IMG/VR virus record: IMGVR_UViG_3300024272_001997
Strand: one strand, 5' to 3'
Length of the DNA stretch: 64,000 bases
Origin: a virus
Lineage: Duplodnaviria; Heunggongvirae; Uroviricota; Caudoviricetes
The notes under the pieces were generated by a model. It was not told where the DNA came from. It was given only the letters and a program-made list of their open reading frames with translations, and searched no databases. This document shows positions 1-64,000 of this stretch, piece by piece; positions within the stretch are counted from its first letter, which is position 1, and each line of letters opens with the position of its first letter. Both the position numbers and the translations under genes were made by a program.

Positions 1-660
1 GAAGTTGGCACTTCTGTAATTCCTAAGTATACTTCTACTTTCACTCCTGGTAGTTATGAATTTGGCCCTGAAAGTACTGGCGTAACTGTTAGTAGTTATA
101 GTGTTGTTGATACCAATAACAATACTGCTAATACAGCTTCTGGCTCCATGCCAGAAATTACCATTACTGATGATACTAAGTATTCTGTAGCAATTACTGC
201 TACTTATACTGATGGTGTTAAAGCCTATAATAACTTACAGCAAGAAAGCGCAGAATATATCAAGGGTGGTTCCGTAACTAAGGCTACTAGTTCTATTATT
301 GGTTATCGCGCTTCTTTTGTTGGTGTTGATAATGGTACTGGAGCTATTGACTCTGCTGTAATTAGAGGTTTAGCTACTTCTTGGAATTATAATGCCGGTA
401 AGGTTATTACTGTTGACGCAGAAACTATTAATAATCCTACTCGTATTATTATTGCTATTCCTGCTTCTAATACTCGTAATGGTATTAAAGAAATTATTAT
501 GCCTGAATCTATGAATTATAATTGCACTGCTGACTATGTACAGCAAGATAATGTTATGGTTGAAGGTGCTAATGGTGCTACCGCTGCTGAGTATGAAGTT
601 TGGGTTTATGCTCCAAGTAAAATGGGTGTTGATGAAGTCCATAAAATTACTTTGAACTAA
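1..660 (+). CDS. 5'-truncated virion structural protein (Thr/Ser-rich, beta-rich)
   Basis: Frame is open from base 1 through the ATG at 148 to TAA at 660; same codon style as the downstream tail genes. Confidence 0.55.
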   Translation, partial: EVGTSVIPKYTSTFTPGSYEFGPESTGVTVSSYSVVDTNNNTANTASGSMPEITITDDTKYSVAITATYTDGVKAYNNLQQESAEYIKGGSVTKATSSIIGYRASFVGVDNGTGAIDSAVIRGLATSWNYNAGKVITVDAETINNPTRIIIAIPASNTRNGIKEIIMPESMNYNCTADYVQQDNVMVEGANGATAAEYEVWVYAPSKMGVDEVHKITLN

Positions 661-674
661 GGAGGAATTGAAGA

Positions 675-2096
675 ATGGCTGTAATTAGACAAGATTTTAA
701 TGTCATGTACTTGCCTGCTGCTATTCAGAGAAATAATCCAATTCCTCTGGATAGTACTGCCTTATGGTATGACTATGATTTGATGGCTGCTTATGCAGCT
801 AGTGATCCTACTGCCTATGTAGGTCAGATTTTAAGCTTGGTTGTTGATGATGTAGCTAATGCTTATATTATTACTAACTTAGCTGGAGATTTAGAAAAAG
901 TTGGCTCTGCTGTTGTTGCTGATAACAAAACTATTGTTTTGGATAATGGCGCAGTAGCTTTCAAAGATTTTGGTAAGCGTTATTATAAATATGACGCAGA
1001 AACCGAAGAATATACTTTACAGGAAGTTGATGAAAACCATCCTTGGATTGCTGGTCTAGAACCAAAAGTAACTAGTGAAGCCGGTCAATTGGTATTAGGT
1101 TGGTTTGAGCCAAATTCAACTACATTGGAAGGTGTAAATAGTTCTTTAAGCACTTTACAGACTTCTGTAAGTGATTTACAGGGTACTGTTGAGAGCTTGG
1201 GTATCCAGGTTTCTTTGAATGAGAAGGCTTTAGAGAATGTTTATACTAAAGAAGAGACCTTAGCTGAAATTGCTAAGGCTGGACATCTAGTATATAAAAA
1301 AGTTGATAGTTTAGATGACATTCAGGCGGATATTGATAATGAAGATGCTAATGTTTCTAATACTATTTACTTAGTTCCTGTTTTAGAAGGCTTAGTAAAT
1401 GACGTATATGATGAATATATGGTTATTGATGGTGGGATTGAAAGATTAGGTTCTTGGGAAGTTAATCTTGATAATTATGCCACCAAGGATGATCTTGATG
1501 GAAAAGTTGATAAAGTTGATGGCTATGGACTAATGTCTACAGCTCAGACTGCTAAATTAGCTACCATTGAAGAAGGCGCTCAAAAGAACGTTATCAATGA
1601 AGTTAGTGATGAGTTTGAAATTACTGATGGTAAGTTAAAACTTATCAGCTTACCTGATACTGCTAATATTGCAAATCATACAACTATTTTATCTTTACAG
1701 TCTGGTATTGACTCTAAAGTCACTATTGTCCCAGGCAAGAGCTTAGTTGATGATACTCTAATTGCAAAGTTAGAGGCAATGAATGCAGAGGGCGAGAAAA
1801 ATGTTATCAATGCGGTTGATGAAAATGAATTAGCAATTGATGAAAACCGCACTTTATCTATTGTTTCCGTAAGTGGTTCTAAGATTGCTGAATTGGATTT
1901 AAATGAAGATTTTAAGAATTTGTCTAATAATGTAGATAGTTTATCTACTGACTTAGCTGCTTTAAATGCTTCTTTACAATCTTTGGATACAACTTTAACT
2001 GCTTATAAGATTGAAGTTTCTCAAACTTATTTAACTAAGTCTGAGTTTGAGGATCGTTTTGCTTGGCATGAGTTATCTGACTTTGTCACTACTTAA
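675..2096 (+). CDS. Putative tail/whisker fibre protein
   Basis: 473 aa, GGAGG RBS; fibre-like motif NTIYLVP..DEYMVIDG..ERLG; coiled-coil stretches. Confidence 0.5.
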   Translation: MAVIRQDFNVMYLPAAIQRNNPIPLDSTALWYDYDLMAAYAASDPTAYVGQILSLVVDDVANAYIITNLAGDLEKVGSAVVADNKTIVLDNGAVAFKDFGKRYYKYDAETEEYTLQEVDENHPWIAGLEPKVTSEAGQLVLGWFEPNSTTLEGVNSSLSTLQTSVSDLQGTVESLGIQVSLNEKALENVYTKEETLAEIAKAGHLVYKKVDSLDDIQADIDNEDANVSNTIYLVPVLEGLVNDVYDEYMVIDGGIERLGSWEVNLDNYATKDDLDGKVDKVDGYGLMSTAQTAKLATIEEGAQKNVINEVSDEFEITDGKLKLISLPDTANIANHTTILSLQSGIDSKVTIVPGKSLVDDTLIAKLEAMNAEGEKNVINAVDENELAIDENRTLSIVSVSGSKIAELDLNEDFKNLSNNVDSLSTDLAALNASLQSLDTTLTAYKIEVSQTYLTKSEFEDRFAWHELSDFVTT

Positions 2097-2116
2097 TATA
2101 AGGAGGATTACTAATA

Positions 2117-4246
2117 ATGGCTGATGAAAAATTAAGTTTATTATTTAGAAGAGGTACAATCGACCAGATTTTAGCTGGCGATAATATTGTTCCTGGTGCC
2201 GTTTCTTTCTGTACTGATGAGCCTGGTATTTATCTAGATTTAACTACTGATGAAGGCGGCGGTGTTGCTAAGAGAGTCCGTGTCGGTGATTTCATCTCTG
2301 TTGCTAGCTTTGACGATATCAAGGCTGCTGCCGCAGCTGCTACAGATCCTGACAAAGCTTTCTCTGAGCATTGCTTATACTACTCTATCCAAGAGAATGC
2401 TTTGATGAAGTACAAGAAGAGCGAAAAGACTTTTGTACTTATCAATGATTTAAGTGATGTAAATGCTGATATTGCGGCCCTTGATGTTAGAATTACTACT
2501 AATGAGGGCTATATTAAGACCTTGCAAACTAATTTAGCTACTGAGACTACTCGTGCTACTAACGCTGAAGCCGCCCTAAGAAATCGTATTGATGCTTTAA
2601 CTGGCGGTGGAGATGGCTCTACTGATTCTTTAACCCAATTAAGAGCAGATTTAAATGCTGAAATTGAGGCTAGAGAAGATGGCGATGAGGCTTTACAAGG
2701 CAGTATTACCACTCTAAGTGGACGTGTTAGTACCAATGAGGGTGATATCTCTAACTTAAAGACTTTGTTTGGTCAATTACCAGATGGAGTTGCTACTAAC
2801 ATTGTTGATTATGTAAATGCTAAGGTTCTTGCAGAGCAGGAACGTGCAACTGGTATTGAAAATGGCTTACGTACCGATGTAGATAAGAATACTGGTAATA
2901 TCAGTACCTTAACAACTGGTTTGACTGATGAAGCTGCTCGTGCTAAGGCTGCTGAGCAAGCTAATGCGACTGCTGCTGCTAATGCTCAGTCTAAGGCTGA
3001 TGAAGCTGCCACAGCTGCCGCCAATGAAGCTTCTCGTGCTATTGGAGTTGAAGGCAAGTTAAGAACACTTATTACTAACCTAACTAATACTCACACTACT
3101 GATAAGAATGCTTTAGAGCAGTCTATTACTGGTTTAACTAGTAGCTTAGCTGCCACTACTGGTATTGCTAACGATGCTAAGACTCAGTCTGACACTAATA
3201 AAGCTGGTTTAGCTCAAGAATTGGTAGACCGTGCCACTGGCGATCAAGCTAATGCTGATGCTATTGAAGCCTTGGATGGCGAATTGGCCGAAGAAGTCGA
3301 AAGACTGGAAGGTTTGATTGGTGAGGCTGGCTCTAGTGCTGATGCTGTTCGGTTGAATTTGAATAAAGAAATTGCAGACCGTCAAGCAGCTGATCAGGCT
3401 AATGCTCAAGCTATCGCTAATGTCGATACTGCTTTAGAACAGGAAAAGACAGCTCGTACTAATGCCGATACTGAGTTAGACGGAAAGATTACTACTGTTT
3501 CTAATGGTTTGGCTGCAACTGATGGTAAAGTTTCTACTTTAGAAAATTGGAAGACAACTGCTTCAAAACAAATTAAAGATTTAGAGGATTGGGCAACTGA
3601 TACTGATGACACAATTCAGCAGGAAGCTCAAGCCCGTCAGACTGCTATCAATAATTTAAACAATGCTTTGACTTCTGAAACTGAGGCTCGTGAGAAGAGA
3701 GACGAAGAGTTAACTAATTTAATTAGTGCTGAAACCAAGGATCGTGAAGATGCTATTGCCGATGCTTTAACTCAGGCTGCTAATACTGCTGACGAAAAAG
3801 ACCAGGCTTTGCTAGATCTGATTAATGAGAATATGGCTGCCGCAAACTCCATGTCCTTCAAGGGTAGCGTAACCGGTTATGACAGCTTACCTGCTTCTGG
3901 AATCCAGGCTGGTGACACTTACGTTGTAACTACTGCTTTTAGTAACGCTGAAACTGAGCCTCAGATTGGTGACTTATTGGTTGCTAGAGATGATCAGGCA
4001 GACGGTGCTACTTTAGCTGATGCTAATGCTAAGAAGGATTTCTTCATCTGGGTTAAGACTGGTTATTCTACTTTCAATGATCCTGAATTGGTTGTTGAAG
4101 ATGCCAAGATCAAGATGAAGAGCCATTTAGGTGAAGTTTTAGGAACTGTTTCTGTTATTTCTGCTAGCGAGAATATTGTAACTAATATTTCTGGCGAAGG
4201 AAAAGACTGCACCGTAAATGTTAGCTTCGTATGGGGAACATTCTAA
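2117..4246 (+). CDS. Long coiled-coil tail fibre-like protein
   Basis: 709 aa; N-terminal LLFRRGT..PGAVSFCTD; repeated E..RA..AE / E..AR..AD heptad units. Confidence 0.55.
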   Translation: MADEKLSLLFRRGTIDQILAGDNIVPGAVSFCTDEPGIYLDLTTDEGGGVAKRVRVGDFISVASFDDIKAAAAAATDPDKAFSEHCLYYSIQENALMKYKKSEKTFVLINDLSDVNADIAALDVRITTNEGYIKTLQTNLATETTRATNAEAALRNRIDALTGGGDGSTDSLTQLRADLNAEIEAREDGDEALQGSITTLSGRVSTNEGDISNLKTLFGQLPDGVATNIVDYVNAKVLAEQERATGIENGLRTDVDKNTGNISTLTTGLTDEAARAKAAEQANATAAANAQSKADEAATAAANEASRAIGVEGKLRTLITNLTNTHTTDKNALEQSITGLTSSLAATTGIANDAKTQSDTNKAGLAQELVDRATGDQANADAIEALDGELAEEVERLEGLIGEAGSSADAVRLNLNKEIADRQAADQANAQAIANVDTALEQEKTARTNADTELDGKITTVSNGLAATDGKVSTLENWKTTASKQIKDLEDWATDTDDTIQQEAQARQTAINNLNNALTSETEAREKRDEELTNLISAETKDREDAIADALTQAANTADEKDQALLDLINENMAAANSMSFKGSVTGYDSLPASGIQAGDTYVVTTAFSNAETEPQIGDLLVARDDQADGATLADANAKKDFFIWVKTGYSTFNDPELVVEDAKIKMKSHLGEVLGTVSVISASENIVTNISGEGKDCTVNVSFVWGTF

Positions 4247-4307
4247 TTCGGACAGAAAAGGACAATAAATAAGTTGTTATTTTCAAATCCTTATGAAGGA
4301 TGATTAT

Positions 4308-4345
4308 ATGGAGAGGATAATATAATTATCCTCTCCATTTTTTTT
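4308..4345 (+). terminator. Rho-independent terminator
   Basis: ATGGAGAGGATAAT-ata-ATTATCCTCTCCAT followed by a T-run. Confidence 0.8.
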
Positions 4346-4371
4346 ATATTTGGATAGAAAGGAGAGCAACA

Positions 4372-7300
4372 ATGGTAGATCAAAAAAATGTTTTACAATC
4401 TATTGGCGCCCGTGAGACCGGCAATGTTTTTAGACCTGTAAATTGTACTGAGCAAGACATGAAGAGAAAACGTGCTATTCCAGGCTACTTATACTTCACA
4501 CAAGATTCTCATAAGATTTATCAAGGCTTAGGCTCTGGTGAATACCAGATGGTCGGCGGCAGTTCTAGTATTTTCTACGGCAAATATCCTATGACCGATG
4601 ATGAAAAATACGGAACTAATGTTTTCTTTACTTTCTCTATGACTGAACATATTGAAGGAGAAAATGTTCCTGCCTTAGATTCTTTGATTTTGAATATACC
4701 TGATGGCGGTTTTTACAGAGTATTAAATGTTGATGGTGACGCCATTGCTGTAGAAAGACTGGCTATGTCTGGCGGCGGTGGAGATAACACTGGTCCTGGC
4801 TCTAATCAAAAAGGTAATATTACTATTGAATATTACAATGGCGCTGACGTTGATACTAATATCACTATCTTAAATGGTGTTGAGCATTGGATTGAGTTTA
4901 CTATTACTGCAACTGATGAAGTTGGAGATATCTTAACTGAAACTGGTACCGCAAGTTGGGCTATTAATGGTAAGACTTATACTCAATCTGTAACTACTGG
5001 CTATAATAAATTCAGAGTTGATGAACTTTTACCCATGGCAAAAGATGGTAACTATACTCGTATTAACTTGATGGTCTATATGAATACTGGCGGTATCACT
5101 GATAACTATGCTAGTAAGCAATGGAATATCCAAAAAGTTGATTTGCGTTTAGAGTGGCCTTTCACTTATTCTGAAGATGAATATCGTAAAGATTCAACCT
5201 TTACTTTAGTATTCAAACCTTTTGGTGGTATTAATTGTACCGCTCATATTACTTTTGACAATGGTTCTACTCTAGGACAAGATTACTTCGAGGAAGATAT
5301 TCCTGCTAATCGCGCAAACGGTAATGAATTTACTACTCAAGCAATGAAGAGTCTGTCTTATGGTGAGCATACTTGTTCTATTTATTTGGATGCCACTATC
5401 AATGAAGATACTGGAAAGCCAATTACTGTTAGAACACAAGAAATTGTTCATAGAATCACTTTCACCGAAGGTGGTACTTCTACAATTTTAACCGTCCCAT
5501 TTGATCAAAAGACTGCTACTCAATATGACACTATTGAGATTCCATTCTTAGTTTATGACCCAGATACAACTGAATGTAGTGTTACTTTCTCTGTTAATGA
5601 TAACGTAATTTCTACTCGTAGCTACAACAGAGATAAGCAATCTATTCCTTACACAATTACCACTCATGGTACTATTAAGTTAGCTTTAGAGTCTACTAAT
5701 GGTGATACTAAGAGAGAATTCAATATCACTGTTGAACCTTTGGATTTGAACAGAGAAGAAGTTAGTGGTGCAGCTTTTAGCTTAAAAGCAATTAATTTCT
5801 CTGGTAATGATGAAGTTATTAACTGGGTTGGCGGTAGTGAAACTAAGCCTGTAAGATTGAACTTCTCTGATAATTTTGACTGGCGTAATGGCGGTCTAAA
5901 ATATGAAGTTCTTGCAGATGGAAGCATTGAAAAGTTTATCTGTGTGCGCCAGGGTACTTGGATGGAAATTGACTATAAGTTATTTGAAAATTTCAAAACT
6001 GGTACTACCGGTGGTAAGAACTTTAAGTTCTGCTTCAAGGCAGCCAACTGTTATGATTATGAAGCTCCAGTTTTAAGCTGTATCCATTATAATTATAACG
6101 AAATTGAATTGACTGAAGATACTTATAGAACTAATAAGTATTATATCCTTTCTGGCTCTGATTATATTATTTCTAGAAATCCATTTGATGAAACTGCTAC
6201 TTATTTTGAGAAAGTAAGAGTCGCTGAAATTGGTCTAGAATTTGATGCTCAGAAAGCAACTTTCTCTTCTGCTACTTATCCTAATTTCGCAACTCAGTAT
6301 TGTGAAAACTCTTATATTGAAGTTGAAACTGAAATTTGGCCCAATGTAGGAGATAGACAGCAAGGTAGTAAAACCGTTTATGGTGATCGCTACTTAATGA
6401 TTTGGGTTGATGGTGTTCCTGCAGGTGCTAAGCCTTACAGCCAAAACATGGCTTTACAGCAAAATGATGCTCAAACCATTCGCATTGGTTCTGATTCTTG
6501 TGACGTCTATGTATATACCGCAAAAGCATATGAACGTAGATTAACAAATGATGAACATTTAAATAACTTCGTTATGGATGCTCCTAGCGTTAATAAGATG
6601 CTAGAGCGCCATCGCCGCAATGATATTATTGACTCCAGTACCGGCGAAATTTCTTATGAGCTTTTGGTGCAGAAAAATCCTGGATGCCATGCTTATTTGT
6701 ATGATATTCCAGAATTAACTACTAATAAAGAAGATAAGATTGATGGCTGTACTTATTATGAGTTGATTAATGAATATGATAATTTAGGTAAGCCATTTAT
6801 GAGAGCAGATAAAGTTAGAACTTATGTTCAGGGCACTTCTTCTGCCGCTTATGGTGTTGCCGCATTTAACTTACGTTCTGATTTTACTAAAAAAGGTAAA
6901 ATTTATGATAAGAATGGTAATGAAATCCCTGGATGGAGACCTTCTGATGAAGATGAATATATTGACATTGCTTGTACTAAAGTTAATGTTGCTTCTTGTG
7001 AAAATGCCAATAACGTTGTAAACGCAGAATGGTATAACAGATTCCAGCCTTACTGGGATGCTCACAGAAGAAAAGGTACTCGTTATGACAGTGATGGTAA
7101 TTTATTATACAATCCTATGCGTGACTGTATGAAATTCCACTCTGGCGTTGTCTTCTTGAGAGACCACAATACACAATTCAAATATTTAGATGACAATGGA
7201 GATCCTAAGAGTGAAATCTATTTGGAGTCCAATGCATTTATCAACCCAACTAACCCTGATTGGGAAGCAAAATATGCCGCAGAACCTTATTTTAAGATGT

Positions 7301-10300
7301 ATTCTATCGGCAATATGGGTAATGATAAGAAGAATTTGAATGTTTTCCATGATACTACCAATCCACGTGCGGCCTGTGTCGAAGTTCTAGATAACCAGAA
7401 CGCAGAACACTGGATGACTATTTTCAATGAAAAAGCTTTTGAAAAAGAAGTTGTAGGTCAGGACGAAGAAGGTAAAGATATTACCAAGGGTCCATACTAT
7501 GAGTTCCGTTATGGTCTTGTAGAAAATGAAGACTTGTTAGAAAATGAGCAGGGCATTACCGTAGAACAACAAGAACAAGATTTCTTGAGACTGGCTGAAT
7601 GGTTCGCAATGAATGATCCAAGTCCATATGATGAGTTGTCTCACCCCAATGGATATACTGGTGAAGAATTGCCTGAACCTGTAACCTTTACTGATGATTT
7701 TGTGTTTGAAGGCTTCGATCCTCCTGGATACGAAGGCCAGCCAAATCCAACTGAAATTAGTCTAAAGGGTCAGAAAATTAGTCGTTACAAAGGTACTTAT
7801 ACCCACGACACTAAAGATTATCGTATCGCTAAAATGTTGTATGAATGTGAAGATTACTTGGTTATGGATTCTGTTGTATTCCATTATTTGTATATCTCTC
7901 GTCACACCATGGTTGATAACGTTGCTAAGAACACTTTCTGGAGCACCGAAGATGGATTCCACTGGGATCTAACTAAAAACTACGATAATGATACTTCTGA
8001 TGGTAATGATAATACTGGTAACTTGACTTATACATATGGTCTAGAAGTCGGTGATATTAACCCCAATGGTAAAGATGTTTTCAATGCTTCTCCTTCCGTA
8101 TGGTTGAATTTCATTCATGAATTAAGAGAGGCTCAGCAATATCTATTCCAGGAGTTGAGTAAGAAGGGTGCTTGGGATGCTGATGATTATCTAGCTGAAT
8201 TTAAGGCTCACCAAGATATTATTCCCGAAATTTGCTGGATTCAGGACTATGAAAGAAAATATATTCGTCCTAGACGCTTAGGTCTTGATGAAACTACTTT
8301 CTTAAGTCGTCTAGAGGGTGGTCGTAAGACTCACCAGAGAAAGCAATATGAAACTTATCAAGAGTTCTATCTGAACTCTAAATATGTTGCAAGTACTGCT
8401 TTCACAGACAGTGCTGGTATCGAATTCCGTTTCAATAAAGACGGTGATTTCGCATTGCAACCAACTGACGTTCTTCCCATGACTTTCTATATTGATTGTT
8501 ATGGCACTATCCACTTAGGTGGTCAGAAGAGAACTTCTACTCGTATTAAGAGAGGTAATTATTATAATGCCCCTGTCGGTGAATTGATTTCTGCCGCAAG
8601 CGATGCTACTTGCTATATTTATGGTGCAAGTATGATTCAAACAATTAAAGACTTGTATAAGTTGTATCCTGGTTATGCCAAGATGACTAATGCAAGTAAA
8701 TTGCGTGAATTTGAAATCGGTTCTGATATAGAAGGTTATTATAACCCTCGTTTGAGCGAAGTTAGCGTTGGTACTAACGCAATGTTACAAAAATTCCAGG
8801 CTAGAAATGTCGGTAACCCCGAGAATATTTCTATCCTAAGCTTAACTAACGCAACTCAGCTAGAAACTGTTCTAATGAGTGGTAGTGCTTTCAAAGAATT
8901 GTCTTTGGCTCCTAACGCAACTACCAAAGAACTTGAATTAAACCCATTAGCAATCTTCTCTGCAACAAATCTTCTTGATTTGGAAACTGTTAGATTGGAT
9001 GATGGAATTTATGATTCAATTCAGCAGGCTTACATTAATAACTGCCCTGGCTTAGATGTTTACACTTATCGCTTCGCAAAAGCTCCTTCTTTAACTAACT
9101 ATCAATTTACCGATGTAAATTGGGTTATTAATGATGAGACTGAAGATGATTTCGTCTTAGATGCCGATAATAATGTTGTAGCCTTTGCCGCTCTTGAAAA
9201 CTTAACTGATAATAATACTGGTCCTAGACTTGGTACTACTACTGTTACTGCTTTAAGCGGTACATTAACAGTTGATAAGGCTTGCGCTATTGATGAATAT
9301 AAGATTTACAAAACTTATGCAAAAACTTATCCAAACTTGATTTTCAAGTACACTGATAAAGTTGGTGCTAATTTCAACCCCGCAGTTGAATTAATTTTCT
9401 TAACCAATGAAAATTCTGAGGAACAATATTACAGAGTATTGGGTAGCGGTGATACCTCTGGAGAAAATGCTCACAGTATTGCTTATCTAACTTCCGCACA
9501 AGGTCCTTTAGGTTTTGCTATTGGTACTCCTCACAAGGAATCTACTTCTTCTCATGATTTTGCATTTACTGGCTATTGGATTCATAAAAAGGATAATGTA
9601 ATTACTAAGTATTACAATACAAAAGATTTGCCAGATGGAGCAGTTCCAGAAGCATCTGCAATCTCCTTTGAAGATATTACTCCAACTGAAAGTATGACAT
9701 TCTATCCAGAGTATATTACTACTGATAGAGAGTACAAAGTTCGCTTCTGCGACTGGGCTGGTAATATTATCTTACAGAATGGTGAAGAGTATTGGCCTGT
9801 TCCTTATGGTAAGACTTACGTCGAGGCCGCAGGTCCAATGACTAATTTCCACTATCGTGATAATACAGGTCTACAAGATCATATGAGATGGGCATTCCAA
9901 GGTTGGTCTAAGAACCAATACAAGGATAAGGAAATTAAGAATCCTGTTTATGAAGATTTGGCAACAATGGTAGTTACTAATGATGTGACTTTACATGGTC
10001 ACTATTTAACTGAAGACTGCCGTGATGTCGCTTCTAAATTGGAATATTTCAATTTCAGCGAGCGTGGTAAGATCTCAATCGCTGAGGAATATCGTGAAAC
10101 TTTACAAGGTAAAATTACTTTACCTAGTGAATATGATGGTATCCCTCTAACTCAGGTAAAAGACTTTAAGAATATGGCTCGTGTTACTCACGTATTCTTC
10201 TTGAGAACCAATACTTCTTATACAAGTATTTTCCAACAAGCCTTCGAAGGAGCTTTAGCTTTGCAATATGTTGATTTGCCTATTGGAATTACTCATATCG

Positions 10301-10842
10301 GAACATATGCTTTCAAGAGTATCAAGAGTTTAACTACTGTTGATATGAAATCTAATGTTGAAGAAATTGGTAGCCAGGCATTCTATGAAACCAACATTAA
10401 CTTAACTTCTTTACCTGCTAAACTAAAACTTCTAAAGTCTGGTGCATTCATGGATTGTCGTGAATTGACTTTGTCTGCTTTACCAGCTTCTTTAGAGACT
10501 ATCGAAAGCCACGTATTTTTCTTATGTCCTAAGATTAGTATTAATCAATTGGGTGGCGGTGACGCTAAATTGAGTTATATCGGTATGCAAGCTTTTGGCG
10601 GCGGTTCTGGCGCTAATGGCACTGTTACTGATATTTACTTCGGCTCAACGGTTAACTTCATTGGTGAAAACGCCTTCAAGGGATATGGTAAAAATGGTCG
10701 TGTAAGTACTATTAGCTTTGCTAAACAAAGTGTTGAAGATTATCTAATGACTGATACAGCCTACCATACTAGTATTTCTACTATGGGATTTGATAATCCT
10801 CCTTACACTGAAGTTTGGGATTGGAAAGGAGAAGGTTCTTAA
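4372..10842 (+). CDS. Giant tail-module protein: Ig-like/LamG-like N-terminus, CotH-like kinase domain, leucine-rich repeats, BspA-type LRR C-terminus
   Basis: 2156 aa. CotH-like motifs QGTSS, KVNVASCENANN, YSIGNMGNDKK, DNVAKN..W....YDNDT; C-terminal LP..IT.IG.YAF repeats. Confidence 0.65.
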   Translation: MVDQKNVLQSIGARETGNVFRPVNCTEQDMKRKRAIPGYLYFTQDSHKIYQGLGSGEYQMVGGSSSIFYGKYPMTDDEKYGTNVFFTFSMTEHIEGENVPALDSLILNIPDGGFYRVLNVDGDAIAVERLAMSGGGGDNTGPGSNQKGNITIEYYNGADVDTNITILNGVEHWIEFTITATDEVGDILTETGTASWAINGKTYTQSVTTGYNKFRVDELLPMAKDGNYTRINLMVYMNTGGITDNYASKQWNIQKVDLRLEWPFTYSEDEYRKDSTFTLVFKPFGGINCTAHITFDNGSTLGQDYFEEDIPANRANGNEFTTQAMKSLSYGEHTCSIYLDATINEDTGKPITVRTQEIVHRITFTEGGTSTILTVPFDQKTATQYDTIEIPFLVYDPDTTECSVTFSVNDNVISTRSYNRDKQSIPYTITTHGTIKLALESTNGDTKREFNITVEPLDLNREEVSGAAFSLKAINFSGNDEVINWVGGSETKPVRLNFSDNFDWRNGGLKYEVLADGSIEKFICVRQGTWMEIDYKLFENFKTGTTGGKNFKFCFKAANCYDYEAPVLSCIHYNYNEIELTEDTYRTNKYYILSGSDYIISRNPFDETATYFEKVRVAEIGLEFDAQKATFSSATYPNFATQYCENSYIEVETEIWPNVGDRQQGSKTVYGDRYLMIWVDGVPAGAKPYSQNMALQQNDAQTIRIGSDSCDVYVYTAKAYERRLTNDEHLNNFVMDAPSVNKMLERHRRNDIIDSSTGEISYELLVQKNPGCHAYLYDIPELTTNKEDKIDGCTYYELINEYDNLGKPFMRADKVRTYVQGTSSAAYGVAAFNLRSDFTKKGKIYDKNGNEIPGWRPSDEDEYIDIACTKVNVASCENANNVVNAEWYNRFQPYWDAHRRKGTRYDSDGNLLYNPMRDCMKFHSGVVFLRDHNTQFKYLDDNGDPKSEIYLESNAFINPTNPDWEAKYAAEPYFKMYSIGNMGNDKKNLNVFHDTTNPRAACVEVLDNQNAEHWMTIFNEKAFEKEVVGQDEEGKDITKGPYYEFRYGLVENEDLLENEQGITVEQQEQDFLRLAEWFAMNDPSPYDELSHPNGYTGEELPEPVTFTDDFVFEGFDPPGYEGQPNPTEISLKGQKISRYKGTYTHDTKDYRIAKMLYECEDYLVMDSVVFHYLYISRHTMVDNVAKNTFWSTEDGFHWDLTKNYDNDTSDGNDNTGNLTYTYGLEVGDINPNGKDVFNASPSVWLNFIHELREAQQYLFQELSKKGAWDADDYLAEFKAHQDIIPEICWIQDYERKYIRPRRLGLDETTFLSRLEGGRKTHQRKQYETYQEFYLNSKYVASTAFTDSAGIEFRFNKDGDFALQPTDVLPMTFYIDCYGTIHLGGQKRTSTRIKRGNYYNAPVGELISAASDATCYIYGASMIQTIKDLYKLYPGYAKMTNASKLREFEIGSDIEGYYNPRLSEVSVGTNAMLQKFQARNVGNPENISILSLTNATQLETVLMSGSAFKELSLAPNATTKELELNPLAIFSATNLLDLETVRLDDGIYDSIQQAYINNCPGLDVYTYRFAKAPSLTNYQFTDVNWVINDETEDDFVLDADNNVVAFAALENLTDNNTGPRLGTTTVTALSGTLTVDKACAIDEYKIYKTYAKTYPNLIFKYTDKVGANFNPAVELIFLTNENSEEQYYRVLGSGDTSGENAHSIAYLTSAQGPLGFAIGTPHKESTSSHDFAFTGYWIHKKDNVITKYYNTKDLPDGAVPEASAISFEDITPTESMTFYPEYITTDREYKVRFCDWAGNIILQNGEEYWPVPYGKTYVEAAGPMTNFHYRDNTGLQDHMRWAFQGWSKNQYKDKEIKNPVYEDLATMVVTNDVTLHGHYLTEDCRDVASKLEYFNFSERGKISIAEEYRETLQGKITLPSEYDGIPLTQVKDFKNMARVTHVFFLRTNTSYTSIFQQAFEGALALQYVDLPIGITHIGTYAFKSIKSLTTVDMKSNVEEIGSQAFYETNINLTSLPAKLKLLKSGAFMDCRELTLSALPASLETIESHVFFLCPKISINQLGGGDAKLSYIGMQAFGGGSGANGTVTDIYFGSTVNFIGENAFKGYGKNGRVSTISFAKQSVEDYLMTDTAYHTSISTMGFDNPPYTEVWDWKGEGS

Positions 10843-11054
10843 TGACTAAAGATAGAAAATACAGATACCTTGGCCGCAATGGTATTTTAGATACTAAGGT
10901 CCTTCTAGATGGTATCAATCATATCAATATCGTAACTATCAATGCTGATCCCGGCAAGATTTTAACTAATGGTGAGCGTACTCAGTACAGCGTCACTGTT
11001 GAAGAGGCCGAGGAACATAAGTGGAGAGAAATTACGGACAATACCAAAAAATAA
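10842..11054 (+). CDS. Small tail-associated protein (ADxGKxLTNG..W.EI type)
   Basis: ATG overlaps the upstream TAA (TAATG); 70 aa. Confidence 0.6.
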   Translation: MTKDRKYRYLGRNGILDTKVLLDGINHINIVTINADPGKILTNGERTQYSVTVEEAEEHKWREITDNTKK

Positions 11055-11071
11055 GGTTATTTGATTTTTCA

Positions 11072-11103
11072 GTTCTAGGGAAGGGAAATTCCTTCCCTAG
11101 AAC
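11072..11103. other. Perfect 13-bp inverted repeat without U-tract
   Basis: GTTCTAGGGAAGG-gaaatt-CCTTCCCTAGAAC. Confidence 0.7.
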
Positions 11104-11130
11104 AATATTATAAAGAAAGGAAGATATAAC

Positions 11131-13143
11131 GTGATTACAGTCTATAATAAAGATTATAAAGACCAATATACCGTTCTATTCCAAGACGCATATAACGTTT
11201 TATTGGATATGCAGGCTAAAGATCCTCTTGGTGTAAAGATTAATCAGTCTGTTTTGGATAAAGGCAAAATCAGTTCTCTTGAAGAGTATTTTGCTCATAT
11301 TGGTTATTTAGCAGATTATCACACTGAAAATATTAGAAATAATCCACCTTCTAATGTTGCATATCAAAACTCTGCTAAGTTCTTGATGCTTCCTATGGAT
11401 GAAAAATACGATGTCAAGTCTGGCTGTTTTTACATTGACCTAAATACTAGAAATATTCAGGTTCCTGATATTTATAGTAAATATGGTGTTAGTGTTACTG
11501 GTGATCAGTTAGCCGAGACTTTGATGTTTAAGGTTCCTCGCTATTTCGATTATACTGACTTGGCTTCTACTGAAATTTATGTTCAGTGGACTAACCCAGC
11601 AGGAGACGAAGGTGCTTCTCGTATTGTCTTAGTTGACTTTGAAGCAGAAGAAGGTTATCTATTATTTGGTTGGCCTTTGACCAGTAAGGTTACTGTTGAA
11701 GGTAAAAATCCTTTGAAGTTCTCTGTTCGTTTCTTCGTAAGAAATGAAGAGAAAGAAATTCAGTACAGCTTAAATACTTTGGCTAGTTCTGTTATGATTA
11801 AGCAAGCTCTATATACTCATTTCAATGCTGACCTAGACATTGATGATCCATCTTTGTTGTTTGCGGCCGCAGTTGAAAATGGCGTTGACTCCAACATGAC
11901 TCTACCTCAGATTCCTGTCTTCTTCTATGATTGGAAATTGGGTAATGACGAAGGAAAAGCTTTCTTAAAGAATGATGCAATTAAGCTATATGCTAGCGGT
12001 GCCACTGCTGATGCAGGTCAGTTGTGCTACAAGTGGTATTATACTCCTCGATTCATCGAAAATAATGTCGCTGTAACTAAAGATACTGAAGAAGTTTTCA
12101 AGGCTTACGCTGATGTAGATACTATCTTCAAGCCCACAAATGATACTGAAAAAGAAGCTGGCAAGACTTATTATGTTGAAGAAATCGAAGCTGAAACTGG
12201 CAATCAGATTTATACTGTTTTCCTAGGCGATGCTTTTGAAGAGCCAGAAGAGGGAGAAGCTGCTCCTGTTTATTATGAGCAGGTAAGTGTTTATACCATT
12301 TTGGCTGTTGATGATGATGCTGAGGATTTGGGTGCTTCTACTGCGCTAGCACCTAATAAGAGATATTGGCCTCACGTCACCGGTGAATACAAGCTAACTT
12401 TGAACAATCAAGTTGGTAGTAGCAAATCTGCAGAGAGCGTTGATTCTTTGAAGTGCGTAATTCCTTGTGTTGAAAAAGTTGAGTTCACCGCAGATTTACC
12501 TAAGAACAAAGTTCTATCTACTATTGGCGAAGGCGAAGAGACTGTTAGCCAGGCTATTTTAACTGTTACTGTTGATGCAAATGACGGTGCTGAAAAGAGC
12601 TATGTATGGTATGAAGCTGCTTCTTCTGACGCTGAATATGTTGAAGTTCCCAATGCTTCTAATGCTAGTATGACTGCTACTCAGCCAGGCTGGTATAAAG
12701 TTAAGGCTATCGGTACTTTGAACAGAGAGAGTATGTGGAAAGAAAGTTCTGAATGTAAGGTTACTTATCCTGCTGAAGCTCCTGAAATCGTCAAGTATCT
12801 AGTTGATGGTATCGAGTATCCTATTACAGATGATGACCCAACTTTAGAGAATGTTCCTGGCTTGAATACTCCTATTACCTTCAAGATTGAAATTGAAGAA
12901 ATGAATGAGTTCCAGACTGACGGTGTCACTTACAAGTGGTTCCGCAATACTCCTAACCAGAATGGTACTCCTATTAAGGATTCTGATCTAGATATTATTA
13001 GTGTAAATGGCAGTGAAATTACTGTTAAGCTATTAGCTAATAATGACTTGCCTGTTAATATTGCCTTCTATTACTGTGAAATCACTAATACTCTAGCAGG
13101 AGAAGAAAAGAAAACTACTTCTAAGGTATTCCAGATTTCTTAA
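11131..13143 (+). CDS. Baseplate/tail protein with BppU-like N-terminal domain and Ig-like domains
   Basis: 670 aa, GTG start; PRYFDYTDLA..IYVQW motif; Ig-like YKWY and YYCEITN segments. Confidence 0.5.
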   Translation: MITVYNKDYKDQYTVLFQDAYNVLLDMQAKDPLGVKINQSVLDKGKISSLEEYFAHIGYLADYHTENIRNNPPSNVAYQNSAKFLMLPMDEKYDVKSGCFYIDLNTRNIQVPDIYSKYGVSVTGDQLAETLMFKVPRYFDYTDLASTEIYVQWTNPAGDEGASRIVLVDFEAEEGYLLFGWPLTSKVTVEGKNPLKFSVRFFVRNEEKEIQYSLNTLASSVMIKQALYTHFNADLDIDDPSLLFAAAVENGVDSNMTLPQIPVFFYDWKLGNDEGKAFLKNDAIKLYASGATADAGQLCYKWYYTPRFIENNVAVTKDTEEVFKAYADVDTIFKPTNDTEKEAGKTYYVEEIEAETGNQIYTVFLGDAFEEPEEGEAAPVYYEQVSVYTILAVDDDAEDLGASTALAPNKRYWPHVTGEYKLTLNNQVGSSKSAESVDSLKCVIPCVEKVEFTADLPKNKVLSTIGEGEETVSQAILTVTVDANDGAEKSYVWYEAASSDAEYVEVPNASNASMTATQPGWYKVKAIGTLNRESMWKESSECKVTYPAEAPEIVKYLVDGIEYPITDDDPTLENVPGLNTPITFKIEIEEMNEFQTDGVTYKWFRNTPNQNGTPIKDSDLDIISVNGSEITVKLLANNDLPVNIAFYYCEITNTLAGEEKKTTSKVFQIS

Positions 13144-13161
13144 TAAAGGAGGTCAATAATT

Positions 13162-13809
13162 ATGTCACAGTTAAGTCAAACTGCTATTGACAAATTATAT
13201 GAAATCCAAAGAAGTAATCCTCCAAAGATGGCTTCCATTCCATATGCGGAGGATTACATTGAAGTTGATTGGCGTACTCGCTCAATTGGAGAACGTGATA
13301 TCCTAAGCACTGCTCGTGACCATAAATCCGAAAATTTATACTTTATCATGGATAGATATTGGGATTATATGGACTTGTCTACCACCACCTGTGTTATTTC
13401 TTATAAGACTTATCCCGCAGACCCCCAGAAGCAAGGTGTGACTGGTTTATATGCCGTTCCATATTACGACATTTATACTCATAAAGCTACTCCTGGCACT
13501 TTGGAAAAGGATAAGATGGTTATTCCATGGTGTATTGATGGACGAGTAACTCAAGACGAAGCAGAAGTAGAATATGCCATTCGTTTTTATCGTGTTGATG
13601 CTGATGGAAAGAAAATCCTCTATAATATCAGCACCATGCCAAATGTTGGCAAAGTCCTATATGGACTAAACGTTCAGCCAAACGGCCTTGAAGACGCCGG
13701 AGATCTAGCTGGTGATTATGATATTGCTAGTAGTATGTATGAACATTTTACTGACGAAATCAGAAAATTAAATCAGCAAGATATTTTTTGGATTGAATTT
13801 GTTTCATAA
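13162..13809 (+). CDS. BppU-like baseplate protein
   Basis: 215 aa; DRYWDYMDLS..CVISY and IPWCI..VT...VEYAIRFY motifs, paralogous in style to the upstream gene. Confidence 0.5.
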   Translation: MSQLSQTAIDKLYEIQRSNPPKMASIPYAEDYIEVDWRTRSIGERDILSTARDHKSENLYFIMDRYWDYMDLSTTTCVISYKTYPADPQKQGVTGLYAVPYYDIYTHKATPGTLEKDKMVIPWCIDGRVTQDEAEVEYAIRFYRVDADGKKILYNISTMPNVGKVLYGLNVQPNGLEDAGDLAGDYDIASSMYEHFTDEIRKLNQQDIFWIEFVS

Positions 13810-13814
13810 CTTTT

Positions 13815-13853
13815 ATGGGTGGAAGTAATTTTTACTTCCACCCATTTTTTTTG
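13815..13853 (+). terminator. Rho-independent terminator
   Basis: ATGGGTGGAAGTAA-ttt-TTACTTCCACCCAT plus T-run. Confidence 0.85.
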
Positions 13854-13960
13854 TTATTGGCCGAATAAAAATAATATACTAATCTCTTTTTTTATTTATA
13901 TTAGAAAATAAAAAGAGATACTCTTTTTTTATAAAAATTTTTAGAAAAGGAGGAACATAT

Positions 13961-16066
13961 ATGGCAACTCTTCCACCCGATGGGATTTATAGTGGTTTTT
14001 ATATTCGTTATTTTTTTGAAGGCGAAGAAATGACAGGCTACTATGGATCTAGTATGGGCATTTATAAAAGTGGAGATCCCGTCGAAGCGACAGTTACTTC
14101 AGATTGGATTATTAATGGGCCTAATGGCGAAGCTGCTTTATGGTATTGGGATTCAAATTATTAGAATGAAATTCAAATTGGTAGTTCATTAAGTTTTCAA
14201 GCTCATATTTATTTAGATGATGGAATCTCCTTTGGAATTATCATATATGGAAAGAGAATGGATATCAAATTAAAGATGGGTGCGAAGACTGATCTTCCAT
14301 CCAGTAAAAATAAAGGCACAGTATATTTTGCTAAAGATGGAGATAAAAACTTTGGTGAATTATATTATGATGATGAAAATGGCAATCGAGTAAAAATTGG
14401 CGGTAGCAATATTAGCAGCGCTAAATTTAAAATTTAGTATAATTCTAGCAATATTGATTTAGTTGATGGCCTTAGATTAGATTTAACTTTTGAAGATGGA
14501 ACTGTAATAGCTTCTAATTTTTTCCCTGAAGCAACAATATATAACCCTGGTTTAATGATGCCTGCCAAGAATAGTATTACAGAAATCCAATAGATGCCAT
14601 TAGGATTGAAATCTTTTTATCCAGGCATTATAATTGGTACAATGCCTGCATTAGAATTAAATAACGGTTATGCCATTGGAATTGGAGATGCTGCAGTTTT
14701 ATTTGGAGATGATAGTACAGAATATAATAAAGTAGGAATAATTCAAAGTCCAGAAACTTTAATATTAGCTACAGAGGATTAGACCGCAGTGTTTAGTGTA
14801 AGCAATTAGGATAATACTCCAGGAATAGTGGCTATGGCTGGTGATGCAAGTTTTACGCTTGCAGAAGGTTATTTTTGGACAGGTTCCTTAGGAGCTGAAT
14901 CTAATTATATTCCTACTGCTTATATTGAAGAACTTCATTCCACTTCAATCAATGCAGCCCAGTTTGAAGGAGCTTTTGCTGGAGATTTAGAAGGTACAGC
15001 TAGAGATGCAACTTCTTGGACCAATGCAATTCTTTTAAATGGCACTGAAGTTAAAGGCGGAGAAACTGAAGCAATTACTACTGCTAAATGGGGTGCTGAA
15101 CGCAATATCTCTATTTCTGGCACTGCCGGCACAACTGGAACTATTGTTGATGGTTCTAATGAAGATGGTTATACTCTAATCATTCCCGCAACTATGATTG
15201 GTTTCACTAGCATCACTTCTACTAATTTATTGGCAACTAACTTAGGAGCTGCTGGAGCCCCAGTTGAAGTTGCTCATTTTAAAGAAACTTATTTCCATAA
15301 TCCTAATAATAATAACTATAAGCATAAGCTAACAAGTAATGCTGGTTCTGCTGATTGTGAATTACAGCTACCTAATACTTCTGGCTTAATTGTTACTAAG
15401 GCTAGCACTACTGCGGCCGTTGGTGGTCTGAATGCACCAGTGTTTGTTGCTGCGAGCGGTGAAGTTACTGCTTGTTCTACTGTCTCTGTCGAGCATGGTG
15501 GTACTGGCGCTAACTCTTTAAGTGCTTATTCTTTATTATATGGCAATGGAACTAATGCAGTAGGACAGGTTACTCCTATGGCCGCAGGCCGTATTTTAGT
15601 ATCTGGCGGTACTACTTCTGCTCCTCTATATGCTAGCCCAAGTTTAAGTTTCAGCACAGGCGCTTCTAATCCAACTATTAGTTTTGTCATTAATGGTGCT
15701 ACTTATACTTCTACTAATGGCATTCAATCTGCTACTGGCGAAAATCCTGGTCTAGTTTCTACTACTACTCAGACTTTTGCAGGAGCAAAGACTTTTACTG
15801 GAGCTGTTAATTTTAGCGCTGGTATCACAAGTACAACAGGTACATTCTCTGGACAAATCAATGCTACAAACATCAAGTTGAGTGGTCAATTGAAGAGTCA
15901 TTCCGCAGGTACTTCTTATCTAACTTTGACTGATACTAAAGCAACTGTGACTTCTCCAACTGTTTATTTAAATGGTACAACTATCGTTCTAAATTCTAGT
16001 AATTATGGTCCTACTTTACCAACTACTAATTTAGAAGAAGGTCGAATTTTCTTCTTATTGACTTAA
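13961..16066 (+). CDS. Tail fibre/receptor-binding protein, 701 aa with 5 in-frame TAG (Gln)
   Basis: Track ORFs 13961, 14594 and 14828 share one frame and are separated only by TAG (14162, 14435, 14591, 14780, 14807); no TAA/TGA until 16064; AAAGGAGG RBS; LKMG..LP..GTVYF..D fibre motif. Confidence 0.75.
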
Positions 16067-16098
16067 TAAAATCTAGGTGAGAAAGGAGAAAATATACA

Positions 16099-18273
16099 AT
16101 GGCAACTTATGATTGCACTATAAATGGTGTTCGTGCAAGAGTTGCTGCCACTGGAGTCTACTGGTTTGGACCCTCTGGCGGCAACCTAGGCACTTCTACA
16201 ACTGACGATGAAGGTTGGGGCGTTAATGATGGAGAAGATTTCTTCGGTGGAAATGTCAACCCCATGGCTTGTGATCCAAGCGGTAATAGTAAATTTACAG
16301 TTGCTATCAAAGTAACTACTCCAAATTTATCAAATGTTACTATTAGTGCTTTAACAATTACAGTTCAAGGTTTTGACCATACTTACAAAGGTCTTACTTC
16401 TACTTATCCATTATATGCTAGTTTAAGAACTACTTCTACAAGTAGTAGTAGTGATACTTACAGCACTTTTAGAAATTACGCAATTGGAAGTGAGGCTAGT
16501 ACCAGTTCTCTTACTGGAAATTCTCTAAATCTTAATACTTGGTCTCCTACTTTCTACGGATCTTTTTCCCCAAATACTTCATATTATTTATTCTTATATA
16601 CTAAATCTACAAGCCAAATTTATGGTTTTTATCACAGTGGCGCAATTTGCACTGATGCTTATGTTACTTATACTCAAAATGCAGCATCTTATACTGTAAG
16701 TTTGAGTAAAGGTACTGGTATCAGTTCTGTAAGTGGCGGTGGCACTTATACAGAAGGCGATTTAGTAACCATTAGAGCTACTCCATCTTCTGGATATAGC
16801 TTTGTAAACTGGACAGGTTCAGAAACTTCAACCGCAAACCCTTATAGTTTTTATATTTATGGTAATAAGTCTTATACTGCTAACGCAAGTTCTGCGACTT
16901 ATTTAGTTCAATATAAAGCTGGTACTTATGGTTCTGGTACAGAGAGTTCTGTTTATAAAACTCATGGTACAAATTTAACCTTAAAAGGAGTGCAATTCAC
17001 TCGTTCTGGTTATACTCAAACTGATTGGGCTTCTGACGCCGCAGGTACGGTATGGGTAAATACCTTAAATGGAACTTATCAGACAGATGCTCCTGCAACT
17101 TTTTATCCATATTGGACACCCAATGTATATACATTAACCATTAATCCAAATGGTGGTACAATGTATAACGGTGACAATACTACTTCAAGTCCTTTTACCA
17201 CAGAATTCTCTTATGGTACTCTAACTTATATTGGTAATTTAGATAGTTACGAAGGATACTAGCCAGACAATAAGCCAACAAAACCTGGTTATACTTGTAC
17301 TGGATTTACTTTCTCTGGAGGCTCAGGTCAATAGAATACTAGTGGTGCTACTTTCTATTTTATGGGCGATAATCCAGCCGCCGCAATGGTTACTGCTTCT
17401 GATACTCGCTCTTGGGTTTTCAATGGTAATTATGCTGGCAATGTAACTGCGACTGCAGAATGGGTTGGAAATACTTATACTGTTGTTTATAATGCTAATG
17501 GTGGTACTGGTTCTATGGCTAATACATCTCATACTTATGGTGAAGGCTCTAGTTTAAGAACTAATAGTTTTACCCATTCTGGTTATACCTTTACCGGATG
17601 GAATACCAAAGAAGATGGAACAGGAACTACATATGCTAATAATGCTGTAGTAACTGATTTAACAACTACTGCCGGAGGAACTGTTACTTTATACGCTCAA
17701 TGGGGTGAAGCCACTTATACAGTTATTTTCAATCTAAATGGTGGTAGTATTCAAAGTGGTGATTTTAGTAATATGACTTGTGCTCGTAATACTAATTATA
17801 CCATTCCTACTGGAACCATTGCAGCCAATGGCTTAATCTTCTTAGGATGGTCTACATCATCTTCTGCTACGACTGCGACTTATGAAGCTGGAGATACTTT
17901 CAATAATATTGGAGCCGCAGGCGCAACAGTTATTTTATATGCAGTTTGGGATACAAAAGAGTTTACAATTAAATATCATGACAATAGCAATGGTAATACA
18001 TTAAGTGTTAGTTGTATTCCTGCAGCTACCACCAATACTTTTAGAACTCTTCCTTCTGGATGGACGAAGGATGGCTATGAAGCTATTGGTTGGAGTAGAT
18101 CTGCATCTGCCACTTCTCCTGACTATCGATTTGGTCAAGGATTTGTTGATGATTTAGGCGTAGCAGATGGAGCTACTTTAAATTTATATGTTGTTTGGAC
18201 CCTGTAGCAACCATGGACTCTGACTCAATTATATATGTATATTGATTCTAGAGATTCATTTGTTCAATTCTAA
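16099..18273 (+). CDS. Adhesin-like virion protein with InlB B-repeat (Listeria-Bacteroides repeat) domains, 724 aa with 3 in-frame TAG
   Basis: 16099 and 17362 ORFs are in one frame; TAG at 17260, 17332, 18205; TAA at 18271. Repeats of YTV.YNANGG..GYTFTGW..TLYAQW type. Confidence 0.8.
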
Positions 18274-18294
18274 TAAAAAAAAGGGGGATATAAT

Positions 18295-18702
18295 ATGGAC
18301 TGGATGGTTATGTTATATCAAATTTTTGAACTTTGCGTTATTCCTCTCTTGGGTGTATTGACTATGTACTTAGTTCAATTCATTAAAATGAAGAGCCAAG
18401 AAATCGCAGATAAGACTGATAGTGAATTAGCAGATAAGTACATTCAAATGCTTGCTGATACTATCACTACTTGCGTTATCGCAACTAATCAGACTTATGT
18501 TGAATCTTTGAAGAAGCAAGGTAAGTTTGATGCAGAAGCTCAGAAGGAAGCTTTCAATTTGACTTATAATGCAGTTATGTCTGTATTAACTGATGAAGCT
18601 AAGCATTATTTGGCTTCCATTTATGGCGACTTGACCGCCTACATTACTAGTCGTATTGAGGCTGAGGTTAATGTAAGTAAGATTGTTCCTGTTACTGAGT
18701 AA
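18295..18702 (+). CDS. Putative holin (LL-H-like)
   Basis: 135 aa; single N-terminal TM (IPLLGVLTMYLV), charged helical remainder, ends I.SRIEAEV. Confidence 0.55.
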   Translation: MDWMVMLYQIFELCVIPLLGVLTMYLVQFIKMKSQEIADKTDSELADKYIQMLADTITTCVIATNQTYVESLKKQGKFDAEAQKEAFNLTYNAVMSVLTDEAKHYLASIYGDLTAYITSRIEAEVNVSKIVPVTE

Positions 18703-18710
18703 TTGCGGAG

Positions 18711-18755
18711 ATACCCGAAAAATACCTAAAAAGTATTTTTCGGGTATTTTTTTTT
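18711..18755 (+). terminator. Rho-independent terminator
   Basis: ATACCCGAAAAATAC-ctaaaaa-GTATTTTTCGGGTAT plus T-run. Confidence 0.85.
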
Positions 18756-18764
18756 GTCATTCGC

Positions 18765-18896
18765 AGGACCTCAAAAAGTTATGTCCCGGTATTCTTACGG
18801 TCCATTTTTGGTTATTTTTCATTCCAGTCGCGGTCCATTTTCGGTTAGGGTTCGGTCCTCGTTTGGACAAATTAGGGTAATTTTTCGGTCCTAATT
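18765..18896 (+). repeat. Degenerate tandem array of 12 x 11-bp units, consensus about CGGTYHWTTTT
   Basis: GG at unit positions 2-3 in 10 of 12 units; GGWCC at 18766, 18799, 18832, 18854, 18887 (all offsets are multiples of 11). Confidence 0.8.
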
Positions 18897-18956
18897 TTCA
18901 TAAAGCTATGAGGGGATTGGATAAAATATTTTTTGTATGGAGAGGAGACCTTACAT

Positions 18957-19391
18957 ATGTACTCAAACTATAATTATTATCCACAACAACCCTAGCAAGT
19001 CGCCCAATAGCAACCAGTGTACCAACCATTGTCTTACTTACGACAGGCGCCGCCGCAAGCAGGACTGAAAGGACGCTTGGTAGCATCATTGGAAGAGGCC
19101 CGTGCAACCTCTATTGACTTTGATGGTTCTGTATTCTACTTCCCAGATTTAGCGAACAGACGAATCTACACAAAACAAATAAATATGGATGGCACCGCAT
19201 CACTGTGTGTGTATGAATTAAGGGAAATGCCCGTTTAGAGAGAAGAGAGCGGTTCTGTTCCATCCGTTGAGAAATTTGTAACGAGAGAAGAGTTTGAGCA
19301 GGTCCTGGCGCAACTACAAATGCTCCAGAAGCCAACCGAGCCGGCCGTATCTGCCCCCGCAAAAGAAAAAGTAGAATTAATGTCATTCTAA
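18957..19391 (+). CDS. Accessory operon gene 1: Gln/Pro-rich N-terminus, 144 aa, 3 in-frame TAG
   Basis: GAGAGGAG RBS; reads QQP*QVAQ*QP (TAG 18993, 19008) and TAG 19236; FVTREEFE motif; TAA at 19389. Confidence 0.8.
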
Positions 19392-19401
19392 GGAGGTATG
19401 A

Positions 19402-19656
19402 ATGATGTATCCAGTAAACCCAAATAAATTAATCCAAATGATTAAATCCGGGCAAAATCCTCAGCAATTGATGTTATCAATTTTGAAAGGACAAGCCTAT
19501 GATAATCCCCTCGGAAAAAATCTCCTAAATTTAGCTCAATCTGGTCGCACTGTCGAATTAGAGAAAGTAATTCGCAACCTTTACGCCCAGTAGGGCGGTC
19601 AAAATTTCGACCAGGAGTTCGAAGCCTTTAAACGTGCATTAGGCTACAACACTTAA
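19402..19656 (+). CDS. Accessory operon gene 2: small helical Gln/Met-rich protein, 84 aa, 1 in-frame TAG
   Basis: GGAGG RBS; TAG at 19591 read through to TAA at 19654. Confidence 0.75.
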
Positions 19657-19677
19657 AATTTAAGGAGGAAAAAAATT

Positions 19678-20394
19678 ATGTTCAATGGAAAAGGTTATAA
19701 TTTATCTGATATCGCTGCTGTAACCCGTGGAAGTGGTACTGGTTTCGGTGGAGATGGCGACGGCGCATGGTGGCTGTTACTGTTATTCCTGTTTGCGGGA
19801 TGGGGTAATGGTGGCTATGGCGGCGGCCTTGGCGCAGGTAACGCTCGCGACGCTGTTTCTTATGGCTTTGATATCAACAATCTAGAAAATGGAATCCGTG
19901 GACTAGAGCATGGTCTATGCGATGGTTTCTATGACATGAACACTTCTTTGCTAACTGGTTTTGGTAATGTTACTATGGGTAATATGCAGAACACTAACGC
20001 CATTATGGGCCGTTTGTGTGATATGTCCGCAGAGCAAGCTGCTTGTTGCTGCGAAACTCAGCGCTTGATTGAGAGAGGTTTGTGCGAAGTCAACTATAAT
20101 ATCTTGACTCAATCTAACGCAACTAATACTAATATTGCCAATGCCGCGAGAGATATTATTGAAAACAATAATAATGGTGTTCGCTCTATCTTAGACTTCT
20201 TGACTCAGGATAAGATTGCTACTTTGCAGGCTGAAAATCAGGCTTTGCGCTTGACCGCTTCTCAGCAAGCTCAGAACGCTTTCTTGATCGACCAGTTAGG
20301 AACTAAGGCTCCTATTCCTGCATACATGGTAGCTAATCCATATGCTAGCTATGGTTGTGGTATGAACTACTATGCTGGATGTGGCTGCAACTAA
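19678..20394 (+). CDS. Accessory operon gene 3: Gly-rich/hydrophobic N-terminus, CCC motif, coiled coil, Cys/Gly/Tyr tail
   Basis: 238 aa; GGDGDGAWWLLLLFLFAGWG, ACCCETQR, C-terminal YGCGMNYYAGCGCN. Confidence 0.85.
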   Translation: MFNGKGYNLSDIAAVTRGSGTGFGGDGDGAWWLLLLFLFAGWGNGGYGGGLGAGNARDAVSYGFDINNLENGIRGLEHGLCDGFYDMNTSLLTGFGNVTMGNMQNTNAIMGRLCDMSAEQAACCCETQRLIERGLCEVNYNILTQSNATNTNIANAARDIIENNNNGVRSILDFLTQDKIATLQAENQALRLTASQQAQNAFLIDQLGTKAPIPAYMVANPYASYGCGMNYYAGCGCN

Positions 20395-20413
20395 TATCTA
20401 AGGAGGAAAGTAT

Positions 20414-20836
20414 ATGGAAATTATTGCTAATGCTGTTCAAACAGTTCCCGCAAATCAGAATGTTTATTTCACTGATTCTGTTACTTCTGGAAATTATTCT
20501 ATCGAGCATCGTGATGGTAGTGGATTGGTGACTCTTCGCGGAGTCACCAATACTCAGTGCCGCGCCCGTTTTAGAGTACATTTCGGCGCAAATGTCGCGA
20601 TTGCAGAAGGTGGCACCGTCGGACCAATTTCCTTAGCTATCTCTTTGGATGGTGAAGCGGTTCCAGCTACAATTATGACTGTCACCCCTGCCGCAGTTGG
20701 AGATTTCTTCAATGTGAGCGCATCTATCTTTATTGATATTCCAAAAGGATGCTGCTCTCATGTGGCCGTGAAGAATATTTCTACTCAGCCAATTGATGTA
20801 CAAAATGCAAATCTAATTGCTGAACGTTCTGCGTAA
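20414..20836 (+). CDS. Accessory operon gene 4: all-beta protein resembling BclA C-terminal/C1q-TNF-like domain
   Basis: 140 aa; QTVPANQNVYF, FRVHF, LAISLDGEAV, VAVKN..NANLIAER pattern; GCC motif. Confidence 0.6.
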   Translation: MEIIANAVQTVPANQNVYFTDSVTSGNYSIEHRDGSGLVTLRGVTNTQCRARFRVHFGANVAIAEGGTVGPISLAISLDGEAVPATIMTVTPAAVGDFFNVSASIFIDIPKGCCSHVAVKNISTQPIDVQNANLIAERSA

Positions 20837-20847
20837 GGAGGGATAGT

Positions 20848-21429
20848 ATGGACCACGAAAGATTAAAACACATGAAAGAAACTTTAATGTGTGCTGTTGA
20901 AGTACAATTATGTGATTTGGGTGAAGTAGATACTAAAGAGCTTGGAGAAGCTATTGATATGATTAAAGATTTAGAAGAGGCAATCTACTATTGCACCGTT
21001 ACAGAAGCTATGAACAACTCTTCACACGAAATGGAGTTTGAAATGAAAAAAGGCGGCCATCACCAGTAGGAAAATGGTGACAGCCGCATGTATTATGACA
21101 GAAATCGTAGAAGTGATGGTACATTCTATGCTGACAATGATAATTCTTCTTCTTCTGGAATGAATAGTTCTAATGGAAGAAATTATTACGATGACCCAGG
21201 TATGTGGCGCGATGAGCGCGAAGGCCGCAGTTATAATAGTCGTAGAATGTATATGGAAGCCAAGGATATGAAACGAGATAAAGCTACTCAATTGCGTGAG
21301 TTAGAAAAGTATATGCAAGAGCTATCTCTGGATATTACCGAAATGATTGCGGATGCTTCTCCAGAAGAAAAAGCATATCTTGAAAAGAAGATAACCGCAT
21401 TGGCTTCTAAAATTGGTCAAATGAAATGA
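20848..21429 (+). CDS. Accessory operon gene 5: helical protein with low-complexity middle, 193 aa, 1 in-frame TAG
   Basis: 20848 and 21088 ORFs share a frame, joined by TAG at 21067. Confidence 0.8.
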
Positions 21430-21737
21430 TTATAAATGGCGTGCGCTGGCGGGTCCGGTTGGTCTCGCCAGCCCATCCAATGCTACTTACGCCTTGGAGA
21501 ACTCACGCTCTTGGAGTTTGTGATAAAGTCACATAGACTATATGTATAGACAAGACTCTTTCCCCTCAACAACTAAAAGAAGTCTTATGTCATGAATTAG
21601 TTCATGCTTTTATGTTTAGCTATGCTGTGGATTTATCATATGATGAAGAGGAAATGGTAGCAGAGCTTATGACTGAATATGGAGAAGATATATTAGAACG
21701 GACAAACGCGATTTATAATGGTATAAAAATGAAATAA
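21426..21737 (+). CDS. Accessory operon gene 6: small HExxH zinc metallopeptidase-like protein (ImmA/IrrE-like), 103 aa, 1 in-frame TAG
   Basis: Missed by the track; ATG overlaps the TGA of gene 5; TAG at 21534; LCHELVH motif and downstream EE. Confidence 0.75.
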
Positions 21738-21780
21738 GGGTCGATTATGAATAATCATAATCGACCCCTTATTTTTTTTT
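21733..21780. terminator. Bidirectional terminator at the convergence of the two arms
   Basis: AATAAGGGTCGATTATGA-ataa-TCATAATCGACCCCTTATT plus T-run. Confidence 0.8.
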
Positions 21781-21783
21781 GGT

Positions 21784-22242
21784 TTAATCAACAACGTCGT
21801 CATTATCAACTTTTAAGTCTAAAGCCATAGCCTTATCATAATAGATTTTAGCTTGACCGTTGCCACCCAAACCAGTATATAATTTATAGAACTCGGTTAA
21901 CTGTTCCATCTGTGCAGGAGTAATATATCCCTGAGCTAAGAATCCTTTGCATAATTGTACTAAGCGGAAACGATAAGAAGCAATAATCAGATTCATATGA
22001 GTCTTCTCGATGTTCTCAGTTTCTCTGATATATTTTCTTAGTTCCTCTAATTCCTGATATACTGGTTCTAAATGGATCTCAATGGTGTCCTCGACATGTT
22101 GTCTCTCTTGGGCGGCGGCTAATTCTCTAGCGTTTCTTAATTCACGATTCAATTCACGAGTTTTGAACTTAGCATAACCAATTACACCGGCACTGATAAG
22201 AGCAAACAAAATCTCCATACCCCACTCAGCTAATAATTCCAT
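21784..22242 (-). CDS. Membrane protein with C-terminal Y..Y..LGGNG motif (lysis-module-associated type)
   Basis: 152 aa; N-terminal TM, coiled coil, FYKLYTGLGGNG. Confidence 0.55.
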   Translation of the reverse strand: MELLAEWGMEILFALISAGVIGYAKFKTRELNRELRNARELAAAQERQHVEDTIEIHLEPVYQELEELRKYIRETENIEKTHMNLIIASYRFRLVQLCKGFLAQGYITPAQMEQLTEFYKLYTGLGGNGQAKIYYDKAMALDLKVDNDDVVD

Positions 22243-22249
22243 TTAAAGT

Positions 22250-22299
22250 ATCCCCCTTTCTAACTTCTCTGACATTTATAAGAAGTTGGATAGGGGGAT
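22250..22299 (-). promoter_or_regulatory. Hairpin occluding the RBS of the 22242 gene, TATAAAT in the loop
   Basis: Minus strand ATCCCCCT atc c AACTTCT tataaatgtcag AGAAGTT a gaa AGGGGGAT; the right arm is the RBS. Confidence 0.55.
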
Positions 22300-22306
22300 T
22301 TATTAG

Positions 22307-22792
22307 TTAGGACCAATCGAATACTTCGACCTTATTTTTGGTATAATGAGCGCCAATACAAATAGCATCACATTCATCCTGTGTTGGTTTTACATTATAG
22401 GTTTTTACAACCCAATCTTGTGCGGCTTTCTTCTAGGCTGGACGATCTTTTCCCTTGATACCAAGAGAAGATTTCCAGACGGTAGAAAGAACGGCGGTTC
22501 GAGGCATTTTCATTTCAACAAATAATTCATGTAAAACGCCAAATACCTCAGCCAATGCTTTAAAGGTGGCTACATTATTGACAACATTATTTTGAAGTTG
22601 AATATCTTCAAAGACGACTTCGTCAATATCAAACTTCTCAATTAAACCAATAACTTCCTTGCGAATAAAGTGAAGTCTATCTCCAACATCGGTTTGAGTT
22701 GCGGAGAACTTGCCATAATTGTAAAGTTCACCATCATCAAATACTGCCCAACCAGTCACGCGACTGGCCTGGTCCAATGCAAGAGTTCTCAC
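22307..22792 (-). CDS. ruvC: RuvC-like Holliday junction resolvase, 161 aa, 1 in-frame TAG
   Basis: LALDQAS..TGWA and VVFED motifs; the last acidic motif DECDAICIG appears only after reading through TAG at 22433-22435. Confidence 0.85.
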
Positions 22793-23328
22793 TTAGAAGT
22801 AGAACCGAATCCGCCAGTGCGTTCGCCCATTACCACATCATCAGAAGTGATACCATATGGAAGAATGGTTGCCTGACCGATTGCGTCACCTTTCTTAATT
22901 TGAATATTAAATGGAGATAGATTGTAAATCTGGAAGAAAATCTCACCTTCATTATCGGGGTTATTGTAGTAATCAGCATCGATAATACCAATGCCGTTAC
23001 CCAACATCAACCAATATTTCAAGGGAGAGGAACTGCGGACACTTAGTTGTAACCAAGAGCCAGGATCTAACTTACACTTCATTCCAGTAGAAACAAGAGT
23101 TGGCTTGAAACCAATCTTCTTAGTAAAGTCAGCCATTTGTTCCAGACTTACATATTCATCGACCTCAACAGGCCATAATAATTTTGCTTCTTCACACATC
23201 AAAGGAAGAGAAGGAATTACATAATCCTCTGCGGCGACCATGTCATATCCTGCGGATTGACTGGTTTTACGGACCGGCATAGCTAAGTCCGCGTCCGCAT
23301 ACTTAGAAACTTTTTCAAAATGTGCCAT
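22789..23328 (-). CDS. dut: Trimeric dUTPase
   Basis: SAGYD, RSS, GIIDADY, RTGGFGST motifs. Confidence 0.95.
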   Translation of the reverse strand: MAHFEKVSKYADADLAMPVRKTSQSAGYDMVAAEDYVIPSLPLMCEEAKLLWPVEVDEYVSLEQMADFTKKIGFKPTLVSTGMKCKLDPGSWLQLSVRSSSPLKYWLMLGNGIGIIDADYYNNPDNEGEIFFQIYNLSPFNIQIKKGDAIGQATILPYGITSDDVVMGERTGGFGSTSK

Positions 23329-23333
23329 GATGA

Positions 23334-23576
23334 TTAACCCCTTTCATAAGTGACGGTATAAACATCCTCGGGGTCTTTCTCATTAGTGAAAATCTTAGTA
23401 GCAGTAACTACTTGATATTCTTCAATAACTTCACCCTTAGCCTTAATTTGCTTAGTCTTATAACTAAAAGCAGTTAGGTCAAAAGTGGGATCATCTAGTA
23501 ATTGTTCATGAAGAGCCTCAACATCGGCAATGGTGGGAACTCTATAAGTATCAACAGCTTTTAATAAATATTTCAT
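23334..23576 (-). CDS. Hypothetical protein
   Basis: 80 aa, coupled to its neighbours. Confidence 0.7.
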   Translation of the reverse strand: MKYLLKAVDTYRVPTIADVEALHEQLLDDPTFDLTAFSYKTKQIKAKGEVIEEYQVVTATKIFTNEKDPEDVYTVTYERG

Positions 23577-23851
23577 CTTATTACCTCTACAACAATATTA
23601 TTTCGACTATAATTCATTTTTGAGTAAGCAAGAATATCTTCGGAAACAGCATTACCGAAAACACTATTGCCACTCAAATATACATGATCAATTTTCTTTT
23701 CATTACTGATTGTACTGATTACCTCTGGAAGTCCTTCCATGGTGGTAATTGCTACGCACTCTTTATCTCCAGTATCTGTATCAACGATATAGACTCTCTG
23801 GTGCAAATCGAACATATGTAATTCACAATAAATTCTTTTCATTTCATTCAC
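23573..23851 (-). CDS. Hypothetical protein
   Basis: 92 aa, overlapping start/stop codons with neighbours. Confidence 0.7.
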   Translation of the reverse strand: MNEMKRIYCELHMFDLHQRVYIVDTDTGDKECVAITTMEGLPEVISTISNEKKIDHVYLSGNSVFGNAVSEDILAYSKMNYSRNNIVVEVIR

Positions 23852-24341
23852 CTACCTGAACTAAGCCACTATCATAAGGGAACAGATATAGACAGGTTGG
23901 GCCGTCATCTGTTTCCACCCAAATCTCCACGGCAGTGCCAGGTTCGTCGGGGTCAATGGCTTTAATTTTTCCCACATTTCGCAGACAATCAAGAACCTCT
24001 TGTGCGAAATACTGAGGCTCAATTAGTTTGAATACAGTAAAATAAGAAATCTCTTTACCGTAAAGCATATAGTATTTATTACGATACATTTCATGTAATG
24101 CTTCAATGGTTTGGATTGCCTTATTTAAATCAGCCAACTCAGGAAGCTGGGCGATAATTTGTTTATTCAAATCATATAGACCTAAATTCAAGCCTGCGCC
24201 ATCAGTTCTCATTGTAACCCAATGACCGTCATGATATACGCGAATTTCACCTGAAATGGAATCTTGAATTACTTCTCCTTCCATTGGTTCAAAATTGACT
24301 TGTGAAAGGTCCATTTTCTTGACAGTGAGTTTACTTCCCAT
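23844..24341 (-). CDS. Hypothetical protein
   Basis: 165 aa, AAGGAGG RBS. Confidence 0.75.
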   Translation of the reverse strand: MGSKLTVKKMDLSQVNFEPMEGEVIQDSISGEIRVYHDGHWVTMRTDGAGLNLGLYDLNKQIIAQLPELADLNKAIQTIEALHEMYRNKYYMLYGKEISYFTVFKLIEPQYFAQEVLDCLRNVGKIKAIDPDEPGTAVEIWVETDDGPTCLYLFPYDSGLVQVGE

Positions 24342-24371
24342 ATCAAGACCTCCTTTTACTCTTTATACTAA

Positions 24372-24400
24372 ATTATATCAATTTTTTTTATGTAAGTCAA
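24372..24400 (-). promoter_or_regulatory. SigmaA-type promoter
   Basis: TTGACT-17-TATAAT; identical 29-mer at 31964-31992. Confidence 0.8.
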
Positions 24401-24860
24401 TTATACGCTGGTTGCGAGAGCCTCTCATTTCTAGAGTCAAATCTCGCTCTGCTTCAATATATGGACCGTCGATTAGGACGTCCGCTAATTCCAGACATGA
24501 TTTGACATGAGGGTCGCCAGACCGCAATAATTCTTCATAAGTGTAGCCGCTCCAAATATATATCTTCACTTCTGGAAGCTTATGTCTTACCTCTTGGAGA
24601 ATCAAATTTACCAGAAAAGCATTTGCTTCACACAAAGGTTCACCGCCCATAATACATAAATTACGCTTGATTCCTTGTGCGGTTAGTCCTTCTAAAATCT
24701 TATGTAAAGTATTATTTGTAAACTCCTTACCTCCATCAAAGGCCCAGGTGCCAGGATTATGACACCCAGGACAATGATGAGGACAGCCTTGTGTAAAAAA
24801 GCTTACACATAAACCTGGAGCAGCGGTGATATCATTTAGTATCAATCCACTGTATCTCAT
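24378..24860 (-). CDS. nrdG: Anaerobic RNR activating enzyme (radical SAM)
   Basis: GCPHHCPGCHN CxxxCxxC; GGEPL; DGPY; adjacent to nrdD. Confidence 0.95.
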   Translation of the reverse strand: MRYSGLILNDITAAPGLCVSFFTQGCPHHCPGCHNPGTWAFDGGKEFTNNTLHKILEGLTAQGIKRNLCIMGGEPLCEANAFLVNLILQEVRHKLPEVKIYIWSGYTYEELLRSGDPHVKSCLELADVLIDGPYIEAERDLTLEMRGSRNQRIIDLHKKN

Positions 24861-24907
24861 AGTTATCTCTCTTTCTTATAGCGTAGCTAAGTTGTAGTTA
24901 GCAACAG

Positions 24908-27112
24908 TTAGGAAAATTGAGAATGCTTGACGCGGTGTTCAACCTCTGCTTGTTTTCCGTTGTTGAAATGGCGATAGTCAGTAGTCAAATAACCAGTTAC
25001 ACGACGAAGCTGTTGAATATTCTGGCTTCCGCACTCGGGACAAGCATCATTGAACTCGCCTTGATAACCACAATCTAAGCAAGAGTCGATTGGGAAGTTG
25101 AAAGCTAAATAAGGGATATCTAGCTCTTTGAAAGCATAATCAATAATCTGCTCGATAGCCTTAGTATTCTTTACGAAAGTAGAATCCAATTCTACATAAG
25201 TGATACAACCACCAGTAGGATACTTACAGAAAGGAGCTTCAATAGCTAACTTCTCAAAGATACCAACTTCCTGCCAAACAGGAACATGGTGACTGTTAGT
25301 CAAGAACTCCTTATCAGTAACATTAGGAATGATTCCATATTGCTTACGTAAGCCCTTCAGCGCGGTATGGCATAGACCTTCCGCAGGAGTAGCATAACAA
25401 GAGAAATTCAAATCGTGACGCTCGGAAGCTTCCTTAGCGTATTCATTGATTCTCTTGACAACCTTCAAAGCGAAAGCATGAACTTCGGAGTCTTCTGCGT
25501 GATTCTTACCAAACAGAGCCTGGCACATTTCAGCAATACCGATATAACCCATAGCTAAAGTGCCGTGCTTCAATGCTTCATAGTTAGACATTTTGCACTT
25601 CTGAGCATCCTTCATAGTACCATTTTGATACATAAATGGAGCGGCCTCAGGTGGCTGATTAACCATAATATCAAAGCGCTCTAATAAACCTTGTTCACAT
25701 AGCATCAATAAATCCTCAAACGCAGACCAGAAGCCGTCTAAGTCTGGGGTCTCACGCTCACCAAGGCAGATACCATATTCGATACCGAGCTTTGGCAAAA
25801 TCATAGTATTAGGAACAAGGTTACCACGTCCGACGCGATTATAAGATTTGCTGTGTCTGTCATAACCCAACATTGTGCGGCAACCCATTGTTGCGAAATA
25901 TGTGTCAATATTATTTGGGTCTTCATGTGCTTCGGAATAATCACAATTGACAAAGTTGGGATAAATGCGCTTACTTAAAGATTCGATAGCCAACTGCTTC
26001 AAATCATAGTTAGGATCTTCGGGATTAGCATTACAACCCTGCTTATATTGGAAAATACTAATTGGGAAAATAGGAGTTAGATGATGCTTACCAATACCAG
26101 ACAAGGAAGCCTCTAACATCTTGCGAGATACGAAACGACCTTCAACAGATTCGTCTCTACCAAAATTAATAGAAGTGAAAGGAACCTGAGAACCTGCGCG
26201 AGACTCTAATGTATTCAAGTTGTGATACATAGCTTCGGCAGCCTGGGTGCCTTCGCGCTCAACCTGGCGGACCGCAAACTTATGTGCAGGATCATCTGCA
26301 TATGCGGGATTACCCATATCCAAATCGGGGAACTTGGCATGAATAACTAATTCAGCATCCTCTTCACTCATCTCTTGGACGTCAGTATAATACTGCATTA
26401 GCTTCTTCTTATAACTCTTCTTTACGAAAGGAGCCAAGTCATAATCCAAGTGAACAGTACCAACACCACCGAACTGAACTTGAGACTGGCACTGGTCAAT
26501 AACAGCAGTTTGTTGACAAGCACTACTGAAATTAGAAGGTGGTCTTACATCACCATTACGGGTTATAAAGCCATCGGTAAATAGCTTCTTCATATCAACG
26601 AACAAGCAGTTATGCTGGCCGATATTAGTCTTTTCCATATCATGTTGATATAACAACATATTCTTGTGAGCATTTGAGACTTCTGGAGACAAAGTATAAT
26701 CGAGGGCAATAATCTTCTGAATATCTGCGGAAGCCTCTTTCTCTCTACCAGAGAAGCTCTTTTCGTCAACATTAGCATTAGCATTTTCTACTGCAGTAGC
26801 TTCAATGCGCTTCATTACTGCTTTGACTAACTTGCTGCGACGAGTGCGCTCTTTACTACGCTGGTCGCGATATAGGATATATTCTTTTGCTACTTCTGGA
26901 TACTCGCTCTTCATCAAGTATCCTTCAACTAAATCTTGGATTTGCTCAACGCTCATATCAACATTGCGCTGACCAATTAAATCGGCAATCTCTTCGGCAG
27001 TTTCAGTCTCATAGACTGCGCCGTAAGTGCTAATCATAGCTTTGTTGATAGCTTGAACAATCTTATCGGGATTGAATAGAACTCTTGTTCCATCTCGTTT
27101 AATTACATACAT
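24908..27112 (-). CDS. nrdD: Class III anaerobic ribonucleotide reductase
   Basis: ATP-cone (VIKRDG), MGCRT, TPAEG, CxxC..CxxC, RRVTGYL glycyl-radical motif. Confidence 0.97.
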   Translation of the reverse strand: MYVIKRDGTRVLFNPDKIVQAINKAMISTYGAVYETETAEEIADLIGQRNVDMSVEQIQDLVEGYLMKSEYPEVAKEYILYRDQRSKERTRRSKLVKAVMKRIEATAVENANANVDEKSFSGREKEASADIQKIIALDYTLSPEVSNAHKNMLLYQHDMEKTNIGQHNCLFVDMKKLFTDGFITRNGDVRPPSNFSSACQQTAVIDQCQSQVQFGGVGTVHLDYDLAPFVKKSYKKKLMQYYTDVQEMSEEDAELVIHAKFPDLDMGNPAYADDPAHKFAVRQVEREGTQAAEAMYHNLNTLESRAGSQVPFTSINFGRDESVEGRFVSRKMLEASLSGIGKHHLTPIFPISIFQYKQGCNANPEDPNYDLKQLAIESLSKRIYPNFVNCDYSEAHEDPNNIDTYFATMGCRTMLGYDRHSKSYNRVGRGNLVPNTMILPKLGIEYGICLGERETPDLDGFWSAFEDLLMLCEQGLLERFDIMVNQPPEAAPFMYQNGTMKDAQKCKMSNYEALKHGTLAMGYIGIAEMCQALFGKNHAEDSEVHAFALKVVKRINEYAKEASERHDLNFSCYATPAEGLCHTALKGLRKQYGIIPNVTDKEFLTNSHHVPVWQEVGIFEKLAIEAPFCKYPTGGCITYVELDSTFVKNTKAIEQIIDYAFKELDIPYLAFNFPIDSCLDCGYQGEFNDACPECGSQNIQQLRRVTGYLTTDYRHFNNGKQAEVEHRVKHSQFS

Positions 27113-27133
27113 ATATATTACCTCCAATTAAAA

Positions 27134-27181
27134 ACCCTACATCTTGTGTAGAGGGCAAAATTTCTCTACTAAATATGGGTT
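27134..27181. promoter_or_regulatory. Tandem NrdR-box-like sites upstream of nrdD
   Basis: ACCCTACATCTTGTGT (27134) and CTACTAAATATGGGTT (27166), 32 bp apart, resembling acaCwAtATaTwGtgt. Confidence 0.6.
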
Positions 27182-27199
27182 TATGGATTGATCACTTAA

Positions 27200-27766
27200 T
27201 CAATCTCGTCCTTGGGCGAATGTGGTCTCGGTCTGGTACACAATCTCTTCAGGGCCAGTCCAACCGTCCAATTCAGTGGCGTTTCTAATTTCAAAAAATG
27301 GGAAATCAATCTCGCCAAAATCAGAATAGTCAGCTAAGAAGCGACGACAAACTTCCTTGACGTCAGGATCTTCTTCTCGATTCAACTGACGCATTAGACG
27401 CAACTTATCGGGCGTCCGCAAACGAATAGCTAGAACTTCACAATCCCCACGAGCCAAGAGATCATGGATGCCTTGAGGATTGAAAACTCCAACATTGATA
27501 TTATCTTCAACCACAGACTCGGTACTTGTGCCGTAATACCAATTATTGAACATTACACATTCAAGCATTTGGTCATTGTTAATTTTTTCTTTGAACTCAT
27601 CCATTGTGTGATAAAAATAATTCACACCATGCTGTTCACCCTGTCTCATAGGACGAGTAGTACAGCTAATAATTTTATGCCAGTCAGGTCTCATAGCGAG
27701 GACCTTATTCAACATAAAGTCCTTGCCGGAGCCTGCCTCGCCAAACAAAGCAACGATTTTATACAT
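27200..27766 (-). CDS. gmk: Guanylate kinase-like nucleotide kinase
   Basis: GEAGSGKD P-loop, SCTTRPMRQGE, NNWYYGT. Confidence 0.85.
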   Translation of the reverse strand: MYKIVALFGEAGSGKDFMLNKVLAMRPDWHKIISCTTRPMRQGEQHGVNYFYHTMDEFKEKINNDQMLECVMFNNWYYGTSTESVVEDNINVGVFNPQGIHDLLARGDCEVLAIRLRTPDKLRLMRQLNREEDPDVKEVCRRFLADYSDFGEIDFPFFEIRNATELDGWTGPEEIVYQTETTFAQGRD

Positions 27767-27767
27767 T

Positions 27768-27935
27768 TTATTCATCCTCGAACTCATATTCAATACTGCC
27801 ATTTTTAGTAGTGCTTGTTGTAGTCGTTCCGCAATTCAAACACTCATAGCAGTGCTGTGCAGGATAAGTACAGAGTGTATGAGTGCAACGCATGGGCTTA
27901 CCGCACTCTTCACAGACAATCTGCACAACATACAT
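27768..27935 (-). CDS. Small zinc-ribbon protein
   Basis: CEECG..CLNCG. Confidence 0.65.
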   Translation of the reverse strand: MYVVQIVCEECGKPMRCTHTLCTYPAQHCYECLNCGTTTTSTTKNGSIEYEFEDE

Positions 27936-27962
27936 AGCTTTTACTTTTCTTTTTTGGATCAT

Positions 27963-30900
27963 TTATTCGTCTCCTTGATAACGAGCATCTAATAGTTTCA
28001 AATCACCATTAGGATAAATTTTATCAATTTTATATAACTGGTGTCCACCAGTTGAAGCATACTTCTTAGAAATGAAATCATCACCAGAACGAATACCAGT
28101 TACCACAATCATATTACCTCGATTGAACCAGGACTTTTCCATGATCTTCTTAGTTCCATCGGGTTGACGAGCAGAAATCTGCTTATCAAATAATGTGAAA
28201 TATTCTTTTCTAAATTTCACATTTACAACACCTGTGTTAGTCAAAATAGTAACTGTACTCTTAGTTTTATTCTTCGCGATACAAGTTCCGCAAATACGAT
28301 TCAAGTGAAAGATATGGATTTCTTTGTCACCCTTTTTAAAAGTCTTTTCAATTACGGGGTCTTCTGGCAAAGCAAAGAAATCAACAAAGCCATACTTGTC
28401 ATTATTTACATGAGCCAATTCGTGCTCATGATAATAGAAGCACAATACTTCCATCTCCCATGCGGAGATACTGCCCTGGGCATATTTCTCCCAGTCTTCC
28501 ATGAAGATTTTTGTATTCAATGCTTCAAGGATTTCTTCCTTATCAGTAGCAATCCAATTTCTGAAAATGTTCATATACTTCTGATATACATTATCCCAAG
28601 TCTTGACTTTGATAAACCAAGCGAGATTATCGCTTTCCATCAAGTCTTCACATTCAATTTCATGTAAGAATGAAATTGCTCGTGGATCAAGACTATACAT
28701 ATCTTTGTAAGCACATTCATCAGCCTTTGTAATTGCTTTTAGATAACGATTGAACTCATAAACTCTACGAGCCATAATTTGCTCTTCTGTGGATTCAGGT
28801 AATAAACCATGCTTGATAAGACCACCCATATTCTGTAAAGTCAAACGGCTCTTCTTATCACAAGTCTCCCACAGATACCATGCCATTACGAAACGACGAT
28901 CTTCCATATCATCAAAGGCACCGCCCTTGATTAGAGAAATCATTGCTTGCTTACCGGGCTTTACTTTCTGTAAGAAATCCTTGGGAGAAGCATATGGTCT
29001 ATTTGCGATGATTGCGGCGATAACATCATCGCCGACATTTAGCATACCTTTCAAACCAAACAGAATACGATTATTTTCCACGTCGGGAGCAAATCCAAAT
29101 TGAGATTTATTGATATCAACCAGACTCACCTTGATGCCAGCCGCACGAATATCTCCAATTGCCTTAGCAATCTTACCATAGTCAGTGCTTGCGGTCTTAC
29201 GAATCTTACCAGACCGATCGGGCAGATCCTGGAAAGTCACGCCTTCGCTTAGGTCTTGTCCTTCTGGCTCATAAATATCAACAATCTCTTCTTCACTATT
29301 ATCTTCCAAAGAACCACTATTGACAATCAGACAAGCTGTATTCCAGTAGATGGGATTGAAATTCATGGCAAGATAAATAGATTGCATACCAACGAATGAA
29401 TAAGGTAATGAGTGATTCAAGCTAAATGCGTATCCTAACTGAGGGGCAACCGCATTTTCCCAGAAGTAATTCGCAGAATTGACATGGTCAAATCTACTAT
29501 ATACATCCTCGCGCAACTGCGGAATCTTACTCATTTGCTTTTTACCGACAATCTTTCTTGCGGTATTTGCTTCACCTAATGTGAAGCCAGCGACATCCAT
29601 CAACAGTTCCATCATTTGCTCCTGGATTGCACAACAACCCCAATATTGATCACAATGCTTATGCATCAACGCAATCATATTAGAATCAAGTCCTGCTTGA
29701 ACCATTTCTCGATGAAACTCAGTCAAACCTTTCCGTTGAATACGGACGTATCTGTCCTGCTGAGACTCTTTGCCTTTTTCGCTCATCAGTCTCATCATGG
29801 CGTTTGCCGCAGTCATCTCCATAGGATTTTGAGGCTTCAACTTTTTCGCAATGGCTAGACCGACACCTGTGCTGAACTGAAACACGTCCAGAACATCACC
29901 GGCCGCAAGGTGATCCCAAATGCGCTGGTCAGTTGTATCCATTACTTCTGGATGGATATATTTATTATATAATTCACGCAAACTCAAATCTGGAATTACT
30001 TTATCTGCTACCAAAAGTTCAAAACATTTAATAATCTTATCAGAAATTTCAGTAACCAGGAAGTCGTACTTAGTATCACCTGCGGCCTCAGCTTTATGTA
30101 GGTCATAACAGGTAATCAAGTCACCACTAGGAGTTCTCATAAAAGCTGCTGTATCAAATGGATCATCACCATATAAGATAACACCAGATGCGTGAGAAGA
30201 ACATTTATTTACAAGTCCATCAATGGACTTGATAATATTTAGCAAACCAGGATACTGATTTACTTCTCGAATGAAAGCAACAACAGGCTTTCTGTCTTTA
30301 CTTTCATTACCATTAACAACATCATCAATAGACCACAAAAAACCACGTTCCTGTGGGATTAGAGATGACATATATTGGGCTTGGTCGACATCAATTCCAT
30401 CAGGAAAATCTTCACTTCGGTATCCTCGGCAGGCGGTAAGGATGGCTGATTTAGTTCCTTCTGTGCCGAAGGTTCCAACTTGGATAAGTCCAAGTTCACC
30501 TCTTTCTTTCCGAATTCTTCGAAAGATTTCTGGTCGCTTTGAGGGAGCGAGGTCAATATCAATATCGGGCAACTCAGCTCTTTCTTTGTTAAGAAAGCGC
30601 CAATATGGTAACTTCCATCGTACTGGATCAAGTTGGGTGATACCCAAGAGATAGTTAGAGAGGAATCCAGTCGCTGAACCTCGTCCTGGACCAACGATAC
30701 TGCCGCACTCCCAGAAGAGGTCAATATAGTGTTTGAATGTGTTGAAATAAGCGAAGAGACAATCTTCAAGCTTTCTTCCAATGTCGTCAATTACGTCTGC
30801 CTCCGTTTCAAGTCTATCCCAATATTCTCTCTTATCAATGAAGCCTTTTTCGTGCATACTCTTCAAGCATTCACCCAACCAATATCTCTCTTGATCATTA

Positions 30901-31928
30901 CCCGCACAAATAATGCGATCTAAAGTGGGCCACTGATAAGAATCCCATTGAATATCTTCTGGCAATAAATCCCAAAGATTATCATAAAATGGAACTTGAA
31001 CTTTAGGAATAATCTGCTTACGCTCCAAAGAGTAATCTTCAATTTTACTCTGAGCTTCTAAGGTCGCCGCAAAAATATCATCAATATCAACATCACTAAA
31101 TGACTTTGACAATAATGTTCGACACTCTTCTGGACTCATTAAATATGCGAACTCATAGAAGTCATCAACTTCTCGTTCACCATCTTTTGAGTTCAAATAA
31201 GATTTATGGACAAATCTATCTTCTTTTGTCAAATAATGAGAGTCAGTACCAACAACCATATTGATACCATATGCTTTCGCAATTCTCATTAGTTTGCGGT
31301 TGACCTCACATTGTTGACTTGCGCTTGAGGGAGCGCACTCAATATAAAAATCATCACCAAACAAGCCTCGACAATAATCAATAAAATCGCAAATCTGGTC
31401 ATAATAAACCTTTGCGTTTACCATATCATTTACTCGTTCAGCCTGCGACATATTCCAGGCGGCGGTAGATAATTCACCACCAAGACAAGCAGAGGTCGCA
31501 ATTACATGGCCACGATATTTGCTAATGATTTTAGTCATTTCTTCTTTCGTGATTGGCACACGCTTCATACCTCTATCAGTATAAGCGTAATACCATGCAA
31601 TAGAACTCAATTCACGAAGTGCCTTATGTCCGATGGCATCCTTCGCAACTAAAATAAAGTGATAATATTTTATACCACTTTCTCGTTTATCTACTAAATA
31701 AACCTCATTGCCTAAAGCGATTTTGAAGTCGGGATGGTTCTTTTTAACTTCCTTCGCATATTGATTTACTTCCATATGACCACTAATACATTCATGGTCA
31801 GTAATCGCAATGCCAGAAAGACCCAACTCAATCGCTTTGTCAATGAGGTCTTTTGGTCTATTGATACAATCGAGCAAGCGGATATTAGAATACATAGTAT
31901 GATTGTGAATATTGAAGTAAGTTGTCAT
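27963..31928 (-). CDS. dnaE: DNA polymerase III alpha subunit (family C)
   Basis: PHP (HNHT..AITDH), GPGRGSA, PDIDID, KYDFL, YAFSLNHS, C-terminal OB fold; 1321 aa. Confidence 0.95.
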   Translation of the reverse strand: MTTYFNIHNHTMYSNIRLLDCINRPKDLIDKAIELGLSGIAITDHECISGHMEVNQYAKEVKKNHPDFKIALGNEVYLVDKRESGIKYYHFILVAKDAIGHKALRELSSIAWYYAYTDRGMKRVPITKEEMTKIISKYRGHVIATSACLGGELSTAAWNMSQAERVNDMVNAKVYYDQICDFIDYCRGLFGDDFYIECAPSSASQQCEVNRKLMRIAKAYGINMVVGTDSHYLTKEDRFVHKSYLNSKDGEREVDDFYEFAYLMSPEECRTLLSKSFSDVDIDDIFAATLEAQSKIEDYSLERKQIIPKVQVPFYDNLWDLLPEDIQWDSYQWPTLDRIICAGNDQERYWLGECLKSMHEKGFIDKREYWDRLETEADVIDDIGRKLEDCLFAYFNTFKHYIDLFWECGSIVGPGRGSATGFLSNYLLGITQLDPVRWKLPYWRFLNKERAELPDIDIDLAPSKRPEIFRRIRKERGELGLIQVGTFGTEGTKSAILTACRGYRSEDFPDGIDVDQAQYMSSLIPQERGFLWSIDDVVNGNESKDRKPVVAFIREVNQYPGLLNIIKSIDGLVNKCSSHASGVILYGDDPFDTAAFMRTPSGDLITCYDLHKAEAAGDTKYDFLVTEISDKIIKCFELLVADKVIPDLSLRELYNKYIHPEVMDTTDQRIWDHLAAGDVLDVFQFSTGVGLAIAKKLKPQNPMEMTAANAMMRLMSEKGKESQQDRYVRIQRKGLTEFHREMVQAGLDSNMIALMHKHCDQYWGCCAIQEQMMELLMDVAGFTLGEANTARKIVGKKQMSKIPQLREDVYSRFDHVNSANYFWENAVAPQLGYAFSLNHSLPYSFVGMQSIYLAMNFNPIYWNTACLIVNSGSLEDNSEEEIVDIYEPEGQDLSEGVTFQDLPDRSGKIRKTASTDYGKIAKAIGDIRAAGIKVSLVDINKSQFGFAPDVENNRILFGLKGMLNVGDDVIAAIIANRPYASPKDFLQKVKPGKQAMISLIKGGAFDDMEDRRFVMAWYLWETCDKKSRLTLQNMGGLIKHGLLPESTEEQIMARRVYEFNRYLKAITKADECAYKDMYSLDPRAISFLHEIECEDLMESDNLAWFIKVKTWDNVYQKYMNIFRNWIATDKEEILEALNTKIFMEDWEKYAQGSISAWEMEVLCFYYHEHELAHVNNDKYGFVDFFALPEDPVIEKTFKKGDKEIHIFHLNRICGTCIAKNKTKSTVTILTNTGVVNVKFRKEYFTLFDKQISARQPDGTKKIMEKSWFNRGNMIVVTGIRSGDDFISKKYASTGGHQLYKIDKIYPNGDLKLLDARYQGDE

Positions 31929-31963
31929 TCTATTATCCTCTTTCTTTTTACTTATTATACTAT

Positions 31964-31992
31964 ATTATATCAATTTTTTTTATGTAAGTCAA
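31964..31992 (-). promoter_or_regulatory. SigmaA-type promoter for dnaE
   Basis: TTGACT-17-TATAAT. Confidence 0.8.
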
Positions 31993-42657: not shown

Positions 42658-43017
42658 TTATTCAATAGTAATATTCTTTCCATTTTCAGTAATAGAATAG
42701 ATTACTGGGTCTTGGCCGACTTTCTCGACAAAACCATCAGTGACTAGCTTTCGCATAGCACCAGACACCGCACGAGAACTGATAAATAGTCCTTCGGCAA
42801 TATCTCTTGCCTTCCACATAGGAGTCTCCTGGTGATTCTGTAAGAACTGAAGAATCAGCTTACCATTATCAGTGAATAGAGGCTTTTCTCCATTTTCGTC
42901 CAAGCCACAGAATGCAGTCCAATACAGCTGTGCTTCCTCATTCATAGGAACAGGATCTGCCTTGGTTGCATCAATCAATTCATTTACATACTTAATAAAT
43001 TCTTGCTTTTTACTCAT
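42658..43017 (-). CDS. Winged-helix DNA-binding protein
   Basis: ARDIAEGLFISSRAVSGAMRKLVTDGFVEK. Confidence 0.7.
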   Translation of the reverse strand: MSKKQEFIKYVNELIDATKADPVPMNEEAQLYWTAFCGLDENGEKPLFTDNGKLILQFLQNHQETPMWKARDIAEGLFISSRAVSGAMRKLVTDGFVEKVGQDPVIYSITENGKNITIE

Positions 43018-43058
43018 AGTTATTTATAACTCACTTTCTTTATTTACCTTATGTATAT

Positions 43059-43087
43059 ATTATAACAATTTTATTTAGAAAAATCAA
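43059..43087 (-). promoter_or_regulatory. SigmaA-type promoter
   Basis: TTGATT-17-TATAAT. Confidence 0.7.
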
Positions 43088-43575
43088 CTAATTCTATCAT
43101 ATTGCCAGAATTGATAAGATAAATCATTATATGTTCGAATGTCGCTACAACAAGCTGGCGCCCATTCATCCGATTCATCTAGATTCGGGAAATATGTATC
43201 AACATTTTCGTGGTCTTTGTAAATCTTAGTTACATATACTCGGTCACAAAGAGGCAGTAGTTCTTTATATATTTGCCCTCCGCCAATAACGAAAGAATCA
43301 ATGGGATGATATAACATCATATTAACTCCCTCTTTCCAATCGGCAAACCATCTGTCATGTAGAGAAGGATCGTTCTCTGGATTGCGAGTTAGAACAAGAT
43401 GGAAGCGATTTGGTAAAGGGCCTGGAAGGCTCTCCCAGGTTTTACGACCCATAATAATCATATGGTCATCTGTGAGAGCCTTGAAGTATTTCATATCTTC
43501 GGGGATTCGTTCCAAAAGCTGGCCATTATAACCAATTCCCCAATTATTATCCACAGCAACGATTGCGGAAATCAT
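43084..43575 (-). CDS. folA: Dihydrofolate reductase
   Basis: IVAVD..GIG, DMKYF, MGRKTWESL, IGGGQIY. Confidence 0.95.
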   Translation of the reverse strand: MISAIVAVDNNWGIGYNGQLLERIPEDMKYFKALTDDHMIIMGRKTWESLPGPLPNRFHLVLTRNPENDPSLHDRWFADWKEGVNMMLYHPIDSFVIGGGQIYKELLPLCDRVYVTKIYKDHENVDTYFPNLDESDEWAPACCSDIRTYNDLSYQFWQYDRIS

Positions 43576-44432
43576 ATACCCAACTCCAATGTCAATTGAG
43601 GTTTGATAGGATTATATGCGAACATAGTAAAATCATCGATAGTAAATTCGTAGAAATTACTTGTGCGGTCAGTGTTCAAAAACAGACTTGGAGTAGGGGA
43701 TTTTACTTGCGCTCCCTCTGGATAAAATTCATCATATCTGCGGAGCATTTCATAAGCAGCATTGATGTGTCTGTCATAGATATGCTCATTAGCTACAATA
43801 TGAGTGAAAACACCAGGAGTCAAACCAGTGTCGGCCGCAGTCATCATCAGCAAAGCCGCATACTGAATTTCGTTGATTCCTCCTGGACCAGAAGCAGTAA
43901 GCATATCGCCACTACGCTGAACCAGCATCATATCAAGGAAGCCATCACGCACATTCCAAATGGTCATGAATGCACATGGAGCCAATCCAGGAGTCTCTCT
44001 CAGGTCAGTTTCTTGCCACAAAGAACAAATCTTGCGACGACCATATGGATCTTTCTTAATAGAATCCAAAACATTAGTTTTGAATAAATCATAACGGTCA
44101 ATGGTTGCACCATAACGCTGTCCGATAGTACCATCACCAATATCCCACTCATCCCACCAATTTACACCCATTTCATGCATTTTAGCAATATTATTGGTTG
44201 GTTTTTGATAAATAGTAAAGATTTCTCTAATACCAGTTTTCCAAGCCATGGGACGAAGAGTACAAATAGGAAATTCACCCTTACTCAAATCATACTGTCT
44301 GAAAGTATGGTTTACAAAATAAGTGTGTGCGGGAGTGCCATCCGCATATTTTGGACGAGGATTTACATCTTTTGTTCCCTCAGCCAAAATTCTTTTTATC
44401 ATATCATACATATACTTATCTGCTTTTGTCAT
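43572..44432 (-). CDS. thyA: Thymidylate synthase
   Basis: YGRR, LAPC, QRSGD, N..QYAAL, HIYDRH. Confidence 0.95.
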   Translation of the reverse strand: MTKADKYMYDMIKRILAEGTKDVNPRPKYADGTPAHTYFVNHTFRQYDLSKGEFPICTLRPMAWKTGIREIFTIYQKPTNNIAKMHEMGVNWWDEWDIGDGTIGQRYGATIDRYDLFKTNVLDSIKKDPYGRRKICSLWQETDLRETPGLAPCAFMTIWNVRDGFLDMMLVQRSGDMLTASGPGGINEIQYAALLMMTAADTGLTPGVFTHIVANEHIYDRHINAAYEMLRRYDEFYPEGAQVKSPTPSLFLNTDRTSNFYEFTIDDFTMFAYNPIKPQLTLELGI

Positions 44433-44435
44433 AAC

Positions 44436-44711
44436 TTAATCCTCATTTGTTAGAGAGTAGCCTACGATGGAGGCATCAATATACTGCTTGACAAATTCTT
44501 CCAGTTCATCAATCAGAACATCTTCTTCGGTCCATTCGCCATTAAATAATTCACTATAACTGATAAAATCAATTCCAGTGATTCCATAAGCATATGCTTT
44601 TTGGCGCATGGCAGAAGGATTGGAGCAAGCGATTGCGGCATTTTTCTCCTTAGCCAGGAGCATCAATCTACCGGTCTTGCCAGAACTGCGACCATCAATA
44701 ATTCTGTACAT
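44436..44711 (-). CDS. Hypothetical protein, degenerate P-loop-like
   Basis: GRSSGKT and LIDE; 91 aa. Confidence 0.6.
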   Translation of the reverse strand: MYRIIDGRSSGKTGRLMLLAKEKNAAIACSNPSAMRQKAYAYGITGIDFISYSELFNGEWTEEDVLIDELEEFVKQYIDASIVGYSLTNED

Positions 44712-44722
44712 AAAAACTCTCC

Positions 44723-45682
44723 TTACTTTATACTATATCCAAATTCTTTTGCTTTGAAATAATCCTGCCAGTAGTCTTCTCGTTCATCCAAGAGCGCACG
44801 AGTGCATTCTTCAATGACTTCAAAGGTGAAATTTTCTGGACCTGCCGCAATCATTGCAGGATAAAGTTTATTGCGGGTTGGGGCATCTGCGCCGACGCCA
44901 CGCTTGATATGTTGTTTCCAACGGTCTGCTAAGTTAGCAGCTTGACCAACATAACATTTTCCAGTTTCAATTTCAGTTATTTTATAAATGCCGGTATGGA
45001 TTCCTCCGCCAATTACTCTGCCAATCAAATCAGTGGTTGGTTTTTCGTAATAACATTTCCAAATAACTTTATTCAAAGGCTCTTTATCTCTCAATAAATG
45101 TTCAATTGACCGCAAGGCTTTGATTTCCTCAACGTCAATATCATTTAGTTGAATACGATAAAAATCCTTTGCTGTTTTCATTTCTTCTGCTCTTTTGGCG
45201 GCCAGGACGGCGGCATCATTAATCGCACGCATAGCACTAACGTTATCAGCCATTTGGCGATATTGTTCCATAAAGTGTGCGACAGTTTCTTCATATTGTC
45301 TTTGAAATGCTTCAACATTTTCTTGATGCTCCTACGCTGCGCGAACTGCATCTTTCGCGAAGCAATCTTTCATAGCATCCATCTTAGACTTATATAGAGC
45401 ATTTGCGGCCTCAGTAGCTTGTTCCTCAGCAACTTTTATTGTTGAACGCAAATTTTCAAGACGGTCATTTTCACGACCTCTTTCAAGAACAAGTTTTGTG
45501 TGCTCTTGGTCCAAAATGGAATTTGATTCAATGAGTTGTTTATTTTCTAACTCAAGTTTTCTATTCTATTCAATAATTGAACTATTGATTTGAACAGTCT
45601 ATCGTAATTTTGGTTTTAGAGTTAGATAAACAACTAATCCACTTATAATTGCCGCAAGTAGAAAAATAATTATATAACTCAT
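44723..45682 (-). CDS. Membrane-anchored coiled-coil protein with C-terminal GIY-YIG nuclease domain, 319 aa, 3 in-frame TAG
   Basis: N-terminal TM MSYIIIFLLAAIISGLVVYL; TAG at 45599, 45566, 45332; GIYKIT..YVGQA..RWKQH. Confidence 0.75.
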
Positions 45683-45685
45683 ATC

Positions 45686-45723
45686 AAAAAAGAAGGCGTA
45701 AGATATATTTCAATCTTACGCCT
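45686..45723 (-). terminator. Rho-independent terminator
   Basis: AGGCGTAAGAT..ATCTTACGCCT stem with U-tract on minus. Confidence 0.7.
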
Positions 45724-45737
45724 GGTATATGTCAAAA

Positions 45738-46013
45738 TTACTCAGCAGCTTCAACAACGGCATCGGGATCGAAAGCCATACCTGCGTCAGTCAGCTTCAG
45801 GAACTTGACAGGCTTGTGGGAGCCATCTTCCAGCTCAACTTCTGCGGGAATACGAACACCGTAGCCCTTTCTCTGAATAGCACTGGTGAAGATACCATCA
45901 ACCTGACGCTTTTCCAGACCCAAAGCAGCAGCAACGTCAGCAGCAGTTACGTCAGCGCCATTAATCTCCTTCATGTAATTTAGAACCTTCTTAGAATTAT
46001 CGCTCATAGCCAT
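45738..46013 (-). CDS. Small winged-helix DNA-binding protein
   Basis: VTAADVAAALGL..LKLTDAG; highly-expressed codon bias. Confidence 0.7.
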   Translation of the reverse strand: MAMSDNSKKVLNYMKEINGADVTAADVAAALGLEKRQVDGIFTSAIQRKGYGVRIPAEVELEDGSHKPVKFLKLTDAGMAFDPDAVVEAAE

Positions 46014-46080
46014 AGTAAATAATCTCCTTTAATAAATAATATTTTTTAGTTAATTTTGTAACCTGATTGGTTATGTAAAT

Positions 46081-46109
46081 ATTATATCAAAAAATTTTTG
46101 AAATGTCAA
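46081..46109 (-). promoter_or_regulatory. SigmaA-type promoter
   Basis: TTGACA-17-TATAAT (perfect consensus). Confidence 0.85.
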
Positions 46110-46117
46110 GAAATTTT

Positions 46118-46309
46118 TTAATTTTTTTCAAGCAATTCCATTACAAGTTCGTCAATAGCGACCATATCTTCCAGACTGTGTACGCTACTTGAGATTCTCA
46201 TAATTTCTTCTTCTGCCTGCTTGACAGCCTTAGGATCTTCATTCTTCATAATGATCCTCTCGCACTTAGCGATCTTGACCGCCAAGTTTTTCATTTCTTT
46301 TTTCTTCAT
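46118..46309 (-). CDS. Hypothetical protein
   Basis: 63 aa from ATG 46309, downstream of the promoter at 46343-46371. Confidence 0.65.
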   Translation of the reverse strand: MKKKEMKNLAVKIAKCERIIMKNEDPKAVKQAEEEIMRISSSVHSLEDMVAIDELVMELLEKN

Positions 46310-46342
46310 TTGAAAATTTTCATCCTTAATCTTTACGATTTT

Positions 46343-46371
46343 ATTATACAAAAAATTTTTCGTTTTGTCAA
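46343..46371 (-). promoter_or_regulatory. SigmaA-type promoter
   Basis: TTGACA-17-TATAAT. Confidence 0.85.
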
Positions 46372-48360
46372 TTACACGATTCCAAATGTCTCAATGAAGT
46401 CGGTTTCTGACAAGATCGCAACCCCCAAAGACTTCGCAGCTTGATTCTTTGAAGAGGTCGAGTTCACATCATTATTGATAAGATAATTAGTATTCTTGCT
46501 AACAGAACCTGTTACCTTACCACCAAGAGCCTCAATTTTAGCTTTCAAAGCATCCCGATTCTTGAAATGAGTGAGCTTTCCAGTAATTACAAAGGTTTTT
46601 CCTGTTAAATCAACAGCACCTTCCGCAGTCTCCTCAACCTTTGCTTCTGGAGAATTAAATTGAATAAAATGGTCAGCAATATATTTTGCTTCGGAGTAAT
46701 CAAAATCGATTAGATTACGATGCATCTCGCCTCCAAAACCGGAAAGCTGATAGAATGGATACTTACTATCCACAGCCACTACAAAATCTTCCCAAGTCTT
46801 GAAATGCTTGACCAATTCCTTAGAAGCCGTTGAACCAATCAACGGAATACCAAGAGCCGCAATGAACTGATGAAGTTCACAGTGAGAACCAGTACTAATG
46901 GCATTAAATACCTTCTCGACGGATTTGACACCAAATCCAGGTTTTTTAATCCATTCTTCTTTATGAGTAGCCAAATCAAAAATGTCGGAGCATTTACTTA
47001 CCCAACCCCAATCAATCAATTTCTCTAGAGTGGCTTTAGAAATACCCTTCATATCAAGGCCCTTCTTACCACAGAAATGATCTAATCGGTTAATCAACTT
47101 ACCAGGACATCCGGAATCAATACAAATCAACACAACGGAATCATTCACGCCCCAATGCTGAGTCATTCCGCCGCAAACAGGACACTCATGAGGAATAAGA
47201 ATCTTATTCTCTTCATATAAGCCTTCCTTACTAGCAGAAGCAATCTGCGGAATAATCATATTAGCCTTGAATACTTCAATCTCTTGATACTTATGCGGAC
47301 CAAGAGGGGCAAAAATTCCTGCCATAACACTGATATTGTGTAAACTTGCTCTTTCTACGGTAGAACCATCAATATCGACTGGTTCAAAGATTGCGACGGG
47401 AGTCAAAACGCCTGTTCTACCCATCGTCCATTCGATATCCAAAAGCCTGGTAGTGTAGGTATCATCATAGAACTTAAATGCCAACGCATTTTTGAAGTGA
47501 TGTGTCGTTTCGCCAAGAGAACGTCCGTATGCACAGTCCGCAAATTTGAATACTACGCCATCAATGGGATAAGAATGAATTTTTGCAGTATTTCTAATCG
47601 CATCAATTACGTGTTCAATGTTCACTTGATTAACTGCTTGACCTGTTAGTGGAACAAATGGGACAATTGTAAATCCAAAAGGACGAAGTAATTCAAGCTT
47701 TTGGTCTAACCGATATTCCACTCCATCTTCAAAGTAGATGGAAGAAATAACATCCCATACCACAAATGTGAGCCTGCGGGCCGCACATTCCTTGGCATCT
47801 AATAGACGAATACTACCTGCAGCGAAATTTCTTGGGTTCCGATACTGATTACTGAACTCTTGGAAATCATCATATGTGCAAATAATTTCACCATCAATTA
47901 CCAGTTCATCAGTATATGGGATTTTACGCGGAATAGAAGAAAGAACTCTTGCGTTATGTAAAATATCTTCACCAACTAATCCGTTGCCCCGAGTCTCCGC
48001 AGCAACTAATTCTCCATTACGGTAAGTAAGAGAACAAGTAAGACCATCCATCTTACACATTGCCAGGAATAATTTATTTCCGACAAAATCTAATACTTCC
48101 TTTGAAGATTTAGTTTTTTCTAAGGATAACATCTTATGATTATGTTCTGCTTTTGATAAAGCATTTACTACTTCATAAGTAATAACTTGAGTAGGAGAAT
48201 TAGGAAGGACTAATCCAGTTTCTTCTTCTAATTGTTTCAACTCAAAATATTTATTATCCCATTCTTCGTCTGTAATTATTGGATTTCCTTCATCATATTT
48301 TTTAGTAGCATCATTTAAGATAGCTACTAAATAATGAATTTTATCATAGATACTATCCAT
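46372..48360 (-). CDS. ligA: NAD-dependent DNA ligase
   Basis: KMDG, ETRGNG, NPRNFAAGS, DGVV, ASLHN, Zn finger, HhH, BRCT. Confidence 0.97.
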   Translation of the reverse strand: MDSIYDKIHYLVAILNDATKKYDEGNPIITDEEWDNKYFELKQLEEETGLVLPNSPTQVITYEVVNALSKAEHNHKMLSLEKTKSSKEVLDFVGNKLFLAMCKMDGLTCSLTYRNGELVAAETRGNGLVGEDILHNARVLSSIPRKIPYTDELVIDGEIICTYDDFQEFSNQYRNPRNFAAGSIRLLDAKECAARRLTFVVWDVISSIYFEDGVEYRLDQKLELLRPFGFTIVPFVPLTGQAVNQVNIEHVIDAIRNTAKIHSYPIDGVVFKFADCAYGRSLGETTHHFKNALAFKFYDDTYTTRLLDIEWTMGRTGVLTPVAIFEPVDIDGSTVERASLHNISVMAGIFAPLGPHKYQEIEVFKANMIIPQIASASKEGLYEENKILIPHECPVCGGMTQHWGVNDSVVLICIDSGCPGKLINRLDHFCGKKGLDMKGISKATLEKLIDWGWVSKCSDIFDLATHKEEWIKKPGFGVKSVEKVFNAISTGSHCELHQFIAALGIPLIGSTASKELVKHFKTWEDFVVAVDSKYPFYQLSGFGGEMHRNLIDFDYSEAKYIADHFIQFNSPEAKVEETAEGAVDLTGKTFVITGKLTHFKNRDALKAKIEALGGKVTGSVSKNTNYLINNDVNSTSSKNQAAKSLGVAILSETDFIETFGIV

Positions 48361-48385
48361 TATTATTCTCCTTAATTACAAATAT

Positions 48386-48414
48386 ATTATATAAAAAATT
48401 TTTTCTTTTGTCAA
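48386..48414 (-). promoter_or_regulatory. SigmaA-type promoter
   Basis: TTGACA-17-TATAAT. Confidence 0.85.
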
Positions 48415-48420
48415 GTAAGT

Positions 48421-48792
48421 TTAGCCTATAAGCGTGGGTTCAAAATGCTCATAATCATGATGTGGAATGGCTAAAATTTCACCAATTTTCAAAAAATTGA
48501 GTCTTGGTACAATATGCAATCCATCCATTTGCAATTCACTTGGAGCAACAATACTATTCATTTTTACTCCTTTACTTTGACAGAGTAAATCAAAAGTATC
48601 TTCACTCATATAATAATCATAATTATGTGCATATTCATAATGGCGATTTAGAAAACCTTTTAGACTTTCTAAATTTACCACCTGAGATTGAACTCTGTCT
48701 TCATGATAAGAACTTACAAGCGCATCTTTATCATCTAGCTCGTCCCAACCAATAGAGTTGGGACGGCTATAATATTCACTCAAAATCATCAT
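48421..48792 (-). CDS. Hypothetical protein
   Basis: 123 aa, overlaps the gyrA stop. Confidence 0.6.
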   Translation of the reverse strand: MMILSEYYSRPNSIGWDELDDKDALVSSYHEDRVQSQVVNLESLKGFLNRHYEYAHNYDYYMSEDTFDLLCQSKGVKMNSIVAPSELQMDGLHIVPRLNFLKIGEILAIPHHDYEHFEPTLIG

Positions 48793-51164
48793 ACTTTACT
48801 TACAGAAAGAACCTTATTTCCTTTGATTACTTGATTACCGATTGAAGGACGGCCCAAAGTGGGAATTTCAGATGCTTCAATACAAATACTGCTCTTATCA
48901 CCCAAAATCAAGATACTATCCCCATCCTCAATTAAGGTTGCCGCACTTACCATTCCAGTAGAATCAGTAGGCTTGTAGCACATTAGACCCTTACCTCCAC
49001 GCTTCTGGATTGGTAATTCAGACAGGTCAAACTTCTTAGCCAGACCATTCTGAACAAAAATTGCTAACTTATCAGTCTTATTGCGGATTGGAACTGCGCT
49101 GACTACCTTATCTTCGGCGCCCAAGGTAATACCCTTTACACCAGAAGTGGTTCTAGAAGTAGCTCCAATTTCCTTAGAATCAAAATGGATACCATAACCC
49201 TTTTCAGTTACGATAATCAAAGGTTCATCCTTGATTAGAGAAACAGCAGCCAGCTCATCGCCCTCTTTGATAGTGATTGCGGCAATGCCAGTCTTCTTCT
49301 TGGTCTTGACATATTCATCTAAAGCGGTCTTTTTGACCAAACCATTCTTGGTCACGAACAGGACATATTGAGCATCAGTATCACGATAGATAGAATACAT
49401 CACCGCAGGCTGTTCATCCATCTCCATATTGATTAGAGATTTGATAGAAGTGCCCTTACTTACATTAGTTCCTACTGGAACATCATTTACAAGTAGACGA
49501 TACATCTTACCCTTGTTACTGAAAATCATCAGAGAATCAATAGTATTGGTGCGGATAACAGCATGAGTAATGTCATCTTGAGTCTTTACACCTTTACCAT
49601 TTCTCTTCTGGGTGCGGAAACTGGTTGCGGGGATGCGCTTGACAAGACCACCTTCGGTCATAATAACAACGCACTTTTCAGGTTCAACGAACTCAATTTC
49701 CTTTTCTTCCTTAGTGGAAGCGACCTGGGTTATAGTACTTCTACGAGCATCACCATAAAGCTTTTTAAGTTCGGTGAATTCTTCCACAAGTGATGGAGTT
49801 GGATTCTTAAGAATATTCTCCAATCGCTGGGACTCAAGAATTTTTTCATTTCTCTCAGTTTCAATTTCAACCTTCTCCAATTTAGCCAACTTAGAAAGCT
49901 TCATATCTAAGATTGCCTTTGCCTGGGCTTCAGAGAAGTTATACTGGCTCATAAGCGCAGTTTTAGCAGCGGCCGCACTTTCAGACTTTTTGATAAGTGC
50001 GATAATATTATCAATATTTTCTAGTGCCTTTAACAGACCCTCTAAAATATGGATTCGTGCGGCAATCTTATCTAATTCAAACTTTGTTTTTCTTAGTAGA
50101 ACATCCTTTTGGTGATCAATATAAATCTCCAAAAGTTGCTTGATATTCAATAGTTGAGGCTTTTTATCCACAAGGGCAACTTGATTGAAACTGTAAGTAT
50201 CTTCCAATCGTGTGAGCTTGAATAATTTTGCGATAATCGGTTCAGTAGAAACTCCTTTAGCAACTTCAATAACAAAGCGCACACCATCTTTATTGGATTC
50301 ATCTCGAATTGCGGTAATACCTTCTAACTTACCTTCTTCGCAGAGCTTATCAATCTCTTTTACAAGGTCTTCTTTAGAAACTTTGTAGGGAATGGAAGTA
50401 AAAACGATACTATCACTTTTCTTATCAGATTCAACAACATATTCGCCCCGAATCCTTGCTCTGCCCTTACCCATTAGGTAAGCTGCGGGCAGTTCGTCCT
50501 TATTGATAATTGTTCCGCCGGTGGGAAAGTCAGGTCCAGAAATGTAATTCAAAATTTCCTTGATATCACATTCAGGGTTCTGCGCGACATGGATAGCCGC
50601 ATCCATAACTTCATTCATATTGTGAGGGGCGAAACTACAAGCCATCGCAACAGCAATGCCAGAAGTACCATTAACAATCAAGTTAGGAACTCGACCGGGT
50701 AGATAAATAGGCTCTTGCTCTTCATCAGTATAAGCGTTCTGCCAATCTACTGTATCTTTCTTGATGTCTGCTAACATTTCTTCGCCAGCCTTAGATAGCT
50801 TACACTCAGTATAACGATAAGCAGCGGGTTCATCACCATCTCTACTACCATTATTGCCATGGAATTGAATCAGCGGATATCGCATATTCCAAGGCTGACT
50901 CAACCAGACCAGCGCACCATAAATAGAACTGTCACCATGAGGATGGAAACGGCCCATGGTGTCACCGACGGGCTGGGCGCACTTTACAAATTTCTTATTA
51001 TTCATATAGCCTTTGTCGAACATATCCCAAAGGATACGACGAGCAACAGGCTTCAAACCATCTTCTGCGGAAGGGATGGCTCTGTCTGTGATGACACTCA
51101 AACTGTAATCAAGGAAACTTTGTTCAACTTCCCTGATGATCGGTGTCTGAATTATGTCTCCCAT
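48789..51164 (-). CDS. gyrA: DNA gyrase subunit A
   Basis: DGLKPV, HPHGD, AAYRYTE catalytic Tyr, GyrA-box QKRNGKG, beta-pinwheel repeats. Confidence 0.95.
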   Translation of the reverse strand: MGDIIQTPIIREVEQSFLDYSLSVITDRAIPSAEDGLKPVARRILWDMFDKGYMNNKKFVKCAQPVGDTMGRFHPHGDSSIYGALVWLSQPWNMRYPLIQFHGNNGSRDGDEPAAYRYTECKLSKAGEEMLADIKKDTVDWQNAYTDEEQEPIYLPGRVPNLIVNGTSGIAVAMACSFAPHNMNEVMDAAIHVAQNPECDIKEILNYISGPDFPTGGTIINKDELPAAYLMGKGRARIRGEYVVESDKKSDSIVFTSIPYKVSKEDLVKEIDKLCEEGKLEGITAIRDESNKDGVRFVIEVAKGVSTEPIIAKLFKLTRLEDTYSFNQVALVDKKPQLLNIKQLLEIYIDHQKDVLLRKTKFELDKIAARIHILEGLLKALENIDNIIALIKKSESAAAAKTALMSQYNFSEAQAKAILDMKLSKLAKLEKVEIETERNEKILESQRLENILKNPTPSLVEEFTELKKLYGDARRSTITQVASTKEEKEIEFVEPEKCVVIMTEGGLVKRIPATSFRTQKRNGKGVKTQDDITHAVIRTNTIDSLMIFSNKGKMYRLLVNDVPVGTNVSKGTSIKSLINMEMDEQPAVMYSIYRDTDAQYVLFVTKNGLVKKTALDEYVKTKKKTGIAAITIKEGDELAAVSLIKDEPLIIVTEKGYGIHFDSKEIGATSRTTSGVKGITLGAEDKVVSAVPIRNKTDKLAIFVQNGLAKKFDLSELPIQKRGGKGLMCYKPTDSTGMVSAATLIEDGDSILILGDKSSICIEASEIPTLGRPSIGNQVIKGNKVLSVSKV

Positions 51165-51423
51165 AAGGAACCTCCTTTACATCTACAAATTGATCGAAAA
51201 ACTCATTCATCGTTTGAGGTAAAGTTCGATCTATAACATCTTCAATTATTTTAAGTAATGTCTCAGTTGGGTAACGCGCATCAAGCCAAGGTTTTTCTGT
51301 GGAAATGGCAGGAATTGGCATATATTTTCTTTCCAAATCTATTGACCAATCTTGACTTTTAGGCTTGACAAGTGTGCGTCTTTCTTTCCAATCAACTATA
51401 TGTGGCATATGCTTCTTCCTCAC
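51124..51423 (-). CDS. Hypothetical protein
   Basis: 99 aa between rnh and gyrA. Confidence 0.5.
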   Translation of the reverse strand: MRKKHMPHIVDWKERRTLVKPKSQDWSIDLERKYMPIPAISTEKPWLDARYPTETLLKIIEDVIDRTLPQTMNEFFDQFVDVKEVPYGRHNSDTDHQGS

Positions 51424-51868
51424 TAATATATCCAGTAGCCAATTGGTCGGCTAGTTCATTCCACTCATGTCCATTATGACCTTTAATTTTTCTCAAATCA
51501 ATGCGGTAACCTTCTTTGTACCAGTCATAATATGCTTGAATCAAATCCAGATTTTCTGGTTTTTGCTTATCACTTTTAATCCAGCCTCGTCTTGCCCAGT
51601 TGAACATCCACTCATTGAATGTATTCACGCAATATGCAGAGTCGCTATATACGATCGGTGGCTGGCCCCAATCATCGCACTTCTCTCCGTAATTGAGCAT
51701 TACATATAAAATTGCTTTTAGTTCTTCTCGATTATTTGTGGTATCATTGGATCTCTTGGCTCGAACAAATTGAACAGAACCATTATCATCGACACCAACG
51801 ATACCATAACCACCTTTTGCATTGGCCTTACCATTGCCAATACAGGAACCATCAGTGTAAAAAGTCAT
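51392..51868 (-). CDS. rnhA: Ribonuclease HI
   Basis: YTDGS, TNNREEL, SDSAY, KGH..NELADQLA. Confidence 0.92.
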   Translation of the reverse strand: MTFYTDGSCIGNGKANAKGGYGIVGVDDNGSVQFVRAKRSNDTTNNREELKAILYVMLNYGEKCDDWGQPPIVYSDSAYCVNTFNEWMFNWARRGWIKSDKQKPENLDLIQAYYDWYKEGYRIDLRKIKGHNGHEWNELADQLATGYISEEEAYATYS

Positions 51869-52301
51869 TTGGATGTCCTTTCAAAATATCGTCAATTATT
51901 TTATCAATATCTACTTCTTCAGCAATATCAACAATGGAACTAACTTCTTTAGTTCCTTTTAGAACAGTCATTCCCTTCAACACTTGCTCATTACAAAGCA
52001 TTACAGTATTATTAGGAAATGCTTCTTGTAATTCTTTTAGAATGTTTTGGCAATCACTCAATTTCATATTCGCAGAAATATGACATAACAGCACATCACC
52101 AGGGTCAAGAGATACTTTTTGAATTTTATATCCCTCCCAAGTTCCAGTTATTCCATCCTGCTTCACAGAAGCAGGCGGAATATAATTTGGATTTACTGCT
52201 GTTGTAGAGCGATTATTCAAATAACTATAAGGAGTGCCGGTACTATACGCGTTAGTTAAGCCAGCATAAATTTCTCTTTCTTTTTGGTATCCATTATACA
52301 T
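51852..52301 (-). CDS. Hypothetical protein
   Basis: 149 aa from ATG 52301. Confidence 0.6.
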   Translation of the reverse strand: MYNGYQKEREIYAGLTNAYSTGTPYSYLNNRSTTAVNPNYIPPASVKQDGITGTWEGYKIQKVSLDPGDVLLCHISANMKLSDCQNILKELQEAFPNNTVMLCNEQVLKGMTVLKGTKEVSSIVDIAEEVDIDKIIDDILKGHPNDFLH

Positions 52302-54189
52302 CGATATTCGCCCTTTCTGCATTGTCCTCGATAAATTTCTTACGAGGAGTGACTGATTCGCCCATCAAGCTCATGAAGACATTAGCAACGGAGGCCGCAT
52401 CTTCCATAGTAATCTGCTTCAAGGTACGAGTGTTTGGATTCATAACAGTTTCTGCCATTTCTTCGGGGTCCATTTCGCCCAGACCTTTCATACGACCAAG
52501 TTCAAATTTCTTTGTATTAGTCTTACGGAAGGCTTCAAGAGCTGGGTCATCTTTCAGATACTGAATCTTAGTTCCCATAGTAACCTTATAAAGTGGAGGA
52601 ACTGCCGCATAAATATAACCCTTATCCAAAAGATCAGGACAGAACTTCCAAATGAAAGTTAAGAACAAAACACGAATGTGAGAACCGTCAACATCAGCAT
52701 CAGCAGTAATGATAAACTTACCATATCTCAACTTAGATTCGTCAACAATGATTTTACCATCCTTGACCTCTAAGCCAAAAGCGTCAACCATACCGTTAAT
52801 TTCCTTATTTTGAAGCGCTTTATGTAAATCGCATTTCAAAACATTTAAAGGTTTACCTCTTAGCTGGAATACTGCCTGAGTGCCACGATCTCGCGCTTCT
52901 TTAGTAGAACCCGCTGCGGACTTACCCTCAACGATAAATACTTCACACTTTGCACGATCCTTAGAACTGGCATCTGCCAGAACGTCAGGCATCACAACTC
53001 TGCGCTTGGCGTCAACCTTACGGACGGTTTCCTTGGCCTTCTTTGCCTTTTCGCGGGCCGCACGTGCCAAGAGTGCTTTATCAACTATTGCTTTTGCATC
53101 TTTTGGATTTGCGTCCAGCCAAATTTTAATTTCCTTAGAAACTAAGCGTTGGACTGCGGTTCTTGCTTCACTACTGGAAAGAACATCCTTAGTCTGACCA
53201 GAGAAAACGGGGTCAGGCATGATGAAAGACAAGACCAGAACTAAACCTTCTTTCAATTCTTCGCCAGTGATATTAGCATCTTTTTCCTTCAATAGCTTAT
53301 TTTCACGAGCATAATCATTGACAGTAGAAGTTAGTGCAGTTCTGAAACCTGTTAAGTGAGTTCCTGCGCTATTGGGAATGGAGTTAGTATATAATTTATA
53401 TACATCGGTGTAAGTATCATTATATTGCATGGCAATTTTTACACCGATTCTATCTTCCATACTTTCAGTATAAAATACGGAAGTAAGTTTAGTTCTTTCT
53501 CTATTGAGATCATCAATGTAATCTCTAATGCCATTTTTGGAGGTAATATATTCAGTTTCATTACCCTCAAAATTCAAAACAAAATTCATACCAGGAGAGA
53601 GATATGCTAACTCCTGGATTTGCTTCTTTAAAGCAGTATAATCAAGATGAATACCCTCCTTGAAAATGGTTTCATCAGGAAGGAAAGTTACTGTAGTGCC
53701 AGTTTTTACTCCACGGGCAGTATTTTCATTATAACTTATCAATTCACCTTTCTTAAATTTAGCAATAGCCAATTTTCCTTCTCTCAAAGAACGAACTTCA
53801 AAAGTTTCAGAAAGGGCATTAGTTGCCTTAGCACCAACACCATTCATACCGCCAGAAGTATTATAACCAGTTTTACCTTCACTATCGAATTTTGCACCAG
53901 TATGAAGTTTAGTATAAACATTTACAAGAACTTCACTACCATCTTCTGCTTTACCAAAGGGGACGCCACGACCATTATCTTCAATCTCAATGGTGCCATC
54001 TTTGCTTACGGTAATAGCACATTCAGTACAATATCCGTTTAAATATTCATCAACAGCATTAGAAATGATTTCGAGTGTAATATGTCTAACACCTGCAGGA
54101 CCGACTGAGCCTACATACATACCTGGACGCAGGCGAATCGCTTCGATACCTTCAAGCGTTTTTATGTCTTTTACGCCATAATCTAACAT
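52294..54189 (-). CDS. gyrB: DNA gyrase subunit B
   Basis: RPGMY, EIISNAVDE, GMNGVG, VEGKSA, DADVDG, KGLGEM. Confidence 0.95.
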   Translation of the reverse strand: MLDYGVKDIKTLEGIEAIRLRPGMYVGSVGPAGVRHITLEIISNAVDEYLNGYCTECAITVSKDGTIEIEDNGRGVPFGKAEDGSEVLVNVYTKLHTGAKFDSEGKTGYNTSGGMNGVGAKATNALSETFEVRSLREGKLAIAKFKKGELISYNENTARGVKTGTTVTFLPDETIFKEGIHLDYTALKKQIQELAYLSPGMNFVLNFEGNETEYITSKNGIRDYIDDLNRERTKLTSVFYTESMEDRIGVKIAMQYNDTYTDVYKLYTNSIPNSAGTHLTGFRTALTSTVNDYARENKLLKEKDANITGEELKEGLVLVLSFIMPDPVFSGQTKDVLSSSEARTAVQRLVSKEIKIWLDANPKDAKAIVDKALLARAAREKAKKAKETVRKVDAKRRVVMPDVLADASSKDRAKCEVFIVEGKSAAGSTKEARDRGTQAVFQLRGKPLNVLKCDLHKALQNKEINGMVDAFGLEVKDGKIIVDESKLRYGKFIITADADVDGSHIRVLFLTFIWKFCPDLLDKGYIYAAVPPLYKVTMGTKIQYLKDDPALEAFRKTNTKKFELGRMKGLGEMDPEEMAETVMNPNTRTLKQITMEDAASVANVFMSLMGESVTPRKKFIEDNAERANIDV

Positions 54190-54234
54190 ATCGTTCTCCT
54201 TTCAAATTTCCTTAGATTTTTTTCTTATGTGTAT

Positions 54235-54263
54235 ATTATACCATTATTTTTTTGAAAAATCAA
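54235..54263 (-). promoter_or_regulatory. SigmaA-type promoter for gyrB
   Basis: TTGATT-17-TATAAT. Confidence 0.75.
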
Positions 54264-54358
54264 GTATTTTGTTAGCAAGGATTTGATAGGTCAAAAAATA
54301 ATATTATAATGATAATAAATTTGATTTACAATGAAAGAAGATAAGGGAGGGGATTATA

Positions 54359-54523
54359 TTGTCTTTATTAGAGAAAATATAGCTTATAGTAGGATGTTAT
54401 TATTTATCAGACTTACGTTTTCAACCTTATAATTTAATTGCAAAATGGATTTTCAGGATTGTAAGTCTTGAAAATTACACGCAAAAAGAAATTGATGATG
54501 CATATAATTATATTTTTGAGTAA
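54359..54523 (+). CDS. Small 54-aa protein on the opposite strand, TTG start, 1 in-frame TAG
   Basis: GGGAGGGG RBS; MSLLEKI*LIVGCYYLSDLRFQ..YIFE; TAA followed by a terminator. Confidence 0.6.
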
Positions 54524-54567
54524 AAAAAAATAAAGCCGAGTAGATAAAATATCTACTCGGCTTTATT
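54522..54567. terminator. Terminator between convergent genes (U-tract on minus; may act bidirectionally)
   Basis: AATAAAGCCGAGTAGAT-aaaat-ATCTACTCGGCTTTATT with A-run on the left. Confidence 0.8.
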
Positions 54568-54572
54568 GTCAT

Positions 54573-54902
54573 TTAACCGCAGGCATCGTCTACGAATTCT
54601 TCTTCTGGGACAGGTGGGGCATTATCCTGAGTTAGTAATTGTTGCATTACGCTTTCATATTTTATGCCACCCTTAGTATTTTCTTTTTCGGCTTTTTTAT
54701 AATATGCTTGTTGACTGATAGCATATGCGCCCCAAGGACAAGCTGCCATAGCAGTGACCCAAGGTAATTCACCGAAATATTGATTTATGATACAAACGAA
54801 GGCTAAAATAATGAAAGCAATAGTAACTAACCAAATAAGCGCTGATTCTTGAACCAGTAGCTTTTTGGAAAATTCCATTTTTTCTTTCTTCTTATCAGCC
54901 AT
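54573..54902 (-). CDS. Putative holin
   Basis: Two TMs, EFSKK..Y.KKAEKEN; coupled to the endolysin stop. Confidence 0.6.
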   Translation of the reverse strand: MADKKKEKMEFSKKLLVQESALIWLVTIAFIILAFVCIINQYFGELPWVTAMAACPWGAYAISQQAYYKKAEKENTKGGIKYESVMQQLLTQDNAPPVPEEEFVDDACG

Positions 54903-56572
54903 TACTTTTTAGCTTCAATCTTCTTGGTGAAATCTAGGCAAATCCAGCCAGAACCATTTTTCATCTTGCCCCAGCCATCTTTTTCATCAATGATGGTGTA
55001 TAACTGGTTCTGCTTTACTTGAGTATTAACTTTGTAATTAGTACCTGCGCCCGCACGTACATTTACTACATCACCGGTAATCATTATGACGTAAGCTTCA
55101 AAACCAGGAGCAGTAGCTAATTCAGAATCATATTCTTTCAAATACTTCTTATCAACAATACCGCTAATAGGACCGGTCTTTACAGTAGAAATAGTGATAT
55201 TATCTCCATTGATCTTACGAACAAATAATTTTTTACCAAACATCCAAGAGGCTACAGATTTACCATTGGTAAATACAGCATCATTAGTTAGCATGACTTC
55301 CATGCCAGGCTCTAATTTTAATTCCTCTTCTGGAACAATAATAGTATTTTCACTCATTTTATTTACAGCCTCCTTAATAGCTTTTTTAGTTAAAGGTCCG
55401 ACGATACCATCATCGTCTAGGTTATTCTTTCTTTGGAAGTCAATAACTGCGGCATATGTCTTAGAACCAAAATCTCCATCTGGTCCTTTAGAACCAACAT
55501 TATAACCCAATTTAACTAACCATTCTTGTAACTCTCTTACGTCTTCACCAGTATCACCAATGCTTAAAACATCATTGTTAATAGATGGAGTTGGAGTTGG
55601 TGTAGGAGTTACAGAGCTTCCACCGCCAAAAGTAGTACGAGGAGCTTCATTCTGTCCATACCAGAAAGATTTCTTATCTCTAGTATCGACGTGAGTAAAA
55701 TGTCCATCAGCACTGGTTTCATATAAACCAATACCTTTAATTCCAATACTTTCAGCATATTTTGCTACTTCTCTTGGAGCAACTCCCTAAACAACAATAT
55801 CAGCAGCATCACCTTTAGAGTGACGAGAGCCAGTAGCGCCACCAATACGCTTATTGTGAACTGGACATCTGTATCCACTAGTTACAGTGATAGATTTACC
55901 AAAATGGTCTCTAATTTTTTGAACATATTCAACTAATTTAGGGTTGATAATGGTCTCAGAGCAGCAGCCAGAACCATGACAATCGAACTCTAAAGAGTTG
56001 AAGTTTTCAGATAACTTAGTCTTTTGACCCTTTTTATAAGTATTAGTAGCCATAGTAGTATTTTCAACTCCTTTTACATATTTATCATAATACACTTGGC
56101 CCATTGCGGCACGCTTGGATTTTTGAGCGGCTGCATTAGCAGGTCTTTCAAAATTCATAAGAACTACATCGGATGCTTGCTGAACTGTAGTAGCATTTAC
56201 TAAAATATTATAAACTGAATTCTTATAAGAGGTTTTCAATTCCTTTATTAAAAATTCTAACTACATTTCCAAATCTCCAATGGATTTCTTCTTGGACTTT
56301 GCATAGTTTAATAGATTTTCCTTACGAGACCAATAAGTCCATTGAGCCAAGCCATATCCTGCAGAGTCACGCACAAAGTTGGTATATGTTCCATTATCAA
56401 CTTTTGCGGTATACTCGGCATCGCTTAGTCCCAAAGAACGACTATATGTATCTTGTAAGTTATTGGGGCGAAGGGCAGATTCGGCGTCTAAATTTCCCAT
56501 CAGACCGGCTACACCGAAATCGCTAAAGCCTTCTTTCTTTAGAAAATCCCAAATGATTTTACTATTAGACAT
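54902..56572 (-). CDS. Multidomain endolysin (phage lysozyme-2-like + peptidase M15 + PG-binding + SH3b), 556 aa, 2 in-frame TAG
   Basis: Three track ORFs share one frame, joined by TAG at 56261 and 55787; GLMGNLDAES..GYGLAQWT, SGYRC..SRHSKGDAAD..HVD, DGDFGSKT, VNVRAGAG..GW. Confidence 0.9.
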
Positions 56573-56594
56573 TCCTCTTCCTCCTTTAGATATG

Positions 56595-56627
56595 AAATAT
56601 CCCCAATGGGAAGACCCATCGGGGATA
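56595..56627 (-). terminator. Hairpin between phoH and the endolysin
   Basis: TATCCCCGATGGG-tctt-CCCATTGGGGATA, short U-tract. Confidence 0.6.
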
Positions 56628-56631
56628 ATAA

Positions 56632-57867
56632 TTACATTTTTTCAGCAATACGAGCGATTTTAGAACGATGAATATTTTTCAAAGTAATTTCACCGTATAT
56701 ATCTTCGCCACGATAAACTTGAGAAGCTCGCTTCATACCATTACTACTACCAGCAAAGTGAATATCATCAACCTGTGCTTTACAGTCACCATCAATAATA
56801 CAAATGCTATCTTCACCGATACGTTGTAATGTTAGTTTCATCAGCTCAATATCTAAGTTTTGAGCCTCAGAAATATAAATGCCAGCTTTCATTCCAGTAG
56901 TATCATAACCACGAATATCAGATAGTGGAAGCAAAATTAATTTTTCGTCGTTAATCATTTGTTCAACAGCAATACGACCACCAAATTTACTAATTAAAAG
57001 ATTACCAATTTGAGAATCTAATAACTTTTCATCCCTGGTACCAGGATAATAACCCAATTTAGCAGAATTCTTAGTTGCTACAGTATTACAGAACACAATA
57101 ATTTTATCAATGCGATTGCGTTCCAGCTTATGTAACAAGAAGCCTAGACTAATGAAAGTTTTACCGGTTCCCGCAGGTCCCTTAATCATAGTAATTTTGT
57201 TATTACTCAAGCTGTCGAAAGCCAAGGATTGATAAGCATCACTTTTCATTGGCTTGACATTGCCGAAATAATTAGAGTTGAATGAGTCATACGATAAATG
57301 ACGATAACCTTCACCTGTCCAGCATAGTCTATCCACTAACTCACCTGTCTCTTGGTCATACACTAACAAATATTCATTTATATATAAGTCAAATAAATTC
57401 TTATTCATATTAGAATAAAAATTACTCATAGCTTCAGAATCTAAATATACCTCTTTATATCCGTCATAATCATATGCTTCTTCTTGATATGATTCAACGG
57501 GAATGGGTAATACAGTTCTTGCTAAATGCTTACAGCATAAATCATTTGTTACGAAAATTACTTCATCGTCTTGGTGGTTACGAGCGAACCAGTCAGCGCA
57601 AGCAATAATTTTACCATCTTCATTAGACAATAAACTTAGTGCAAAATCACTGCTCCAAATAACGATTTCATAATCTCCATAGTGTTGATCCAATTCATGG
57701 ACTACTTTGCGGGCCGCAAACTTTACATCTGGGTCTTTATTTGCGGAAGTCTTGATATGTTCTAATTCTTCTAATGTAATGGAAGAAATGACCAAAGTAC
57801 AATCTTCGTCCCATAAATGGTTTGCTTTTAGAAGTAAAGAACAAGTGTCATAAAATTTATACATCAT
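56632..57867 (-). CDS. phoH: PIN-domain PhoH-like ATPase
   Basis: FYDTCSLL..DGKI..TND (PIN); GPAGTGKT; SEAQN..RIG..GD. Confidence 0.9.
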   Translation of the reverse strand: MMYKFYDTCSLLLKANHLWDEDCTLVISSITLEELEHIKTSANKDPDVKFAARKVVHELDQHYGDYEIVIWSSDFALSLLSNEDGKIIACADWFARNHQDDEVIFVTNDLCCKHLARTVLPIPVESYQEEAYDYDGYKEVYLDSEAMSNFYSNMNKNLFDLYINEYLLVYDQETGELVDRLCWTGEGYRHLSYDSFNSNYFGNVKPMKSDAYQSLAFDSLSNNKITMIKGPAGTGKTFISLGFLLHKLERNRIDKIIVFCNTVATKNSAKLGYYPGTRDEKLLDSQIGNLLISKFGGRIAVEQMINDEKLILLPLSDIRGYDTTGMKAGIYISEAQNLDIELMKLTLQRIGEDSICIIDGDCKAQVDDIHFAGSSNGMKRASQVYRGEDIYGEITLKNIHRSKIARIAEKM

Positions 57868-58111
57868 CTTCAATAACCTCTTCTTCCTCTTGGTCGTCGT
57901 CAGGAACTTGGAAGCCAATCTATCTCGTAGGAGGGTCTTGGTCAGCAGAGGCAGCGTCCTGACGCATCTTAATGTTCGCTTTGTTTACAATTTCACTTTG
58001 TTTGGATTTTTTTGCTTCAACCCAGGTTAAAAACCAGGCACTTACTCCATCAATAATAGGAATGACGTATGAAACAAATATAATTCCAAGGATAAAATAC
58101 AATAATTCCAT
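57857..58111 (-). CDS. Small membrane protein with acidic tail, 84 aa, 1 in-frame TAG
   Basis: GGGGGAG RBS; TAG at 57920 read through to TAA at 57857, which overlaps the phoH start. Confidence 0.7.
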
Positions 58112-58159
58112 ATGTATATCTCCCCCTTGATTTATATAAGAATACAATCAATCATATTA

Positions 58160-58582
58160 TTAGTTTTTGGCCCTAAGTCTTTTATATAGCTTGTCTTTAC
58201 CGTCGATATAATTTCTAATGAATGCTTTTTCATCAGCAATCATATTATTAACTTCAGTTAATTCTCTTTCAAGAGCACGAATTTGACTTCTAATACGTCT
58301 AGATTCATGGCTCTTTGGATTATGGTTTTTACTGGTTTGAATATTAGAATATAAATGTTTTAACGCATTTAGTTCAAGTTTTACTTCATGATCACGAATA
58401 AAACGTAATACTTTAATATTAGCACGAGCTTCTGCGATTGTCAAACCAACTCGCTCATTAGCGAACTCCATGTCTTCTGGATGACAAGCAGCTCCACCTT
58501 CAAAACTCATACCATTATATGAAACTAAGCATCTTGCCCAGCCATTTTTTTCATCATAATTATATTCAACTAATTTTACCAT
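58160..58582 (-). CDS. Hypothetical phage protein (CHPED motif)
   Basis: 140 aa, AGGAG RBS, own sigmaA promoter. Confidence 0.7.
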   Translation of the reverse strand: MVKLVEYNYDEKNGWARCLVSYNGMSFEGGAACHPEDMEFANERVGLTIAEARANIKVLRFIRDHEVKLELNALKHLYSNIQTSKNHNPKSHESRRIRSQIRALERELTEVNNMIADEKAFIRNYIDGKDKLYKRLRAKN

Positions 58583-58616
58583 TAGGATTTCCTCCTTTTG
58601 AATTTAATTTATATTT

Positions 58617-58645
58617 ATTATACCTAAAAAATATGGAAAAGTCAA
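58617..58645 (-). promoter_or_regulatory. SigmaA-type promoter
   Basis: TTGACT-17-TATAAT. Confidence 0.8.
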
Positions 58646-58708
58646 ATTGAGGCATTTTGAAGAAAAAATTCCTATGGGCGATCGGAATTCCAGCAACGAC
58701 CGATACCG

Positions 58709-58739
58709 AAGACAACGACAAATAGCCCCAGGAATTTCT
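58709..58739 (-). terminator. Rho-independent terminator
   Basis: AGCCCCAGGAA-gaaa-TTCCTGGGGCT. Confidence 0.7.
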
Positions 58740-58764
58740 TCCTGGGGCTGGAAATTACGTTATA

Positions 58765-60297
58765 TTACTTGCTGTCGTTGTTGTCAACGATCTTGGCGCC
58801 GAGCATACCACCGACCAGAGAGGTCAGGTCCATGCCGGTTGCACCACGGAAACCTTCGGTAATCTGAGTGATACCACTCATCATGTTACCAGCCAGCTGA
58901 CCAGCATCGTTGCCAATCACGTGGATGTTAGCACCCTTATAGCCTTCGCCGATAGCGGTTGCAATCGCAGGCAGCTGCTCATACAGCACCTTGATAGCAT
59001 CCAATTCCATCTGCTGCTTAGCAGCGTCACCGTACTGCTTCAGTGCTTCAGCCTTTTCCAGCATACCCTTTGCTTCAGCCTCAGCCTTAGCACGGATAGC
59101 TTCTGCTTCTGCAACACCCAGAGCCTGTGCGGCGGCAGCCTTAGCCTTACCTTCGGCCTCAATAGCCTCAGCCAGACGCTTCTGAGCTTCTGCCTCAGCA
59201 GTTGCCAGAGCCAGGTCGGCCGCAGCCTTCTTCTCAGCCTCGATACGAGCGGCTTCTGCCTGACGCTCACGCTCAAACAGTTCAGCTTCCGCAGCCTTCT
59301 GAGCGGCGTAAGCACGTGCGTCTGCTTCCTGAGCCTCGGCATACTTCTTAGCTTCAGCGGTCTTCTTCACTTCAGCTTCCAGCTTACGCTCCTTGATAGC
59401 GACTTCACGCTCCTGGAGTTCGATAGCCTTCTCCTGACGAGCCAGGTTTGCTTCTGCTTCTGCGATTTCCTTTGCCTTACGCTGGTTCTCAGCCTCGATG
59501 GCCTTAGCAGCGTCAGCCTTTGCCTGAGCGGTGTCAGCCTGCTCCTGCATCTGAGCCTTTTCGATAGCGAACTGGGTCTGCTTCTTAGCGATCTCAGTTG
59601 CGGCCTCAACCTTGGCATCGTTAGCGGCCTTATCAGCCTTAGCCTGGGCGACAGCAACCTCAGCCTTTGCGTTAGCAGCAGCGATGGATGCTTCCTTCTT
59701 GATCTTCTCGATGTTCTCGATACCCAGGTCACGAATTACACCATTCTTATCAGAGAAGTTCTGAATGTTGAAGGTGGTTAGATCGATACCCATATCGGCC
59801 AGGTTAGGAGTGACGTTCTCCTGAATACGCTCTGCAAAGATCTTCTTGTCGCCACGGATCAGGTCCTCAAACATGGTTTGAGAAATGATTTCACGGATAT
59901 TACCTTCCAGAACAGGGATTACAATATCACGGATCTGGGCAGTGGAATAGCCGGCGAACTTGGAAGCCGCAATAGCCTGACGTGCGGGATCAATGGAAAT
60001 GCTCATGTTGGCAACTGCGTCAACCAGAACGTGAATTGCGTCCTTGGTGGGGATTTCCTGACGAGAAGTGAAGTCAACCTGGATGTTTTCCAGAGTCATT
60101 CGCTGAGTCTTCTGCAGGATAGGTAGTACGAAGATACCGCCACCGGTGCGGGTCTTTACTCGACCCAGACCAGATACGATCAGAACTTCGTTAGTACCAG
60201 CGACCTTCCAGAAAGCCTTGAAGATAACGACGAATACGATGATTGCCAGAATCGCCAGACCAGCGATGGACAAAGTGGGAATCAAAAATGCGGGCAT
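58765..60297 (-). CDS. Flotillin-like SPFH protein
   Basis: N-terminal TM, band-7 domain (LEGNIREI..FNIQNFSD), AEA-rich coiled coil. Confidence 0.9.
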   Translation of the reverse strand: MPAFLIPTLSIAGLAILAIIVFVVIFKAFWKVAGTNEVLIVSGLGRVKTRTGGGIFVLPILQKTQRMTLENIQVDFTSRQEIPTKDAIHVLVDAVANMSISIDPARQAIAASKFAGYSTAQIRDIVIPVLEGNIREIISQTMFEDLIRGDKKIFAERIQENVTPNLADMGIDLTTFNIQNFSDKNGVIRDLGIENIEKIKKEASIAAANAKAEVAVAQAKADKAANDAKVEAATEIAKKQTQFAIEKAQMQEQADTAQAKADAAKAIEAENQRKAKEIAEAEANLARQEKAIELQEREVAIKERKLEAEVKKTAEAKKYAEAQEADARAYAAQKAAEAELFERERQAEAARIEAEKKAAADLALATAEAEAQKRLAEAIEAEGKAKAAAAQALGVAEAEAIRAKAEAEAKGMLEKAEALKQYGDAAKQQMELDAIKVLYEQLPAIATAIGEGYKGANIHVIGNDAGQLAGNMMSGITQITEGFRGATGMDLTSLVGGMLGAKIVDNNDSK

Positions 60298-60332
60298 TGT
60301 GTGTTCTCCTTTTTCTCCAAATTATATATTTT

Positions 60333-60524
60333 TCAAGGTTCATATCCAAGTTTTTTGAGTAAATCAATCAACTTGGTTTGCTCTTGTAAGAGCCGTTGTG
60401 TTTGCTCCCAAGAGATAAAGTAATCTCTCAGAGCATAATCAATTTCAGTCAGCCTTTTGAAAATTTCTAAAGCTGATTTTTCTTCGTGAGGTAGCACTGT
60501 CCACTTAGTCGTCAACAGTGCCAC
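60333..60524 (-). CDS. Hypothetical protein
   Basis: 63 aa; start uncertain. Confidence 0.5.
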   Translation of the reverse strand: MALLTTKWTVLPHEEKSALEIFKRLTEIDYALRDYFISWEQTQRLLQEQTKLIDLLKKLGYEP

Positions 60525-60781
60525 TCTACTTTCACGAGCCAGTAAATCTTGCGGCCATTTCGATACCGCACTGCATGGTCATCATACCAACCTTTATCCA
60601 TCTTTGTAATGGCTTCGGCGGCATCTTCTCTGTTTTTATAAACAGGCTCTTTATGGAATTTTAGATTTCCATGATAACCAGAACTCTCTTGCGGATCATA
60701 AGCAAAACTATTGAGTTCTTTTAGAATTGCTTTTTCACTTGTTGAGCAGTGATAATCTCGGTATTGAATTGCGTGTCCCAT
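60512..60781 (-). CDS. Hypothetical protein
   Basis: 89 aa from ATG 60781. Confidence 0.6.
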   Translation of the reverse strand: MGHAIQYRDYHCSTSEKAILKELNSFAYDPQESSGYHGNLKFHKEPVYKNREDAAEAITKMDKGWYDDHAVRYRNGRKIYWLVKVEWHC

Positions 60782-60783
60782 GA

Positions 60784-61464
60784 TCAACCTCCTAGCAGCG
60801 GATCTGCAAGGTAATCCTTGCAGCGCTTTCCATCTGCACTTGCGGAGCATTGGGGGTTGTGGCCGCAGGTGTCGCATTCATTTTTCTGCTCCTCCTGGAG
60901 GCCAAGCATTTCAATACAAATTTCGGTTTCTTTCTTCATCATTTCAATTGCATCATCTAGTAGAACCGGAGTGCAATTATTGGAGTCCATACCAACATGG
61001 AACATATAGGGCATACTCATATAGAACTTGTTTTGCTGATGAGTATGACCAAACAGATTGATTAGGTGCATCCGCAGATACGGAGCCTTTTCCAGATTAG
61101 AAGTAATGGTAGGATGATGACTCAAATAGAAGTTATACTTCTTATACTTGATCATTTCAGCCAAACCGAGAACTTCAACACGAGGGAGCTTCTTATAAAG
61201 TACCAAACGAGTTGCGGTGTCATGATTACCGGGGATAATCTTAATATTACCATTTAGCTCTGCTAAACAGTCCATACCATAAGAATTATCACCGAGCATT
61301 ACATCACCCAAATGGAATACGGTATCATCGGGACCAACAACCTCATTCCATCGTCTGATAACTTCATTATCATGCTCCATGTAATTCGAGAAACCTCTTG
61401 GACCCCATAGAAACTCTCGGTCATGACCGAAATGAGTATCAGAAGTCACAAAAATCCTTCCCAT
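60784..61464 (-). CDS. Calcineurin-like metallophosphoesterase
   Basis: SDTHFGH, LGD, GNHD, GHTH. Confidence 0.9.
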   Translation of the reverse strand: MGRIFVTSDTHFGHDREFLWGPRGFSNYMEHDNEVIRRWNEVVGPDDTVFHLGDVMLGDNSYGMDCLAELNGNIKIIPGNHDTATRLVLYKKLPRVEVLGLAEMIKYKKYNFYLSHHPTITSNLEKAPYLRMHLINLFGHTHQQNKFYMSMPYMFHVGMDSNNCTPVLLDDAIEMMKKETEICIEMLGLQEEQKNECDTCGHNPQCSASADGKRCKDYLADPLLGG

Positions 61465-61969
61465 CGGTTTTCACTTCCTTTCTTTCTTCACCAAATTCAT
61501 TAATATGGATAATCATATCATAACCCTCATACAGAGAAGGAGCAATGAAACGCTTATTCATATCACGAATTACAGTCATAGGAACGTCCGCGCGTCCGAC
61601 GCGGTTCTTGTTTCTTTCGACCGCCACATCAGTAGGAATTTCAAAAGAAACACCAATTACTTCAGCAGCGTTCTTCAGATTGATATTGCGGAACAGCTCT
61701 CTTCGAGCTTTAGGTGTCAAGTGGGTGGCATCAACATAAACATCAGAATGGAAGTAGTCAGAACTCAACTTGTTGTTGATTTCCTTATAAAACTCCCGCA
61801 GAACCTGATCTTCGTGAGAGAAATAACTTTCATTCTCTTCAACCAGAGAAAGACGAATCAAATCTCTGGAAATCCAGTTGCCACCGTGAATCGCAATCTG
61901 CTTCTGAATCCAGGAGCTCTTGCCGCATCCACTAGGACCGGACATGACAAATAGACGTTTCCGCTTCAT
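61439..61969 (-). CDS. Polynucleotide kinase-like P-loop protein (AAA_33)
   Basis: GPSGCGKS, SRD.IR, VDATHL, R..R. Confidence 0.8.
   Translation of the reverse strand: MKRKRLFVMSGPSGCGKSSWIQKQIAIHGGNWISRDLIRLSLVEENESYFSHEDQVLREFYKEINNKLSSDYFHSDVYVDATHLTPKARRELFRNINLKNAAEVIGVSFEIPTDVAVERNKNRVGRADVPMTVIRDMNKRFIAPSLYEGYDMIIHINEFGEERKEVKTDGKDFCDF

Positions 61970-64000: not shown

Follow-up and report, generated by a model that had tools for sequence, protein, structure and literature searches.

Based on its reading frames and alignments, TAG is confirmed as a sense codon in the phage DNA analyzed here, a stretch of 64,000 nucleotides referred to below as the window. The best-fitting explanation is that UAG would be translated as glutamine (genetic code 15) by an uncultured gut phage of ∼200 kb, with decoding by CUA-anticodon tRNAs, and this explanation as a whole is held with high confidence. 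The window derives from a large uncultured herbivore-gut phage, probably with a Bacillota bacterium as host. TAG recoding of this kind is genuine here and already well known in phages; the principle itself is not new.

Same-frame open reading frames (ORFs) were joined by reading TAG as sense, without an intervening TAA or TGA, resulting in 22 robust in-frame TAGs across 11 genes (Table 1). These comprise two tail-fibre genes, four small late genes and the genes for RuvC, RecJ, a GIY-YIG nuclease, an endolysin and a small membrane protein. An earlier, sequence-only reading of the window had counted 23 TAGs in 12 genes; 22 TAGs and 11 genes were borne out, and the one remaining TAG is probably among those rejected here. 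The TAGs at 23863, 23854, 34177, 44735 and 62011 were rejected as they lie 5′ of the likely true start, in a frame overlapping the preceding gene, and the same probably applies to the TAG at 51453.

Table 1. Genes bearing in-frame TAGs and the single gene with a TAG at its table-11 end. Minus-strand TAG positions are quoted as the highest base of the codon.
Product	Length (aa)	Coordinates	Strand	TAG positions and remarks
Tail-fibre-like protein	701	13961..16066	+	5 sense TAGs: 14162, 14435, 14591, 14780, 14807
InlB/Listeria-Bacteroides-repeat tail or receptor-binding protein	724	16099..18273	+	3 sense TAGs: 17260, 17332, 18205
Small Gln-rich protein (phrog_21718)		18933..19391	+	3 sense TAGs: 18993, 19008, 19236; start uncertain
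84-aa protein	84	19402..19656	+	Sense TAG 19591
193-aa protein	193	20848..21429	+	Sense TAG 21067
HExxH (HELVH) metallopeptidase-like protein	103	21426..21737	+	Sense TAG 21534
RuvC-like Holliday junction resolvase	161	22307..22792	-	Sense TAG 22433-22435
RecJ-like ssDNA exonuclease	597	34440..36233	-	Sense TAG 36069-36071
GIY-YIG homing-endonuclease-like protein	319	44723..45682	-	Sense TAGs 45601, 45568, 45334; Pfam GIY-YIG matches
Multidomain endolysin (lysozyme, M15 peptidase, PG_binding_1, SH3_3)	556	54902..56572	-	Sense TAGs 56263, 55789
Membrane protein with acidic tail	96	57857..58147	-	Sense TAG 57920-57922
Zinc-ribbon protein	85	61932..62189	-	Sole gene whose table-11 end is TAG

With TAG read as sense, the number of ORFs in the window fell from 83 to 69. 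Control readings with TGA or TAA as sense did not lower it, and the merging is thus specific to TAG. TAG terminates none of the ∼60 confidently called genes in the window; if TAG terminators were as frequent as in G004 (9.4%), a more distant relative that uses the standard code, finding none in 60 genes would have a probability of P = 0.003. Chance is excluded by these two observations. As had been noted from the sequence, the other genes end in TAA or TGA, the gene at 61932-62189 providing the sole TAG end. Gene calling with code 15 versus code 11, suggested earlier as a check, favored code 15. The relatives G001 and G002 gained coding density when TAG was read as sense (0.856 to 0.951 and 0.889 to 0.962, respectively), and in G004 it was the same under both readings. 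Usage in the window is sparse, at ∼1.1 TAGs per 1000 codons or ∼3% of the Gln-type codons; in the orthologous regions of the nearest relatives, TAG makes up 10-15% of these codons.

Homologues of the interrupted genes were aligned over the TAGs. Full-length homologues of ∼690-700 aa cover residues 1-330 of the 701-aa fibre protein, with Q in 13 of 25 at TAG residue 211 and Q or E in the column of TAG residue 274. For the 724-aa protein, uninterrupted homologues of 721-724 aa and 76-94% identity carry Q at both 388 and 412, and most of them also at 703; in the three homologues with 88-94% identity, each of the three TAG columns is Q. Pfam Flg_new and Flg_new_2 matches flank the TAGs of this protein on either side. 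The phrog_21718 match of the small Gln-rich protein spans residues 7-139, across its TAGs, and a TAG is also present at the 19008 column in G001 and G002. At the 19591 column, G001 and G002 again have TAG and the standard-code G004 has Q. The 21067 column contains E or K in relatives, the alignment running over the TAG, and the 21534 column contains Q in G001 and G002.

Read-through had been claimed to restore essential motifs in three genes, and each of the three claims was borne out. In the metallopeptidase-like protein, which matches phrog_1233 and Peptidase_M78, HELVH is located at residue 56, downstream of the TAG at residue 37. The RuvC match covers residues 4-144 of the resolvase, with DECD downstream of the TAG at residue 120. 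The Peptidase_M15_3 match of the endolysin (residues 199-296), for which restoration of the third Zn ligand had been claimed, crosses the TAG at residue 262. The RuvC TAG is spanned by PHROG 159, PHROG 827 and Pfam RuvC matches, and its column reads Q, Q and E in homologues. Similarly, a Phage_lysozyme2 match in the endolysin (residues 3-165) crosses the TAG at residue 104, and G001, G002 and G004 all have Q at the 56263 column. The RecJ-like protein matches phrog_2484 over residues 18-594 (E = 5e-153); in relatives, the RecJ TAGs lie elsewhere in the gene and face Q of the window, as in the AVEQVL and LIQIDSDCDG stretches. Many TAGs likewise occur in the GIY-YIG gene of relatives, aligning to window Q. 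For the 96-aa membrane protein, the tail following the TAG (IGF, then an acidic run) is kept as protein in G001 and G002.

No tRNA and no decoding machinery were found in the 64 kb, in line with the earlier remark that no suppressor tRNA or release factor is visible there. The recommended search for tRNA-CUA and RF2 found both in full genomes of the closest relatives. The nearest relatives (RecJ identity 80-82%) are ∼200 kb in size and carry islands of ∼40 tRNAs, and in three of their tRNA arrays two CUA-anticodon tRNA genes are arranged in tandem. These tRNAs have cloverleaf folds with a CUCUAAA anticodon loop and Gln-like acceptor ends (U1, G2-G5, G73); one of the two is 97 nt long and has an extra arm. 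The best non-suppressor matches of the tRNA bodies reach a similarity of 0.71-0.72 for Phe and Gln alike, which by itself assigns no Gln identity. One tRNA array has an RF2 gene containing the SPF motif as its neighbor; RF2 is present in one lineage of relatives. That G001 and G002 seem to lack tRNAs reflects a contig-end artefact. In samples containing the window, the tRNA-CUA region of a relative was recovered at 100% identity, together with variants that keep the anticodon; this is co-occurrence of related phages only and links no tRNA to this genome. By analogy with the closest relatives, UAG would be decoded by CUA tRNAs that the phage itself encodes in a large tRNA island beyond the limits of the window. 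Their charging would fall to host enzymes, either GlnRS or a non-discriminating GluRS followed by GatCAB, and termination at TAA and TGA would be favored in some lineages by a phage RF2.

Glutamine, as proposed from the sequence, fits far better than any other amino acid, judging from both the TAG columns of the window and the TAGs of relatives. The predicted enrichment for Gln at TAG columns of homologue alignments was observed in a tally limited to gene frames. Relatives' in-frame TAGs face Q of the window in 33 of 68 cases (48%), the other facing residues being, in descending order, K, N, E, S and D; ordinary Q codons are aligned with Q (54%), K (9%) and E (7%). Window Gln codons facing these TAGs are CAA in 24 and CAG in 9 cases. 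Because CAA, two mutations away from TAG, predominates at the aligned positions, mutational proximity was ruled out as the source of the enrichment. Residues vary in several of the TAG columns (T, E, V, P, L), which makes single columns uninformative. PDB alignments yielded nothing usable for the TAG columns.

Decoding as glutamate or another non-Gln amino acid is considered highly unlikely. Glutamate is the second-best fit, found as the nearest-homologue residue at 5 of 21 window TAGs, with Q at 9 of 21. The tRNA-Gln of Bacillota initially receives Glu, and a suppressor tRNA escaping GatCAB would insert Glu. The likelihoods are nevertheless far apart, with log-likelihoods for Q and E of -143 versus -225 for the relatives' TAGs and -46.8 versus -63.8 for the window's own; moreover, the aligned-residue spectrum of TAGs matches that of ordinary Q codons, and the near-identical homologues of the 724-aa protein agree on Q throughout. 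Pyrrolysine can be given almost no credence. Its sole support is the label 'tRNA-Pyl' applied by ARAGORN to anticodon CUA. In the CUA tRNAs of relatives, the D loop is ordinary, the T loop is of the GTTCGA type, the anticodon stem measures 5 bp and the acceptor end is Gln-like; TAG columns align to Gln rather than to Lys-like or unique positions. That TAG stays a stop and the interrupted genes are pseudogenes, separately translated split genes or assembly errors is extremely improbable. Several of the fragments possess their own start codons when read with table 11, and otherwise this is a formal possibility only. It conflicts with the fact that TAG alone interrupts these genes, never TAA or TGA, that no confidently called gene terminates in TAG, and that relatives preserve the protein sequence encoded between the TAGs and have TAGs at different positions in the same genes. 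Truncation would also remove catalytic motifs.

A two-role model, in which TAG would act as an early stop or gate before the suppressor tRNA accumulates and as Gln later, delaying the TAG-bearing genes, is possible though doubtful; for recoded phages in general, the model was put forward by Borges et al. (10.1101/2021.08.26.457843). TAGs are 12.7-fold enriched in the block of tail-fibre and small late genes at 13961-21737 (Fisher P = 2e-8) and are also found in the endolysin, and the large replication genes of the window (DNA polymerase, topoisomerase II, NrdD, ligase and helicase) have none. The partition is unclean, however, as RecJ, RuvC and the GIY-YIG nuclease contain TAGs and the 2156-aa tail protein and the holin do not, and TAGs are present in the NrdD, DNA polymerase and helicase genes of relatives. 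On this model, the gene at 61932-62189 could truly stop at its TAG. Its orthologues end in TAA or TGA 4-10 residues further on and lack a conserved tail, and the proximity of the TAG to these ends suggests that TAG may keep some terminator function; the codon is ambiguous between a leaky terminator and a 30-aa extension. A stronger proposal is somewhat less likely again: the window would represent a low-usage stage of codon capture in which, until the suppressor is expressed, TAG may still stop one gene or more, so that two codes follow each other in sequence and form a timing gate for tail fibres and endolysin.

Gut phages using code 15 (TAG to Gln), including crAss-like and Lak phages, have been documented by metaproteomics (Peters et al. 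2022, PMC9523058) and surveyed by Borges et al. (10.1101/2021.08.26.457843). The window resembles them in carrying TAG within structural and lysis genes and within some replication genes, in the alignment of TAG with Gln, in the phage-encoded tRNA-CUA (here seen in relatives) and in a host presumably using the standard code. It differs from these phages in its unrelated backbone (SPbeta-like DnaE-type polymerase, topoisomerase II, NrdD), in its likely host, Bacillota instead of Bacteroidota, and in its very sparse use of TAG. The 'Agate' clade comprises large cattle- and pig-gut phages with codes 11, 15 and 4, of which two TAG-recoded members encode RF2 (Borges et al., 10.1101/2021.08.26.457843). 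By description, a circumstantial likeness exists in the herbivore gut origin, the size above 100 kb, the mixed codes among close relatives and the RF2 in a TAG-recoded member; the genomes here are ∼175-200 kb, in contrast to the reported 154 ± 27 kb. No terminase gene was found in the 64-kb window.

Phage phAss-1, of the proposed Phassvirus, has a 136-kb genome in which 41 ORFs contain TAG and several genes encode suppressor tRNAs (Babkin et al. 2023, PMC10607447). It is likewise a gut phage with in-frame TAGs, but the genomes here are ∼200 kb and the window is without a nucleotide match in the phage collection. A megablast search of the TAG-rich block against this deposited collection gave no nucleotide match. 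No exact match to the window was present among the IMG/VR and JGI metagenome contigs scanned. As a separate observation, an identical-protein search matched many Logan contigs. By protein similarity, the replication genes are distantly SPbeta-like. The best polymerase matches in the phage collection are from SPbeta-like Bacillus phages (39% identity), the homologue in SPbeta and phi3T being the YorL-type DNA polymerase III alpha (∼39% identity over 99% of the length), and very large tail proteins occur in both groups. Unlike the present clade, SPbeta-like phages use the standard code, lack an island of ∼40 tRNAs and are ∼130 kb in size.

Gene calling with table 11 cuts or truncates 11 genes, including both receptor-binding/tail-fibre proteins and the endolysin, and consequently database proteins for this phage group are truncated. 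The phages reading TAG as Gln gain an SPbeta-like, Bacillota-associated clade of ∼200-kb herbivore-gut phages. The clade includes standard-code members as well as lightly and heavily recoded ones, which permits a direct comparison among them. Such a comparison bears on stop-codon capture and on whether recoding times the expression of late genes.

With genetic code 11, the block 13961-21737 and several minus-strand genes of the window were split into same-frame fragments, TAG being the only separator; with TAG read as sense, these fragments became single ORFs. The sequence-only reading had proposed such joining at 23 in-frame TAGs in 12 genes, and this was confirmed for 22 TAGs in 11 genes. 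Six more TAGs, found in ORF extensions that open when TAG is sense, were left uncounted as they lie upstream of probable starts in frames overlapping the preceding gene. Re-calling genes by greedy ORF tiling gave 69 ORFs with TAG as sense versus 83 with code 11, and 84 or 78 ORFs with TGA or TAA as sense, respectively. The ORF-merging signal is specific to TAG.

Matches to known proteins run across the TAG positions. In the endolysin, the Phage_lysozyme2 (residues 3-165) and Peptidase_M15_3 (199-296) matches each cross one TAG; the PHROG match of RecJ (18-594) crosses the TAG at residue 55; and RuvC models continue across the TAG at 120, the acidic DECD motif being C-terminal of it. The 701-aa fibre protein carries five TAGs in its N-terminal third, a region to which full-length homologues (690-700 aa) align. 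Uninterrupted homologues of 721-724 aa (76-94% identity) were found for the 724-aa repeat protein, and two relatives retain the C-terminal tail that the 96-aa membrane protein has beyond its TAG.

Coordinates of the genes and loci discussed, in the window unless a contig or locus handle is given
Feature	Location	Strand	Remark
701-aa fibre protein	13961-16066	+	
724-aa repeat protein	16099-18273	+	
Holin (phrog_13712)	18295-18702	+	directly behind tail-fibre genes
RuvC	22307-22792	-	
SF1 (Dda/RecD-like) helicase, break	32952-33110	-	Walker A motif broken
RecJ	34440-36233	-	
GIY-YIG protein	44723-45682	-	
Endolysin	54902-56572	-	flanked by PIN-PhoH gene and replication genes
96-aa membrane protein	57857-58147	-	
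Zinc-ribbon protein	61932-62189	-	85 aa, stops at TAG
Zinc-ribbon orthologue	G001:148096-148344		in-frame TAA or TGA
Tandem tRNA-CUA gene (relative G006)	L093:2265-2361	-	97 nt
Phage-encoded RF2, 360 aa	L097:1420-2502 (G006:22886 region)	-	SPF and GGQ motifs

At short evolutionary distance TAG aligns preferentially with its one-step neighbour codons, and a six-frame tally is polluted by non-coding frames. The tally of TAGs in relatives was therefore confined to gene frames of the window, non-coding frames being excluded. Opposite 68 in-frame TAGs of relatives, the window residue was Q in 33 cases (K 6, N 6, E 4, S 4, D 4, A 3 and few others); for ordinary Gln codons in these relatives, the share opposite a window Q was 54%. 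At the Q positions the window had CAA 24 times and CAG 9 times. CAA differs from TAG at two bases, and the Q pattern is therefore not explained by mutational proximity. Using an empirical substitution table made from the same alignments, the log-likelihood for the relatives' TAGs was -143 for Q, followed by E (-225) and K (-230). Among 21 columns of TAGs in the window itself, the closest informative homologue had Q in 9 and E in 5, with log-likelihoods of -46.8 for Q and -63.8 for E. Glutamate, tested explicitly as an alternative, did not fit. The 724-aa protein provides the clearest individual example, Q occupying all three TAG positions in homologues of 88-94% identity. Gln enrichment of homologue columns at TAG had been named as a check on the proposed glutamine reading; the alignments favour Gln, and the reading is supported by TAG columns in homologues and relatives alike.

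None of the confidently called window genes ends in TAG; if TAG stops were as frequent as in G004, a relative with the standard code (9.4%), the probability of this would be 0.003. The zinc-ribbon gene had been singled out as an exception ending in TAG, and this was borne out. Its orthologues stop at TAA or TGA 4-10 residues further on, and comparison with them revealed no conserved sequence beyond the TAG. In the orthologue of the IMG/VR relative G001, an in-frame TAA or TGA replaces an Arg of the other genomes (GMH*KKLYC, elsewhere GMHRKKLYC); a pseudogene and a sequencing error are among the possible explanations.

The window (38.8% GC) has its genes on the plus strand at 1-21737 and on the minus strand at 21784-64000. 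The former block holds large tail-type proteins (one of 2156 aa), two fibre/receptor-binding genes, the holin and small genes. The latter is a replication and nucleotide-metabolism module with a DnaE-type DNA polymerase, two topoisomerase II subunits, NrdD, an NAD-dependent ligase, a DnaB-type helicase, RecJ, RuvC, PhoH and the multidomain endolysin. Holin and endolysin are 36 kb apart on opposite strands, and the lysis genes are therefore divided between modules. In the Walker A motif of the SF1 helicase, the sequence ...IAGYA is followed by TAA and the motif picks up as GTGKST in a different frame, approximately 8 extra bases later; orthologues in G001, G002 and G004 have an uninterrupted GYAGTGKST. 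This break is not a TAG event.

The closest deposited phages are SPbeta-like Bacillus phages, with a polymerase identity of only 39%, and no nucleotide match of the window to deposited phages was found. Closer are the IMG/VR contigs G002 and G001 (RecJ identity 80-82%; 171-177 kb), which are joined in the 402-kb contig G006 with a tRNA array ahead of each. Relatives were binned with Acutalibacteraceae, Clostridium, Bacilli and Lachnospiraceae MAGs, and the runs in which the window occurs are metagenomes of animal faeces and gut.

TAG density in the window is approximately 1.1 robust TAGs per 1000 codons (1.4 by tiling count), versus 3.2 and 5.0 in orthologous regions of G002 and G001; the TAG share of Gln-type codons is about 3-4%, versus 10-15% in those regions. 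Fourteen of the 22 TAGs fall within the 2476 codons of 13961-21737 (odds ratio 12.7, P = 2e-8), the others in the RuvC, RecJ, GIY-YIG, endolysin and membrane protein genes. A division into early and late genes, as proposed for other phages with recoding, is only loosely visible here, since in the window TAGs are missing from the large replication genes, the holin and the 2156-aa tail protein, and in relatives they occur in NrdD, the polymerase and the helicase.

No tRNA genes were found within the 64-kb window. Their absence from G001 and G002 is a contig-end artefact, because the last bases of G002 overlap at 100% identity with contig G010, which runs on into a tRNA array, and G001 begins just past the equivalent place. 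The 402-kb contig has two arrays of ~40 tRNAs apiece, and two adjacent CUA-anticodon tRNAs occur in each of them and in G010. All CUA tRNAs fold as cloverleaves with anticodon loop CUCUAAA. Like tRNA-Gln(CUG/UUG) of the same arrays, they begin with U, have an acceptor stem rich in G and the discriminator base G73, and encode CCA; base 1 is unpaired in three of their four distinct versions. Overall sequence similarity gave no isotype assignment. In bacterial tRNA-Gln, U1-A72 and G73 serve GlnRS and GatCAB as identity elements, and glutamine is readily attached to amber suppressors; we therefore infer that these tRNAs would be charged with glutamine. One of the two tandem tRNA-CUA genes, at L093, has an extra hairpin in its variable region; the 7-base loop of this hairpin, CUCUGAC, has exactly the sequence found in the anticodon loop of tRNA-Gln(CUG) from that array. 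Behind one array lies an RF2 gene, a single open frame without programmed frameshift site, which is precisely absent from the equivalent place in G001.

Across the wider clade, recoding is unevenly distributed. In G004 (RecJ identity 63%, complete with terminal repeats), code 15 brings no gain, TAG terminators amount to 9% and no CUA tRNA was found. L098, a MAG-binned 176-kb contig, is clearly recoded. The tRNA array loci L027-L054 of the distant relative G005 (42% RecJ identity) encode CUA and UCA tRNAs, suppressors for two different stop codons.

The recoding in the window is the genetic code 15 already known from crAss-like, Lak, Agate, Garnet and phAss-1 phages (Borges et al. 10.1101/2021.08.26.457843; Peters et al. 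2022 PMC9523058; Babkin et al. 2023 PMC10607447). This phage and its relatives resemble the Agate clade (Borges et al.) in several features: TAG-recoded members encode RF2, close relatives differ in their codes, and the origin is the herbivore gut. The main value of the finding lies in correct annotation, and in the phage being a lightly recoded representative of a clade that ranges from the standard code to heavy TAG use.

Follow-up and report, generated by a model that had tools for sequence, protein, structure and literature searches.

In the exosporium, the C1q/TNF-type jelly-roll is found both as the head of BclA, where it is fused to a collagen-like stalk and set in a glycosylated nap (PF18573; 1wck), and as the stand-alone ExsFA/BxpB proteins of about 140-170 amino acids (ExsF; 8d02, 7r1m, 9h3d); F-BclA, with the same C-terminal domain, forms the tip of F-ENA endospore appendages (9h38). 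Pro-rich leader peptides of partner proteins bind the clefts of ExsF subunits, and BclA loses a segment of its leader by cleavage (PMC12357932). The same fold forms the distal knob of trimeric phage appendages, such as the central spike knob of phi812 (9eul) and the fibre domains of the cyanophages A-1(L)/A4 (8ke9, 9k09), and it also occurs in BppU and tail-fibre entries; these phage heads are fused to shafts inside tail modules. S- and L-ENA endospore appendages are built from a different fold (DUF3992/DUF4183), by subunits that assemble themselves, are produced in the cytoplasm and end in short CC motifs. Among lysis proteins, the i-spanin Rz of phage lambda has a hydrophobic stretch at its N-terminus, followed by a long coiled coil with conserved Cys residues present as well, and is encoded beside the lysis genes; the Rz/Rz1 spanin of diderm hosts consists of a type II anchor and an outer-membrane lipoprotein.

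Within the window, the 64,000-nucleotide stretch of Caudoviricetes DNA that was analysed, six co-oriented plus-strand genes (ORFs called with TAG as Gln) occupy positions 18957-21737 between two terminators (Table 1). A preliminary description of the sequence had proposed a self-contained six-gene operon, and both the reading frames and the hairpins were located as proposed. The intergenic gaps from g1 to g6 are 10, 21, 19, 11 and -4 nucleotides. The strong ribosome-binding sites noted earlier on most genes are GGAG/AAGGAGG sites upstream of g1-g5, while g6 has none and its start overlaps the end of g5 by ATGA. The downstream terminator closes both the operon and a convergent minus-strand block, and the GC content of the cassette (0.417) is slightly above that of its flanks (0.37 and 0.395). 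In four runs from a single gut metatranscriptome study, selected with this stretch itself, contigs span 18876-22045 and leave the 9 kb to each side almost bare. Most of them derive from relatives at 88-95% identity, DNA may have been carried over, and they indicate presence in RNA libraries only, with no bearing on level or timing.

Table 1. Features of the six-gene cassette and its upstream flank in the window
Feature	Position	Strand	Description
Holin gene	18295-18702		ORF upstream of terminator; matches holin phrog_13712, E 9e-35
Terminator	18707-18751	+	19-pair hairpin and T run; ends upstream late block
Repeat array	18798-18892	+	Four CGGTCC-containing repeats between terminator and g1
g1	18957-19391	+	144 aa; alternative TTG start at 18933; phrog_21718
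g2	19402-19656	+	84 aa; small helical protein
g3	19678-20394	+	238 aa; putative stalk protein; phrog_16490
g4	20414-20836	+	140 aa; C1q/TNF-fold beta jelly-roll; phrog_20016
g5	20848-21429	+	193 aa; helical ends, low-complexity middle
g6	21426-21737	+	103 aa; HExxH metallopeptidase-like; translationally coupled to g5
Bidirectional terminator	21738-21767	both	13-15 pair hairpin and T run

Upstream of g1, GGTCC starts at 18799, 18832, 18854 and 18887 (spacings 33, 22 and 33), the only cluster in the window of at least three GGTCC inside 150 bp. Judged by sequence, this array is a possible regulatory region for the operon; no sigma-70-like site was found on the plus strand between the terminator and g1. 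The array is shared with the closest relative, cassette L005, and is absent upstream of most other cassettes. It was rejected as a general cassette feature, having been found in the window and L005 only.

The window holds one copy of an undescribed cassette that is carried by thousands of gut phages. Its genes are conserved as a unit, as the preliminary description had supposed: the core order g1-g2/C-g3-g4-g5/D holds in 111 loci. Here C is the type I small protein (phrog_22984) linked to g2 at an hhalign probability of 91%, and D the type I protein (phrog_28802) linked to the N-terminal 60 residues of g5 at 95%. The g1 family is present in 70 of the 74 loci that hold g3 with full flanks, and also in C. 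perfringens phages such as CPD1. The core recurs with one of two unrelated predicted peptidases, either g6 at the 3' end or protein A at the 5' end. Protein A is the only one present in 48 of the 72 complete cassettes and g6 in 22, with one cassette encoding both and one neither, so that 71 of 72 have a predicted peptidase. The split between protein A and g6 follows two lineages, and the loci are therefore not independent events.

Cassettes are positioned after lysis genes, beside integrases, or within head-gene blocks. About 32 type I cassettes lie between the portal and minor head protein genes and the scaffold and major head protein genes, and 17 type II cassettes come after a holin where the late block ends, as does that of the window. 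In Ceridwen, Dulem virus 33 and L014 the cassette is preceded by endolysins, and in the crAss-like phage cr116_1 it lies near lysis genes. A related cassette comes after recombination or DNA-binding genes in Bacteroides phage C3_41T2LP and C. perfringens phage CPD1. The cassette is an autonomous, optional accessory unit that moves between unrelated phages. No function proved to have been assigned to it already, all PHROG families concerned being labelled 'unknown', and no published description of the cassette was found in the literature searched.

The all-beta character and C1q/BclA-type fold suggested earlier for g4 are borne out by its AF2 model (pLDDT 98.1, pTM 0.90), a ten-strand jelly-roll of C1q/TNF type. 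The nearest solved structures are F-BclA, BclA and BxpB/ExsF; Foldseek matched F-BclA, BxpB, ExsFA and BclA at TM 0.70-0.75. With VIA-align, Z scores were 17.6 for F-BclA (9h38), 16.2 for BclA (1wck) and 15.8 for BxpB (14.7-15.8 over the ExsFA/BxpB structures), as compared with 13-15 for C1q and TNF ligands and 12.6-12.8 for the TNF-like phage heads. The alignment to BclA and F-BclA takes in the full-length jelly-roll (121-122 residues, rmsd 1.9 A) at 12-18% identity, with 18% for BclA. In Pfam, no family matched g4 at E of 1 or less, the BclA_C model (PF18573) included. The CC motif seen earlier is a GCC in a conserved loop. Relatives of g4 are 78-196 amino acids long, fall into 672 clusters at 50% identity and, in public data clustered at 90%, number at least about 7,900; no longer, fused relatives were found, which is weak evidence. 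When the g4 family was compared by hhalign with the beta protein encoded after g3 in cr116_1, no significant match resulted (probability 0.6%).

Unlike the BclA head, g4 stands alone with no collagen-like GXY stalk, is encoded by a phage outside any glycosylated nap, and often has hosts that do not form spores. It likewise differs from the phage fibre and spike heads in being a separate gene in a separately terminated cassette. By analogy, ExsF, which g4 resembles in fold and size, would be the nearest working model, with g4 acting together with the Pro/Cys-rich tail or N-terminal peptide of g3 and with a protease, although identity to ExsF is only about 11%, no exosporium-leader motif was detected in g3 and the hosts lack an exosporium.

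That exosporium proteins are the nearest solved structures to g4 favors the preliminary proposal of host spore remodelling, here read as acting on the coat or the exosporium with the cassette as a BclA/ExsF-like nap borne by the phage, and the spore protein SpoIVA is indeed encoded by 7 of 15 carrier genomes, including the metagenome-assembled genome (MAG) that holds L005. The other eight carrier genomes lack SpoIVA, however, and the cassette is present in a phage isolated by lytic plaques on Butyrivibrio fibrisolvens and in prophages of a Selenomonas isolate and of Selenomonadaceae MAGs. The g3 family reaches further, to crAss-like and Bacteroides phages and to viruses assigned to gut methanogens (Methanomassiliicoccales), so neither the link to spores nor a restriction to spore-forming hosts holds up. 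The anticipated sporulation sigma promoters did not appear either, as simple sporulation sigma-factor patterns based on B. subtilis consensus sequences gave no match at 18700-18960. There is no collagen stalk, and none of the six cassette proteins matched the exosporium-leader models of NCBIfam. As a general explanation, spore remodelling is already contradicted by these observations, and we regard it as very improbable.

The motifs of g3 named in the preliminary description are all present (GAWWLLLLFLF, CCC and an end in GCGCN), and so is the proposed layout, in which a single long predicted helix connects an N-terminus that is Gly-rich and hydrophobic to a tail rich in Cys. The protein begins with a conserved N-terminal peptide, followed by a Gly-rich region around a hydrophobic run of 12-15 residues and then the long helix, in which a CCC is nearly invariant; the protein further has a PxPAYxVxNP motif and ends in a CC...GCGC tail. 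The run itself, WWLLLLFLFAGW, sits between Gly-rich tracts and is conserved across the g3 family. The AF2 monomer model, used for helix extent alone since its pLDDT is only 53, places the helix at residues 66-208. A complex prediction of three g4 with three g3(150-238) scored 0.02, a value that counts neither for nor against binding. Relatives of g3 make up at least 7856 clusters (90% clustering), and an Atlas search with g3 matched only unnamed viral clusters.

An anchor, a coiled coil and conserved Cys in this arrangement recall Rz, and raise the alternative that the cassette acts in the envelope of the infected cell, as a device that aids lysis or egress much as spanins do, or that blocks superinfection. 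The hydrophobic N-terminal segment would anchor g3 in the cytoplasmic membrane with its coiled coil outside, and g4 and the other proteins would join it after the holin fires. Conservation of the run with its Gly-rich flanks speaks for such a device, as does the position of many cassettes directly after a holin or endolysin, or adjoining the lysis genes in cr116_1. However, the transmembrane character of g3 is weak, with a maximum Kyte-Doolittle 19-residue score of 1.14 against the usual cut-off of 1.6 and no positive-inside charge bias. By eye, no signal peptide is evident in any of the six proteins, and the five other than g3 include no lipobox protein that might stand in for Rz1. Carriers comprise monoderm Clostridia as well as diderm and, by assignment, archaeal hosts, which need different egress solutions. 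Many copies lie in head-gene blocks, far from lysis genes, and accessory genes in general tend to land at the ends of late operons. We therefore consider an envelope device fairly unlikely.

The HExxH peptidase reported for g6 is supported by a HELVH sequence and by a match to Peptidase_M78 that is only marginally over the Pfam gathering cut-off (23.4 bits versus 22) and covers 36 residues only. M78 (IrrE/ImmA) is the sole family above its cut-off, with DUF6782 and SprT-like below theirs, and g6 is the sole cassette protein with a Pfam match; it also matches phrog_1233 at 4e-14. The HExxH is shared with the minimal domains of M78 (ImmA/IrrE) and SprT-like proteins, but g6 has only 103 amino acids, lacks a repressor partner and always lies at the 3' end of the cassette: no HTH family, the repressor partner of M78, was found among g1-g5 or the flanking ORFs. 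The alternative candidate, protein A, is a small Cys/His protein unrelated to g6. Its prediction as a peptidase comes from invariant N, DC, H and D columns, and its profile matched nothing among PDB sequences or in Pfam.

Of the remaining proteins, g1 has the Gln/Pro-rich character ascribed to it, in the form of a Q/P/Y-rich N-terminus that precedes a conserved domain, and g2 carries an NPQQ-type motif. A KGxDPNxM motif, similar by eye to that of g2, is fused to g3-like N-termini in crAss-like and Bacteroides phages. The middle of g5, between helical ends, is of low complexity and rich in R, Y, G, S, D and N. Fused or long relatives of g1 and g5 gave no match when scanned against Pfam.

These long low-complexity regions of g1 and g5, together with M78 as the only above-cut-off Pfam family of g6, could suit intracellular effectors that form no single structure and act, for example, in taking over the host, in counter-defence or in regulation, with g6 as an ImmA/IrrE-type regulatory protease and g1 and g5 acting on host factors or forming condensates. 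The optional, mobile nature of the cassette, its own terminators and its place among early-type genes in some phages agree with this. In opposition to it, g6 has no HTH partner beside it, and the PADLOC defence models gave no match at E of 0.1 or less to the six proteins or protein A. A very well conserved C1q/TNF-fold protein and a Cys-rich coiled coil are typical of extracellular or structural assemblies, and the constant order of the genes and their coupled translation suggest that the products are subunits needed at a set ratio. A set of effectors thus appears unlikely.

Four of the six cassette genes need TAG to be read as Gln, with in-frame counts of 3 in g1 and 1 each in g2, g5 and g6; as had been counted before, all four accessory genes contain TAG, and g3 and g4 contain none. 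The cassette as a whole is TAG-enriched (6 in 910 codons, where the rest of the window has 0.9 per 1000; P about 2e-4). The zero count in g3 and g4 together is unremarkable against the window background (P = 0.71) and, compared with the remaining genes of the cassette, only slightly unusual (P = 0.014), so as a marker of structural versus accessory genes the pattern is statistically weak. TAG suppression is reported to become active late in infection. Given that TAG must be read as Gln, production of the cassette proteins in this phage would be expected from that point on.

Our tentative best explanation, to which we give somewhat less than an even chance, is that the cassette builds a late-made, protease-matured, cysteine-locked assembly of stalk (g3) and knob (g4). 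This small assembly would be built in the cytoplasm of the infected cell once TAG suppression is active, late in infection. In it, g3 would be an elongated coiled-coil stalk, probably trimeric, with one Gly-rich, hydrophobic end and one Pro/Cys-rich end, and g4 a stand-alone BclA/ExsF-like knob, probably also a trimer, that may cap or anchor the stalk. The Cys clusters (CCC and CC..GCGC of g3, GCC of g4) could lock the complex by disulfides or metal; they are comparable to the Cys motifs of the ENA subunits, whose fold is absent from the cassette and with which the likeness in cross-linking is conjectural. The proteins g1, g2 and g5 would serve as cassette-specific helpers or further subunits. 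A maturation cleavage might be made by g6 and, in the other cassette type, by the unrelated Cys/His protein. As destination we favor the phage particle, of which the assembly would be an optional appendage or ejected component, independent of the host envelope type.

Several observations favor such a stalk-and-knob assembly: the C1q/TNF fold serves as fibre or spike head in other phages, many type I copies are found in head-gene blocks, and type II copies follow the holin. Also in its favor are the long predicted helix of g3 with conserved motifs at its ends, the constant core order with a predicted peptidase in nearly all complete cassettes, the lack of evident signal peptides in the six proteins, and the in-frame TAG codons. 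The occurrence of g3 relatives in phages of Firmicutes and Bacteroidota and in archaea-assigned viruses argues for a role that does not depend on the host wall. Against the assembly are the poor monomer model of g3, the optional status of the cassette with its own terminators, and the hydrophobic, Gly-rich end of g3, which is unusual for a fibre. A purely structural role also fits badly with the copies after recombination or DNA-binding genes in C3_41T2LP and CPD1. A variant that we judge distinctly unlikely is an appendage for gut adaptation, in which a knob on a cysteine-locked stalk, carried on particles or released at lysis, would bind something in the animal gut, for instance mucus glycans or receptors of the C1q/TNF type, and not the bacterial host. 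If true, this would explain why the cassette is shared by viruses of Firmicutes and Bacteroidota and by those assigned to archaea.

The two central proteins, g3 and g4, have at least about 7,900 relatives each, yet every family of the cassette is annotated 'unknown'. The movement of the cassette between unrelated phages, and the spread of its central protein across host phyla and perhaps domains, point to a shared requirement among gut viruses for which phage biology has no name yet. Cultured carriers exist in the Butyrivibrio phage Ceridwen and in Bacteroides phage C3_41T2LP (cassette or relative), which makes the question directly testable. The proteins concerned are QHJ73765-QHJ73771 in Ceridwen, and WLZ21182 with those encoded downstream of it in C3_41T2LP. 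Resolving the role of the cassette would show whether proteins of the BclA/ExsF type serve generally as building blocks of surface assemblies outside spores.

The six genes at 18957-21737 form a real operon. With TAG read as glutamine, six plus-strand ORFs were called between terminator hairpins on both sides, as the preliminary description had it, and every sequence motif it listed for their products was found. Successive genes from g1 to g6 are spaced by 10, 21, 19, 11 and -4 nucleotides, with GGAG/AAGGAGG sites ahead of g1-g5 and an ATGA overlap joining g6 to g5. The convergent ORF that uses the same bidirectional terminator as the cassette has a hydrophobic N-terminus and matches phrog_4105 and phrog_4257 (function unknown). 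Nowhere else in the window do three or more GGTCC cluster inside 150 bp, as the repeats upstream of g1 do. Three copies of the repeat lie upstream of the cassette in its closest relative (locus L005), and none occur at other cassette loci; a role for the array in regulating the operon is possible in this phage.

Features of the cassette and its surroundings in the window
Feature	Coordinates	Strand	Details
Large late gene	13961-16066		5 TAG
Large late gene	16099-18273	+	724 aa; 3 TAG
Holin-family ORF	18295-18702	+	135 aa; phrog_13712 match, E 9e-35; N-terminal hydrophobic helix
Terminator hairpin	18707-18751		19 pairs; 3' of holin-family gene
Four CGGTCC-containing repeats	18798-18892		between holin terminator and g1; spacing 33, 22, 33 bp
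g1	within 18957-21737	+	144 aa
g2	within 18957-21737	+	84 aa
g3	within 18957-21737	+	238 aa
g4	within 18957-21737	+	140 aa
g5	within 18957-21737	+	193 aa
g6	within 18957-21737	+	103 aa
Second terminator hairpin	21738-21767	both	divides operon from convergent minus-strand block
Convergent ORF	21784-22242	-	152 aa

The 63 ORFs of the window contain 23 in-frame TAG codons (approximately 1.1 per 1000 codons), six of which fall in the cassette, an enrichment with P ~2e-4; the other concentrations are in the two large late genes. It is true, as first noticed, that g3 and g4 have no TAG, but this lack does not stand out from the window background (P 0.71), and it is no more than mildly unusual when set against the four remaining cassette genes (P 0.014). 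With ARAGORN finding no tRNA gene across the window, a suppressor tRNA, if one exists, is located elsewhere in the genome. By eye, the 724-aa late protein has repeated 'YTV.YNANGG.G...GYTF.GW' units of Listeria-Bacteroides-type appearance.

The proposal that the cassette genes are conserved as a unit holds well beyond this phage. g3 adjoins g4 in at least 16 phage records, including Butyrivibrio phage Ceridwen, and in 25 loci from bacterial genomes or MAGs. Once 80 further viral contigs were added, 111 loci were scored with family profiles, and two architectures dominate: type II, as in the window (g1-g2-g3-g4-g5-g6), and type I (A-g1-C-g3-g4-D, where A and C are small proteins), which sometimes ends in a second D or in a further protein, E. 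Alignment with hhalign matches g2 to C (91%) and g5 to D (95%), and the two types thus have a five-gene core in common. In type I, protein A (phrog_3754, ~125-140 aa) stands in for the HExxH protein g6. Its invariant N, DC, H and D columns (L010:4094-4483 and 17 other type I loci) suggest a papain-like cysteine peptidase; sequence searches of Pfam and PDB with protein A gave no match. Of the 72 cassettes with at least 1.5 kb of flank on each side, A without g6 is found in 48, g6 without A in 22, both together in one and neither in one, so one or other predicted peptidase is nearly always there. Because the two types are lineages, these counts are not independent events. Pfam recognises g6 alone, just above the cut-off of Peptidase_M78 and under those of DUF6782 and SprT-like. 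The PHROGs families of g1 (21718), g3 (16490), g4 (20016) and g6 (1233) are all of unknown function, and NCBIfam and PADLOC searches of the cassette proteins yielded nothing useful.

The C1q/BclA fold suspected for g4 was borne out by a model built on an alignment of 79 representatives at 50% identity, which is all-beta and of very high confidence (pLDDT 98.1, pTM 0.90). Its best match among solved structures is the F-BclA C-terminal domain (Z 17.6), followed by the BclA C-terminal domain (Z 16.2, 18% identity), BxpB/ExsF (Z 15.6-15.8), ExsFA (Z 14.7-14.9), C1q and TNF ligands (Z 13-15) and phage spike or fibre knobs (Z 12.6-12.8). Matches in AlphaFold-DB and BFVD include BclA-C proteins, BppU and tail fibres, along with small gut-phage proteins, some of them named 'BclA protein'. 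Relatives of g4 (78-196 aa) are always stand-alone, and therefore its likeness is closer to the stand-alone ExsF/BxpB than to BclA; a search for longer relatives found none.

A spore-coat or exosporium function, as originally envisaged, is unsupported as a general explanation, and the spore link is rejected. Carriers belong to Acutalibacteraceae, Oscillospiraceae, Ruminococcus, Lachnospiraceae, Blautia and uncultured Bacilli, as well as five Selenomonadaceae genomes including the isolate Selenomonas sp. AE3005, and the cassette occurs in a phage isolated on Butyrivibrio fibrisolvens. A search of 15 carrier genomes for SpoIVA, which is characteristic of endospore formers, found it in seven and not in eight, with MAG incompleteness as a caveat; all five Selenomonadaceae were negative. 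The g3 family also reaches many crAss-like phages, Bacteroides uniformis phage C3_41T2LP and two viruses assigned to Methanomassiliicoccales. In one of the latter (Caudoviricetes sp. vir215, locus L031), the g3-family gene (phrog_16490) is preceded by genes for a tail protein and a reverse transcriptase, possibly a diversity-generating element, and is followed by an integrase. The g3-like proteins of crAss-like cr116_1 (L029:3278-4174) and C3_41T2LP (L030:3557-4474) are extended at the N-terminus by a segment that includes a KGxDPNxM motif; this resembles the separate g2/C of Firmicutes cassettes and may represent a g2-g3 gene fusion. The crAss-like and Bacteroides-phage module also holds an R/D/Y-rich small protein, an HExxH protein and a Cys-bearing beta protein, whose homology to g4 could not be shown.

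The g3 family alignment begins with a conserved peptide, Gly-rich tracts flanking a 12-15-residue hydrophobic run and a near-invariant CCC, followed by a conserved heptad-like region, a PxPAYxVxNP motif and a CC...GCGC tail. The monomer model is a single long helix (66-208) of low confidence. A membrane anchor is no more than possible, because the hydropathy maximum (1.14) is under the usual membrane-helix threshold and the flanks have no positive-inside bias. We consider it unlikely that the cassette is a membrane or lysis device, and somewhat less likely still that its proteins are a set of intracellular effectors.

In the window and at 17 other loci, all of type II, the cassette lies 3' of a holin of family phrog_13712 with which the late block ends. 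At approximately 10 loci, and in Ceridwen and Dulem virus 33, it follows an endolysin or is beside an integrase. At approximately 32 loci it has portal and minor head protein genes on one side and scaffold and major head protein genes on the other; L071:2540-11427 and some 30 similar viral contigs show this arrangement, with a type I cassette inserted next to an SPP1-gp7-like minor head protein. In C3_41T2LP and C. perfringens phage CPD1 it follows recombination or DNA-binding genes. Such varied positions indicate that the module is mobile and self-contained and does not belong to any single morphogenetic pathway as a fixed component. In one study, four gut RNA libraries yielded contigs that span the cassette and not its flanks, which, given the choice of runs, indicates presence in these libraries only.

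The cassette is undescribed and very widespread in gut phages, and its mechanism we only infer. The g3 stalk and the g4 C1q-like head would form one assembly, locked through cysteines and processed by the protease of the cassette; this structural idea, which lay behind the spore reading, is still the simplest account of the parts. Within it, we tentatively favor a particle-associated role, because many copies stand among head genes or close a late operon, the g4 fold occurs in phage fibre tips, no secretion signal is evident in any of the proteins and the envelope type of the host is immaterial.
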